From positions 21,707 to 85,706 of the forward strand of contig ADNK01001857.1 of assembly GCA_000320545.1 (NCBI GenBank): 64,000 nucleotides of DNA, read 5' to 3'. Position numbers and translations under genes: made by a program. This document shows positions 1 to 64,000 of this stretch, one piece after another. The notes under the pieces are model-generated. The model was not told where the DNA came from. It saw only the letters and a program-made list of their open reading frames with translations, and searched no databases. Origin of the DNA: Bigelowiella natans CCMP2755 (Eukaryota > Protista > Cercozoa). How positions within the stretch are numbered: the first letter of the stretch is position 1; each line of letters starts with the position of its first letter.

Positions 1-821
1 TGTTGCACAGTACTGACTACTAAGTATAGCAGAATTCTATGAATTAAAGGCGGGACTAAGTTTTCTGGTGTAAAGAGAAGATGGTGCGAGGAACCATTTC
101 TTATCAATTTCTGTGGCGAAGTCACTAAATCCATCATTTGTATGTGAACATAAGCAACAGCTCGAAAAATGCTGGTGATAAAAAATAAATTATTACTTTT
201 TTGCTGGGTAATTTTGTGCCGATTTCCTAGTTATCGAAGAAGTGGCAGGACCAGGATCGCGTCCATAAATGGTCATGATTCTTTGGGAAAGTACCATAAG
301 ACCCTTGTCGGGGGTATATGGCCTGGCTAGACTCTTGGCGCGTTGAAGCAACCCCGAATCTTGCATCTTGCTCACAGGAAACTTTAGTCTCATCTTGATG
401 ATCGCACGAAAGACACTTCGTGTTACTTCAGTACCTTCTGAAGTTTTGATCCATTGGTAGAGAATTTCCAATCCCTTACATTCTGCGAAGCTAAAAACAA
501 TTCGGCATTATCAAGTTCGGAGCAAATGAAAGGACACTTTGCCTGCATTCACCTGTTTATTGAGGACCGATCACGAGATAGCTTCGGGATTGCAGTCCTT
601 AAGATGTGCATACGTTCGGATTCGTTCTGTGATCTTTTCAGCAGGTCAACGAACTTGGGGACTCTAGAAGAATGCATTGGCGCCTTTGGGTTTGATCCGG
701 ACAATGCCTTGATTGCTGTTATTAATTCTGACTGGAAACCCCTCCGGGTGGGTGCATCTGAAAGAAGTTCTCCCGTGGGACCATGGATGAGCCCTTCATC
801 CCGACCCGGTCGATATGCCAT
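1..821 (-). CDS. TFIIS N-terminal (LW/TND)-like domain protein; 3' end probably continues toward or beyond the window start
   Basis: Exon 821-553 spliced (GT..AG) to exon 490-197 gives ...FVDLLKRSQNESERMHILRTAI...INSFAECKGLEILYQWIK...KMQDSGLLQRAKSLAR, resembling the TND helical bundle of PNUTS/IWS1/SET2-type proteins. Donor at 196; later exons unresolved. Confidence 0.5.
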
Positions 822-1275
822 CGGCAGGCAACTGCGGCGTGGAGTTCTGTCTGCTAGAACGATACGAGGCTCTAAAACCCGCCGGGACTTGATGATTTAG
901 TCCTAAATAGAGGGGAATTACATGCTACGTCATCTCACAAGAAATGCGACTACAATACAAATTCGACACTCCCAGAACGACAAGAGTTTGAAGAGAAAAA
1001 GCATATCATCACAGATAAGCAGAAATATACTGCATATTTACATGACGTACGCATAAAACCATTGCTGTTTGACGGAAAACTGAAAGAGCAACACATCGAT
1101 TTCCAGCGGGTTAAATCTTAACTGTAATCATAGCAGCCATCAGCCTCCTTCGTCGGTATGGATGGAAGGGGGAAGAATTCTTTTTCTTTTGCAGTGGATC
1201 CACATTACGAACAATAATAAAAAGTCTCACTTCGGAAGGTAGACAGGAGGAAATCAGCTTTTCAGAGTATCTGAA
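822..1275. promoter_or_regulatory. Putative bidirectional promoter and 5' UTRs (TND gene / KA1 gene)
   Basis: Divergent start codons 455 bp apart; positional inference only. Confidence 0.5.
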
Positions 1276-2379
1276 ATGGAGAGGAAGGATGAATTCACCG
1301 ATCAGGACGCGAAGGGATCCTTCATGGACTCAAATAACATTTTGGTCTTGAAGCATCACACTTCAGACCCACTTGTTTATCGTTCAGCAGGGATGCCAAG
1401 AATGAAACAACTAGTATTTTCTCAACATTCTTCTTTGGGGAGATCTTTAACACCTACAGGTGTTGGAAAAGCTGAGGATCCTAGGATGATATTCACTCCA
1501 GCCTCGTCATCTTCTTCTGTTCCTCCTCTTCCGGAGGAAGTTAATGGAAAAACACTTATTCATTTCGATGCTCTACCAGCAAATGTTATCATGAAGAAAC
1601 TTCGAAGGGAGCTCGATAAACTAGATTGTGAGTATTCCTCGGCAAAAAATAAGGTGTGTATCTTTAAGATTACTCTACTAGTGTCCGTGCCGTGACTAAG
1701 TCTGTTCTTCTTCCAATTGAAAACTTAGATTGAAGGCAAGATAATCCAAGGTACCGAATTGTACCAATTTTGTGCCAGCCTTTATACCCTGGACCCCAAG
1801 GAAGGCGGAAAAGTGAGACGCTTGGGTTTAGATATGCAGCTCCTTCAAGGCGAGAGAACTCCTTGGTTCAGATTTCTCGCAAGGCTTACCGAGGTTCTTG
1901 AGGGGAAAATTGATCACGATGTACGCGAATTTGTGGAAGGATACTTTGATCTCCCTGACCTCGAAAGCTTCTCAGGACAAAGTGTCGCACCTGATAGGGA
2001 ATACCTCAAGTCATGTACTGCAATGGTAGAGTCATGTTTTTTAGAAAACCAAGTGAGCGGGCTGAAGGGGATCAAGGAAATATTAGACATCTGTTCTAGA
2101 GGAGATATTCTGGCAATGAATCTAGCATTACCAGTTATTGAGACAATAACTAAGGCATTAGAGTCCAAGGACTTGACGGTTTTCCGTGTTGCTTCTGACC
2201 TTCTCTCCAGGGTTTTAATTTTACATCAAGACGATGCCAAAATCTGCGATCCACTTCAAGCAGTATTTAAAAAAATGGATATTTTTATAGCTGAGCAGCA
2301 AAAGGAAGGATTTGAGCTTCGATACATTAAGAAGAAAATAAGACAATGTCGTTCACTGTTGAAACTAGATGAATCATAG
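1276..2379 (+). CDS. Protein with a KA1-like domain followed by a helical (ARM/HEAT-like) region; no kinase domain
   Basis: Exons 1276-1653 and 1729-2379 join in frame across a GT-AG intron. ANVIMKKLRRELDKLDCEY...YQFCASLYTL...LDMQLLQGERTPWFRFLARL resembles the KA1 pattern (family call from pattern memory). Confidence 0.6.
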
Positions 2380-2419
2380 AAAATAATAGAAATGATAAAC
2401 TTTTAACCATGCCGTGATT

Positions 2420-3200
2420 ATTCCAGAAGCTTCATGTGTGACGCAATGTACGCGTAACCTCTTGTGTGAGCGTGAACACATGTCACGACGGAACAGCATC
2501 ATCAAACATGAATAATTCATTGCAACATGCGTTACCACAGCCAGAGCTGACATGTCAACCGTCATGGTAGGCAGGCTATTATGAGGCGCATTGTTGTTCA
2601 TATGTGCCTACTACTCTAGTACTGCGGGCATCAACATGTGTAGATCTGTTCCTAATTGCTAGATTGCTGCTGTGTGCATCTATGACTCTAGGATTTGTTA
2701 GACAGATTGTTGTCAGCACACGAGCTATAGCTAGTGACATGGAAAATTACATTCAGCTATTGAGCTTGTGCTAGCTATATAGCTAGGCACATGTGTGTGG
2801 CTCGATCGCCGCGCCTGCTCGCACATTTGCGATTGCTGGATGTAAGCTTGCATCTTGTGTGCTTGTGCGTGGCTGCTATTTATTGGATGTGCCTCGTGCT
2901 TGTTCACATGCACCACATCATGATTGCACTTCATGAGCTCGCTTGTGCTGCGCGTGAGTGTCGTACTAGCTTGTGCATGTGTCATCGTGTCACGTCGATC
3001 GTGTGATGTCCCATAATGACGTGTGGCACGGATGCACATGTGGGTTGTGCACACGGTCCTACGCCATGCACGTGCTGGCGGTCACCATGCAGACACATGA
3101 ATAGACACAAGAGCGCACAGATTAGAGATTGCGAAAAGATTCGTTGTACTGTCTGCTGAGTGTGTGGTGCGGCATGCAAAACACGAGATTCTTTTGTTGA
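2420..3200. other. RY-alternating, palindrome-rich intergenic block (convergent junction)
   Basis: Dense CATG, TGCA, AGCT, CTAG and CACGTG-like words with few homopolymer runs, between the KA1 (+) and GAR1 (-) 3' ends. Confidence 0.7.
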
Positions 3201-3326
3201 TCATTGTTGCCGAGAAGATGCGATGTTCTCCGAACCTACATCTGCTCGCTTCTCAAGCTGCTCTTTGATGCACAAAATGTTTCAAAACTGCTTTTGTGTT
3301 GCATGTTTTTGAAAATGTTGTAGTGT

Positions 3327-4247
3327 TTACCATCGACGTCCCCTTCCTCTACCACCCCCCCCTCTTCCCCTTCCACGACCTCCACCTCTGCCTCCCCTTC
3401 CTCGTCCACCTCCCCTTCCCCCTCGTCCACCACGGCCACGGCCACCTCGGCCACCTCGTCCACCTCGACCTCGGCCACCTCGACCTCGGCCACGTCCGCC
3501 AGATTTTTTAGGATTTGTGAATCGCGACATTGGGAGCAGTTTCATTGGATCGATAAAGAATGAATTTTTCTGTATGGAAATGTGCTATCAGCAACAGCAA
3601 AATTTTTTGTTTTTATGAAAAGTTGTTTCTCCTCACCTCTTCGAACGAGTTTGAATTTATTCCAGGATCCAACTTTACCGTAAAAAAAGTCTCGTTGATG
3701 GGACCCAAAACCTAGATAAATATCACGGCTCAGCAGATTGAAACATAATATGTGGAAGCGATAGCAATATATCAGTGTGCACAGATGGTTGACCTCTTCA
3801 ATTTTTCCTATTTTTTGCTTATTTTGGAGATATATTGGAGCGTTGAAATATGGGATCTGATGAAAGTAAATGAGTAACCGCTTTGATCCACTCTTTTTTC
3901 CAATCTAAAATTTCGTACCTTCTCGTTTGTAAGCTTACAAAGCATCTCAGACTCGCATGGGTGGATGAAGGTTCCAACTTCTATTAATATACCAAAAAAA
4001 ATGCAAGCAACATTGACCCACCATAGTAATTGAGTAGGTGCGCTTATACTTTCTTTTGCGTGTTTGTGTTCATGTGTTTTCGTGTGTGTGTGTGTGTGTG
4101 TGTGTGTATGTTTGTGTGCGTTGTCTCACCGACTACAGTCGCGGGGGGTCCTGCATCGTAACCTCTGCCCCTGCCCCTTCCTCTTCCTCCTCTACCCCTG
4201 CCTCTCCCTCTTCCTCGCGGACTTCTTCCGCCTCTGTTGAATCCCAT
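3327..4247 (-). CDS. GAR1: H/ACA snoRNP subunit GAR1
   Basis: Five phase-consistent exons: 4247-4130, 3980-3919, 3856-3794, 3711-3637, 3569-3327. RGG-rich ends flank the core [56 protein letters not shown]...FFIDPMKLLPMSRF. Confidence 0.97.
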
Positions 4248-4790
4248 TAGATGGATGTGTTCGGTGCGACGTCTTATTACTGAGTAGGATTGCCCCCCCC
4301 TGTTCTTGATTAGGCACCTGAGCTTGTTCGCTTGCTTGTATGTAGCTCCGTGGCAATTTCCCGTAATGGCTTGAGTTTATCATCTGCGACAAGTGAAAAC
4401 ATACCCCTTCTTTTCATATTCGAGTCTTACATTTTCTTGGCTCTTCAGTTGCATCATTTTAGTGTTGCGAGATTGTTTTGTCTGGTCTAGATCTAATGTC
4501 TTAAAAATCCAAAAACGAAAGTCAAATGTGATTTTTTTCACAACTGTACATGTAGTATTCTACCCCTAAAATAAAATCTGAAAATCAGAAGCTCAAGCAG
4601 CCACAAAGGGGAAAAAAAAAGTAACAAATTAAATTCAACGATGGTTAAAATCTCGATGATTTATTTGAAGTAATCGCATATTTGAATGATATGTCTTATT
4701 ATTAGATGTACTGAACAAATCTATTGAAAATACCCACCAGAATTCAACCGCAAGGAGGAAGCGAAGCGTAGGAAGAGGACCTACCTCATT
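4248..4790. promoter_or_regulatory. Putative bidirectional promoter and 5' UTRs (GAR1 / PITH)
   Basis: Divergent start codons 544 bp apart; positional inference only. Confidence 0.55.
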
Positions 4791-4962
4791 ATGGCGGTAA
4801 CTAGAGACAGTAACTACCCAATATTAGTACGGACACAGTAATTTTCTCCCTATCTTCTCTTTAGGATTTAACGAAGTACGTGGACGCAGCTAAAGTCACA
4901 GCCCTAAACTACGGTGACACCTATGGAGAAGCTTAGAATTGGAAAGAAGAACATACAAAATA

Positions 4963-5007
<45 letters not shown>

Positions 5008-5008
5008 A

Positions 5009-5047
<39 letters not shown>

Positions 5048-5706
5048 AATATTACATACATATGTAATGTGACATTGTCCAGATAAATCCACAAAGCCGG
5101 AAAGTATATTTGGAGGGCAGGGACTTATCAAGAGTGATACAGATGAGCAACTACTCATAGTAGTTCCATTCACTGAGGTCTCCACTCTAATAAGTTGGCG
5201 TTTGCCAAATAACTCAGAATACTTACTCACCAGTGATATGTATTCTTTATAGGAGGTGAAAATTCGTCATATATCATTTTCTGCAGAGGGAAAGGAGGGT
5301 AATCAAAATATTTTTGGAATTAATAAATATCCATAATCTCTTTACACCACTCATTCAGGTATTGACTCGGCACCAAAGATAGTTAAAATCTTTAAAAATG
5401 CCGAAAGTATGGAATTTGAAGAGGCGGAAGATACAGAACCAACTGCACAGCTTGACCTTTCCGCTGACGACTTGAAAAATGCCGAGAAGCTCAAACTTAA
5501 ATTCACGAAATTTCAAGACGTTAATTCTATCACGATTTTCGTAGAATCCAATCAAGGTGATGAGGACGTGTCATTCTTGAGCAACGTGACATTCTATGGG
5601 CAGTCGAAGCCAGGTATATAGAAGGCTGGGGTTATTGTTTGTTTCTAAAAACTGAGGGGCGTGCTTTTTAGGAACTAATATGAAGGAGTTAAAGAAAGCT
5701 GGATGA
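4791..5706 (+). CDS. PITH-domain protein (PITHD1/TXNL1-C type)
   Basis: Exons 4791-4796, 4865-4913, 5083-5177, 5253-5298, 5359-5613, 5672-5706. Motifs KSDTDEQLLIVVPF, APKIVKIF, LKFTKFQDVNSITIFVESNQG, GTNMKELKK. Confidence 0.92.
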
Positions 5707-6079
5707 GGTTAATTGCGCCCAAGACTACGTGCTACGTGTTCTTTAGTTAATACAATTTAAAGGACATAGAAGCTCACCTTGTGCGCAAACCTTAAGTACG
5801 AAATGTACAATCAATGTGGTACTTACACTTCGGCCCTGTGAAGATGCAAAGCAAAAAGCCAACCAGCTTTGTGTTGGAGGATATCATACGGTGTTCGTTG
5901 ATAATTTATAATTTCATGAATTGCAATTATCACCATGAACGATTTAAGAGGTAAAATATATACTACTAGCTTCCGTACCATCATCTTTCATTTTTATATA
6001 TTCATTTGTGAACACTCACATGTGGAATGAGCTCGCAGATTTATAGAATTTAGTACTTAATATAATCTGTAAGTTATTC

Positions 6080-6500
6080 TGATAAGTCATGCATGCCTTC
6101 TAGCCTTGTTGGCCTGCTTAGCTTGGCAGCACAGATGTGAGTATGATGAGCTGTAGAGCGTAGAGCAGTTGCTCAACATTTACGATCGCTGCCCAAATAA
6201 AACTAACGCTGTAGCTGCGCAGCCTTCGTGATCGCACTCGCTGCACACACGTGTCGATGTCACGGTAATCATATTTAATACTCCGCCTGCGTTATATGTT
6301 GTCATAGAGCGTAGCGGAATGCGCACCGCTATGTCAGATGTAGCATTCGTAAGCACATCTAGCTATGCCTTATTCATATATTGTACCTGACACGGCGCGA
6401 TTTACGTATCGTTTAATACACCACTACATTGCAAAACCATATGTTGCGCATGCTAGCTAATACTGGCGATACTCACGATAAGATTCACATTGCTTCATGA
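6080..6500. other. RY-alternating intergenic block (convergent junction)
   Basis: Same word usage, between PITH (+) and the GH43-like gene (-). Confidence 0.65.
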
Positions 6501-6509
6501 ATCGTGCCT

Positions 6510-7997
6510 TCATGTCTGCCTTAATGGTTGAACTAAAGTGTAAGATGCATCTCGCTGGGGCAATGATGATGACGAGGAGGAGCCTGTGTTGTACAGTACG
6601 TCGTCAAACATAGGTCCAGATGGTGAATCGATTACTGATGTTGAGAGAGCAATCGGAATTCTTCGTAAAGAAACTCCATCTTCGTTGCTATCATTATTTT
6701 TTGTTGGTGGACCGAAGATGAGGTGTGGACGTTCACGCCGGTAGAACGAGTAATTCTTCCCATTAGCGAAAGGTACATTGATGCGTGGATATGCACAACC
6801 CCCGAGATCCTCTGGCGGTAGCAATGGCGCAACTCTCCACGTTCCTGCTAATCCCGATCTTGAATAGTAATGACGCCCACAGTCTCCAGATGCATTGGTT
6901 TTATAGTGAGCACCACGATCTCCGTTATGAGATAGAATATGATATATACCCCTACACATTAAAAAAATATTGTGCGCATTTTAATGATTTTTTGCGATTT
7001 TTTCTTGTTAGATACGTAAGTTTGCGATTTTAAGGCAGAATAGATGTGAGTTGATTTCATTAAACCTGGAATCGATCCACATGCTTGGATCTTCTCCTTC
7101 CCAAGGGGTCGGAGGATCAGTATTGAAATCAGGCGCTTGCCCAATGTCCTCGTACTTAATTGGATCTCTCCAATCATCTGACCGCCATATATCCCACCTC
7201 GTCCATGCCAGAAGAGTTCCATTAGGCAGTATCACTGGAGCGAGATTGAGGTCGATCTGAGGACTTAGCCGTGGATGATTAGCTTGCTCACATGTCCCGT
7301 TTCCAAACCCTGAAACCTGGGTCGCACAGAGCGATTGAAGCGGTGACCAAGGTCCGTAGGGACTCTTTGATGTCGTAAAATAGCTGAACATTGTCTTGTT
7401 TACGCCACAGCCGCACTCGACGTTGCATGATGATCCACCGCTAGCTGAAGTACCATCTGAGCATGTGCAAGTTGGACAGTCAGCCACGGATCCATTTGGA
7501 TAGAAGGTCACAAACAAAGCAAGTGTCCCATCCGGAGCTTCTGTAACTATGGGTTCGTGCGAGAATATTGGCAATACAGGATCTCCAACTTTTTCAAAGC
7601 GCCAATCATCCTTCTCTCCTTTGGAGACAGCATGTACAACGAAAGAATTCGTCGTCCACCGATGGATACCACAGCTTTGTGATATTTCTGAGGCAAACAT
7701 GTGATACATGCCTGTTTCATTTTTGTAAATCACTGAGCCTCCCCATGTACTCGTCGGCTTTCCATTGGGAGGTCGATGGAGGAGATTAAAACCCGATCCA
7801 TTTGAGGCAGGAAGGAGATCAAGCTGATGGCAGTATACACCCGTCCATCCGGTGAAACAATCGCATCCCCCATCCGTACAAGCCCCGTTGAAGGAACAGT
7901 CTTCGTCCTTCCGACAAGAAGGGGATGACAAAGACAATGGTAGTGCCGTTATCATCCAAATCCCAAGCAAATGCACAGGCCCTGGAAACAGTAGCAT
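6510..7997 (-). CDS. Secreted protein: signal peptide, EGF-like domain, GH43/GH32-like five-bladed beta-propeller
   Basis: Exons 7997-7066 and 6951-6510. Hydrophobic N-terminus; EGF motif CSFNGACTDGGCDCFTGWTGVYC; propeller motifs TWGGSVI, YHMFASE, SHEP, EDPSMWIDSRGIYHILSH, RRERPHLIF. Confidence 0.75.
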
Positions 7998-8473
7998 TCG
8001 ATGCTCCTCGATTCAGTAGTAGTAAGTTGCAGTAGGTCAGATATGATAGATAGATGCCGGGTCGTTGCTCGTACGAGGGGTTGTTTGTTTCTAGATGGTG
8101 GTTGGGGTTGATGATGGTAATACGAAATGATCAATGATAATCATGATAATGATGTCGCACAAACAAAATCCAATGCATTTCGTGTTGTTTCAGTAAGGGA
8201 TATGTCGCACGATAAGTATTGCCTACATTTAATGGTTTATTCCTGCTTAACAGGAGAGCGCAACATCATCATCGGATGTTTTAAGAACAACAACTACTCA
8301 GTAATAATTAATATGCCCTACCCACGCTACTGCTGCTGTACGAGTAGCAGTAGTAGACAGATAGCTGCTGCTGCTATGTGGTGGTGGTGGTAGTGGTGGT
8401 GGTAGTGGTGGTAGTGTGGTGGTGGAACATCCGCACTTGAGTCCTGCTCTCTACGAAAGGAGGAAGAAAGAGA

Positions 8474-10262
8474 ATGGGTGAAGAACCAGAAGTAAGGGGA
8501 AAGCGCATACTCTCCGATCCCACCGCTCTGGTTTCTCACATCATGCAGCAGCAGCGTGGTGATACTACTGCTACTGCTGGATCAGATCATCATAATAATA
8601 ATACACGCAGATGCAGCATCGACGGATACTTTCACACGCCAACGCTGAGGCCACGAAGGCACGGGGGATTTGACGGAAGGATTTTGACGACTCCTATCCT
8701 AGAAGGGGGGACTTCGAGAAGAACCTCTCTGTCCTCCCTCACAGACTATTTCGATCTCAGAACCTCAAATTTAGACTTAGGAGAACCTTCAGGAAGAAGA
8801 GAAGGGGGGGGGGGCTCCCTTCTTCATCAGTCAAAATCCGAGGAAGAACTCACCTACGGGAACAGCAGAGGACACAAACCAACTACGGCTGATCTTAAAG
8901 CCTCGAATGTTCGAGCAGTCTTTGCCATCATGTGTATAGGTGCTGATCAAGAGACTTTTTTGGAAACATATTACGCATTGAACATAGAAGTAGTAGTAGT
9001 GGTGGTGGTGGTGATGGTGGTAGTAGGGTAACAGCATATACGATGATGCCCACTACAAATCTTATTGCAATTAATGCTTTCATGCTGCAGGTTTTACTGT
9101 AGAATTCTTCTGGGCCGTTGGAGAGGTTGACAGGCTATTTGTTTGTGCATGATTGAATGTGATTTCTTATTTGAGAAATCATGTGTCGTCAACATCGTTG
9201 TCTCTCTCCTCACAGGTGGTAATAATGCCCTTACTGGAGTTGCAGGGAGCAAGCTTGTCTGGTATATATCATCAAGCAGCTGAAATATTAGAAACATTCA
9301 AAACTACTACTATATTAATAATGATGATGCTAACAACACATGACAACGACAAAAATGGTGTATCCATCCATCCTGTAAAGGGAATAATAACGTCTCCATT
9401 TTCCTGATGATATTCGCTCGGGATCCTTTGTTGAACGCATCATCACTGCCTTGATCGCCGTAGTCATGAGGATAGCGAGAGATGTCGTATTGCATGATGA
9501 TCATGATGAAAACTGATATCATCATCCTTCTTTATTTTGCTGCTGTTAGTCAGCCAATTCTCTTCAATTCATGTCATCGTCGTCACAGCCATTTCATCAC
9601 ATTTCAATTATTATAAACAGAGGCATCTGGCGTGATGTTACTGTGTCCGGTGTTGACTCTTATACTACACCCCCTAATCGGATCATGGTACGTTGTATAC
9701 TGTTTTATGATTATCATGTGTTTCATAATGGTGGTGCTGGTGGTGGTGCCGACGATGGTCTCACATAATGCCCTCCCCCTCCCTCTCTATAGGTCTGATA
9801 GAATGGGAAGGAAAATTCCAATGGTTACAGCTGCTCTCTTTGGTAGTTGTTATGAAGTCTGAGAGATATTAATGCCTAGGTTCCTTCTCTCTTGTATTCT
9901 TCATACATATTGTTGTGTCCTCCTTCCTACCTTCCTTCCTTCCTTCTCATGAAGATGATGATGATGATAATGATGATGATGATGTGTGGAAAACAACAGG
10001 CAGCTTGTCCCTATTCTGCCTCCTGTTTCAAGATACACTTTTCTCATCAAGCTACAGTAATAGTCATTCTTTCTCTCAACAGAAGTTCTAGTAGTAGTAG
10101 ACAATTTCATCATTCTTTCTCTCAACAGAAGTTCTAGTAGTAGTAGACAATTTCATCATTCTTTCTCTCAACAGAAGTTCTAGTAGTAGTAGACAATTTC
10201 ATCGAGTAGTGGTGCGCTTGGATTGTTTCCCCCCTACTGAACGTCGTGGTGGTGGTGGTGTT

Positions 10263-10297
<35 letters not shown>

Positions 10298-11680
10298 CAC
10301 AATTGATTAATTATTCGTTGAATGATCATCAGGCTACTATTTCACAATCATTGCTTATGGAGTGTCTGAGACGGTTGTTTGCTATACTAGTGTAGTAATT
10401 AGTAGTAGTAGTAGTAACTATTGAGAGCGAAACGACGACAGGATGAATGTAGTACAACTACTTCTCTCAAGAGTTATTAGTTTACGATGATCTCATGATG
10501 TATCGTACGTGATTTTGCCGCTGCTTCTTGCTTGCAGAAGTAATATTTGCAGTGTGTCATTATCATGAATATCATCTAATCATCTATTTTTAATACTACC
10601 ATTATTGTAGGCACACGATCTGCTTTACACTCTTGGACGAGCACTAACACATGACCATGCCGCTGACCTTGAAGGGGGGCTACAACAAATTACCAGTGAA
10701 TTCTCAGCGGTTATGAAGTGCGGACGGTTGTTAGGTGATGATAAGGCGACTAAACATAAATGATATTATGTAAGCTTAATCGGATTTTGATGGAAATATT
10801 ATCCGGGCAAATTATATGTACAGTTATAATATATGTATACATATTTATATTTCTGATCTGTTACCCAAACCTCGCTGCTCCTTCCTCTTGTCATAACTTT
10901 GCTGCTGCTAATCGAGTAGGATTTTTGATAAGCGTTTTTCATGTTGAAGCTATTCTGCTACAATGGAACAAAGATGACGATCATGATCATGATACTGAGC
11001 AACGAGTTATACCAGCAAACTTAGAGCAACTTGGCTGCGGGGATCAATTAGATGATAATCTGTAATTATCCACATACACGTCGTTCACTTTCTTTTTCTT
11101 CCTATTCTTCTTTTTGTGACGATTTCCTCCACCTCACTTCTACTCTCTTTCTATTACAGAATCGATACAGCCCTTCATTCAAAGATTCTCTTCGGTGTCG
11201 TGTTTTTCTTTTGGTAAGAATATAGCTGTTTGGATAGATGCAAGATGATACTGTACATTGTTAGGTTGTTCCTGTATATTGACTAATTGGGTTGCCTGTA
11301 ATCGTTGTTCAATGATGCAATTCTTATGATGCTTGTTATCGTTGTTCTCCTCCTCCTCCTCCTACTCCTCCTCCTCATCATCATCGTCATCATCGTCATC
11401 ATCATCATCATCATCATCATATCATGAACAAATGTTGCTAAAATCAGGACTGCTTCCACAATAGGAGTGATGTTGTTTGTCACCGACAAAAAGCAGCACC
11501 AACAACAACAACCTGAGAAGTTAAAAGAAATACGGAACGTATGCGATGATGATAATAGTAATGTTGGCGATGATAATCATCATCATCGTCATCAGCATCA
11601 TCATTCTCATCATCATCATCATCAACAACAACAACAACAACATCCCTCTGCAGCTTTGGATAGTATCAATAACCACATTC

Positions 11681-11726
<46 letters not shown>

Positions 11727-11877
11727 GCGTCCACATGATAGTAAGAGGACAACGAGGAAGAACAGAAATATTAATGATGATGATGATAATGATGATGAGG
11801 ATGATAAGAGGAGGAGGACCAACTATGGAGCACTTTCTTCTTCTTCTTGTTGTTCCGATAATAAATCACCACCTTCG

Positions 11878-11915
<38 letters not shown>

Positions 11916-12397
11916 GAGGGATCAGCAGCAGCAGCAGCAGCAGCAACAACAACAACAGCGACAAAGCACAACGGCACCTCGAAAACTAGTGGAAAATAGT
12001 AGTATGGGGCCATCATCATCATCATCACCATCATCATCATTTCTGCCTTTAGAGCGCATTGAACCATCACCATCTTTAGGAGAAAAGAGGTGGGTAGGTA
12101 GGTAGTTAGCAATAGCTCATATTAACATTATTAGATACTAATTGCTACATGATGTTATTGTGTGGTGGTATTTGTATTTGTCCATGAGCAGACGAGTGAT
12201 ATCTGTGGTTGTTCTCTGCCTTATTGAGTATGGAAACTGGGTGAACAGAGAGACAGACAGAGAGAGAGAGAGAGAGAGAGAGAGTGAGAGACCTACTTTC
12301 TTTTTCTTACATACTACTAACATCATGCTGCTGCTGCTGCTGCTTACTCACACATTTTCATATAATATACCTATATACGCATGCCACAAGCGCACAC

Positions 12398-12475
<78 letters not shown>

Positions 12476-12713
12476 GGATACTACAGCTTGACCAACAATA
12501 CAGCTGCCACACCAAATACAAGAACTTTTACTACTTAATATACGTTCTTTATACTGGGAATATGTGTACTTCTTCTTCTTCTTGTTGTTCTTAACTGCTG
12601 TGATCATCATCTCATTTATTGATTTGATGGAACACGTCACTTCTTGTTGTTCTCTTTGCTCTACATACTTGCTGTCTTGATTGTTTGATTATTTTTATTT
12701 TTATATTGTTATT

Positions 12714-12745
<32 letters not shown>

Positions 12746-13024
12746 GCTAAACAGATTATGGACACGGTCTTCTGCTTCTATTTTGTAATAATCATAGGAG
12801 AGACGAAGTAAGAGAGAATCAACAAATAACCATCCTCCTAACACACCATTACGACTTCCATGCATAGCCAATGATCACGAGCATGGCTGTAGTAACGTAC
12901 CATCCATCGATTTAAGTGCTTGTCGTGAGAACAACGATCATATGTGCTGTGTGCCTTAACAACAACATATTGAGAATTCAGGACTATCAATATTGTCATC
13001 ATCATCATCATCATTACTGTCATT

Positions 13025-13057
<33 letters not shown>

Positions 13058-13466
13058 TATTAGAACATTTTCGGGTACCCACTTAAGAGTAGGGTCCTCA
13101 TGCCTCACTGCACAGTCTCTTATTGCATTGGTAATATTTCATCTTCATATCACGATATTACCAGTAGTAGCTATAATCTACGCCGTATGTTGATATATAC
13201 ATATTACATGTTTCTTTTCCTCATTACTCCTTGCCTCAAGGTATTTTCTTTACTACTTCCCCGCATCAATGCGTATGCTGGTTCAAAGGTGCTTCTCCTA
13301 CTCCTCCTCCTCCTCCTCCTCATGATGATGATGATGATGGTGATGATTTGTGGAGAGAACGATGATATTATTACACATTAAAGACAACGGCTCTCTCTTG
13401 TGCGTCGTATGACGTATATAGTCATTCATTAGCAGCATTATGGTTTTTCGCAATCAAAAGTAGAAT

Positions 13467-13498
<32 letters not shown>

Positions 13499-13688
13499 CT
13501 GCATACAGTACAAACGTAATGATGCTCTTGATGATCAGTTTATATGGTACCTTGGAAACATGTCCTTTTGCATCCTTTGCATGATCATCCCATTCTACAG
13601 CAACCAGGTGCTATGATGTTAGTATTTCCTCCAACGATAACATATCATCACAATAGCAGCAAGGAATTAGGAAGTGACAGCAAAGCTC

Positions 13689-13722
<34 letters not shown>

Positions 13723-13844
13723 CACAATGTGTGTGCATGTGTGTGTTCTAGTCTATTTAATCATCATCATCATCATCATCATGACCATTATTATTATCTT
13801 ACATGCGGCACACACGCTGCAACAACATATGCAAATACAACTTA

Positions 13845-13877
<33 letters not shown>

Positions 13878-14839
13878 AACTCATGTTATATATCCAGGTA
13901 TGGCCGATGGTGGTGCTTGCTACAGCGACAGGATTTAGTGAGGTGTTCTTACTAAAGCTTCTTCTTCTTCTTCCTTATCTGTTTATTGTCTCGTTACGTC
14001 CTTGGACCTCCTCCCCCTCCTCCTTATCAGTCACCTGTACGTAGTAGTAGTAGTAGTAGTAGTAGTAGTGTTTTGGTAGAAGTAATAGTTGAAGTAGTAG
14101 TTGTTGTAGCGACTAAGGCTACTCTGAATAATAATAACTTGTAATGTTGGTGTTGCTGCTGCTAAGGCCACCCGTGATAATAACGTCTATATCATCATGG
14201 AGAAACTTACTCCTAAAGGAAATGAGGTGTATCATCACTACTGATAGACGACGACATACCAGTTCATCATGTCGTGCAACCACCTCTCACAACAATCACA
14301 ACAACCGCCATCTTCCATGTTACAACAACCATTGCCATGATATTCTTTATAATCACATTGATTCTGATTCATGTCATAATGGAAGATTCAATCTAGTCCT
14401 CTACTTTTGTATTTTTTACTTGTTCTTAGGGTTACTATGTTGCGCTCATTTCTAATGCAATGGCCGCGGCACAGGTGATTGAGTAGTAGTAGTGGTAGTA
14501 GTAGTAGTGGTAGTAGTAGTAGGAGAGACTATAACGCAGTTGGTAGCATGCTCCTTGCGTTTTCTTTAATAGTTTATTGTTTCACCTCTAATTAACAGAC
14601 AGCCCATAAATCATCATTACTATTATTATTATTGTTATCATTATGCACAGGTGACTATTGGAATCTTCTTTGGAAGAATCACAGAAAGATACCTAGATAA
14701 TGACATCAATAATGGCTTCTTTTATGCCTCGGTATTATTTATGCTACTGGTCTCTTTGCTACTACATGTTTCTAATTCAATTGCATGTACCAACAACAAT
14801 AAATTTAGGTTGTTTCGTGTGTATGGATCTCTCTGGTAA
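8474..14839 (+). CDS. SLC45/sucrose-proton symporter-like MFS transporter; many exons, boundaries only partly resolved
   Basis: GT-AG-bounded hydrophobic exons: VRAVFAIMCIG, SDRMGRKIPMVTAALF (MFS loop motif), VFSLLLPRINAYAGSK, VWPMVVLA, GYYVALISNAMAAAQ, VTIGIFFGRITERY. Large low-complexity central loop around 11450-12100. Confidence 0.7.
10065..10202. repeat. 46-bp minisatellite, 3 exact tandem copies, intronic
   Basis: CATTCTTTCTCTCAACAGAAGTTCTAGTAGTAGTAGACAATTTCAT at 10065, 10111 and 10157. Confidence 0.95.
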
Positions 14840-15199
14840 CACTATTAGAGATGAGTATGGGTTATATTCCCGAGATATATTCTTCTGATGATTAGTAAGT
14901 ACTACACCACATGGAGAATGATGTTCATCTGATTCAACTTTGAGTGGTGGATGAAGCAGCATCACGCCATCGTCGATGATCGTACATAAGTTAGTCTGTT
15001 GAAGCATATGAGCTATATCTCACGTTCTTTAAGCTGCCCCGAAATTATTGGACAAACTGAGTAGAAGAAGCAGAATTCATTGTTTTCTTGTTTAAAAAAG
15101 GCAGAAACCTGACACTTGCATCGGTTGTCTACATTAATATAAATTCAATCAGCTTTGCGCAAGTCATTATGGTCACCAAAATAAGCGTTTACCAACAAT

Positions 15200-16166
15200 C
15201 TTGGGCATCATACGATGCAGTGTAAATGCTAGTATTGCGTTCGTAGTCGTGTCGATGCAAAAAAAACGAAGCAGTGCGTATCGATCATGATTATTACGAG
15301 CACGTAGAAAATTCTTACACCTTAACGCAGTAGAAAGAAGTCGCAGCAAATCCAAGATCGCAACAATAAGTGTTAATTGCATGCGAAGAGTAGCAATAAT
15401 CGATGCTGTCTGCACACTGCAGCTAGCTACATGCATCATCATTGTGTGCCTGCCTAGCAACCTTGGCGACGGCATGGCCTAATATTGTTCGTTTCTCAAG
15501 TTGCTATTACGGCCGCCTAACAAGACGTCAACCGCCATCATGCTACATTTATCATATATGACACATCATAGCGCTTGCTAGTTTGTGCTAGCTACGACTA
15601 GGCTCCAAGTTTTCTAGTAACATGGTCGATGTGTGCTACTACACTGCTGCCATGCGCATTTAAGCTAAATCAACATGCTACAAATAAAATAGGCATCATT
15701 TAGACGGTTACATGTCTCTTTGTAACAGTGAATAGCATATTTGTACATGTATGTTGAATCTTTCGCCTCTCGCATCGAAAAATTCAATAATCTTATCAAA
15801 ATCACGAGGTATACAACAGTGATTATCATTGACTGGCCTCTCATGCGATGTAAGTAAGTGTCATGCAACAACAGATTCACTATGACTGCTAGCAAGAATA
15901 AAGAAACTTCTACTCGTGTTTCTGTCGCTTTAAATCATCACCACTTGGAGTGAACAGCAGGCTGCTTTCACGTATACTACGACAAATAGTCTTTGAGAAA
16001 CATCCTGATATGTAGACGTATATCCAGTCCTCGATCTAGGTAGACACATATTATTCAAAGGATGATTCCCAAATTTGTTTTGAGAATATTGCAATGATGC
16101 AATTACATGTTATACAGATGCAATAAATTGTATCATAGCCACGAGTATTTCACCAAAAGCCGTGTG

Positions 16167-16200
<34 letters not shown>
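15200..16200. other. RY-alternating intergenic block (convergent junction)
   Basis: Same word usage, between SLC45-like (+) and rhomboid (-). Confidence 0.6.
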
Positions 16201-16204
<4 letters not shown>

Positions 16205-16393
16205 ACTTCTTCATTACCAGAAGACGGAAGATAAGATACCCAACGGACATAATTAAAATGTATCTGATACAATACATTGAATACAATCTGTCGTAAATGC
16301 AATATTTACAAAATAGATTGGAACGTGTGTAAACGAAATCGTCGTCGTGTTCATCATCAGCATATTTCATCACACTATGATTATCAATCATCA

Positions 16394-16515
16394 TCACCTA
16401 GAAACAAGATTCTGAGGAGCACCATCTCCTGCTATGGGAGGTGATCCTGTGACAATCGCCTTCAAACTTTCAAGAACACCAGAGTAGACTACTTGTATTT
16501 GCCCCTCCCCCTCAA

Positions 16516-16550
<35 letters not shown>

Positions 16551-18716
16551 TTTTGGACAGCTCGCCATCCAAAAATCCTGATTTATGAGCGATACTCTTC
16601 TTCAGATATGCGGGTCATATATTTATGCTACTGCTGCTGCTGCTGCTATTCTATTTTTAAATAGGAAAACAATGATGATGGTGATGATGATTTGATAATT
16701 TGATGATTTGATGATGATTATGATGATTATGATGAAGATTGTGCTGCATGCAAGTTATGCATGTATGTATGTAGGTATTTATAGTTCTACACATGATTGA
16801 TGCTAGACGAAGAATAACGGGGGGGGGGGGACTGACATTAGATGTGTAAAAGCAGCCGCTATTCCCATTAAAGCACCTCCCAAATGACAGCTATGATCTG
16901 ATGCTCCAACTGAATATCCTAAGTTATAATAATGATAATCCATAACACCGACAACGACAAAACAGCAGCAGCATCGAGGACGAAGATGAGTACCAGTATT
17001 TCGCAACAACGCATGGAACGATGATCTATTGCGTGATAATAATGACTTGTATTGAAGTGCATTCTCACTTATTCCAGCAAGAAGAAGTCGACCACTACTA
17101 GTGATATTAATACTAATATATTCATTCAAATTGTTCGTTGTCCTCATATCATCATCATCATCATCATCATCATCATCGTCGTCGTCATATGATATAAGTA
17201 AAAGTGATCATAATTCATAGGAGGAGATTATTTTTGTTATGATGCCTACTAACATGCTACTTGATACAACCAAGTGCTAGGCTATCAAATGCTTTGAGGA
17301 ATGCGGTCTTTATCAGATACATGTACATCCTAGTGTGTCGTTAACGACGTAGGGAAAGGGAAAAGGAGAGGAGGAGGAGGAGGAGGAGGAGGAAGAAGAA
17401 GAAGAAGAAGAAGAAGAGGAGGACAGAAAAAGTACTCTGTGATGGTATGTACAAGCTCATTGGATTTATATGTGATATACATGTAGTAAATATATAGTAA
17501 TAGTAGTAGTAGTAGTGCAATTTGAAGAGCAGCACCAGTCAGTGTTGCTCAATCCTGATGATGAGAAATTAGCCTGTAGTAGAGGTAGTACCCCTACCAT
17601 CAGTATCGTTGACATCTGAATACCAAATGGAATTATCATTATCGAAACAACAACCCATAACCGATCATGATGATGATGATGATAATTGTGCATTTGGGTC
17701 CTCACATCAAGAAAAATGATAATGATGACAATTACAGTATTTAGAGTATCATTGTCATTCAACTATGCACAGCTTATCACATCACCAGGAATGGTCTTTT
17801 TATCGGTTTCTTGCGGGCAGATGCAGGATTTGAGGCAGCAGCATGAGTTTTTTTATCATCATCATGATCTTGAGCTGTTGGTGTTGCCCTTTTCTTCTTC
17901 TTCTTCTTCTCTGTTCCTTTGGAATGCACTTCTTTTGTTGTTTTTGTGCAGAGAGAATGAAGCAGGGAAGATGATGGAATACTTGCCACAACATCCAAAA
18001 TGCCATATCTATTGAATAATAAGAGTAAGGTAGGAGGAGGAAGGATGGGTACTGATGATATATACCTCGAATTTAAAGCAACAGGTAGCAACCAAACAAG
18101 CCACTGCCACACCTGTACAAATAGACGTGCTTTTTTTAATAACGATGTCATTCGTTGATAGAGGAGAAGCATTAACAGCAGCAGCAGCAGGAGGAGGAGG
18201 AGGAGGAGGAGGAGGAGGAGGAGGAAGAAGTAATAGTAGGTGATAGCACCCATGCTGGTATTCCGGCAGAATCTGCAACTCTGCCATTGCGACATTAAGA
18301 AGTAGCAGCAGTCGTCATCGTATTTATCCACCAAAGTCACGAGAGTCAAAATAAATCATAATTTCAATACAAAAGTATCGTTCAAGAATCTGTGCACTAC
18401 GACTATCATAATTGATTCTAAATATCAAATTGCATTCTTACTATCATTTCAGCATCATCATCATCATTTTAACCGCTGTATGTTGTCATTGCCAACTTCG
18501 GTTTTCCTCTCATTCATTAATCACCATCACCACCACCACCACCACCATCATCACCATCAGCAGCAGCATCAGCTAGTATTACTCACTCTATGGTACTATC
18601 GATTCTCCCCATTTGCCCACCTTCATCATCGTACTACGCTCTACTCTGCTGCTGCTGCTGCTGCTGGTGGTGGTGGTGGTACTACTACTACTACTACTAC
18701 TACTACCACTACTACG

Positions 18717-18750
<34 letters not shown>

Positions 18751-20174
18751 ACCTGTGATTGGGATATGCAGCAGCTGCGAAGAACATTATACCGTATGTG
18801 GATGGGCTCGAGCCACACGTGCTCATAAACTTGGTGGCTGTGAGAAGAAGTACGTTGGAGGACCGCTCATAAATAAAACAGAGATCACCCAAAACAGAAA
18901 TCTTATGCTGCTAAATTTGCTTACCCACATTCCAAAGTTCGGGGTTGAGGTTGTAGTTACGTCGATAAGTCATCATAAAACCCGCTGCCCCAGTGAGGAA
19001 ATATCTAAAATATTCATCCCAATATAACCATATGACATCGGGGCAGAAATTTCATATTGGTTCAGTAAAATTACATGAGATAAAGAAGAGCAACTGTCCT
19101 TGCGAGAGGTAATCCTGCGTTTCCTCCTCCCTCTCCCTGCCCTCCTTCTCCTCCTCCTGCATCATGTTGTGTTAAGAGACTCTCCAGCCCACCCATCACT
19201 GGTATCATCATTATCATATTGTTCACCTTCCACAACATACGATGGTACTACTCAATAATCTTATGATGATGATACTTTCTTTAAGATATGTTCTTCACCC
19301 ATCGTGCCGATGATGGTGTGTTACTTTTTTTTATCAATTTGGGGGGTTAAATTGATATTTGAGTGAAAAATGGTGGAGCAAATTAGATTTCTGGTTACTT
19401 CTTACCAGATGAGAGATGCTTCCATGTGCTAGACCGGCTGTTACGAAGACCTTGTAGATGTGGTCAGCAGTGGATGTGTGCAATTTGGGATCAAATCATG
19501 GGATCAAATCATCATTCAGTGAATGTACATCATAACAACAATAACACTAGTAGCAGGAGGAGGAGGCTAAAATTGTGCTCGCTACCCATGCTTTCCCGCT
19601 CTCCACTGCATCGCCAGAAAAGTGGATGTTTCCTGAATTCATTCTTTTCAAAAGGGGCAACGCAGAGACAAGCGTGGCTTTGTGTTGTTGCTTATTTGCC
19701 TCCATGAGGAAATAAGTGAGGAAATTGAGGAGGGCAAGTGGCAGCCAGGTTGCACAGCTATGATGATGATGTTGTTGTTGATGATGATGAAAATGGTGAT
19801 CATGATCTCCAGCAGCAGCTGCAGCAGCCGCACCATCATGATATTGGAGCATGATGATGCTGACCAGGCAGAAGGAGGCAGCTGTGAGTGAGATCATGAT
19901 CATCATAATCAATAATGCCGTTAATTTATTCATATTTTCATCTATGTTTATCTCATATTTCAAAAAAAGCCCTGCTTTACTTCTACTATCGGTGCGACAA
20001 GTATAGATTGGTTGTCGTTCCTATCATTAGCAGTCGTATAATAACAACAACAACAACAAAGCAGAAGACAACACAAATCCATCCATCCATAGAGGGTTGG
20101 AAGAAAGAACCATCTTGTGCGCAAACCCACTCCTTCCCCGCACTACATCTCTCTCTTTCTCTTTTCTCTTTCAC
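16394..20174 (-). CDS. Rhomboid-family intramembrane serine protease; termini approximate
   Basis: Spliced exons read AVESGKAW|VFVTAGLAHGSISHL|VNNMIMM...RTVALLYLI|YFLTGAAG...STCGSSPSTYGIMFF and ...SDHSCHLGGALMG. These match the rhomboid L1 loop, TM2 HxxxN, TM4 Ser and TM6 His motifs. Confidence 0.85.
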
Positions 20175-20419
20175 TCTCCTTCATCAAATAAGTCAATTTT
20201 TTCCAGCGATAAATTTTATGGCATAAAATTGCGGAGCAGTGGAGAATAGCAATCCAACGCCGCTGGGAAAACACCGCCAACAATTTCAACTACGTCACAA
20301 CTAGCAGTTCAAAGGAGCAAAGCTACAACTACGAACGGTGGTGCATATCGCTATAGTGCCATTCCTGCAACACCATTTTCCACATTCCTGGATAAAAAAC
20401 ATTGAAGAATACAGCAACA

Positions 20420-21254
20420 ATGTCATCAAGAGCTAACACGAACACGAAGCAACCTATCCAAGACGATCGTTCCAACTCTTCATCAGAGTATCGTTCGGAT
20501 GATGATTATGCATGGATTCCTTGGTACTGCTCTTTGGAGGGGAATGAGTTTTTTGCAGAAGTGGATGATCAATACGTCCAGGATGGATTTAATCTCACAG
20601 GATTGGGCCAGCAGGTGTGGAGAGACGGGGGGGGGATAAGATGAAGAACATATATAAAAATTAAATGAACGATATATATGGAAACAATGTGTGATATTAT
20701 CAACCAACTGACTTCCAGTTGCTATGTTCCAGGTTGTTTTCTACGATTGTGCCCTTGACATGATTCTCGATGTGGAGTCCTCTGATAATATTCTCGAAGA
20801 TGAGCAGCAAGAAATGGTAGAAAATGATGCTGAGACACTCTATGGTCTTATTCATGCCCGCTATATTTTAACAAATCGTGGTTTACACGCGATGCTTCAA
20901 AAATATCATAACTGCGACTTTGGAATATGTCCACGAGTACTTTGCAAAGGCCACCCTTTGCTTCCAAAAGGGATCTCAGATACTTTAAATGAAGAGTCGG
21001 TCAAGCTCTATTGTGCCAAATGCGGAAATATCTATAATTCAAAATATAGTCGTCATGATCATGTCGACGGGGCCTTCTTTGGTACCACTTTTCCAAGCCT
21101 TTTCTTCCTTACGTTCCCTGAGTTAATGCCTCAGGGAAGTAAGGACAAGTTTCAACCAAAAGTTTTTGGGTTTAAAGTCAGTAAGAATGCGTACAGCAAA
21201 TCTTTGGAAGCTAAAAAGAAGCAAACTGCATCTTCGTATGAACGCAAAAAGTAA
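20420..21254 (+). CDS. CKB: Casein kinase II regulatory (beta) subunit
   Basis: Exons 20420-20614 and 20733-21254. Motifs [49 protein letters not shown]...KLYCAKC zinc ribbon, [10 protein letters not shown]. Confidence 0.97.
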
Positions 21255-21289
21255 ACATGAAAATATAATCATATCTATCCGGCACCCCT

Positions 21290-22050
21290 CCACATCCATC
21301 TGACCATTGACCACACATGCACAATGTGCGTGTGGTGCACTGAGCGAGATGGACGCACTGCATGATGGTTCATATTTTTTCGTTGCACGATGCCATGCTG
21401 GCATGATTGCGATGCCTCTGACACATGGTGCTCGCGATGATCATGGCAATGGCAAGCAACAATCGCTACAAATAGACACAACTCGGATGGCGGCAACCAT
21501 GTGATCGACACAATCGACATCTCTAGATCTAGACTAGCGCATGCAGCTGTCATTGTCTCAAATGTCGATCATGCATGAATTAGTCTGGTGGTCTGAAGGT
21601 GAGCAAAATTCAGAATGACAATCATCAGATCGCATGCGAACAAAATGCAGGTGACAGCATCGATCTTCAGATCTTTTGCTGACAACTAGACAAGCAGCAG
21701 TTTGCGCAAGCAAGCTAGCAAGGCATGGAAATGGACAGGCGGGCACATGTTGTCATTGTTTGCACTCATTTGACCCCTGTCTAGATCTCAGCAGCAGCGA
21801 CTAGCAATGCTGGCAGATGCGAATGACCAAATGAGCATGTGTTCCGGCCTCACCTTCAGGACCTCACTAGCTAGCTAGTCGCGTGCTAAGTGCTAGAGTG
21901 CCCAGTTCAAGTTCTGGTGTTCTGGTCTGTCATGTGTGACGCTTGAAACTGACGTTGTTGCGTTGCATCGTCGCATCGTGAGAAATGAATCTTTCCAAGG
22001 TGCAGTCCACACACACTGCTACTGGCACAGGATGTGGATGCAACTGCCCA
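21290..22050. other. RY-alternating intergenic block downstream of CK2 beta
   Basis: Same word usage (e.g. CTAGCTAGCTAG, CATGCATG), but no annotated convergent partner gene. Confidence 0.65.
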
Positions 22051-23040
22051 GTTTCCTTCTGATCCCAACGACCAGACGAGCAAGCTGGCAAGATGCAAAT
22101 CGTGGCGAATCAAAGGAACAAGTGAAATGAGTGCAAGTGGGAGCAAGTTTCAGAGCAGGATGGAGAAGTTCGAGGGTTCCTTTGAGGAACGAACAAACGA
22201 ATGAGTGACGAAAGGAGTGATTTCGTTGGAGGTTGGAACGATCGTGGGATCGTGGGACACGCAGTCTAGCAGTGTTCGTCCATGTCCTCCTGATCAACTG
22301 CATCACCAAGAAGAAAGACAAATGTTCAAGGGTCAAGATTCGAGATTCGTGTTCATTCGACTTTCCAACAAGATGTGCTACTAGCACTGTTCAAGAACTT
22401 GTCGCACAATGAGTGAAGTCTACGTCAAAAAAAGAAGCAGCAAATTCCTAAAGAAAATAAAGATGTTATCCCAGTTTCCTAAGAGGAGAACGTAAGAATC
22501 ATGCTAAGAGGTATAACTATTGATCTAGAACAAAATATTTAGATATTTATTCGATATGTGTATTACATGCACATCATTACCTGCCAAGAAGAAAAAGAAG
22601 AAACCGGCTTTGATTCAATCGCGACACGCAAACAGAACGTCGCTCCATGCAAACCTGCAGAGATGTGATCTCCGATCGTTTGAGTGACGACGACGAGTTT
22701 CTTGCGCTACTTTCTGGTGAAAATCCCGTGCATTTATTGAACAGTTTCAACACCCCGGCGATATTGGAAGAAGACCAGTAGCAAAGTGTTCCGATACACC
22801 GATATTATTTAGATCCAAAGAGACAAGACGAAGTCCATAGAAGAGAGTTTGGATTGCTAAAGAGTTGTCTCATGGTACTAAATTTGAGGTATTTGGTAGT
22901 TGTAAGAGAGAGAACGTTTGACCTTGAAGAGAAAACAGCACACCTCTTCTGAGCACATTCCTACCAGAGTTGCTTACCCCCTCTGGATCCGCATTAAAAC
23001 TACTTCCTTTTGAACGACACACCGCCAACTACAACCAACG

Positions 23041-24336
23041 ATGCCTGGAGCGAGTGGACGCAAAAAGCGTGAAGATTTGATGGGACCTGAAGAGGATGAG
23101 GGGATGGATGATGGCTTCGACGGTCCTTCCATTTTTGCAATCGTAGAAGACGGAATGATTCTAAAATTTATCTGTATTAGCCCCATTGACCATGAAGGAA
23201 CAAATTGAACACAAAAGACAGGACATCCAAGATGATCTTGACGATACAAAAGATATGATTAACGAAGCGCAGGTATTTAAATTGCGTTATGCATGCAATT
23301 TTGGATTTTGAGCTTGCATCTGTGGAACAGTCGGTGGGAGCGGCTACCAATAAGAAACTCGCAATGCAAAATGAGCAGCTTCGAAAAGCAAATGATGATC
23401 TGGATGAAATCGACGGTAACAAATCTTGCTCTTCAGCAAAAACTACTTAGCCTTACAACACTGTTTCTAATCAGAGAATATGGATCAAGCCGATCATTCG
23501 CTGTCCAGAATGGAAATGTGCTGTCTATTTGCACTATGCTGCTGCTGTTGCCACCCGTAAGTGACTTTTATCCAATATTTTACCCATAGATATCAACTGT
23601 ATCTCTGATTTTGAATTTTCAGTGCTGGTCCTACCAAGAAGCAAAGGAAGGACGATCTCCCTGCGAGGGTATCATTATTATTGTTATTATTATTATCATT
23701 ATTTCCAACTGTGCATCTTCCCTCCTCTACTACTCGTGACACTCTTCCCCCTATCTCTTGCACTACTCGCATTTCGGTGCATACAAATAATTGAGAATTG
23801 AGGATTAATTTATGTGCTTTCATTTGTAATTAAAGCATGGACAAGTCGTGAAAACTAGGCAGCCGGGGAACAGACTTGATGAGAATGTATTATTAAAGCA
23901 TTTATCTGGATGATGGGCACAAACTAATAACTTTGCAATTTTACAGGAGGAAGGACTTGATGACGAAGAACGTCATGAACGGAGAGTAGCGAATAAACTC
24001 GATGATATCTCTGAAGGGCTCGATGTACTTAACGATCTTGCGAAGGTAAACACGTACAAAATGATCTAGAAAATTGCTCAGGTAGATAATTTTCAATTTC
24101 CAGGAACAAAACGAGCAGCTCAAAGAAACTAAGGAAATCAACGAAAAGCTCAGCGAGAAGATTGATGCCCAAAGGTATAATTCTAAAATAGGTCAGCGAT
24201 ATGTAGTATCCTGCAGTGAGTTCATTTTAAAAAAATCTTCCGAAATTTCCATGTAAGTGCTTCGATGTAATAAAATTCAATTTTTAGGGGAAGGATCAAA
24301 GCCTCTGATAAACGTGGTAAACAGCTCCTCCGTTAA
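23041..24336 (+). CDS. SNAP-25-family (Qbc) SNARE with a cysteine-rich linker
   Basis: About 9 short exons: MPGASGRKKREDLMG...; first SNARE helix TNKKLAMQNEQLRKANDDLDEIDENMDQADHSLSRM; linker EMCCLFALCCCCCHP; second helix ERRVANKLDDISEGLDVLNDLAKEQNEQLK...GRIKASDKRGKQLLR*. No TM anchor. Confidence 0.88.
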
Positions 24337-24439
24337 GAAATAGCAGTTCGAAGTTGCGAAATGATACCGGACAATACTTGGGATGAGACTAAGAAAGTTT
24401 GAAGCAACTAATTCATCCGGTTCTTATTTACAACATAAG

Positions 24440-25050
24440 ACATGTTACGTCCTTCCGCGTAAGCGTTGGGTTGCGACAATGTTCACCTTGACGGTATTAT
24501 CATGTAACTATAGCCCAGGCAGATGTTTTGCATAGCACTGTCCATCACGTGAATACGATACGTGCATCACTTTGACGTTCTTGCAATGTGATGCTTTGCA
24601 TGCGTGTGTGTTTGTGTGTCTCGCGTCTAGTTATCGGTTTGTGCGCACTACACATATCGATAGCTAGCTACGAATACGCGCATAGAGCTAAAGACGCTTG
24701 TCTCTATGCGTAGCAGCCAACAGCGCTATAATACAAGCGTTTGCTGTAGCCGTTACAGTATTGCAGTTAACGCAGCTACTTTTATTAGGATGATATGTGC
24801 AATTGAAAGAATTGAAACTTCGATCATCAGCACGCTCCTAGCTATATAGTATCTGTACGTACGTACGTCTAGAGCTAATCACGATCTCTAAAACTTCGTG
24901 TATAATATGTTGTGCCTTATGGATCGAACTAGTTGCATGATGCGTCGTATTGCTACGAATCATCACAGCAGTGATGACTCATGCAGGTATAATATGGATC
25001 ATTCGATCATAGAACTAGCGTAGCTATTATCGTGTACACTGCGGCTTTGG
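24440..25050. other. RY-alternating intergenic block (convergent junction)
   Basis: Includes GTACGTACGTACGT and TAGCTAGCTA; between SNAP-25-like (+) and MFS (-). Confidence 0.7.
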
Positions 25051-25227
25051 TCACCTTAATAGTGTTTACTCTATATTTCTTTCTTGTCCCACCTAATTTT
25101 GCATTGCATCATATCGTCACATTTTTTATGATGGGCTCTTACCGCGTCATGGCAATGGATTGAAAAACATAGAATAAGGAGCAGAAGCCACAAACATAAT
25201 GTTGTACTTGTACTACTACTACTACTA

Positions 25228-25545
25228 CTACCATGGGCTCGTCAGAGAGTAGGCTCCTATTGCTCCGATGCCACTGCCAAAACTAGTCAAGAGAATCAAA
25301 GTCTCGTAACTCAAGAAACCTGCGCTCAAACCTAAAGCATAAAAGAGTTATATCAGCATCTTTTGAGATAGTATTGTGGAGAAAATAAAAAGTAGTAACA
25401 ACTCGTTTCGCCACACTTCGACAATACAAAATATAATAATAATCATCATCATTATCATCATCATTCCCACCATACCCAGAGGGAGTCTATATAAGTATCT
25501 AGGAAATGAGCAATAACCTCTTATTGTTGAGATGCTTCATGGACC

Positions 25546-25591
<46 letters not shown>

Positions 25592-26206
25592 TCTCTCAAA
25601 TTGTACATTACCAATACATTACAAGACGAATATTGTTATTTTTACCGAGTTTCAGAAGAATTCCTGCAGCTGCGAATCCACTGAAAACGACACCATAGTT
25701 CTGACCAACATACTTTGTCCCGAAGATCTCTGCGGTTGCAGTGGGATAGAGGGGGAAGTTCGCACCTGCAGAGGGAGTAGTTGTAGTAGAAGAAATAGAT
25801 CAAATAATAGGAACATAAATTGATTGAGAAAGTTAGAAGAAAACGAATTAATCCAATGAATGGCAAGTAACTTCATGCAACCTAAATAAGCTGAGCATAC
25901 TTGCTGTTACCATCATCGTTGTATTATTACCATAATTTGCAATAGTTCCGCACACTACTAAGCAGTAGAGAATTGGGGATATTGTACTTGGGACGAAGAA
26001 CAAGACCATAAGTGCCTAATGAACGGTGATGAATTACAATAATAAGAGTGTGCAGCAAGAGTATAAGCACGATATTGCATCATAAAACTGAAACTGTATG
26101 ATCAAGACACACATGCAGCACAAGGTTTTATAGCGCTTTTCTTTGTAAATTATATATGTTGAACTTGATTCGTTTATATAAATGTATAGCCTTCACTACC
26201 AACACA

Positions 26207-26260
<54 letters not shown>

Positions 26261-26859
26261 GGGGGAAGGGGGGTATGAGAGAGGATGTGAGAGAGAACAT
26301 CAAATGATGATATAGTGACCTGCAGTGAAAAGCAAGCCACCATACTCATTTTAAATCCAATAGTGTCAGCTAAAGCTCCATAGAACAATCGTCCTGCTCC
26401 GTTAACAACTAGGGTAATACTGCCGATTATGGTCAAAGTGCGGTCAGTGAATCCGTGCTGATTTCCATATGTCTTGTAAGTTCCAATCACCAAAATGCCA
26501 GCCTAAGAACATACAACATTTATCAATACAATGTATAATAATCAAACTCCTGTATTATACAATGTGTAAGTTACAGATGAAGATTTTGAATTTCCTTGGG
26601 CTACTACAACTACAACAACACCATTGCTGCTATTGCTTAGTATTAATTTTAGATACTAATATTCCCAGATACAGTGTGGTAGTGTACCATTGTCGTGGCA
26701 GTCATCATAGCCCATAAAAGATATCCTCTTCCATCACAGAGAAAACCAGCAAGATCAACATCTTTGGACAGAGAAGGGTGCGGTTTCTGACGACGGCAAC
26801 AAGTACGATGTAAATATCATCAATCATCTTTTGTAAAGGTGTGCGCCCATCATCATCAC

Positions 26860-26892
<33 letters not shown>

Positions 26893-26927
26893 TTTTGCTT
26901 TCGCTGCGTCGTATGATACCACCACCG

Positions 26928-26961
<34 letters not shown>

Positions 26962-28367
26962 CGGCTTGATAGGTGTCCTCTCTTCCAAATCTTGAGATTT
27001 TGACTCCGAGGCGTGAAGCTATATAACAAGGAGGAATAGCGACGACGACAAGGGATATGCAGGAAGCAATTGAGATCAAAGGAGGTGCGGGGCACACACA
27101 AGTTGTTCTTACTAACAACAACAGCATGGTGTCATCTTTCGAGCAAACGCCCATTTTAGCTAATGATATTGAATTACAAGTTGCAGCTCCTCCTCTGTAG
27201 GATCTCTAAGAAGAAGAGCACTGAGGGTAATCATCACGAAATATGCTGCTCCCAATACCTACATTATTGACGTATCACTGTTGTGAGAAAATGGGGGAGA
27301 AGAGACAGACAACATGGGATTCATGCTGCTGTTTCAGAAGCACTAGTAGGTAGCTTACCATGAACATTAATGGAACTCGATCAGCAACATCTTCGTCAAA
27401 AAATGGATCAGGTTGCTTGTTTTCAGGGTTACAAATGTATGCTCCAAGCACATTGAAGAATGCCCCCCCCAATCCAAATCCTGCTACGACAATTCCCGAG
27501 ATTACACCTGTTTGAACATACAACAATGTTCATGGTTGAACTGTCGTGTGTAGTAGTAGTAACTAACTAACTACTCTGTGTTTTCATCACCTTTTCGGTC
27601 AGGAAGCCATTTCATCCCACAGGTGATAGGATTCATGTATACAATTCCCATACCAACACCAAATGTGAAGGCGTATGTAATCAACTGTATATCAATATGA
27701 ATATAATATGAATGGATGATATGAGTGGATTATTTTAATGAATGATTACCAATTGTCTTATGGTCGTCGCATAGGCTGAAAATGCTACACCCGCAGCAAA
27801 AATCACGCCTCCGATTAGTGCCGTGATTCGAGGGCCAATCTTCTTTTCGATCATCCCACTTACAGGCATTGCCATTGCTTGCGCAGCCTATTGATTATTT
27901 TGTCAATCGAACGATTTTTCATTGAACTTATAACTTAGAAAAAGAAGTCCTTTGTACCGGGGTGAGCATAAATACTATAATGGTGTCGCTATACTGCAGA
28001 GTCGGGTCGAACTTGCGGAGGTAAGACGTGATATACGGCGTGAGTGCACCCCAGCAATACTGAATAATATCATGATGGAGTTGAGGAAATTGTAGAGGTA
28101 GTACTCAATATTTGAACACTTGATAACTTACTTATAAAAAAATGTTTAATTAATTAATTCATACCAGAGTCCCCAGGCAGAGGTGCATAAAAAACCTATC
28201 GTCGATCACCACAGGGGGGTATTATGATTCGAAGCCGTATGATATGATGATTATTGTAATGACAATGGCGATGACGATTATAAGTTATGTAATGATAATG
28301 AACTTCTAAGACAAAAGCTAAGTTACCCCGAGAGAGCCACCACCCATCCGTAATTAAATACTGCCAT
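25228..28367 (-). CDS. MFS transporter, oxalate:formate antiporter (OFA)/monocarboxylate-like family
   Basis: Spliced exons MAVFNYGWVVALSGFFMHLCLGTL|YCWGALTPYITSYLR..., GVGMGIVYMNPITCGMKWLPDRK|GVISGIVVAGFGLG, VNGAGRLFYGALADTIGFK, ending ...GAYSLTSPW*. Confidence 0.9.
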
Positions 28368-28977
28368 AGTAGTTCGTTAGCCGAGTAGACCTTCCTAACA
28401 CACGATCGAGAAAGACTGCTCAGTGGTAATCACTACTTTTCTTTACCAAAGCAACCAAATTGTGAGAACAAGGGTGGCGACGGTAAAAATAAAAATTTTC
28501 AGGAAAAATGAGAAAAGGCGGGGGGGGGGGGGGGGGTCCTACCTCTCTACGCAGAGTTTATTCTCAGTATGTGTATTTTCCCGTCAGGAGGGTATTATGA
28601 TGGTGGGTCTGTCTGCAGGCCGTTGCTCGGCAATCAACGATTAAATTGGAGAAATAAGATAAAAATACATGCCATTTTTAAAATGCTAATGTTAAGACTA
28701 GTATTTATCCCCAAATCACCCCAATCCGAAGGAAAGCAATGCAAAGGTGAGTGTGGTCGAGAGCAGAAGGCAAAAATCGTAGTTAACGGCCTAAAATAAA
28801 TTGCATTGTTTTTGGATGTGGAAGTCGTAATGTCTGAACCGACTCCAAAAAAAAAAAAAAGAAGAAGCGGTTGCAGCAAAAAAAATAGTCAGGTGGGGTA
28901 CTGGGAAACTACTAGTAGACAACTATTTTCTACGACTGTGCACAACAACAAACAGAACACATAGATCAGCATAGAAG

Positions 28978-29924
28978 ATGGATGGTCGAAGAACATCTGA
29001 GGAAGAAGTTCCTGGATCTACTACTACTACGTACTCGAACGACGAACTTTAAGACAAGAGAATTAGCAGTAGATCTAATATCTTGCATGATCTAGTGTGA
29101 GCGACAATGGGTTAAGTATTGTCGCACGTATCATCACTCTGGTCAATCTACGGTTGGTTTCACTGCGTTATTTGTTATAGTTATACGACGACGACTTCTC
29201 CTGTTATATATTACTATCTGCTTACTGCTACGAGCACGACAACCACCACCAGATTATTCTTTTGATATTAGATCATTACGAGATCCAGGATCATCGCTGC
29301 AGCATTGCACAATGCAACACCTATCTTCTATAGAGATAAAGCAGAAAGCAGAACAACCCCTGTCTGCGATGGAGATCAAGCAGAAAGCAGAACATAAGGG
29401 AGTCGTTGATATCGTGAAGGTATTGATTGCCCGTTTACAGATCCTCCCAGCACGCAGTCCATCTAACATATGTTTTGAAACAGAAAATCAAGGGAAAATT
29501 TCCCGGAGTACTTCCAGTCGAGGAGGCGCTGAAAGTCACCCAACAGTTATTTCAAAAGCACGGATTCACACCAAAGGTTGTGGAGTGGACAAATATGTTA
29601 AAAATGATCTTTATTATTAAAGCCTTTATCACTCTTTTGCAAATTGTCAGTCTTGTCTTCTGGCTGCTTCCACGTGTTCCGACGAAATAAATCGAGTTGT
29701 GGATCGATTTTCAGACGTATGGGTATATTATCATCCATACCGAATTCTCTAATGGTTTTATCTTCAATGAAAAGAAGTATGCTCAATGCCTGCTTTTCGC
29801 ATTTTGCACGTGCCACGCTGAACAAATTTAGGGAGAGTGTTTCAATCTCGGAGGCCTCGCAGGGCTACCGTTCACAGGAAAATCAGGATTTAATGCACTA
29901 AGCCATCACATTCCGGTCAAATAA

Positions 29925-29959
<35 letters not shown>

Positions 29960-30969
29960 TTGAGTGTCATTTACGGATATAACTAGGATAATGGGCAGCT
30001 TCTAATTTTATTTGCCCCTCACATTGGAGTAACCAAGACGGTCAGTGATGACTGAATCGAAATTACTGCTGACTGAACACCGTCGTTGATTTACAAGAAG
30101 CTTATCCCTATTATTTCAAAAAGGGAGAAGTTGGAATGATAATGCGTCGAGGCATGAAAGAAAGCACAACAGCTTGCGGGTATCGAAAGATTTTCATCGT
30201 CACCATTTTTTTTATGTTAAAAGAACAAACTAAGTTATGATTACAATGCAGTTCGTGTATGGCTGCCTATGAAGCTGCAATTTCAAGATCAGTAATAACA
30301 AAGGATGATCCTGGTAAGAGGGAGATACAAAATAGAATTGAACAGAATGTACATCATATACTAATACTATCTTTCGCTTAGATGAGCTAATCGGCGACAG
30401 GCAGCAAACTATTATAAACAAAATAGTCAAATCCTTCTTGCCCAGAATCGAGAAGGTTAATAGGGTTACACTGTGTGAATGAAGAGAACATGTCATGTAT
30501 GTGATGTTTTATGATTTAAATGTAGGAGAGGGAGGACGCTCTGGTGTGTGTTGCAAATATGATGTACGAGACAATTAAAAAAGAAATCTTAAAGATTATT
30601 CCAAACGACTTCAAGGTAAATGTTCTTTCTCAAGATCATTGAAGATACTCATCATCATTTTTTACTGCCGTTATTGTTGTTTTCAGTATTCGGTCGGTCT
30701 CATCGGAGGAATTCATGTAAACACGGATCATGGAGATAATGAAAATACTACATCAGATTTTTTCGTAATTAAAGACCTCATGCTTCGAAAAGGATCATCG
30801 GTAAGTGTGAAGTAATATCAATCAAAATGAAAGATTATGATGATGATGAGGATATGCATGTAAGTTTTAATCCTTGTTAAAACCTCAGAAGTCCCCGAGG
30901 TTTCGAGAACTGGGAACATATATAGAGACACATATAAAGGATACTTACGACGCCAGTGATCGAAACTAA
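28978..30969 (+). CDS. LCIB/LCIC-family theta-class carbonic anhydrase; alternative start at 29312
   Basis: Exons give FPGVLP, STCSDEINR, FNLGGLAGLPFTGKSGFNALSHHIP, FAPHIG, TTACGS, GLIGGIHVNT. These are LCIB motifs, with Cys-His-Cys metal ligands present. Exon 28978-29030 can splice in frame to 29272. Confidence 0.9.
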
Positions 30970-31439
30970 ATCGTCGTCGTCATGAAAAGGGGATCGTCGT
31001 GCATTTCACGATGAAAAGAAATGTAGTTCTTTCAATTACATTTTAGCCTTTTCTATCTACTTTATGGGCACAATTAATGCAAATCTTGTGATAACAATTT
31101 TAATAATTGAATTAGTAGATATTCTAAACTAAATCAATTCAGAATATAATTATTTGAGGCTAGATATTGGATGTAAACTCACTATGAGAATGGTGAAAAA
31201 TGTAATTCATACTTATTTATTCTTTAACGTAAATTTTAATTCATGTAAATATAAACTCTAAAAATCGCACGATATGTCAAATTGTGTCGGTGGTCTCTCG
31301 TATCCCATTCTTTACTTTGGAAACTTTTTCTCTCACAAATACGATTTCTAACTGCAATGCTGCTGCATTTTTCTATAAGGTGATTATACTTAGCAGGCTA
31401 GTCTTTCAATTCATCTCGCCATTGTCTTTGTTGGTTAAT

Positions 31440-32030
31440 ATTGTTGCTGAGCGACGTGTTAATCCAACACTAATTAATGCTACCTCACTGCCACGAAGTT
31501 CGACTACTTCGATTTAGCTATTCCATGTGTCGCATTAAACGTAATTAATCGGAGTAACACAGCGTCTGGCAAGCAACACGCCACCATTCGATAAAACTGC
31601 TCATGTGCGCAAATATCGATGCTTTTATGTGCCATGCATTATGCCTAGCTATTAGTTCGTTCTGCAAGAACATACGTGGCTTACAAGGCTGCACGTATGT
31701 ATGTAGCCATCTTAACACTACACATTCTCGCATGCCTGGGGAACATGGGAACATATAATGATCTCACGTTTGAGGCACGCATCCCGTACGACATTCTCAT
31801 GAAGTTTTTAGCATTATCACTATCTACCTCACATCTTTCCACACCTACAACAAAGCCGATAGTAGCCAGATATGCTTTCCTTTACTTGAAGTAAAGCGCG
31901 AAACATGGTAACTGTGCAAGGTCTGATACGCTTTTATTCGGCCTACTTCAAGCAATGCTAGTAATAAGCTAGTATTCTATACTAACCAATTAGCATGGTC
32001 ATTGAAAACAAATCGATAGACTAATAATGA
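31440..32030. other. RY-alternating intergenic block (convergent junction)
   Basis: Same word usage, between theta-CA (+) and GT31 (-). Confidence 0.6.
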
Positions 32031-32155
32031 ATATTGCGTGAGATACACGGAGTAATATACACATTGTACGGCATCAATTCTACAAAGGGCTATAATGACT
32101 TGGTTGAGCAGCCGTTCAGAGCTCACTCACTCTTCTCCCTTAGCTACAGTCAGAA

Positions 32156-32751
32156 TTATGATTTTGGCGACGCTGGTGAAACGGTAGCAGCATGTTTCCT
32201 CACGAATCTATCCAGTGGAGGTTGAAGGAACTCTAGAAGAAGTCTAACAATGATTGCAATTTCATTGCATGAGGTGTTCAGAATCTTCGTATTACATCAC
32301 AAACAGATCACTGATTCTTTAACTAAGATCCATTTCAAGCACAGGCCAAGAGGAGGAGTATTTAAGTAATGATCTTGATGTCACGTTTATTCCCCAAGAA
32401 AACAAGCAGAAAAGCTGTGTTGCTACTTCTACTAGTAGTACCTCCACGTCTGCATATCATTAGCCTCAGGAGCTTCTGAGTATCCCCCAAGTTTCAAATT
32501 TGACCACCTTCGGCAAAGATTCTATGCTCAATTGAAGGTCATCAATCAAAACAACGAACGCTGAGATAAAGTCGTCTACTTCTAATATGGTGCTTTCACT
32601 TCGCTCTCGTATATTTTAGGGTAGTACTACTACCTTTTGTTTCGCTGTTGTGAAGTAATATTCTTCCATTCATCTTGATGAAGAATAACATTGTCCACAA
32701 ACTCTACCTGCACCACACATAGAGAACTATAAATGTCTAATGTTATGGATG

Positions 32752-32828
<77 letters not shown>

Positions 32829-33057
32829 TGCTGCACAATCATACTTCAGGTCCTTCCATGTAATGAAATGTAATGGAGTTTGCAGAACAGCAATCACGAC
32901 CCTGGTGATTTCAACAACAAAACACACACACACACACACACGCACAGTCGATGTCTGTGTATCTGTATATCTCGCCCTCATACATACACATATACATAAA
33001 GTTAGTATGAGTGCGTCATCATCCTCATTTAGCACCTATACATACTATATATACTAC

Positions 33058-33101
<44 letters not shown>

Positions 33102-33744
33102 CATATATTGATATGCATGTATATCGTAGAAATACTACTAGCAACGCACTAATACTAACCTTATGTATAGGTTCATTGATGAGGGCGGAATATTCAGATA
33201 CCCAACCATCGACTGTGCCTTTCACTGTGCGTGTGGGATTGTAGATATGGAATCTTTGTCTTTGAAAAAGAAGGAGAAGAAGAAGAGGAAGATGAGGAGA
33301 GAAGAGGAAGAACAACCACAAGAAGAAGAAAACGAAGGAAGAGGAGGAGGAGGAGGAGAAAAAGAGCAGAAGCAGCAACAAGATAGAGAAAAGATATTAT
33401 CATCCATAAAGCGCCCAGCATTTGCAGTCTTCATTATCATATCAACAATCATCATCATCAAGAGTAGTCTACTCGCTGCTCACGAAATCCATGATTACCT
33501 TCCAAGGTTATCGGTAGATTTGTTAGCCTCCATTCCTTCACACCAACAATGATGAGGATGATGATGATGATGGCGACGATATAGTACAAGAGGACAAGGA
33601 GAAGAAGAAGAAGAATACGGTGATAAATTGAAATTAAAAACAACGACAGTGAAAATGTAGTAAAAGTTACAGAACCTGCTGAAAGGAAGCATGTTGTTAC
33701 TCCAACGTCTCTAGCATTCATAAGCCATTCATTGTCCTATGTAT

Positions 33745-33813
<69 letters not shown>

Positions 33814-34215
33814 CGTGTGTGTGATTTTTCAGGAAAATAAGATCTGCATCATCATCATCATCATTATTCATCATTATATTTCGAGAAATAATGTCAAGAA
33901 CAATCCTGATTATCAAAATGAGCAGGCAAAAGATCGCAGCAACCTTATTTGCTTTAAGGCAGTTGTCCCAATTCTTCAAATATCTTCATGATCACAGCAT
34001 TTCAATAATACACTCTATTACCACCATACTTATCCTCGCATTAATAAGGTGTTTGGACAATGAAGCTGGTGGTCTAGATAGTGATGCTGATGATGCTGAT
34101 GCTGATGATTGACCTTTCGCATGCTCCACCGCTCATAACCCACCCTGCCCCCCTACATCGATCATACAACAATTGATGTTTGTGAGTGGTATCGATGTGT
34201 AATAATAAATCCGTC

Positions 34216-34249
<34 letters not shown>

Positions 34250-34480
34250 ATCTTGTACTGTGTACGTACAGTACAGTACATCATTGATTCAAATACGCTG
34301 CGAGGTGCTTTGTATAGAATTGTTGGTTGCACGCATGTTCGCACACTACAGCCTTTAGATAGTGTGAATGATGATTGTATGGCACGAACCCACTCATGAA
34401 CATCTCTGTGTCGCTAATACGCAACCGACGGCCCTATAGAAAGAAAGTAACGTATCAATCAATCAACCAATCTACACCGG

Positions 34481-34517
<37 letters not shown>

Positions 34518-35799
34518 GTCACAAGTCGTCAGAAATGTGATGAACGAGAGTTTGTAAGTTCCATTATATAATGATGATAGCCCTCCTATACGAATATCTA
34601 GGCATGGATGTTGTACTCTAATGGTGTTTATTGCTGACCAGGACATGGGGGTATATCGGGTTCATTGTGCTTATGTAGGAAAGAAGATTTTCCAACATCA
34701 CGTATGTTATAGTATCAACCTGTACCATGCTTCATTCAGTGGTGAAACTTGATGATTATGATGATGATGATGGTGATGATAATGATGAAGCGTAGAAGAC
34801 ATATTCAATGATAATCGTTATCATTGGTGACAATATCATTAGATTTCATAAAATGAGATGCATACAATGGGTACAACGGCATACGATAAATCATACATAC
34901 ATCCACACACAAACACGACCTTAACAACCCAAGTCTTGTTCATGTCGCTTACTGAATCAATACATAGGAGAAGAAGATATGCAGCTTTATGCGATGATAC
35001 AATTTGGCACAATAGCTCTTCATAGCAGATAATTATTTCAATTACTATTCAATTGTTGCCTTATGATTCATAATCATCTCTACAAATGCTTCATCATTTC
35101 CTTCTTCTTCATCAACATTATCATCACATTGTCATTATCGCCTTATGATTAACTAAGTATCACCTTGATCACGAATTTTGGTAAGAGCCCATGCAAATTG
35201 GGTTACAGGAACTTCGTTATCTACAGGCAGCATTTTTGACAATTAGTTTCCAAAGAATAGCATGCACACCTCCACATATACTACTACTTTAACGTCGTGG
35301 TGCACGTTTACGATTACGACAACAAGGGATTGGCTGCTCCATCATCATCTCAATGATTTGTGAATTAACCTGGGGTCCATAAATGCACATGCTTCGGTAA
35401 GGTAGTCGCATTTGCGATTGGCGTGGTCTTGTCGTCATAGTTGTAATACAAAAAAGATCAGTCACTTCGACGAGGAGTCCGACGCAAATTTCTGTCATTT
35501 TTTTACCGTTTGCTTCCCATGCTTTGTAACAATGTCCAGGATGATTCGGAAGTCTCTTTTCCCCTAAATGAGAGCGATATCATTGGATTTCTGAGTAATG
35601 AAAGTGGGTAATACTTAATTAAGTACATATTGGCACCTTGGCATCGGAAACGAGAGGTGCTTTCCCCCATGTATTCAGTACGGCCTAAGCGAATCAAGTA
35701 GGATTCATGCATACAAACCTATCTCTGAACTTCTGCATAAATATAATACTACCTTTATCCGTTCCGGATGTCTCTCTCTGTCAACGCTTTTAGAATATA

Positions 35800-35833
<34 letters not shown>

Positions 35834-36349
35834 AATATTATATGTTGGGAGGAGGAGGAGGAGGCATCATAACGAACAACATCAAGGTAGCACCAGTTAA
35901 AAAAGATATTTTCCACCTTGTCGGAAAAATCAGAAAAACAACTTCGATTATCTCGCGAGGTTGCTCTTCCTGTCGTAGCCAGTGTGCGGATAAAAATGAT
36001 GACGATGATGATGATGATGATACTGCAGATTGCGCTGAATAATCCCAAGTCGAGAGATACATAAGAGTTGCGCAAATCCCGAAGATGGTCAGTATGGCGA
36101 AAGCCCCCACATTCTTTCTGTTGTACATCTGCCAAGTTACATTGAAGTAGTAAAAATAGATTCGAGGAGACATGCGTGAACCATGCCTATGACAACCTGT
36201 TTCCTGAGGTGCTGGTAACCGATGTGTAAAATGGAGTGCGGTTTTTTTTTGCCATATTTGATGAAATCGCCACCGGTGGATGCAACATCGTCTCCTGTCT
36301 GGCAGTTGCGCTGTTGTTGAGAAAGGGGATCATCATCGTCGTCTTTCAT
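32156..36349 (-). CDS. GT31 glycosyltransferase-like type II membrane protein (C1GALT1/Fringe-like) with degenerate DxD
   Basis: N-terminal TM segment. Spliced motifs WVVK|VDTITYVMLENLLSY...P.VL|GRRLR...FMSG|GAGWVMS, ARDVGVTTCF, STDNLGR, RFHIYNP, DCCSANSITFHYM follow the C1GALT1 order. Confidence 0.85.
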
Positions 36350-36763
36350 GATGGCTACTGCTCTCCTTGCGCTTACTGTATTTATCCCTCTACGACAAAG
36401 AAAATGGTGAAATATGTAAACATTTCCCCATCAAACTAGCACTGCGACAACCGTAGATTCTTAACTCGTATCGATACGAAAAATCGACCTTGATCTTGTC
36501 TCTTGGCGTACTTGGCCACGGATGATGATGAATTTAGCGTTTACCGCTTAATCAACCTGCCATTTCCTGTCTACGGCAATAAAATGTACACTCATCTCTA
36601 CGCCTCTCCACAAATGCGGGAAGCTATTTGCAATCTTCGATGGGACACGTGTTTTTATGTGCCAATTGCAACCGAGCGACAATCAGAAATCTATGTCCGA
36701 CTGGAAAATGACCTGCATCTTTCCTTTGCGTGCTTACCATCCGAACAATCGAAGAAGGTAGCA
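36350..36763. promoter_or_regulatory. Putative bidirectional promoter (GT31 / telobox-J)
   Basis: Divergent start codons 415 bp apart; positional inference only. Confidence 0.55.
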
Positions 36764-39098
36764 ATGGGGAAAAGGATCAGATGGACTCAAGAGGAGGAGG
36801 CCGCTCTCGTCAGGGGGGTGAAGGATTACGGTGCTGGAAGCTGGGCCAGAATTCTATCGGCTCACAGGAAAACATTCCAGTATTACTCCACCATGAATTC
36901 GTAGCAGCTCAGACCGATATGACATTAATTATGCTGCAACAAGGTGGATTCGATCTCAAATAATCACCTACTCCTCCATTCTTTGTTCTACTTAGTCCAG
37001 TTCGAACGGGTATTCACTTGAAGGACAAGTGGAGAAACCTGAAGAATAGAGGGTTGGTATCTGGGACAAAGTTGATCAAGCCATCTCCGAGTCTGGAAGA
37101 GGTAGACATCAGATTGTCAGCATCACAAGCAGCTTTAATCCAACTTTACACAATCTGCGACCATGGTTCAATTGTCATTCACTTAACCTTAGAACTAAGA
37201 TACAGATTTGAACGCACAATACTAAGATGAATAGAAAAATGAGTAAGAGGGCACATAAATGCCATGTGGATTATGGAGCAGGAGGAGGTCACGAACTACT
37301 ATGAAATTCTGGGAGTGAGTCCACACTCATGCACAACCTTCGATATCAAGAACGCGTGGGAAGAATATCATCAGCACAACTGTCCAGATATTCATACCTC
37401 GGAGGAGAATAAGGCAAAATATTTCGATGTGCAAAGAGCTGTTGATATGCTCTCCAATCCAACATCAAAGGTCGCGTACGATCAAAGGTAGATTCTTTTT
37501 TATGACCGTAGTCGTAGCGGAAACAAAACTTCATCACCGTCATAATCAACATAATCATAATCACTACCGCAACCATTATCAATGAGAACGATGCACAGAA
37601 CTGAAAATGAATTAATTGGTACGTGATACTTTGTCAGACTGTTGAGACATTTCCGTAAGCGCGGCAAATCCTGGATAGATAAAGATGGAAATGATGAGCG
37701 CGGAAGAAAATATCCAAAATTGAGTATGAAGGGTGAGAGAAAAACCGTTGACTTGAAGGATGAGGCCACAGGGGAGGAGGAAAAAAAGAGACTAAGAGAC
37801 AAGCCAACCAGCCAAACGCCTCCAAAGTCGCAATCTTCCCAAGTCAGTGACCTTTAACACCAGCCTGTAGACATTGGCACATGAATGTGCACTGCCACTA
37901 CGGATGAGAGTCACGTACGACTTACACTGTCTCATTATCATCATATTTCATACTGCAATTCAGGAAGCAAAAGCCGCAACAATCGCATCAGCAGGTAGTA
38001 GTCGCATCATCCTAATATTATTGCTTCGAGTTAATAATACATTGATTTTAGGTGAACGCTCTGCTCAGAGCCCTACATGGACGAAGAAGTTGACGAAAAG
38101 CAATAATGAGGAGGACTTGATTGATGACAGCCTCCCTCGAGAGATCGGGAGCACTCTTTTTGTAATATATTATTATCTGTAATTCTAGAAATCATCATCC
38201 TCAAAACGATGTCACCCCAACCTCAAATAATTGGAGACACATGTAGTACATAACCATATATGTACATCTGAAACAGGACGAAGTACAGAACAGTGAGGAG
38301 GAAGACCACGTAGATGAATTACAGGACGAAGAGGAAGAGGAAGACCTCGTAGACGAAGTGCAGCATAGTCAAGAGCAAAGAGATATCGTCAGCGATTATT
38401 CTGTAGAAAGAAATCAGGAGGATGAGGATGAGGAAAGGGAATTTGAAGAGGATGAAGTCTCGGGGGATATTAGCCCAAATGAGGAAGTAAGCGGTCCTCA
38501 CACGTGGACCAAGACAAAGCTAAGGTTGTTGGTGCTCATCATCATCAAAATAATCATATTGTGAATACACAATAAAAACTACTACATTCTGAGCATGATT
38601 GTGGTACCAGGTCATCTCATTCCTGTGGTTTGGTTGTCCTCGTCCTTTTACTTTGCATTTGTTAGAAACTATCTTAAGAGAATGGGATGCTACTCTACGG
38701 ATGAATTGCCCTCGTCGCGACGGGAGTTGGTCATCTACGCAGAGAGGTTCTCCATATCATAATTCTTGGTGTAACTAAACCTACTCACCGTCCCCTCTTT
38801 TCTCTCCTTTTTGACATTCTCACTTATTCTATCTTTAGAATAGGTCATTCATGTATACTGAACTAATTTATATCCATTGCCAAAAACACTATATGGAAGT
38901 CTCTGGTACTCTGACGATGAAGAGGACGACGAAGAAAAGAGCAGCAGCCTCTCAAACTTCGATGATGAAATTCTTTTTGAAAGCATGTTGAAAGCGTTCC
39001 AGAAACAGCGGTCAAAGCATCTCACACGAAAGCAAAAAGCCCTCACGAAAGACTTCTGGGATCTACTCGTTGAGAAGCAGCTTATTAATTTTGACTGA
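36764..39098 (+). CDS. Telobox (TRF-like) Myb protein, apparently fused to a J-like domain and an acidic low-complexity tail
   Basis: Exons 36764-36879 and 36996-37101 give RIRWTQEEEAALVRGVKDYGAGSWARIL...RTGIHLKDKWRNL. Exon 37282-37487 gives NYYEILGV...IKNAWEEYHQHNCPD...YFDVQRAVDMLSNPTSKVAYDQ. Further exons run to a stop at 39098. Confidence 0.75.
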
Positions 39099-39219
39099 TA
39101 GGGTACTCACTTGATAACTTCACAATCATCCTTAGCATTTGAGACGTCCATCATCAATGATCGAAGGAACCCTTTAATTACTGCTTAAAACTTCCCTTAA
39201 ATTCGAATCTGTAGTATAA

Positions 39220-39903
39220 GCTTAAATGTGTGTAGCATATATATTGCATAAATGTCTTTGACGGAGTATCTAAAATTTGTCGATTGTCATCCTTTTAGCA
39301 TATGTATATATGTATATAATCTGCAAGGCATGCCGTACTTATTATTTGTAACGCTGGTGCTGGTCCTCGTGCACAAAGTCTGTTTGGTGCTGCGTGTATT
39401 TTTGCCATAGTTGTAGAGCGGCTTAGCTTTGTTACGCATTCTGCATTGTGTGGTCTTGCTAGCTTGGACCATGACAGTTTATTGTTTTGTAAACAACTAT
39501 AGTCATGATTAATGATAGGACCAGAGGAGACAGGAAAGCTTCATATGAATTCTCATGCGCGCGAGCTAGACATGCATGCATGCACATCTAGATGTGGCAA
39601 CACACTGCACTCACAGCTGGTGATTTACGCTGACTCGTACGCGTCTACGTACGGGCGTCACCTGCTGGCTTGATGCCCCGCCGGTGTATGTCACATGGAT
39701 CGATGTAGCACATATGCAAAGCGCGTATAGCATTGCATGCTCCACAGTTGCAATACATCGTATCCAGCAGCCTACTGTGTGCACAGCATGCGCATATAGC
39801 CTTATTGCGAATAGAAGAGAGTATATCATGTCAAAGCAATGCTTGAGGATGATCGAGACACGGTATATACTGTACAAAATCTCGCAGGCATGTACGTGCA
39901 ACG
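39220..39903. other. RY-alternating intergenic block (convergent junction)
   Basis: Includes CATGCGCGCG, CATGCATGCATGCA and GTACGCGT; between telobox-J (+) and the nucleotide-sugar transporter (-). Confidence 0.7.
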
Positions 39904-41092
39904 CTAATTTTTTTTTCCCTTTATTTTTCCAGTGGAAAACTCCTTTCGAGACATTCCATACCTACAAAGAGTTGATAAAGAAAGTAGCATTTTTTTTATA
40001 AAAGAGCTTTCTGACCAAATTGTTCCAACATACCAAGCACTGCCGACCAGAGATAACATTATTCCGGTGATCTCACCCTGAAATTGTAACCTCAAGTATA
40101 TCAGATTATATACAAAGACGCTCAATTTTGAAGCTTACCGTGGAAGGGAAACTCTCAATCCCACATATAAAACTGAGAGCTATGATGATGAACTTGTGCA
40201 GCAACAACACAGCAAATTTCAGTGAATGAAGGTTGAAGTGTAATGAGCATTGAAATCACCTTTTGAATAACTGCTGCTATTCCTTGTACTATAACCGCTA
40301 TCACTCACCACAACAACAACTACTTTTTCTACTACTATCTACATCTACTTCTACTACTCTACTAATATTGCTCCTACTACCACGACTACTATCACAAACT
40401 GCTGTCTTTACCTTGTTCGAATTCCTCACAACGCTGAACGAAGTTGAAGAGATTAGGGTTTGCAGTCTGATAGCTGTTGTGCTAATAAAGAAACCACCCA
40501 CCATGGTGGCTGCCAAACATGCTTTCTCTAAAACAGGGAGGGCCATCAACTTTCTATACGGCTCCTCCTTTGTAGCTAATTCTCCATTTAAAGTAGCCAT
40601 GTACAGAAGGACGGGGCTACTGAGAATACTAAATAATATGTATAGTACGATACGATAGAACAATCGGTTTGATGAAGGAGCACGTAGCGAGGGTAATAAA
40701 TAAGTACCAGTGGTAAAATTGCTGTCCATGCATTGATAGCGGCCAGTTCTAAGGGAGAATCATAAAACCACTAATTGAATGTTTTGCGAACAGGCAATGG
40801 AATGACGTTAGGGTCATCAATGGAACTTCTAATTCCCTACCTTGACTAAATGCCGTACCCAAAGGTCGTACAATATATTGCAGGCCAAGTGTATCAAAGT
40901 CCATATATGAGCAGCTAAGTGTAGCAATTTCTTTCTCAGTTCAGTCTTCAATTTCGTAGTTAAAATTCATTTATTTCGTGCGTCTAACGCACCTACTTAC
41001 TCACTCACCTCTTCCCGCATGTGATAAAACACTGCTCAAACTTCGATAGTAAACCAAAGAGCCGACAAAAATTACTATCAAGGCCCCCACAG

Positions 41093-41127
<35 letters not shown>

Positions 41128-42166
41128 TGCTTATCGACAGCTGCAGCAAATAGAGTAGTAGTTCAGAGAGGGATAATACTTACTACTTCTGTCGCAAATA
41201 TTACTGGTGCTGGTGCTGCTACTACTACTGCTACTACCACTATCATATGTTCTGCTCGGGATTATTACCTTTGAAAGCACTGTACGCTGCAGAATATGTA
41301 CTTCGATCACAGCAAAGATCAGCGAGCTCATGTTCCGAAATACGATGAGAGTAGCCAATCCCGCAAATTTCATCGCTGCGAGCACATCCACGGGGACATT
41401 TTTATTCAAAGTAAATTCAAGCATAAAATGAATTTCATCATCATTGCTTCGTCGTCGTCATCATTATCATCATCATCATAATTTCATCCTCATCATCCAT
41501 CATTTTACCTTGCAAGTTAGATGAAAGATTGAACACGAACAAGAGAGTCGCTATAGACCAGCGCACGACGATTCGAGAATCAAATATTGAGTACTGTTCA
41601 AGGATGTTCCATTCAGTAAAGAAGCACACCATTTCGAAACAACTTCGCCTTTCTATCGACAACGATGCAGAAGGTTACAAAAAATTAAAATATGCGTGAA
41701 TTACTTTCAGCTTTTTCTTCTTTTCCTTTGTTCGTATCAAGTAATCATATCCGATTGATGATACAAAATTGAAAGCAAAGGAACACTGAAGGAGGAGGTT
41801 TGGATACCTACACAAAGAAGGAGAATAAGCACTGCCACGGGCATTTCGTCGAAATGTCTTTACTTACCCCCAAGTGTGGACAGCAACTTTGTTCAGTAGT
41901 GTGAGAATGATGGAAAATAAGGCGTAGGCAGTGCACCATGACGCAACCAGTACAGTGGAAGTCGTTGGTGCTGTGCAATGGGAGGAGCCCTCCTTCATGC
42001 CAAACTTGGGGGGGGATGACTTGTCAGCATCCTCATTGTCGTCATCAACTGCTGTTTCCGCATCATCTATTGCAATGGAACTTCGCGTCGATCTTAAATC
42101 TTTCACTCCATTTCTCGTTGAGTTCTCAGGGGCGCCTGGAGGCCTCTTGCGTTTGAGCAAGGGCAT
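39904..42166 (-). CDS. Golgi nucleotide-sugar transporter (GONST/VRG4/SLC35D-like)
   Basis: Exons with YALFSIILTLLNK, LATLIVFRNMSSLIFAVIE, GFFISTTAIRLQTLISSTSFSVVRNSNK, GIMLSLVGSAWY. Confidence 0.85.
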
Positions 42167-42595
42167 CGTCGTTGGTCAGGACACGTAACTGCTCGTGGTT
42201 GCAGCCATTCGAAAGCAACCACGAACTGATGGTTTATTTAGATATTATTTTATACTATAAATATCTAAATATTCTACATTCCTTTTTCACCGTTAATTAG
42301 ATGTTGTCTATGTTGTTTGTGAGGTTGGCATCGTTTGTGTTTTATTATGGAAGAATGTCCGACGACGTCGCCGCCACACAAAAGGACGACAAGGGAGATA
42401 CATACCCCGAGATACCCTACTGCTGCAATCTATCCCTCTCCCCCCTCTGCGAGGAGAAGACTTGCCGACCGAAATTGGGGACTGAACGCATCGATGGTGT
42501 GGTGAAAAGTAGAAACCTACTTTCACTCTAGATCTCCTTGTAACCCTTCTTGTTTAAGATATTCTTACACCTGGAGTGTGGGTCGGTCATCATCA
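42167..42595. promoter_or_regulatory. Putative bidirectional promoter (nucleotide-sugar transporter / CYP)
   Basis: Divergent start codons 430 bp apart; AT-rich core at about 42230-42300. Confidence 0.55.
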
Positions 42596-44674
42596 ATGAG
42601 AACTACCTTCCCTCTGGCTGCTGCCTTTACCGCTGCCGCTTTCGGGTTGAGTCTTCTCTTGCTAGGAGAACCAAAGCCTGCTACTCTAGGGCAGAGGCTC
42701 TCCCTAGCCCTCTTCTCAGCACAAGCGACGACAAATCCCGTCAAAGCAGTTACTACTACTACTACTACTACTGCTGCTGCTGCCACTCTCCACATCGAAG
42801 CTGCCCGCTTACGACGGGGAAGTGGGAAAATTAGATGGGGCAGGAGATGTATGACAGGGAGAGCTTCCAGCCTAGAGAAAAAGGATGAAGAGGCAAACTC
42901 GGAGACTGGGCGACGACAACAACAACAACAACCAAGGCGAAATAAAATCGATGGGTTCGTAAGCAATAGTAGAATTAGGGGCAGCAATGGCAGGGTTGGC
43001 AGCAATGGAGGTGACGGCGACATGACATTGTCACAACTGCCTCAGATACTCAACGATCTTACGTCCACAATGTCGTCGATTATAGAGACCTCGAACAAGA
43101 TGTTGAAGGAAAAGCCTGAATGGCTACCGCCTGGTCCTGATGCTGACATATCGGTCGGGATGGTTTCAAATCCCGTTGCAACTGTCGCGGAGCTCTCCAG
43201 AGAGTATGGGAAAATTGTAGGGGCACGTATGGCAGGCGAGAACATCGTCCTTGTCGCCGATTCCGACGTTGCGGCATTCATCCTATCAACACGCGCGGCG
43301 AAGAATTTGACCAAAGAGGGCACAGCATTCTTTCCAACGAGTGAGCTGACAGGGAATGGGCTATTAGTATCTGATGGAGATGTTTGGAAGCGACAACGCC
43401 GTTTGGCTAACCCTGCATTTCGCACAGCATCGGTTAATAGGTATAAGGAGGTCATGCTGGATGAGGCTGCAAGTCTGTTTTCAGCTTGGTCATCAGGGAA
43501 AAAAGACGTATACAGAGAATATAATGATTTGACCCTCAGGATAGCTTCCCGAACTCTATTTGGAGCGTCTGTTACGGGCACAGAGGCTGGTGAAATCAAT
43601 GACGCGATAAAGACTGCTTTTACCTTCTTCTCAAAGAGGGCTGCAAACCCCCTTTTGCAAGCTTTGCCATCGTGGGTACCAATACAAGAGAATCTCGAAT
43701 TTGCAGACTCAGTTAGACGACTCGACGCTGCGGTTTTCAAAATAATTCAGGAGAGGAGGAATATGCTACTACTTGACGCGGATAGCGACTGTTCTAATAA
43801 CATATCAAGGAGCGGTAGTAGCAGCAGTAGCAACAGCAGCAGCCGCAGCATCACCAGAGAAGATGCAGGTCCACTGCGACGACGAGAATCTGTAGAGGGC
43901 GGTCTCTTAGACACCCTTCTCCTTGAGAAGGATGAAGAAGGAAAAGGCATGACTGATGAAAGCTTACGGGATGAGCTGAATACCCTTATAATAGCCGGAC
44001 AAGAGACTAGTGCAATTTTACTTGCCTGGACGACTGCTCTTTTAGCATTTAATCCTGCCAGTATCATCAAAGTACAGCGAGAGATCGATGACTTTTTTAA
44101 CAAGAAGAAAAATGAGTTTTCTGATACTGCTATTGATCCTATCGGGGAAGATTATCTTTCTGCCTTGCCTTTTCTCCAAGCTTGCATATTAGAATCTATG
44201 CGTCTCTATCCTCCAGCATTCCTAATGGGGAGGAATGTCAATTCTACGGAGGGTCAACAAATAGGCGATTTCAGCATTCCAAAAGACACCACAGTTCTCT
44301 TAGCACCCTACGTGATCCACAGAGACCCTGCCATCTATCATTCCCCAAACCGTTTTCTCCCTGAGCGGTGGCTGGAAAGCGAGAAGGGTGATAATAATAA
44401 TAATAATAATAATAATAATAGCAGTAGAAGCTGGGTAGAGATCTTGAAAGATGGAGCTCAGAGTGGGCAATACCTCCCCTTTGGTGCAGGTCCAAGAGTT
44501 TGTATTGGAACAGGCTTTGCGATGTTAGAGGCCAGCATTGTGTTAGTCGAGTTGTTAAGACGATTTTCGTTACGACCGACGGGTAAACTCCCAGAGCCAA
44601 ATGCCCTCATAACACTTCGTCCATCTATGTTTGAAGTTGAACTCAGAGCTCGTATGCATTATACTTCTAGATAA
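42596..44674 (+). CDS. Cytochrome P450 (CYP746-like), intronless, with signal- and transit-peptide-like presequence
   Basis: Single ORF, first ATG at 42596. WKRQRR, I-helix AGQETS, ExxR (ESMR), PERW and heme motif PFGAGPRVCIG. The segment KEGTAFFP..LTGNGLLVSDG recalls green-lineage CYP746 (from memory). Confidence 0.93.
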   Translation: MRTTFPLAAAFTAAAFGLSLLLLGEPKPATLGQRLSLALFSAQATTNPVKAVTTTTTTTAAAATLHIEAARLRRGSGKIRWGRRCMTGRASSLEKKDEEANSETGRRQQQQQPRRNKIDGFVSNSRIRGSNGRVGSNGGDGDMTLSQLPQILNDLTSTMSSIIETSNKMLKEKPEWLPPGPDADISVGMVSNPVATVAELSREYGKIVGARMAGENIVLVADSDVAAFILSTRAAKNLTKEGTAFFPTSELTGNGLLVSDGDVWKRQRRLANPAFRTASVNRYKEVMLDEAASLFSAWSSGKKDVYREYNDLTLRIASRTLFGASVTGTEAGEINDAIKTAFTFFSKRAANPLLQALPSWVPIQENLEFADSVRRLDAAVFKIIQERRNMLLLDADSDCSNNISRSGSSSSSNSSSRSITREDAGPLRRRESVEGGLLDTLLLEKDEEGKGMTDESLRDELNTLIIAGQETSAILLAWTTALLAFNPASIIKVQREIDDFFNKKKNEFSDTAIDPIGEDYLSALPFLQACILESMRLYPPAFLMGRNVNSTEGQQIGDFSIPKDTTVLLAPYVIHRDPAIYHSPNRFLPERWLESEKGDNNNNNNNNNSSRSWVEILKDGAQSGQYLPFGAGPRVCIGTGFAMLEASIVLVELLRRFSLRPTGKLPEPNALITLRPSMFEVELRARMHYTSR

Positions 44675-44689
44675 TGAAGACGTACTTTA

Positions 44690-45270
44690 TGATTATATTA
44701 GATGCGCCTGCAGCTACACACCAGCTTATAGCATTGATCTCATCACTCTTGCTGCTGGTACGTTAGCATTCGTACTTGCTAGCTTGCTTGGTTAATGAGT
44801 AATAATCTAGCCTTGTATTCGATCATTATTCCGCTTGTTCCTGTTAGATAGTAACATGTACAGATGGGAATGGCAATAATTTCAACACTTCACAAGTTAC
44901 CATGGCGTATTGCATTCTAATTAATGGTAATGCAGCGCATTGACTTGCGCGTGCATTGATAGCAAGTTGTGACTTGGGGTTGATAGCGTCGCTTTAAGTG
45001 ACTGTCCGTACAGGTGCGGCCATGGCGCGTGGCGCATCTAGACATCTTAGCTTTACATACATGCTTGGTAAAAGCATGCTCTGCGCGCCTTCGTTTGCAC
45101 GCGGGGGAGATTCTCATATTACGTACTCATTTAGATTAGCCGTGTAAGGCATTTGTAGAGAAGTGTCGGCGCAAAAAATGAGTGATACAGCCGCGCCATT
45201 ATAAACAAGCTATATTAGAGTTGCGATTATCTGTGCCATTTGATTAATCATTTGGTCATGTGACAGCTCG
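44690..45270. other. RY-alternating intergenic block (convergent junction)
   Basis: Same word usage, between CYP (+) and the PPR-like gene (-). Confidence 0.65.
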
Positions 45271-45394
45271 TAATCATCTCCCCCTTCCCTTCCGTTGAAC
45301 GATGTTGTGAACCATATGTTGTTGTCTAGGTGGTTGTCGGGAGTAGTTGCAGCACCCAAACCCAACAAATACGTGATATTGGATGACGATTGAG

Positions 45395-45800
45395 CTATTC
45401 ATGATTATCACCAGCATCTTTGCCACCTGCAACCTTGCTGTCGTCAAGAATGGTGAACGAAAAGTTAGTGCTTTTTGCAATGACGTCAAGATAACTGTTG
45501 CTACTGCTGCTGCATTGTCCTGTGCTTGTGGTACTACTACTACTCTTCTCTTCATCATTCGGTCGGTCTATAGAGACGATGATGGAAGACTTGGCCACGC
45601 ATTTTCTTTCAGTAAAATCTAATGATGGGGTAGCTGCTTTCCATTTCATGATTGAGGTCTTTGTAACTCCGACATCACTGATACTCATCCTGCCCATTGG
45701 ACGTGCTAAGGTTTGGAGACCATGAGCTTGTAGCAAGCGCACTATAGCAAGTGTTCCTTGAAAATAGTGTGGAGGTGATGGTGGTGGTGGTGATGATGAT

Positions 45801-45831
<31 letters not shown>

Positions 45832-46184
45832 ATGCATGGTCAACAATATGAGGAGGGCTGGTGCTGCTTCTGCTTCTGCTCTCTTCGAGATGAGCGCCAT
45901 TATCTTCATTTCTGTTCAGAACCAAAAGTTGTTTCGCAGGTCCCTTGTTGCTAAACACTTGCTCGCCAAGAAATGGCAGTAGCACGTCAAGATCTACATA
46001 TGTTGTTGGTAATGATGATGATGAGGATGATGATAGTGATAATCATGTTTCTCAAAATCAATGAGGCGGCAGTGGAAGCATATAGGTTGGATGATGATGA
46101 TGTTGATGATGATGATGATGATGATTCTGAGCTACATGATGCTCCGAGAGTTGAGTTGGGAAAGACCTTCAAGTCAACCTATAC

Positions 46185-46223
<39 letters not shown>

Positions 46224-46830
46224 ATATAAATGTGTGCCCATCATTACATTATTGACAAAGATTCATTCAATGCAGTAGTGTTATGGCTACATATGAGAAA
46301 TGGTGGATAGTTTTGTCAATAATCACTATCATTATCACCATCATGATCATGATCATGATCACCACTATTATCAACAACAACATCGATGTACTCCTCCTCC
46401 TCCTCCCCTCCCCATCTCGTTTCGTCATCTGCATCATCATCATCATCATCATCATCATCACTCAGCAATCAACGTATGGTGTGGTTTGTGCGAGTGGAAT
46501 GGTGCTATAAACGACCACGCATATGTGCTTAATAACTCGAATCGGCACCTACACAATGATAACCATTTAATATCATCATCAGAGACATTGGGCTGCTTGA
46601 ATGGATTTACTCAGGTCTGAATATAAATAGTGTGTTAATAGTTTTCATTGATTTAGCAGCAACTGTAGCTATTATACAATACCGATAACGAGTGTGCAAG
46701 AACAGCGCCTGGATGTGGGAGTTTAGATGCATCTAATTCAGACGCCAACTTCTTCATTGAAAGAGCAGCAGGGTCGTCTCCAGGGTAGGTTTTGCTACTG
46801 CTACCGCTACTACTGCTGCTACTGTTGCTT

Positions 46831-46867
<37 letters not shown>

Positions 46868-46945
46868 CAGTGGAAGAGGAAGAAGAAGATGGAGAAGAGG
46901 ATGCTTTGCTATCATTAGTGTCTTCTTCGTTGCAGCTGGTCCCAT

Positions 46946-46980
<35 letters not shown>

Positions 46981-48216
46981 CTGGTGGTGCGGGGTAGAAT
47001 TTTGCCAGCAAATGAAAACACTCTAGATACCATTGATCCCAACGATGTAGCAGCAGACCAAGGCGATGATGATGATGATGATATCGAAGCTCTACGAACG
47101 TAAGAAAAGAAAAAGAAGAAGAAGAAGAAGAAGAAGAAGAAGAAGAAGAATATATGTCTACATTCAAAACAATTGAATAATAAAAATTATTACACAAACA
47201 AAAGAATCACTACTTATGGAGTGAAAATGTAACAACCTTGTAGCTTCTTCTTTTTCTTTTTTTTCTTCTTCTTCTATTTCTTCTATATTTGCTTTTCCCT
47301 CGATGGTCTCAGGAGTTGGTAGTAGCGAACTCTCAGAAGATAGTGCGCGAATCTGTTCATAATATAGATCATAAAAATGAAGATAGTAGTAGTAGTAGTA
47401 GTAGTAGTAGTGCATGGATCTGTTCATATAGATCGCTGATGATGAGTCTTTTATTGTTTTCCTTTCTTCCACTATGATGATTATTAACTCTACCAACTAT
47501 ATATCACAAGTCACTTATGATCATCACTAGTTTTTGACTTAACAAGATATGCACGACTAATACATGGCCCCTCTCTCAGCCCCCCCCCCCCCCCCCATTC
47601 TCACCACTACTACTACTACTACTACATACCTCTGCAGGAACTAAACGCTCCACGAATTCGAAGAAATCACCTGTGCAATCGATGATAGATATATACGATA
47701 AGTGTACCAGTGGTAATTGAAGCAAGGCAGCTGGATATGGCAGCAGCAGCAGCAGCAGCATCATCATCAGATTCAAGCAGTAACATACTGGTGGTCGCGT
47801 TTTTGTCTTTCTGAATAGTTCTTAGCCCCTTCGCATATCTGGAGGTGAGGGGGGGGGGATTAGAGAAGGAGGAGAAGGTAGAAGAGTGGAACAGGAGGAT
47901 AGGGATGGAATTTGCTGTCAATATTGCTCCGAAACCATCATCATCATCATCATCATTAGTCTTTGTAGATAATGTGATGATCGTAGGAGGCAAAAAGCAG
48001 CAGCAGCAGCAGCACTACCTGAGAATGTAAGGTCGAGACTCAGAGTCCAAGCTCCCAAACACCAGCACCTGAACATAAGTGGTAGTAGTAGTAGTAATGA
48101 TGATGATGAATATGATGATGATGATGATGATGATGATCTTAAAATGGGTAGTAGTAGTAGTAGTAGTAGTAGTAGTAAGTAGTAGTAGTAAGTGTTGGTT
48201 TTGTGGTTGTCATCGG

Positions 48217-48258
<42 letters not shown>

Positions 48259-49406
48259 CCAAATCATGGAGTAAGTTGACGGATTCGGAGCTGCATTTCC
48301 AGGCATCCTTCAAGGTCTCTCCACGCTAAGCAAATGGTTGTTGTTGTTATTGTGTTCGTCATTCATTCATGAATTGATTCATTGCTTCATTCATTAACAC
48401 TGATCCATCCATTTCATTTGTGTCAAAATCAGTAATATCATCAACAATACCAATCATCATCGTCATCGTCATCATCATCATCACCATCATTGTGTTGCTT
48501 TTCCATTGTGCATGCCATCGTGTCATCAGGCTGATGATACTAATGGATTATTCTCAGTTGTTGATCATATATGTTGTTGGTAACAAACACCTTCAATATC
48601 CTCGTATTTTTGAGAGCACCTATAACACCCAGGAGAAGATCTTTGCCTTTTCTATCATATAGAGCTTTGATTCCTAAGGAGCGACCATTCTCGTACGTAC
48701 GCATTAAGAACTTGATGTCTTCCTCTACATTCTACAACAAATATAACGATAATAACAACAACAATAACAACAACAATAATAGGAGAAGAGGGATACAGCA
48801 GCAGCAACAGCAGCAGAAAACAAATAAAATGAAGAACAAATGAGAAGACTTTCTCTACGATTCAAGAAAGAGCATTATTTAAAGGCAAGTGATGATATAT
48901 CCTTTGTGAGGAAAGCATAATTTACAAGCCTCCCTATCATCTCTAAAGATAATAGGTAGCACACGTTTATCGTCTTCTAACCATCTTACATCATTATTCT
49001 AACCATCTTACATCATTATTCTAACCATCTTACATCATTATTCCTCCTCCCAATCATAATCGATCAATACTAAATTAAATCAATCGATATAATCTCGATG
49101 AAATGCTACTACTACTTTTATGCGGTGATGTAGGATATCAGTAGCGATCTTGAGAATGAATATGACAAGGGTTTCTGAGTTTATGTTCATCTTATCCCTG
49201 AGAACCGAAGCTACGTTTGGATGATCTTCAACGAATGCAGTCCAATAAAGACGCAGTGTGCGACGTTCTCCTTTCTCTAATATTCTACACACATTGATTT
49301 CAAAATATGTAGAATAATACAATAATAATAGAAACAACAAGAATAACAAGAACAAGAAGCATAAGACGACAGTAGCAACCATAGAAATGAAAGAAAGCCA
49401 GAGAGA

Positions 49407-49451
<45 letters not shown>

Positions 49452-49947
49452 AAGTTCAATACTAAGCTAATATGCATTGCAAAACACGGTTTTGTCTTCT
49501 CATAATCTCGTCATGATGTGACTGGAAATTTGGTGGCAGTAGCATGCATGGCTATTATTATCGATGATAGTGCAAAGTGCTGATTATTGATATGTATAAA
49601 TATTATGTGTTACCTCCTTAAGATTTGCTCCCATGTTTTGACGGAAAGAGTCGGTAAGGGGGTGCTGTTGACAGCACCAGTGTTTCTACCGATCATGCCA
49701 GGAGGAGGACTGCTGCTGCTCTTAATAAAATTATTGTTATTATTATTATTGTCATTATTATTATTTAATAATTCTCCGTCTGCTGGTGGTGCTCTCCCTC
49801 TACGTTGTCTTTTCCGGAATAATTCTTTCATCTCCCTATCCACATCCCATGAATCGTCCACACAAGACACCACAAATCTAAGCAAGAAGAAGAGGAGGAA
49901 GAACAGAACGAGATGACGTATAATTAGATAATGATTATCAGTTTTAT

Positions 49948-49979
<32 letters not shown>

Positions 49980-50341
49980 TTTGAATGAATTCCTCTTCCT
50001 CCTCCTCCTCCACCACCATCCTCAGTCTCTCCCTTCTTGTTATGGAGTAGTAGTTGTGGTAGTGTAGCAGTAGTAGTAGTAGTAGTAGTAGTAGTACGCT
50101 TGCTGCTGCTGCTGCTGTATTTGATGATTACCGGGCCAAACAGTCGTAGCAAGAATTAAAAGGAATCTCGTTCTCCTTCTGCATCAATGGCAGCAACAAC
50201 AACCACAGACATCAACATTATAGCATCGTCGTCTTCATCTTATCTTCTTTTTCATCATCACCACCACCACCACTATAATCATCATCATCACCATCACCAT
50301 CATCATCATCATCATCATCATGTCATGATTTTATTACTGAA

Positions 50342-50375
<34 letters not shown>

Positions 50376-52785
50376 CTAAGTACTTTGGGCATTAGAGGAA
50401 AGACAAAGAAAGAGACGAAGAAGAAGAAGAAGAATATACAAGTACGACAAACAAACCATGATTTCTCTGAGCCTTCGATATGCCTTGATGTTTTCGGAGT
50501 GATCCCTCACTCCATCTTCGTCTTCTCCAAAGGTCATGATGTGTAGAAGAATTCGCACGTGTTTATAGTTTGGTATCACTGCAGGTTCGCCTCTTGATGA
50601 TGATGACGATGACGATGACGATGATGATGACGATGATAATGCTGCTATTGCTGCTGCTGATGATGCTGATGATGATGATGCCTTGCTCCTCGTGTCGGAA
50701 TGATTGCTGAGGATGATGGATGATCATAATATGAGCAAGCTAACATTTATATCATTTCTACTACGAAACAACAACAACTACTACTACTACTACTACTACT
50801 ATATATATGATGCAGACTCCCGCTATTACGATTGTTGTATGTAGTTGTAATAACGAGATGACGACGAGGATGATGATGATGATGATGATGACGATGACAG
50901 GGCTTAGTATGCATCGTAGTAAAAACATTGTACAATTATCCTTGATGTTAGTTGTATATCTCACGTTTTCATCAATTTAAGAGCCTTTTCGTACATTTCC
51001 ATTGGCCTTTTGATACTGAAGAGATCTTCACAGTAGCAGCATGGGAGAAGAGATAAGTACAAGCATGATTATTGTTCTTATTCTACTACCAACGTCATCA
51101 ATCAACCACTATGTATCTATCAACCATTATGATCGACGATAAGCAGCAGCAGAAGGAAGAGGAGGGGGAGGAGGAGCACAGTGGAGGTATAATATATCGT
51201 TACATCGTGGTTTTATTACCCCTATATTCTTTTGGAGTTGCAGCATACCATTTATAACATTTGCTACAACAAAAGGAAAAAGGAAATTAACATTAGGATG
51301 GAGATGAAAATAAATCAAGCACACACACACACACACACACACACATTGAAGTGTTGTTTTCGTTATCATCCTTATCTTTTTTCATCATCTTGATCATCAC
51401 CACTACCACCACCACCACCATCTTTCACATACAGTAAGTAGATAGAAGAGAGATCATTACTCTCACAATGAGACTGCTACATTATGATGATGATAATAAT
51501 AATGATGATGATGATGATGGAGAGAGAGCTATTTGTTAACGAGCAATACCGTCTATGACCACGCCTTCATCGATCTGAAGATATGTATGTATGTATGTAT
51601 ATATATATATATATATATATGTGAGTAGTTGGACGGCGTGAGTGAGTGCGTGTATGTGTATGTGTGGACATCTCACATTGTACCCAACACACATATGTAT
51701 TGCCATAGAGCACAAAACATACAACATATCCACGTCGTCATTCATCCACATAACATCCTCCATGTTATACTTACAATGGTGTCAGATACTTGCCTCCCTA
51801 GCCGGACAACTGGATTATTATCATTATTCTATTACTAATTAACTATAATACCAAATACTGTTGTAGTTATCTATGTTGGCTCTATTCAATTTTGTCAAAC
51901 AATTTGTTTGTGCTTCTTTCCTCTCAAAATCCTCCTCCTCCTCCTCCTCCTCTAACATCCCCTCCAGTGCAACCACCACCACCACTACCATCATCATCAT
52001 CATCATTAATATCATTTCTTACGTTCCAGATCAGATTTGTTGTTAGCCATGTCTCGTAACCAATTCAGAAGATACGTTCTAAGTCGTCGTCGTCATCATA
52101 AAATAGGCAGCAGCAGACAGGCACAATAACAACAACAACAACAACAACAACAACAATACTGGGTCATAAAGATGATGCGGATGAAGAACAGAAAATAAGT
52201 AAACTACGAAAAAAGAAGAAATCAATGGACGGATATCAGCAAACCTCATTGCCTCATTCCAATCGCTGAATTGCTTAGCGATTGCTTGAAGTATCTCCCC
52301 TAAAGGAGGGAGGGGGGGGGGGCATTGCAGCAAACACGTCAAAGCACTACTGCAGCAGCAGCAGCAGCAGCAGCTTCCCTCCTTCTCTCTTCTTGATTGA
52401 TGTTCAGTATCATTCCTCCTCCTTGTTCTTCTTCTCCTTGTTCTTCTTATCTTCGTCGAATTCTACTACCTAGCTAGCAACGACGTATGATTATTATTAT
52501 TATAACTACCTTTTTGCCTAATGTTTATATCCGTATATCTATGCAGGTTCCTTAGGACTGCCTCATAGTCTGATGCCTCTTTCCCACGAGGTAGCTCTGA
52601 TTACATTATTATCAACAATCATGATTTCTTCTTCATCTTCCTGTTGTAACAATCACTACTTTACACTGGAATAATGATGATATCTCCATGCTACAAATAC
52701 TATGATTACGATTGATTGACTCACGTGCTAAAGCAAATGGGACGATGTCATTTTGAGCTCCTTGCTTGGAAAGTGATCTGTAGCG

Positions 52786-52822
<37 letters not shown>

Positions 52823-52906
52823 TAAATCCGTAGATGATGATGATGAGGAGGAGGAGGACAGGGAAAAACTCAGTCCGTCAGTTAGTCAACAGCAGCAGTA
52901 CACACA

Positions 52907-52943
<37 letters not shown>

Positions 52944-53127
52944 CCTTCCTTCCTTTTAGACTGCAGCAGGGCACACATACATGCCGTTTGGTTGCATTTG
53001 ATTTACAACATCTGCAGTTGTCCCAACCATTACTATCATGGTTCTCGTTCGGTACTCTATATTATTGAGCATATCTCCCCACTACCATCATCCTATTCAC
53101 TCTCCATTGGAGGTAGGTAATCATCAC

Positions 53128-53161
<34 letters not shown>

Positions 53162-54078
53162 GTCGTCATTCTACCGTTGGATTGCTAGGAACAGTTTCAC
53201 GGAATATGTTTGCCTATTTTTGAGCACATGATCTCGCAGCTTCTCTGCGTCTCCTGTAAATAGGTTCATCATCGTTATCATCAACATCATTATTATAACA
53301 ACTTCTCATCCTTGTCGTAGTAGTAGAAACCATTAATGCCTTCCCGTATTGGCGCATGATGTACTGTGTTACTTCTTCTTCCTCTTCATCATCATCTTCT
53401 TCTTTTTCTATATACTTATCAATGTTCATTCGCAAATCGTTCGGCACATAATAAATCATCATCATCATCATAATTATCCTCATAATAATCATTTTTCATC
53501 ATCAATGTTTTTGAATATGATCTTGATGATGATGATACAACCAAGACTTTGAAGGTGTCCAGCGACGTAGATATACCGCAGGTCAACCTAGTAACAACGT
53601 AAGAATAATAATAATAAGAATAGTAATACTGCATCATATTCCATCACACGCCTAAAACACCATAAACCCCCACTATACCAATACCAACCCCCCTCCCCCC
53701 CCTCCTTTAGTTTCAGCAAAGCTAGTTTGTTCAGCACGGATGTGGTGTTGAGCTATCCGACCGACCATTTTGACGTCATTAGCAATCAGGATGTTTTCGA
53801 GTGCCAAGGGAATATCAGGAACACCGCATGCTAATTAACAACGAGCAAACCAAGGTTACGACAACGATAAAAATACAGAACAACGAATAATACAAAGGCA
53901 GCATCCAATGACGATCAGGTTGATCCAAATTGGAATAATCACAAAGCTCTTCTAACTCTTCTTCTCCATTCTGATTCTTCTCCAGTAGAAGTAGTAGTTG
54001 TTGTTGTGCTTCTTCTTCTTCTTATCGTATTCTTTTCTTCGTCTTTCTTTCTTGTGATGGAATTCTTCTTCTGCTATG

Positions 54079-54126
<48 letters not shown>

Positions 54127-56031
54127 CTCTTTCTCTTACCTGCTTTCACCAACGCCCATGCCAAAGCTGGAGATTTGCTCGGAATTGTGCTCTCTTTTCA
54201 CAGTAGTAGTAGCACGCAGCAATAACAGCAATAGCAACAACAAAGAATGGGATGAGGGTGATGAAATACTGCTGCATGATAATGACGATAATGCGTGCTA
54301 TCAATTTTCTGCTATGCTCTTTGCTGTGCTTCATTGAATGTTTAGAAGCTGCGAAGCTGCTACTCCCTATTTCTCTGATTCTCTTCTTTTGTTTTGTCTT
54401 TATGTTGGGAACACACCAATTTCTTCACTGATTTTGCGCAGTTGCTTCTTCCAAGAACTTATATGGAATGCCTCCCACAGCAACAGAATGTATGTATTTT
54501 CGTTCTTTTCAATCCCCTTTAACATGCAAGCAAGGAAGAACAACATTATTGTATAAATATGTTACAGGCAGCAGAGGGACAGGAACGATGTGCATTACTG
54601 CTCCACCGAGAACCCACATCATCACTATTTGCATTGTGTGTGCCAGCGTAAATTTACCTGTGCGCTCATATCTGTGATTAGCTGTACTGCTTCTCCATGC
54701 TCTGCGAACGCTGATGATCAAAGACGATGCAGCAGCAACAACAGCACAACAACAGCCCGTTCAGAGAGAATCGACGCCAAGAAAAAGATGATGATGGTGA
54801 TTATAACATGTGCTCTTAAATGTGTGTGGAGAAGAAAGCAACAAGAAGTACAAGAGTAACGGTTTGTTTCAGATGGTAAGTACAAGTACCACTAAAATGT
54901 TGAAGAGGAGGTTGCATTGCTGTGTGCTGGGATGGAAACCATCTCTTTGTAGGGCTTTGAAGATCTCCTTCGCCATCTGCTTGTTGTGCGCAATTATTCA
55001 AACTTTTAACAACATTTGGGTTGTTGCTGTTGTAACAACCCCCACCTAACTACTTATCGCCATCATTATTATTATTATTATCATCATCATCATTATCAGC
55101 AGCAGCATCTTAGTTTGATTAATGAAACAATACTATCATGGTGTCGTTGTTTTTGTGATCACGCAACAATAAATTAGCGTTGTGTCAATATGTATTATTT
55201 CAATCATCACTGCCATCAAATCTACAAAACCCCCAATGATTCACCACGCACATGAGCTCATTAACCTCCACATTCTTGTGTCTAAGAGCTATCTTGAGGA
55301 GCGACGTAAACAAATCAAACTGCAGGACATTCCCTGTAGTAGCATAGGTATTCTTATTGCCATTGATGGTATGAAATATTATTCATCATGATGATGATGA
55401 TGATGATGATGGCTTTGTCTAGAAAATTTATTTATATGATGATTGATGTGGGAGGAGGAGAATGGGGAGGGGGGGGGGGGGGGGGCGATGGAAATGAATT
55501 GGACATAATTGCATGTGTTTCTTTGTCGTGAGATAGTAGGTAGGTATGTAAGGAGCAGTAATGTTCTGCTTATGATTCTTGTTGTTGTTGTTGTTCTTCT
55601 TCTTCTTCTTCTTCTTACCGGATCCATGCGTACTTTCTATTCCTTCCATGACCTAATAACCAAATAACCATTTCTAGTTGTGTGAGTAATATGTTGATGA
55701 TAATGATGATGATGATGATGATGATGATGATTAACGGTTATAGAAGTAGTAAGTAGTAGCAGTAGCAGGCATGCGTGTGGAAGCTACACACAACAACAAC
55801 AACAACAACCTGGTCCCAGTGAGAGTTTTGGGCTAGCATGATGAGGATCTTATCAACAGAAACCGTATCTATCACCCCCATCCTATTTTGCAGTAGTAGT
55901 AGTGGTAGTAGTAGTAGTAGCAGCAGCACAACAAACAACAAGAACAAGAACAAGAACAAGAACAAGAACAAGAAAAGGCAACCGAGAGGGGGCGTGTGAG
56001 TGAGGATGAATTCTGATATAATATACAATAA

Positions 56032-56097
<66 letters not shown>

Positions 56098-56998
56098 AAG
56101 GGGGGGGATTCTATTTCTTAAGGAAGAAGAAATAGAATTTAATAATAATAAATAATGATGATGATGATGATGATCTTCCAGCGAGAGGATGAAATTTTTG
56201 ATAAGGATGATCATTAAGAACAGGCTGCTTATGTGTGCTACTGCTACTAACATATGCTGACAGAATGTATTTGCTTCATAGCATCGATGATACACTTATT
56301 ATTACTTCTGCCTCCTCCTCGTATTGCTAGTAATAGAGCTCCTACTACTACTACTACTACTACTACTACTCTACCGATTTGTACCTATGCATTGCGATAC
56401 GAATCTCGGAAGCCACAAGCCATGTTCTGAGGCGATAGAAGGAAGAGAAGATATATGGTGGGGGGAGAAGAAGATGGACAACAACAACAACAAACAGCAT
56501 TAAAACAACATCAAATGACAAAATAGCACAAATGGCACCCCCGTGAAAGGCTTGGAAAGAAGAGGTCGTAACAATAAGGATGATGATAACGTTCATCATA
56601 GTCAACGAATGTCGATGAGGGGGTTCATGACGACAGCCACAGTGTTCTCATCATCAATCCAGAAGAACTACTAGTAGTACTGCTAGTAGTAGTGAATCAT
56701 CCTTATGGCATTAGTGTAGTCGTGGTTGAGTGATGAGCTACCCTTTGTCTGCTGTAAACATTTTCAGTTGCTCTCTCAGTACATCGGGACGAGGCTTGGG
56801 ATGATCATTTCCTGACGATGCGGTGGTAGTATTATTATACAAAAGAACACTCATGTCAGCAGCAGCTATCTCCCACAGTCATTATAAACATTTTGTACAC
56901 ACCAAACACACACACACACACACACATGCATGCATGCATGCATGCATACGTATTGTATATGTAGTATATATAAATTTATATATATATATATATACATA

Positions 56999-57038
<40 letters not shown>

Positions 57039-57071
57039 AATTATCCTTTTATATATTTCTCTCTCTCTCTG

Positions 57072-57156
<85 letters not shown>

Positions 57157-57390
57157 TTGTTTTATGAGCACGGATACTATTTCGTCGTTATCTTGTACAA
57201 CAAACAACAACGTTGTTTATATTATTACCCGCTAAAACGTACGTCCACATACACTTGAGATATGCGCTGTAGATCTGGCCTGGAGGAAGGTGAGACATCA
57301 TCATAATCGATATAATTGCACAGATTGTCACGATGAACTGTATTAACTTTGATTTTAGGTGAACGATGTTGTTTTACGAGAAACAACAAC

Positions 57391-57424
<34 letters not shown>

Positions 57425-57615
57425 CCATTCTCAATGTCGGTATTCCTGTTGTACACTAGAAACTGTAGAAGTGCGGATACATCATCTAGAACAACAACAA
57501 CAACAACAACAACAAATGGGAGGAAAGAGTAAATGTGTCATGAGATATCTCGAAGAGAGACGGGTGGAGTGGAGGTAAAGGGGGGTAAATTACACGTGAT
57601 ACTCCTTGTAGATTG

Positions 57616-57654
<39 letters not shown>

Positions 57655-57776
57655 CGCTAATTACCTTCTGTTTTAAGTATACGTGACTTAACAGTGGCAT
57701 CAAGGCTTTTGCAATTTGTGGCTAGCACTTCCTCAGCAACCTGAGCGAAATAGTAATAAACGGTTGTCGTTGTTGC

Positions 57777-57810
<34 letters not shown>

Positions 57811-58169
57811 AGTTGCGTTTTAGGTGATTGATTGCAGAAAGTGCTAGTGTCCTATCAGTCTTCTCCTCGTTCAATATGTCAAGATACGGCAATGGAGCAC
57901 TATCATTGGTACCGCTTTCGCCGTTGGATGTTTCTCTTCCATTTCCTTCAATTTTGATTGGGTGAAGCTCTCTATGTCGAACGTGGGCCCAAAGACACTT
58001 TTCGAGACGACCTTTATTCGTGTGATGATGATGATGATGCTCAGTGCACTCAATCATGAGAACTGGAAGAAGAATGAGAAGAAAGAGAAGATGATGGAGA
58101 GAATTACTTTGAGTATGTTCCTGTTATTGCGTCGGATATCTTGAGTCGCACTAGCTTTAACTGAAGCAT
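45395..58169 (-). CDS. Large multi-exon gene, probably a degenerate PPR (alpha-solenoid) protein; boundaries uncertain, may be more than one gene
   Basis: Many small minus-strand GT-AG exons between microsatellites. PPR-like segments MAKEIFKALQRDGFHPSTQQCNLLFNIL (54976-54893), IKAYRRLREIM..QKENEIPFNSCYDCLAR, VDKILIMLAQNSHWDQ. Confidence 0.5.
48975..49040. repeat. 22-bp minisatellite, 3 exact copies
   Basis: TTCTAACCATCTTACATCATTA at 48975, 48997 and 49019. Confidence 0.95.
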
Positions 58170-58659
58170 TGGCAGAGGCTTTGCAAAGGCTTCTACGGAG
58201 CAAAGATCGCCCAAGCGCCGTTGAGTTGCTGCGATAAGGTATGCGTCAGCTCGTGTCCAATGCAATTTTCGAGTACAAATCAGTGTAAGAAATGGGAAAG
58301 AAGATATGCAAAGAAAGGAGCACCTCATCAGAGCCCTCCTCATCACGCTCATCACGGGTATGGTTTGAGAGGTGAGGGCAAGTGTCATCGGAAGTCCGAA
58401 GGGAATCGTGTAAAAGGGTGCGATTAAATCACTGCGACAACATTTATGGTGCAAATCCCTATCAAAACCCATTGTCTTCTATGGATTTGATGCAATTGTT
58501 GATATTCTTCGGATCACATTTTGTCTAGCGGGAAAGAGAAGCACGCCCCCCCTCTCCCCCTCTCTCCTTTTCTACTACGCCTGCAACACAGACAAGATAA
58601 GCCACCACGTCAACACGTAAGGAACTTTCGAGGAGGGATTAAGAACACCATTATTAAAC
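58170..58659. promoter_or_regulatory. Putative bidirectional promoter (PPR-like / HBS1)
   Basis: Divergent start codons about 490 bp apart; the PPR-like start is uncertain. Confidence 0.45.
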
Positions 58660-61020
58660 ATGTCACGGCATCGCGGTATGAAAGCGATGCTGGACGACTA
58701 CGAGGACGACAGATACAGGGACGATGAAGGTTCATACATCTCCACCTTTCATACCATACTCCTCTGCCATGCATGGAAACCATACTCGGTGAGCTATGGC
58801 GGAAGGTGTCGTGCTAAATTTTATTAAATTTTTAGATGACTATTGGGAGGAGGAGGATCAAGCCAACGATACAGAGTACCTCTATGAGCGCCCTCCGTCA
58901 GGTGCTTGTTGGACATTCACGAGATGAGACTGCGAGGCATGCACAGACCGCCTTCCGGAAATGATTTTCTTAACATCTGTTTGTTAGGCCAATATGATTT
59001 ACCGCCTGCAAAAGGGATCACGAATTCCAAATCTGTAGCGGCAGGGCTCGATGGTCTAAAGCGCCTCTCTCTGCAGCCTAAGCTTAACGACGAAGTCATT
59101 GCACAATTCACCGTCGATGGCCAGGTATCTTAACAACAACTTTCCTTGAATGGAATTTTCAATAACTGAGCTCACAGGCAACATTTGAGGAAGGTTTCAT
59201 GTGTGGGGTTTCCTTCTTCTTCTATCTTTCTTTTGCTGTTATTCGGTTAGTGGTATCCAGCAACAGTCACAGCAGTGACACCTCTCGGAGACGGGCACTC
59301 ACTTTTCCGAGTGATGTATACCGGGTTAGTTTTCTCGATTCTAAGGAAATTTCTATGCTTATGAAGATGTAAGAGAAGGCATCACAGCGGGAGAACTCTC
59401 CTCCTGATGCTTCTTCTTGATGGCATTACTTCTTGACACATGTTCTAAATTATAAAGCTATGGAAATGAGGAAGAGTTGACCTTGGACCAATTGAGGCTA
59501 CCAAAGGCAAAGCAAGAAGGTAATTCTATAATTATTATTATTATTATAATATTATTATTGCATTGTGGATAATGACCTCTCAGCTAATCTTCACTGAATT
59601 CCACGCACGCAATCTTTATTTACCAGTTTCTGCTATGAATATACCTTGATCATCATCATTTATACGGCGACTAATTCTTCGCACTACTCTTTATTTCACC
59701 ATCATCAACTTTTGATGATATTCCAAAAACAACTGAAGATGAATTAAAGACGCTAGATCTCTCCAAAGGTAGTACAGAAGAAGTGCAGAGGGAATTGGAC
59801 AAAACAGATCTAATACACAAGGGAGGGTATGAGAGGCTTCTACAACAAGCACAGTATTTACTACGTATATATCAAGAAGCTGCTTATATATTATTAGTTT
59901 TATGAAATTTGGTTCTTTTGCTTGCCTTGTTTCTCCTCCTCCTTTTCTCCTCCTCCTCCTCTTCTCTTCTTCCACTGCTCTCAGGAATTCGCCGGACATC
60001 ACAAGTAAGGCTCAAGCTGAAAGTTCCAGTAAGTATTAATAAGTTGAAAACTAGATGATTAGCAACGATAGATAATACCAAAATGGTAAACCAGCGAGAT
60101 ATCCAGGAAAGAAGGATACATATACAATATATTCATAAATAGCAATACTACCAGTAGTGGTATTAGTACTGGTGGTCATCAATTTAATATATGCTGCTAT
60201 TGACTACAACACATTTAGCAAAGTAATTTCTCCAAATCTCGATCATTCCCGAAGAACCTCGGTGTCAGCAGCAGCAGCAGCAAGCAAACAAAAAATATGG
60301 GCAGTGGTAAGAAGAATGTCAGTAACAAGATTTCAGACTTCAAATCCAGGGTAAAACCTTCCTTCTCCTCCTCCTCCTCCTCCTCCTTATCCAACACATA
60401 AGCCAAAACTGGCAATAAATTGCAACAACCAGTACTTGCTTCTCGTTCGGAGTGGCAATGTATTTTGATGATCATCATCATCACATCATCATCATCACAT
60501 CATCATCATCATCATCATCATCATAAGCAGTAACTCGTATCGTCATGATGATTCTATTGTTGAGAGACCAGGTGGTACCGGTACTACGTCTTTTCAGTTT
60601 GAACATGAATCATTATGAACTATCATGCAGTACGTATTCTCACCTGTTTGCTTACATTTTTGAAATGATACAGCAGCGCAGGGATAATGGAGATTGTAAG
60701 AGCGCACAGCAACCACCTAAATTGAAGAAGAATTATTCAAATTCCAAAGCAAATTCGTACATCCCAAGGTCTCTAATGAACCATTTCTCTTCCTCCTCTT
60801 CATCCTAACCCATCACTTTGTTATCTGCCGTTTGGTGCAAGGCTTGGCCTCTTCCTTCTTCTTCTTCTTTGTCTTTTTTTTTCTTCCCTTCATCATTCTC
60901 ACATTAGTAATGATGATTCACATTTCTTCTTCGATGACCTGTTGTGATGATCATCATATCTATATAGTAAGAAGCATGAAGCAGAAAGGGCTAGACTCCT
61001 CAGCGAGAGGTAGTAGTAGC

Positions 61021-61055
<35 letters not shown>

Positions 61056-61654
61056 AGCCCTTTGATAGATACTACTATCAACCACCCCATCCCATCATCA
61101 ATATCCATCAAAATCTGCATTATTAAATACGTAGGCTTCTTCCGTATTGTTATAGAAGTGCAATCGAGATAGATATTCAAATATTGCTTTCTGACCCCCC
61201 CCCCCCCCTTATACGTTATACACAGGTGTGGTGGATCCGAGCCAGCTGCATCTTCTTCCTCGTCATCATCCTCATCCTCGTCGTCCTCGTCTCCACATAA
61301 GATGAATTTAGTAGTGATTGGGCATGTAGATGCTGGTAAATCTACGCTCATGGGACACCTACTTGTGAAGCTTGGAAGAGTAATACTAATAGTATAATAC
61401 ACATTGAGAAAAAGTGCATTCACAGTAGCAGCCCGAATATCGGTCAACGACAAGTATTATATTCGTCGCAAACGCCCATATTATATATTATATATACACA
61501 TATTACATTTGTAATGTGACATTATAAGGAAACAAACTTATGGATATTTTCCATCATGACGACGATGGTGATGATGATGATGACCTCTTGAACGTTTCGC
61601 TTGAAAGCACTTGTTTCTCATCTCCTGACCGAGCACTTTGCTACTACTACTAAT

Positions 61655-61691
<37 letters not shown>

Positions 61692-62238
61692 ATGGTACTT
61701 AATTAGGTTGATCAACGTACCATGCGTAAGTACAAGAAGGAGTCTGCTCAGATGGGAAAAGGGTCATTTTCCTTTGCTTGGGTACTTGATGGTCATCAGG
61801 AGGAGAGGGAACGAGGCATCACGGTAATAAAAAACCATTATCATCATCATCAACAACAACAACAGCATCATCATCATCATCACCATCATCGTCGCCTCGA
61901 TAGACCATATATTCTTATTCTTCTTCTTCTCCCTCCCTTCTTCCACCTTATAATCTCATGATGGTAGGTGGATGTAGCGACAACTCATTTCAGCACCAAG
62001 AATCGTGAAGTCACCCTTTTGGACGCTCCAGGCCATCGGTAATATATGTCTTAATAATAATAATAATATTAGTAATAATAATAATAAATATCAGTATTCT
62101 TTCGTGATGATGACGATGGTGGTGGTGGTGATGATGATGATGATGATGTATTTAGTTTGATTTTCTGGTGCTGATTCCTCATCCATTATGATCCTTGGTA
62201 ACCTTGTTTTTTATTCTCTCCTTGTGGTCATTACCATA

Positions 62239-62273
<35 letters not shown>

Positions 62274-63428
62274 TCATCATCATCTAGGGACTTCATCCCG
62301 AATATGATATCTGGTGCGGCGCAAGCTGATGCTGCTATATTAGTGGTAATATTAATAATCTTCTTCTCCTTCTGCAGCAACATTACCGGCGGTATTTACG
62401 ATGATGCATTAAGGTTGAATTATATTGTCAATCACACATAATCAGGTTCCTGCAAAAATTGGAGAGTTTGAGACCTCATTTGCCAAAGGTATTAGTATTA
62501 TTCAGTCGTAGTAAATCAATCCAGATTTAGGCCATCAATGACGACAGTCTGCTCAGAACAACAACTACCTTCACTGTATTCGTCATGTTTTGGAATTAGT
62601 TTGATGATGATGTGTGTATACTGCATTATTGACTGATTGACAAATGAATGAATGCATAAATGGATATAGGGGGGCAGACCAAGGAGCATGCAACCCTTAT
62701 CCGCAGCTTCGGTGTCAAGCAGATTGTTGTCGCGGTTAGTAATATAACCACAATGAATAATAATGATAATAATAAAAATACACAATACTTAATAAACACT
62801 TGCACATCATGATCATTGTGATGATCATCCTCATCCTCCTCCTCCTCCTCCTCATCATCATCATCATCATTCTTGTTGATTTCTACAGATTAACAAAATG
62901 GATCTGGTCGGTTGGTCTAAGGCGAGATATGATGAGGTGCAATAATATCCACATATGATCACGATGTACGTACCTACTACCTCATTGCCGTCATTATCGT
63001 CATCATCGTCATCATCGTCATCATCATCATCATGATCATCATCATCACACAACCATCATCAGGTATCGAAGACCGTAGTAGGTTTCTTGCGATCATTGGG
63101 ATATAAATCAAAGCAGATTACTCTCGTTCCTGTTAGGTAATACAGAAGATAGATAGTAAAAAACAACAACAAGATGAACCAGAATAAGCAGCAGCAATCC
63201 TGCTCACTTAACGTGTCATGACCGGTAACGGTGATGAAGAAGATGATGATGATAATGATGATGATGATGATTTGTATTGTTATTTGTATTAGCGGTCTAT
63301 CGGGAGAGAACCTGACTGAGGCAAAGAGTGTAGATTTGACACATTGGTACAAAGGCAAGTCTCTTGCAGAAGCAATCGATAATGTAAGAAGAAGAACAAC
63401 AACAACAACAATAACCTAACACTTAAAA

Positions 63429-63466
<38 letters not shown>

Positions 63467-63639
63467 ACAGCGACCGCCTGTTCTGAGCTACAATTACCGC
63501 CCATGCTTATTATTTTCTTCTTCATCATCATCATTATCATCCATTTCGATCTTTACTATCACCATATATCCAATAATAAACACGATAATGATGATTGTTC
63601 GCCGTCATCCCATTCTGCCCATCTTCGTGTTGATTCTTA

Positions 63640-63680
<41 letters not shown>

Positions 63681-64000
63681 TCAGATTCCCGCACCTCTAC
63701 GCAACGGTGAAGGCGATTTGTGCATGGTTGTGAGCGACATTTACAAAGCTCAGACCTCCGGCGCCCTTATGGTAGTATTAGTAGCAGCAGCAGTAGTAGT
63801 AGTAGTAGTAGTAGTAGTGACAAAGTAAAGTGTGTTTTTTTTTGTTTCTATCGTTACAATGCCTCTTTTTCTATAGATTGCTGGCAAGCTTGAGCGTGGA
63901 TCCGTCATCCCAAAGGATAAGGTGAGAGACGATGATGATGATGATAGTCATGATGATTGCTTGTTTAAGAAGAACAAGTAGAATGGGGATAGATGGTCAT
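58660..64000 (+). CDS. HBS1: HBS1-like translational GTPase with an N-terminal Tudor domain; 3' end beyond window
   Basis: Start MSRHR plus acidic DDYEDD stretch typical of HBS1. G-domain exons [42 protein letters not shown]|[11 protein letters not shown]|[35 protein letters not shown]. Confidence 0.93.

What the first reader, a model, noticed from the sequence alone, without database searches (positions are those of the whole stretch)
1..64000. Genome built from head-to-head gene pairs with near-perfect strand alternation
Seen: the 17 gene models run -,+,-,+,-,+,-,+,+,-,+,-,+,-,+,-,+, so 15 of 16 neighbours switch strand. Under random orientation P(>=15 of 16) = 17/65536, about 2.6e-4. Divergent ATG-to-ATG distances cluster tightly: 455, 544, 477, 611, 415, 430 and about 490 bp. 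Inference: the basic transcription unit is one compact bidirectional promoter driving two functionally unrelated genes. I do not know whether this has been described for this lineage.
Basis: partly seen in the sequence, partly recalled or inferred. Interest (0 to 1): 0.8.

Follow-up and report, generated by a model that had tools for sequence, protein, structure and literature searches.

The report
Alga genes alternate strands, head-to-head
In this stretch of the alga Bigelowiella natans almost every resolvable neighbouring gene pair faces opposite ways, so genes sit back-to-back on very short shared upstream spacers; the pattern is real and much stronger than in other eukaryotes I could find described, but the exact count of 15 of 16 is not proven.

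Summary
The window is nuclear DNA of Bigelowiella natans: a protein encoded here is JGI Bigna1 model 76986. The core observation holds. Ten of the eleven neighbour pairs I could resolve switch strand. The one exception is CK2-beta followed by the SNAP-25-like gene.

Strands rest on Pfam or PDB matches, on RNA contigs spliced on the minus strand from 46.5 to 51.9 kb, and on a validated strand-restricted coding score. Three ATG-to-ATG gaps (477, 430, 415 bp) check out.

"15 of 16" is not verified. About 18.5 kb inside three long reader models (12.3-19.8, 28.4-33.1 and 52.4-57.2 kb) stays unresolved. The official model covers only 4 kb of the 12.8-kb "gene".

On two other contigs nine of nine resolved pairs also switch. 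Three Pfam-checked apparent same-strand pairs each hid an opposite-strand gene (L36, LSM weakly, E2 acyltransferase); two more were judged by eye.

Divergent spacers carry the word TGTCGCA, often as a dyad, CGACA-N12-13-TGTCG. That dyad occurs 1605 times genome-wide against 238 for a control pattern. Shared regulation of the paired genes is untested.

This scan has already flagged the same pattern on other DNA of this genome: 43 notes and one follow-up (s1-716018). I found no published description.

The parts
1..507 (-). g1, 5' end of a minus-strand gene that continues left of the window
   Evidence: Strand-restricted score 1.3 (+) against 17.5 (-) over -1700..520. ORF 196-507. No Pfam match.
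876..2379 (+). g2, unnamed protein gene
   Evidence: ORFs 1243-1692 and 1729-2376. Score 48.1 (+) against 11.4 (-). No Pfam or PDB match.
2295..3394 (.). Palindrome-rich (CTAG/TGCA/CATG) tract in the tail-to-tail gap between g2 and g3
   Evidence: up to 21 such words per 400 bp; TA observed/expected falls to about 0.36 in its 3' part (2801-3400).
3239..4400 (-). g3, GAR1-type H/ACA snoRNP protein with RGG tracts
   Evidence: Pfam Gar1, E = 3e-6, on 3545-3904. Score 2.5 against 18.9.
4800..5621 (+). g4, PITH-domain protein
   Evidence: Pfam PITH, E = 2e-23. Score 27.8 against 6.2. TGTCGCA at 4385 in the spacer.
6513..7997 (-). g5, EGF-bearing secreted-type protein
   Evidence: 329-aa ATG ORF 7008-7997 with EGF_Teneurin, E = 2e-5. 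Score 5.2 against 51.6.
7998..8473 (.). Divergent spacer g5/g6, 477 bp from ATG to ATG, with two TGTCGCA words (8153, 8203)
8474..12105 (+). g6. The first exon is solid; the 3' part is low-complexity and unverified
   Evidence: 185-aa ATG ORF 8474-9031, coding score 22. The strand test is indecisive.
12300..19960 (.). Only its right end looks like a minus 5' exon
   Evidence: No strand call and no Pfam match. CTAG-rich tract at 15.1-16.2 kb. Dyad at 14252.
19934..20420 (.). Spacer upstream of CK2-beta, with the dyad CGACA-N13-TGTCG at 19995
20421..21254 (+). g8, casein kinase II beta, two exons
   Evidence: Pfam CK_II_beta, E = 4e-55. Exons located.
21100..22400 (.). TA-depleted, palindrome-rich tract filling the only head-to-tail gap; TGTCGCA at 22400 at its end
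   Evidence: TA observed/expected 0.05-0.34. No coding call on either strand.
   Evidence: Score 24.6 (+) against 7.4 (-). No Pfam or PDB match on single exons.
25000..28400 (-). g10, MFS transporter
   Evidence: Pfam MFS_1, E = 0.002. Score 2.2 against 31.0. MFS-like exons at 27738-27887 and 27931-28104.
28400..33100 (.). Unresolved stretch with the dyad at 29102-29124 and a palindrome-rich tract at 31.6-32.0 kb
   Evidence: Strand scores tie at 13.5 against 13.4.
   Evidence: ORF 33142-33549, coding score 17. The strand test is indecisive. No Pfam match.
35300..36349 (-). g12, small gene, weakly supported
   Evidence: Score 1.3 against 8.5. No homologue. TGTCGCA at 36443 in the 415-bp spacer.
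36764..39098 (+). g13, Myb plus DnaJ protein
   Evidence: Pfam Myb, E = 1e-6, and DnaJ, E = 8e-10. Score 33.4 against 8.7.
40304..42166 (-). g14, probable nucleotide-sugar/TPT-type transporter
   Evidence: Three minus ORFs of at least 100 codons. Score 3.6 against 12.7. All ten best Atlas hits are NST/TPT families at 0.88-0.90. No Pfam or PDB match.
42167..42595 (.). Divergent spacer g14/g15, 430 bp from ATG to ATG
42596..44674 (+). g15, CYP97-like cytochrome P450, single exon
   Evidence: Pfam p450, E = 1e-70. Official model P0001 maps to 42851-44671.
45395..52400 (-). g16, orphan intron-rich gene. JGI model 76986 covers 46465-50537
   Evidence: RNA contigs with minus-strand introns at 46.5-51.9 kb. 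Model mapping. Whether 45.4-46.4 kb belongs to it is inferred from the lack of room for a separate gene.
52401..57200 (.).
   Evidence: Weak minus lean only, 0 against 6.2. No Pfam match. The tract signal at 56.6-57.2 kb is probably a (GCAT)n/(CA)n artefact.
57200..58170 (-). Minus-strand 5' exons facing the HBS1-like gene
   Evidence: Score 1.6 against 19.5. TGTCGCA at 58433 in the spacer.
58660..64000 (+). g17, HBS1/eEF1A-family GTPase gene, runs off the contig end
   Evidence: PDB eEF1A and HBS1 matches, E = 4e-11, on 61707-61826. Score 12.5 against 2.8 for 61-64 kb.

Best explanation
The window shows a real property of the Bigelowiella natans nuclear genome. Genes are laid out mostly as head-to-head pairs. 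Two genes point away from a short spacer (ATG to ATG about 0.4-0.6 kb here, up to about 0.9 kb elsewhere), and pairs meet tail-to-tail across gaps that hold palindrome-rich, insertion-scarred or TA-depleted DNA.

The divergent spacers carry the word TGTCGCA. It often appears as an inverted pair 12-13 bp apart, a dyad of the kind a dimeric DNA-binding protein would recognise. A site that reads the same on both strands suits a promoter region that starts transcription both ways.

Shown: the strand layout, the short spacers, and the enrichment and placement of the word.

Inferred: that the spacer is one shared promoter, and that the layout persists because head-to-tail neighbours would put a promoter next to the mutation- and insertion-prone DNA behind a gene end and in the path of read-through transcription.
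For: Organism.

Window: 10 of 11 resolved neighbours switch strand. The spacers of resolved pairs (415-477 bp divergent, 724-1209 bp convergent) leave no room for a hidden gene.

Density check: published figures of 21,708 genes, mean gene length 2,834 bp and 32.9 Mb of intergenic DNA (PMC12730881) give about 4.3 kb per gene.

Outside the window: on contig C2913 the order is DJ-1(-)/YlmH(+), then DCC1(-), LSM(+), L1(-), L36(+), LRR(-), an ORF(+), CLU(-). On C3581 it is E2(+)/ORF(-) and ORF(+)/CK2-beta-2(-). That is nine of nine pairs switching.

Prediction test: three apparent same-strand pairs each hid an opposite-strand gene that Pfam then matched (L36, E = 4e-18; LSM, weakly, E = 0.004 and below its cut-off; 2-oxoacid_dh, E = 4e-5). 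Two more looked the same by eye only.

Motif: 7 of the 13 TGTCGCA words in the window lie in about 4 kb of upstream spacers. The dyad occurs 1605 times in the genome against 238 for the control pattern. Eight or nine of the 11 copies in my 206 kb sit between diverging coding segments.

Relative: an annotated Amorphochlora locus reads + - + - - with a 543-bp divergent gap.
Against: - About 18.5 kb of the window (12.3-19.8, 28.4-33.1 and 52.4-57.2 kb) is unresolved and could hide head-to-tail pairs.
- With Pfam, PDB and RNA markers alone the window shows 6 switches, within what random orientation gives for about 15 genes. The case needs the coding-score calls.
- "Resolved" pairs were picked where I could name both genes, and I looked harder at cases that seemed to break the rule.
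- A missed small gene between two opposite genes would add a head-to-tail junction.
- My sample is 206 kb of a 91-Mb genome.
- TGTCGCA as a whole is only mildly enriched in the window (13 against 7.3 expected; 3 of 100 shuffles reach 13). One dyad lies in a tail-to-tail tract beside a retrotransposon.
- No transcription-start, chromatin or co-expression data were available.
Confidence: 0.7

Rival explanations
1. Merging artefact. The reader's "genes" are runs of same-strand coding sequence. Such runs alternate by definition, and several of them hold two or more head-to-tail genes, so the true bias is much weaker.
For: - JGI model 76986 covers only 46465-50537 of the 12.8-kb "gene".
- Three long models have no strand or unity support.
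- Gene-end-type tracts lie inside two of them.
- Tool-only markers (Pfam, PDB, RNA) give just 6 switches.
Against: - Twelve of the 17 units are under 3 kb and match single known proteins.
- Gene density argues against two genes per unit.
- RNA joins 46.5-51.9 kb on one strand at similar depth.
- Outside the window, apparent same-strand pairs resolved into alternating genes, not the reverse.
- The internal tracts come with promoter-type dyads. This fits extra convergent and divergent junctions at least as well as head-to-tail ones.
Confidence: 0.15
2. Alternation without sharing. The genes do alternate, but each spacer holds two independent, abutting one-way promoters. The layout is then a by-product of where insertions and hypermutation are tolerated (behind gene ends), not of a two-way transcription unit.
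For: - Partners are mostly unrelated in function, for example GAR1/PITH and transporter/P450.
- Tail-to-tail gaps are loaded with insertion scars and TA-depleted DNA (scan notes; the TpA hypermutation preprint).
- Single TGTCGCA words also occur singly in some spacers, for instance before the head-to-tail gene g9 at 22400.
Against: - The dyad form with fixed 12-13 bp spacing is 6.7 times commoner than its control and lies between diverging genes.
- Some spacers are too short for two full promoters: 388 bp between the DJ-1 and YlmH coding segments, and possibly about 90 bp ATG to ATG for DCC1/LSM.
- L1 and L36 share a spacer.
Confidence: 0.3
3. Regional or chance pattern. This contig happens to alternate, and the genome as a whole has ordinary orientation statistics.
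For: I could read only 206 kb. One head-to-tail pair exists in the window. The Amorphochlora locus has one in four junctions.
Against: Two other contigs show the same pattern. The scan holds 43 independent notes of alternation in this genome and a follow-up estimating about nine in ten (leads, not tests). The dyad is genome-wide.
Confidence: 0.05

Closest known systems
Bidirectional promoters / divergently paired genes of animals, plants and yeasts
   Same: Two protein genes on opposite strands with 5' ends under 1 kb apart. The partners are often unrelated in function.
   Different: They are a minority elsewhere: over 10% of human genes (PMC12672016 abstract), against about 25% of junctions expected by chance. 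Here nearly every resolvable gene has a head-to-head partner and head-to-tail neighbours are rare. The candidate element is an AT-spaced dyad, not a CpG island.
Directional gene clusters of kinetoplastids and chromerids
   Same: A genome-wide, non-random rule for gene orientation.
   Different: It is the opposite rule: long same-strand runs with rare strand switches. Here the strand switches at almost every gene.
Amorphochlora amoebiformis, the other sequenced chlorarachniophyte (DNA Res 2025, PMC12730881)
   Same: The one annotated locus I could see has 3 of 4 junctions switching and a 543-bp divergent gap, although introns there are three times longer.
   Different: This is only five genes. 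The paper's text has no mention of orientation, head-to-head or bidirectional.

Membership tests
Head-to-head (divergent) gene pairs with a bidirectional promoter | Neighbouring genes lie on opposite strands with their 5' ends facing | tested here: met
   g3/g4, g5/g6, g14/g15 and 57.2-58.2 kb/g17 in the window. DJ-1/YlmH, DCC1/LSM and L1/L36 outside it.
Head-to-head (divergent) gene pairs with a bidirectional promoter | Start sites less than about 1 kb apart | tested here: inconclusive
   ATG-to-ATG distances of 477, 430 and 415 bp meet the limit as a proxy. Transcription start sites were not mapped.
Head-to-head (divergent) gene pairs with a bidirectional promoter | One shared regulatory region acts on both genes (co-regulation, or loss of both on mutation) | not testable with these tools
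   The only evidence is an enriched dyad word in the spacers. There are no expression data for pairs.
Genome-wide orientation bias (more strand switches than the 50% expected) | The switch share is significantly above one half in an unbiased sample of adjacent genes | tested here: inconclusive
   19 of 20 resolved junctions in 206 kb switch (10 of 11 in the window, 9 of 9 outside).
Operons / polycistronic same-strand clusters | Runs of same-strand genes with short gaps | tested here: not met
   Only one same-strand junction was found, with a 1.2-kb gap.

The most novel reading that the evidence does not exclude
Bigelowiella natans, and perhaps chlorarachniophytes generally, follow a near-obligatory architectural rule. 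Almost all genes sit in head-to-head pairs on a dyad-marked two-way promoter. Head-to-tail neighbours are purged because the DNA behind gene ends is the target zone of an insertion and TpA-hypermutation system. Gene order would then evolve under a constraint not described for any other eukaryote.
Probability: 0.35. Interest if true: 0.85.

Novelty: new variant of a known kind. Interest (0 to 1): 0.7.

Why it matters
If nine in ten neighbours really alternate, this alga is a natural extreme for asking several questions: why gene orientation is usually random, how two genes share or insulate about 400 bp of promoter, and how transcription is ended between converging genes.

It also has practical uses. 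Gene finders for this genome could use the rule: it correctly predicted hidden small genes here. The short spacers and their dyad are ready-made two-way promoters for transforming chlorarachniophytes.

A whole-genome count on existing data would settle the question quickly.

Tried and rejected
- Unsupervised and seed-trained HMM gene finders of my own drifted to tiny genes and missed RNA-proven exons. I did not use them for gene models.
- The first codon score was trained on long ORFs. It was contaminated by antisense and microsatellite ORFs and was replaced by a clean seed set.
- k-mer strand asymmetry of whole gene bodies gave no usable signal in intron-rich genes.
- Pfam on about 95 ORFs gave about 25 named matches. 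The long units gave none.
- PDB searches for g2, g9 and g14 found nothing.
- The official annotation could not be reached: look-ups hide this genome, and the last homologue search, for g12, found nothing.
- A hidden minus gene in the 21.3-22.4 kb tract has no coding support.
- The tract signal at 56.6-57.2 kb is probably microsatellites.
- Palindrome tracts are not a universal mark of gene ends: 7 of 9 known junctions carry one.
Spliced models were searched exon by exon, and the joined step was left out.
Full report
**What the DNA is.** The window is intron-rich eukaryotic DNA with about 41% G+C and no tRNA or Rfam match. It is G000:C1880:21707-85706 of a 91.4-Mb assembly. A single-exon P450 has its best outside match, 44% identity, in the chlorarachniophyte Amorphochlora. 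A protein that maps to 46465-50537 on the minus strand is EukProt Bigelowiella natans P018039, which is JGI Bigna1 model 76986. The organism is therefore Bigelowiella natans.

**The main risk.** A reader without tools sees runs of same-strand coding sequence, and such runs alternate by definition. The question is whether each run is one gene. Ab initio help was poor. Exons average 159 bp and introns 184 bp (PMC12730881). Splice signals are weak, and microsatellites mimic coding sequence on both strands. My HMM gene finders failed. I therefore relied on four kinds of evidence:
- homology;
- RNA;
- a codon model trained on 8.5 kb of verified exons, which picked the true frame in 22 of 26 leave-one-out tests;
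- a strand-restricted Viterbi comparison. On 12 outside genes of known strand it was right 8 of 8 times when the margin was 10 or more, and unreliable below that.

**Strands in the window.**
- Pfam supports GAR1 (-), PITH (+), an EGF-bearing ORF (-), CK2-beta (+), MFS (-, weak), Myb plus DnaJ (+) and P450 (+).
- PDB sequences support an eEF1A/HBS1-type GTPase exon (+) at 61.7 kb.
- Contigs of three public runs splice with CT..AC ends, that is minus-strand introns, from 46.5 to 51.9 kb. One 1244-nt contig links ten exons between 47.3 and 50.6 kb.
- The strand test adds g1 (-), g2 (+), g9 (+) and 57.2-58.2 kb (-). It gives -9.1 for g14, whose best Atlas hits are all nucleotide-sugar/TPT transporters.

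**Count in the window.** Junctions with both sides resolved and no room for a hidden gene are 1/2, 2/3, 3/4, 4/5, 5/6, 9/10, 13/14, 14/15, 15/16 and 16/17. All ten switch strand. Junction 8/9 is head-to-tail. Ten of eleven gives P = 0.006.

**What is not confirmed.**
- The stretches 12.3-19.8, 28.4-33.1 and 52.4-57.2 kb gave no Pfam match and no decisive strand call.
- Two of the long units contain a CTAG/TGCA/CATG-rich tract of the kind that marks 7 of 9 known gene-end junctions here, at 15.1-16.2 and 31.6-32.0 kb. They also contain a promoter-type dyad, at 14252 and 29102.
- These marks fit extra convergent and divergent junctions, which would mean more alternation. I could not show the genes.
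- With Pfam, PDB and RNA markers alone the window shows 6 switches, within what chance gives for about 15 genes. "15 of 16" stands only with the weaker calls.

**Density argument.** Published figures are 21,708 genes, a mean gene length of 2,834 bp and 32.9 Mb of intergenic DNA. That is about 4.3 kb per gene, or about 15 genes in 64 kb. Seventeen or more alternating units therefore cannot on average hold two genes each.

- An automatic test asked which strands flank each palindrome-rich tract. It gave 11 convergent, 7 same-strand and 4 odd cases.
- I inspected five of the seven same-strand cases. Three hid an opposite-strand gene that Pfam then matched: ribosomal L36 (E = 4e-18), an LSM protein (E = 0.004, below the Pfam cut-off) and an E2 acyltransferase exon (E = 4e-5). 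The other two were judged by eye: one was a false antisense call, the other a probable small minus gene.
- On C2913 the order is DJ-1(-)/YlmH(+), and later DCC1(-), LSM(+), L1(-), L36(+), LRR(-), a strong plus ORF, CLU(-).
- On C3581, E2(+) faces a minus ORF, and a plus gene faces the second CK2-beta(-).
- That is nine of nine junctions switching. With the window the total is 19 of 20.
- This sample was chosen by what I could resolve, and I looked hardest at apparent exceptions, so the nominal P of 2e-5 is too optimistic.

**The spacers.**
- The word TGTCGCA, a lead from scan note s1-721463, occurs 13 times in the window against 7.3 expected. Seven of the 13 lie in the roughly 4 kb of upstream spacers.
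- It often forms an inverted pair, CGACA-N12-13-TGTCG. That dyad occurs 1605 times in the genome against 238 for a reversed control.
- Eight or nine of the 11 copies in my DNA lie between diverging coding segments. One lies in a tail-to-tail tract next to a retrotransposon.
- A site that reads alike on both strands fits a two-way promoter, but nothing here shows shared regulation.
- L1 and L36, both organellar ribosomal proteins, share a spacer, so partners are not always unrelated.

**Comparison with what is known.**
- I found no paper with Bigelowiella natans and "bidirectional promoter". Nothing relevant came up with "head-to-head", orientation or gene pairs.
- The Amorphochlora genome paper does not mention orientation.
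- The 2012 genome paper is not held in the library, so I cannot exclude a remark in it.
- Known bidirectional promoters serve a minority of genes.
- One annotated Amorphochlora locus reads + - + - - with a 543-bp divergent gap.

**Earlier work in this scan.** The scan has flagged the same pattern many times on other DNA of this genome: 43 notes and one follow-up estimating about nine in ten. My results agree with that estimate but rest on their own tests.

**Verdict.** The alternation is real and beyond chance, and it extends to other contigs. The exact count, the unity of three long models and the shared-promoter mechanism remain open.

Noticed in passing
window 14252, 19995, 29102; genome-wide: The dyad CGACA-N12-13-TGTCG (core TGTCGCA) occurs 1605 times in the genome against 238 for a reversed control. 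It sits mostly between diverging genes. It is a candidate binding site for a dimeric promoter factor.
   Followed up: partly
window 21100-22400: A 1.2-kb tract with TA observed/expected as low as 0.05 and up to 22 CTAG/TGCA/CATG words per 400 bp fills the only head-to-tail gap. There is no coding signal on either strand, so the hidden partner gene suggested for SNAP-25 is not supported.
   Followed up: partly
window 46465-50587: JGI model 76986 differs from the RNA contigs. It skips exon 50132-50178 and part of 49727-49877, and it ends by reading into what looks like an intron after 46520. The contigs retain a microsatellite-bearing stretch in 48019-48325. This suggests isoforms or intron retention, and the official model is probably truncated at both ends.
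   Followed up: partly
L014:7905-8645 (-) and L014:9378-9674 (+): Organelle-type ribosomal proteins L1 and L36 are divergent partners on one 0.87-kb spacer that carries the dyad. This is a functionally related head-to-head pair.
   Followed up: partly
L014:4686-5921 (-) and L014:5725-6063 (+): The DCC1-like and LSM genes may start only about 90 bp apart (ATG to ATG), with the dyad between them. The start codons are my reading, not proven.
   Followed up: no
L006:3-3324 (+): A retrotransposon ORF (reverse transcriptase plus RNase H) abuts a palindrome-rich tail-to-tail tract that also holds one dyad copy.
   Followed up: no
L018 (Amorphochlora amoebiformis, GCA_054601695.1): The orthologous-type P450 gene spans 15 kb there, against a single exon here. 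Yet the divergent gap to its neighbour is 543 bp, like the Bigelowiella spacers.
   Followed up: no
window 55400-57200: Dense (CA)n, (TA)n, (GA)n and (GCAT)n microsatellites yield long spurious ORFs on both strands and a false palindrome-tract signal.
   Followed up: partly

Follow-up and report, generated by a model that had tools for sequence, protein, structure and literature searches.

A stretch of 64,000 nt from Bigelowiella natans (contig ADNK01001857.1, positions 21,707 to 85,706; assembly of 91.4 Mb), here called the window, was analyzed. On its plus strand, five exons between positions 58660 and 59519 encode an acidic N terminus followed by a Tudor domain that is spread over three exons, and eleven exons between positions 61226 and 63921 encode the G domain and the start of domain II of a GTPase of the eEF1A family. 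Together with exons on a second contig, they probably make up a single HBS1 gene, the product of which would consist of an acidic N terminus, an SMN-type Tudor domain, a basic low-complexity linker, and an eEF1A-like GTPase with domains II and III.

Acidic N terminus and Tudor exons

The borders of the five upstream exons are all GT-AG, and their phases are consistent. Exon 1 (58660-58729) starts at the first ATG of its frame with MSRHR and leaves in phase 1, and exon 2 (58836-58901), which begins with DYWEEEDQ, is in phase with exons 1 and 3. The N terminus encoded by these two exons contains 36% Asp and Glu and six aromatic residues, including Tyr and Trp. Exon 3 (58988-59124) encodes a linker of about 30 residues and then the first strand of the Tudor domain, exon 4 (59251-59324) encodes its core (WYPATV, followed further on by VMYTG), and exon 5 (59458-59519; phase 1 out) encodes its end. 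A preliminary description of this DNA had placed a Tudor domain on exons 3 to 5, behind an HBS1-type MSRHR start. Its exons proved correct to the base, with GT-AG borders, matching phases, and the peptide that it had given, and the start corresponds to exon 1, which is in phase with the Tudor exons by way of exon 2. The acidic N terminus lies 2.5 kb upstream of the GTPase, and the join between them is predicted only. Also on the plus strand, 14 kb upstream of the HBS1 gene, a 698-residue stop-free frame that begins with GTG (42578-44674) reads as a cytochrome P450, which is intronless, whereas the HBS1 gene is intron dense.

For the Tudor domain, we used a hidden Markov model (HMM) trained on seven other chlorarachniophyte Tudor domains and without the exons of the HBS1 locus. 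Five of the seven were from B. natans (those of two ABCF1-like paralogues, one represented by a transcript product with 100% identity to it, of locus L006, and of Tudor-SN, and the second Tudor of an SPF30-like protein), and the other two were from ABCF orthologues in other chlorarachniophyte transcriptomes. The model was scored against all 3,063 stop-free pieces in the six frames of the whole window. Rank 1 was taken by the piece at 59456-59569, which contains exon 5 (profile positions 41 to 53; 9.7 bits), and rank 2 by the piece at 59251-59361, which contains exon 4 (profile positions 19 to 40; 9.6 bits), while the tail of exon 3 aligned with profile positions 7 to 17. Coverage of the barrel by the consecutive exons 3, 4, and 5 is colinear, and since these pieces are adjacent, lie in order on one strand, and are contiguous on the profile, we do not attribute the match to chance. 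An HMM built from ABCF proteins alone was too narrow and did not detect the exons, which the broader HMM did.

In a Pfam scan in which each exon was scored separately, SMN_Tudor (PF06003) was the sole family match of exon 5 (59459-59518 alone; 12.1 bits, profile positions 41 to 56), with no match to this family reported for exons 3 and 4; with exon-by-exon scoring of this unspliced domain, no single exon attained the gathering score of 22.7 bits. Exons 4 and 5 can be aligned to the Pfam-verified ABCF Tudor. Searches of the PDB with exons 1, 4, and 5 singly gave no match, and a genome search with the profile PF00567 returned Tudor-SN only. The intron before exon 5 cuts a Gly codon, the one preceding a Tyr, after its second base. 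Another Tudor gene (L004; G000:C2616:8148-11273, plus strand, about 1429-1800) has an intron at the same position and in the same phase, which supports the exon 5 junction and points to a common origin. Judged by eye, the HBS1 Tudor has its nearest relative in the genome in an SPF30/SMNDC1-like gene (L003; G000:C1997:23299-26343, plus strand, about 1270-2099), namely the second Tudor (FYPATVETIT...), which stands immediately after the first.

An HBS1-like GTPase at the end of the contig

The first exon of the G domain (61226-61379) encodes a poly-Ser run and then the P-loop (GHVDAGKS, at about position 61320) and matches Pfam GTP_EFTU (1.1e-7). It is followed on the plus strand by G-domain exons 2 to 6 (61707-61823, 61968-62038, 62288-62345, 62446-62488, and 62670-62734), with the motifs DAPGH and GGQTKEH, and by exons 7 to 9 (62889-62936, with NKMD, 63063-63136, and 63293-63383, with WYKG); the nucleotide motifs are intact. 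Exons 10 and 11 (63685-63771 and 63877-63921) open domain II. The contig ends at window position 64000, and the gene picks up again at the beginning of contig C1879 (L026), where exons of domains II and III are found on the plus strand at 156-335, 1087-1143, and 1688-1780 and terminate with ALGRISIRR...ETV. The two contigs adjoin across an assembly gap.

The affiliation of the GTPase was assessed by PDB searches with individual exons. With exon 63293-63383, the only translational GTPases matched were HBS1L and Schizosaccharomyces pombe Hbs1, and with the C1879 exon HBS1L was the sole translational GTPase matched, although weakly (E values of 0.1 and 0.57). Exon 61226-61379 matched archaeal EF1A and HBS1L about equally well, ahead of eEF1A, yeast Hbs1, and eRF3. 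By PDB scores, the two most conserved exons (the first and second of the G domain) are at least as close to eEF1A as to HBS1, and eRF3 ranks below both. The genes for eRF3 (L012 and L019) and for EFL (L017, L018, and L016) occupy separate loci, and this, together with the HBS1 matches of exon 63293-63383 and of the C1879 exon, supports an HBS1-like GTPase, in line with the preliminary description, over eRF3 or EFL. One HBS1-like GTPase only was found in the B. natans genome, and a search for the pelota/eRF1 family gave one match there, on C3118 (38.6 bits, below the cut-off).

The two eRF3 genes are distinct from each other (L012, G000:C3314:80000-89999; L019, G000:C3109:1-3000): one has multiple exons and a PAM2-like motif, and the other, without introns across 517 residues, is nearest to red-algal and plant eRF3. 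L017 and L018 are two EFL genes, and L016 is EFL-like with a long N-terminal extension, which may be a targeting peptide.

From the Tudor domain to the GTPase

Between the Tudor and the GTPase exons lies a 1.7-kb region without homology (59519-61226). Two candidate linker exons in it, both predictions on the plus strand, were selected by hand as well as by a constrained chain search. The first (60674-60768) is basic and rich in Ser, Asn, and Lys, is entered in phase 0 and left in phase 2, and has a coding score of +9.7 bits; the second (60968-61009) is in phase 2 at both ends, as the first G-domain exon needs. The stretch before them (59520-60673) is ambiguous, offering alternative short linker exons that have no homology support and on which the two models disagree: 59739-59768, 59985-60004, and 60219-60350 were predicted by hand, and 59757-59826, 59898-60028, 60158-60222, and 60330-60350 by the chain search. 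The best predicted phase-consistent chain leading from exon 5 into the G domain scored 89.2 and exceeded all of 60 dinucleotide shuffles (54.8 ± 10.3; maximum, 78.3; z of about 3.3). The reverse complement had a chain score of 69.8. The first G-domain exon has a poor acceptor, at 1.9 bits. Nearly all introns between 59520 and 63900 contain tri- or dinucleotide microsatellites (CAT, CTC, GTA, CA, and TA); because some of these are stop free in several frames, ab initio exon calling is unreliable here.

Three kinds of search for a joined product gave no match. Exon 3 (45 residues) found none in the whole protein library, which includes the JGI and MMETSP proteins of B. natans. Among the JGI metagenome and transcriptome contigs, a collection that may omit the records of this genome, exact matching of 32-base patterns taken from exon 4 and G-domain exon 2 found none. 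In two profile searches, neither HBS1 nor a Tudor-bearing GTPase was among the 120 matches listed, which were dominated by eRF3; the exon translations of HBS1 had entered these profiles as separate rows on an eRF3 scaffold. The placement of numerous short exon rows by MAFFT was unreliable.

On balance, we consider it likely that the Tudor domain and the HBS1 GTPase belong to one gene, joined by the predicted chain. The argument is chiefly one of architecture: HBS1/SKI7 proteins of animals, fungi, and plants have a conserved negatively charged start and then one small domain (PMC6143672), and here a similarly acidic start (exons 1 and 2) and a Tudor domain immediately precede the sole HBS1-like GTPase detected and share its strand.

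The locus could instead hold two genes that arose by fission of an ancestral HBS1, the first encoding a protein of about 150 to 250 residues, with the acidic N terminus and the Tudor domain, that ends between 59.5 and 60.6 kb, and the second encoding an HBS1 with a short N terminus. Reading through the exon 5 donor leads to a stop after 17 codons, and in-frame ATGs occur just upstream of exon 60674-60768 and, at 61302, inside the first G-domain exon, so that a separate GTPase gene could start at either. Hbs1 N domains range from 27 to 367 residues in length (PMC2613156), which allows for a short one, and the failure to find a protein containing exon 3 in the library fits such a split as well. 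We nevertheless hold two genes to be unlikely: the upstream part has the acidic N terminus that is conserved in HBS1/SKI7 (PMC6143672), it is immediately followed, on its own strand, by the one HBS1-like GTPase that the genome was found to contain, and the phase-consistent chain that connects the two parts outscores every shuffle.

Quite unlikely, in our estimation, is that one locus yields two products, a long HBS1 and a short SKI7-like isoform with the acidic N terminus and the Tudor domain in common, in which case the Tudor would serve the exosome/SKI pathway no less than ribosome rescue. Alternative splicing of HBS1/SKI7 is widespread, the animal and plant loci normally giving short isoforms too, which end before the GTPase exons (PMC6143672; PMC5389692), and the 1.7-kb gap can hold an alternative terminal exon. 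Against this, a SKI7-like or Patch 4-like motif was not found in any frame between 59.5 and 61.3 kb, and the sole DDI-containing stretch there (at 59714) cannot be reached in frame from an AG acceptor.

The Tudor cage, its candidate ligands, and known systems

Alignment to the ABCF and other Tudor domains places the cage at a Phe in exon 3 (AQF), two Tyr residues in exon 4 (in WYPA and VMYTG), and a Tyr and an Asn in exon 5 (YGN). We take these five positions to correspond to W102, Y109, Y127, Y130, and N132 of SMN, the first being Phe instead of Trp. The SMN-type Tudor with an F/Y/Y/Y-plus-Asn cage that the preliminary description had reported is upheld by this comparison with Pfam-verified Tudors from B. 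natans itself. From its sequence, we infer that the Tudor of the HBS1 locus may bind methyl-arginine. We think it very unlikely that the domain serves simply as a barrel for protein interaction, with no reading of methyl-arginine, or that its exons are rarely included cassettes of little functional weight. In favor of these readings are the Phe at the first cage position, a loop between the second and third strands that is 2 to 3 residues longer than in the ABCF Tudor, and the very frequent alternative splicing of B. natans, but each of the five cage positions holds an aromatic residue or Asn, Phe is found in working Tudor cages, such as those of TDRD3 and SND1, and the Tudor exons keep the frame open with matching splice phases.

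On the 40S subunit, the N-terminal arm of Hbs1 is positioned close to where the mRNA enters. The B. natans proteins on this entry side include eS10 (L027; G000:C797), with a long C-terminal tail of GRG/RGG repeats, and uS5 (L028; G000:C2978), with a long N-terminal one. We regard these two tails as candidate methyl-arginine ligands. In other organisms, such tails belong to the classical substrates of PRMT5 and PRMT3, and given the GRG repeats and this substrate status, the Tudor could dock HBS1 on methylated 40S tails. In the mechanism that we propose, the HBS1 GTPase would bring Pelota to the stalled ribosome, as in other eukaryotes, with its N-terminal arm lying near the 40S mRNA entry site, where the cage of the Tudor (Phe, three Tyr, and Asn) would hold dimethyl-arginines in the GRG-repeat tails. 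In that case, the role of the Tudor would be to dock HBS1 on the 40S subunit and not to sense ubiquitin.

Tudor domains of the same kind occur in a second group of chlorarachniophyte proteins. Two intronless ABCF1-like paralogues (L001, G000:C777:68390-71521, minus strand; L002, G000:C1335:5865-8996, plus strand) have two Pfam ABC_tran domains and a C-terminal SMN_Tudor, and their best PDB match is human ABCF1. The ABCF1-Tudor protein is expressed, the intronless gene being 100% identical to MMETSP/JGI transcripts in a cluster that includes JGI model Bigna1/50642 (EukProt Bigelowiella_natans), and it is conserved in Bigelowiella longifila and Gymnochlora sp. CCMP2014. A homologue search with the ABCF Tudor region returned ABCF-Tudor proteins only. 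A broader, and rather doubtful, extension of the docking reading is that SMN-type Tudors are a general ribosome-docking handle in chlorarachniophytes, with the methylated GRG tails of 40S proteins, eS10 and uS5 among them, recruiting several ribosome-associated NTPases, for which HBS1 and the ABCF1-like ATPase are candidates. If it held, ribosomal arginine methylation would be a recruitment code for translation quality control, and in the case of HBS1 it would replace the ubiquitin mark that is read in animals.

A current view of the N-terminal arm of HBS1/SKI7 is that it directs the rescue machinery to particular ribosomes. A methyl-arginine-binding Tudor in HBS1, if confirmed, would suggest that this arm is a swappable reader slot and would link no-go and non-stop decay to ribosomal arginine methylation (on uS5, eS10, and uS3), a modification with a purpose that is still poorly understood. 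With HBS1 and the ABCF1-like ATPase, the same lineage offers two independent Tudor proteins for testing one hypothesis.

As to what is known of HBS1 N termini, the UBA-like three-helix domain of mouse HBS1L binds ubiquitin (Kd, about 50 µM; PMC13232801), and plant HBS1/SKI7 (Arabidopsis At5g10630) has a RanBP2-type zinc finger (PMC6143672). Both papers agree with the earlier remark that known HBS1 N termini carry one or the other of these domains and not a Tudor, and a full-text literature search for HBS1 with a Tudor domain gave no such fusion, as judged from titles and abstracts. On the contig, HBS1_N (PF08938) had no match, although a domain split by introns could evade such a search, and the VLG[DE] hallmark is absent from every coding frame between 58.6 and 61.3 kb.

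The gene from B. natans appears to carry a Tudor domain where HBS1 of animals has a ubiquitin-binding domain and that of plants a zinc finger. Like mammalian HBS1L and SKI7 (HBS1LV3), its proposed product would combine an acidic N terminus, a small reader-type domain, a disordered linker, and an eEF1A-like GTPase, and its WYKG exon and its domain II/III exon match HBS1L in the PDB; unlike HBS1L, it would have a beta-barrel Tudor in place of the ubiquitin-binding UBA-like domain. With plant HBS1/SKI7 it would share a negatively charged N terminus, one small domain, and a GTPase (PMC6143672), the small domain being a Tudor instead of a RanBP2-type zinc finger. Since the Tudor stands at the site of the mammalian UBA-like and the plant RanBP2 domains, the small reader module of the N-terminal arm would have been exchanged. 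The Tudor itself resembles those of SMN and SPF30 in its YPA and YTGYGN motifs, its four aromatic cage positions plus Asn, and its length of about 55 residues, but it differs in that the cage Trp is replaced by Phe and in that it probably belongs to the gene of a translational GTPase and not to a splicing or snRNP factor. The ABCF1-like Tudor ATPase (P0001-P0003) is likewise a ribosome-associated NTPase of this lineage that carries a Tudor of the kind seen here; its Tudor, however, is C-terminal, is encoded in an intronless gene, and is about 30% identical to that of HBS1.
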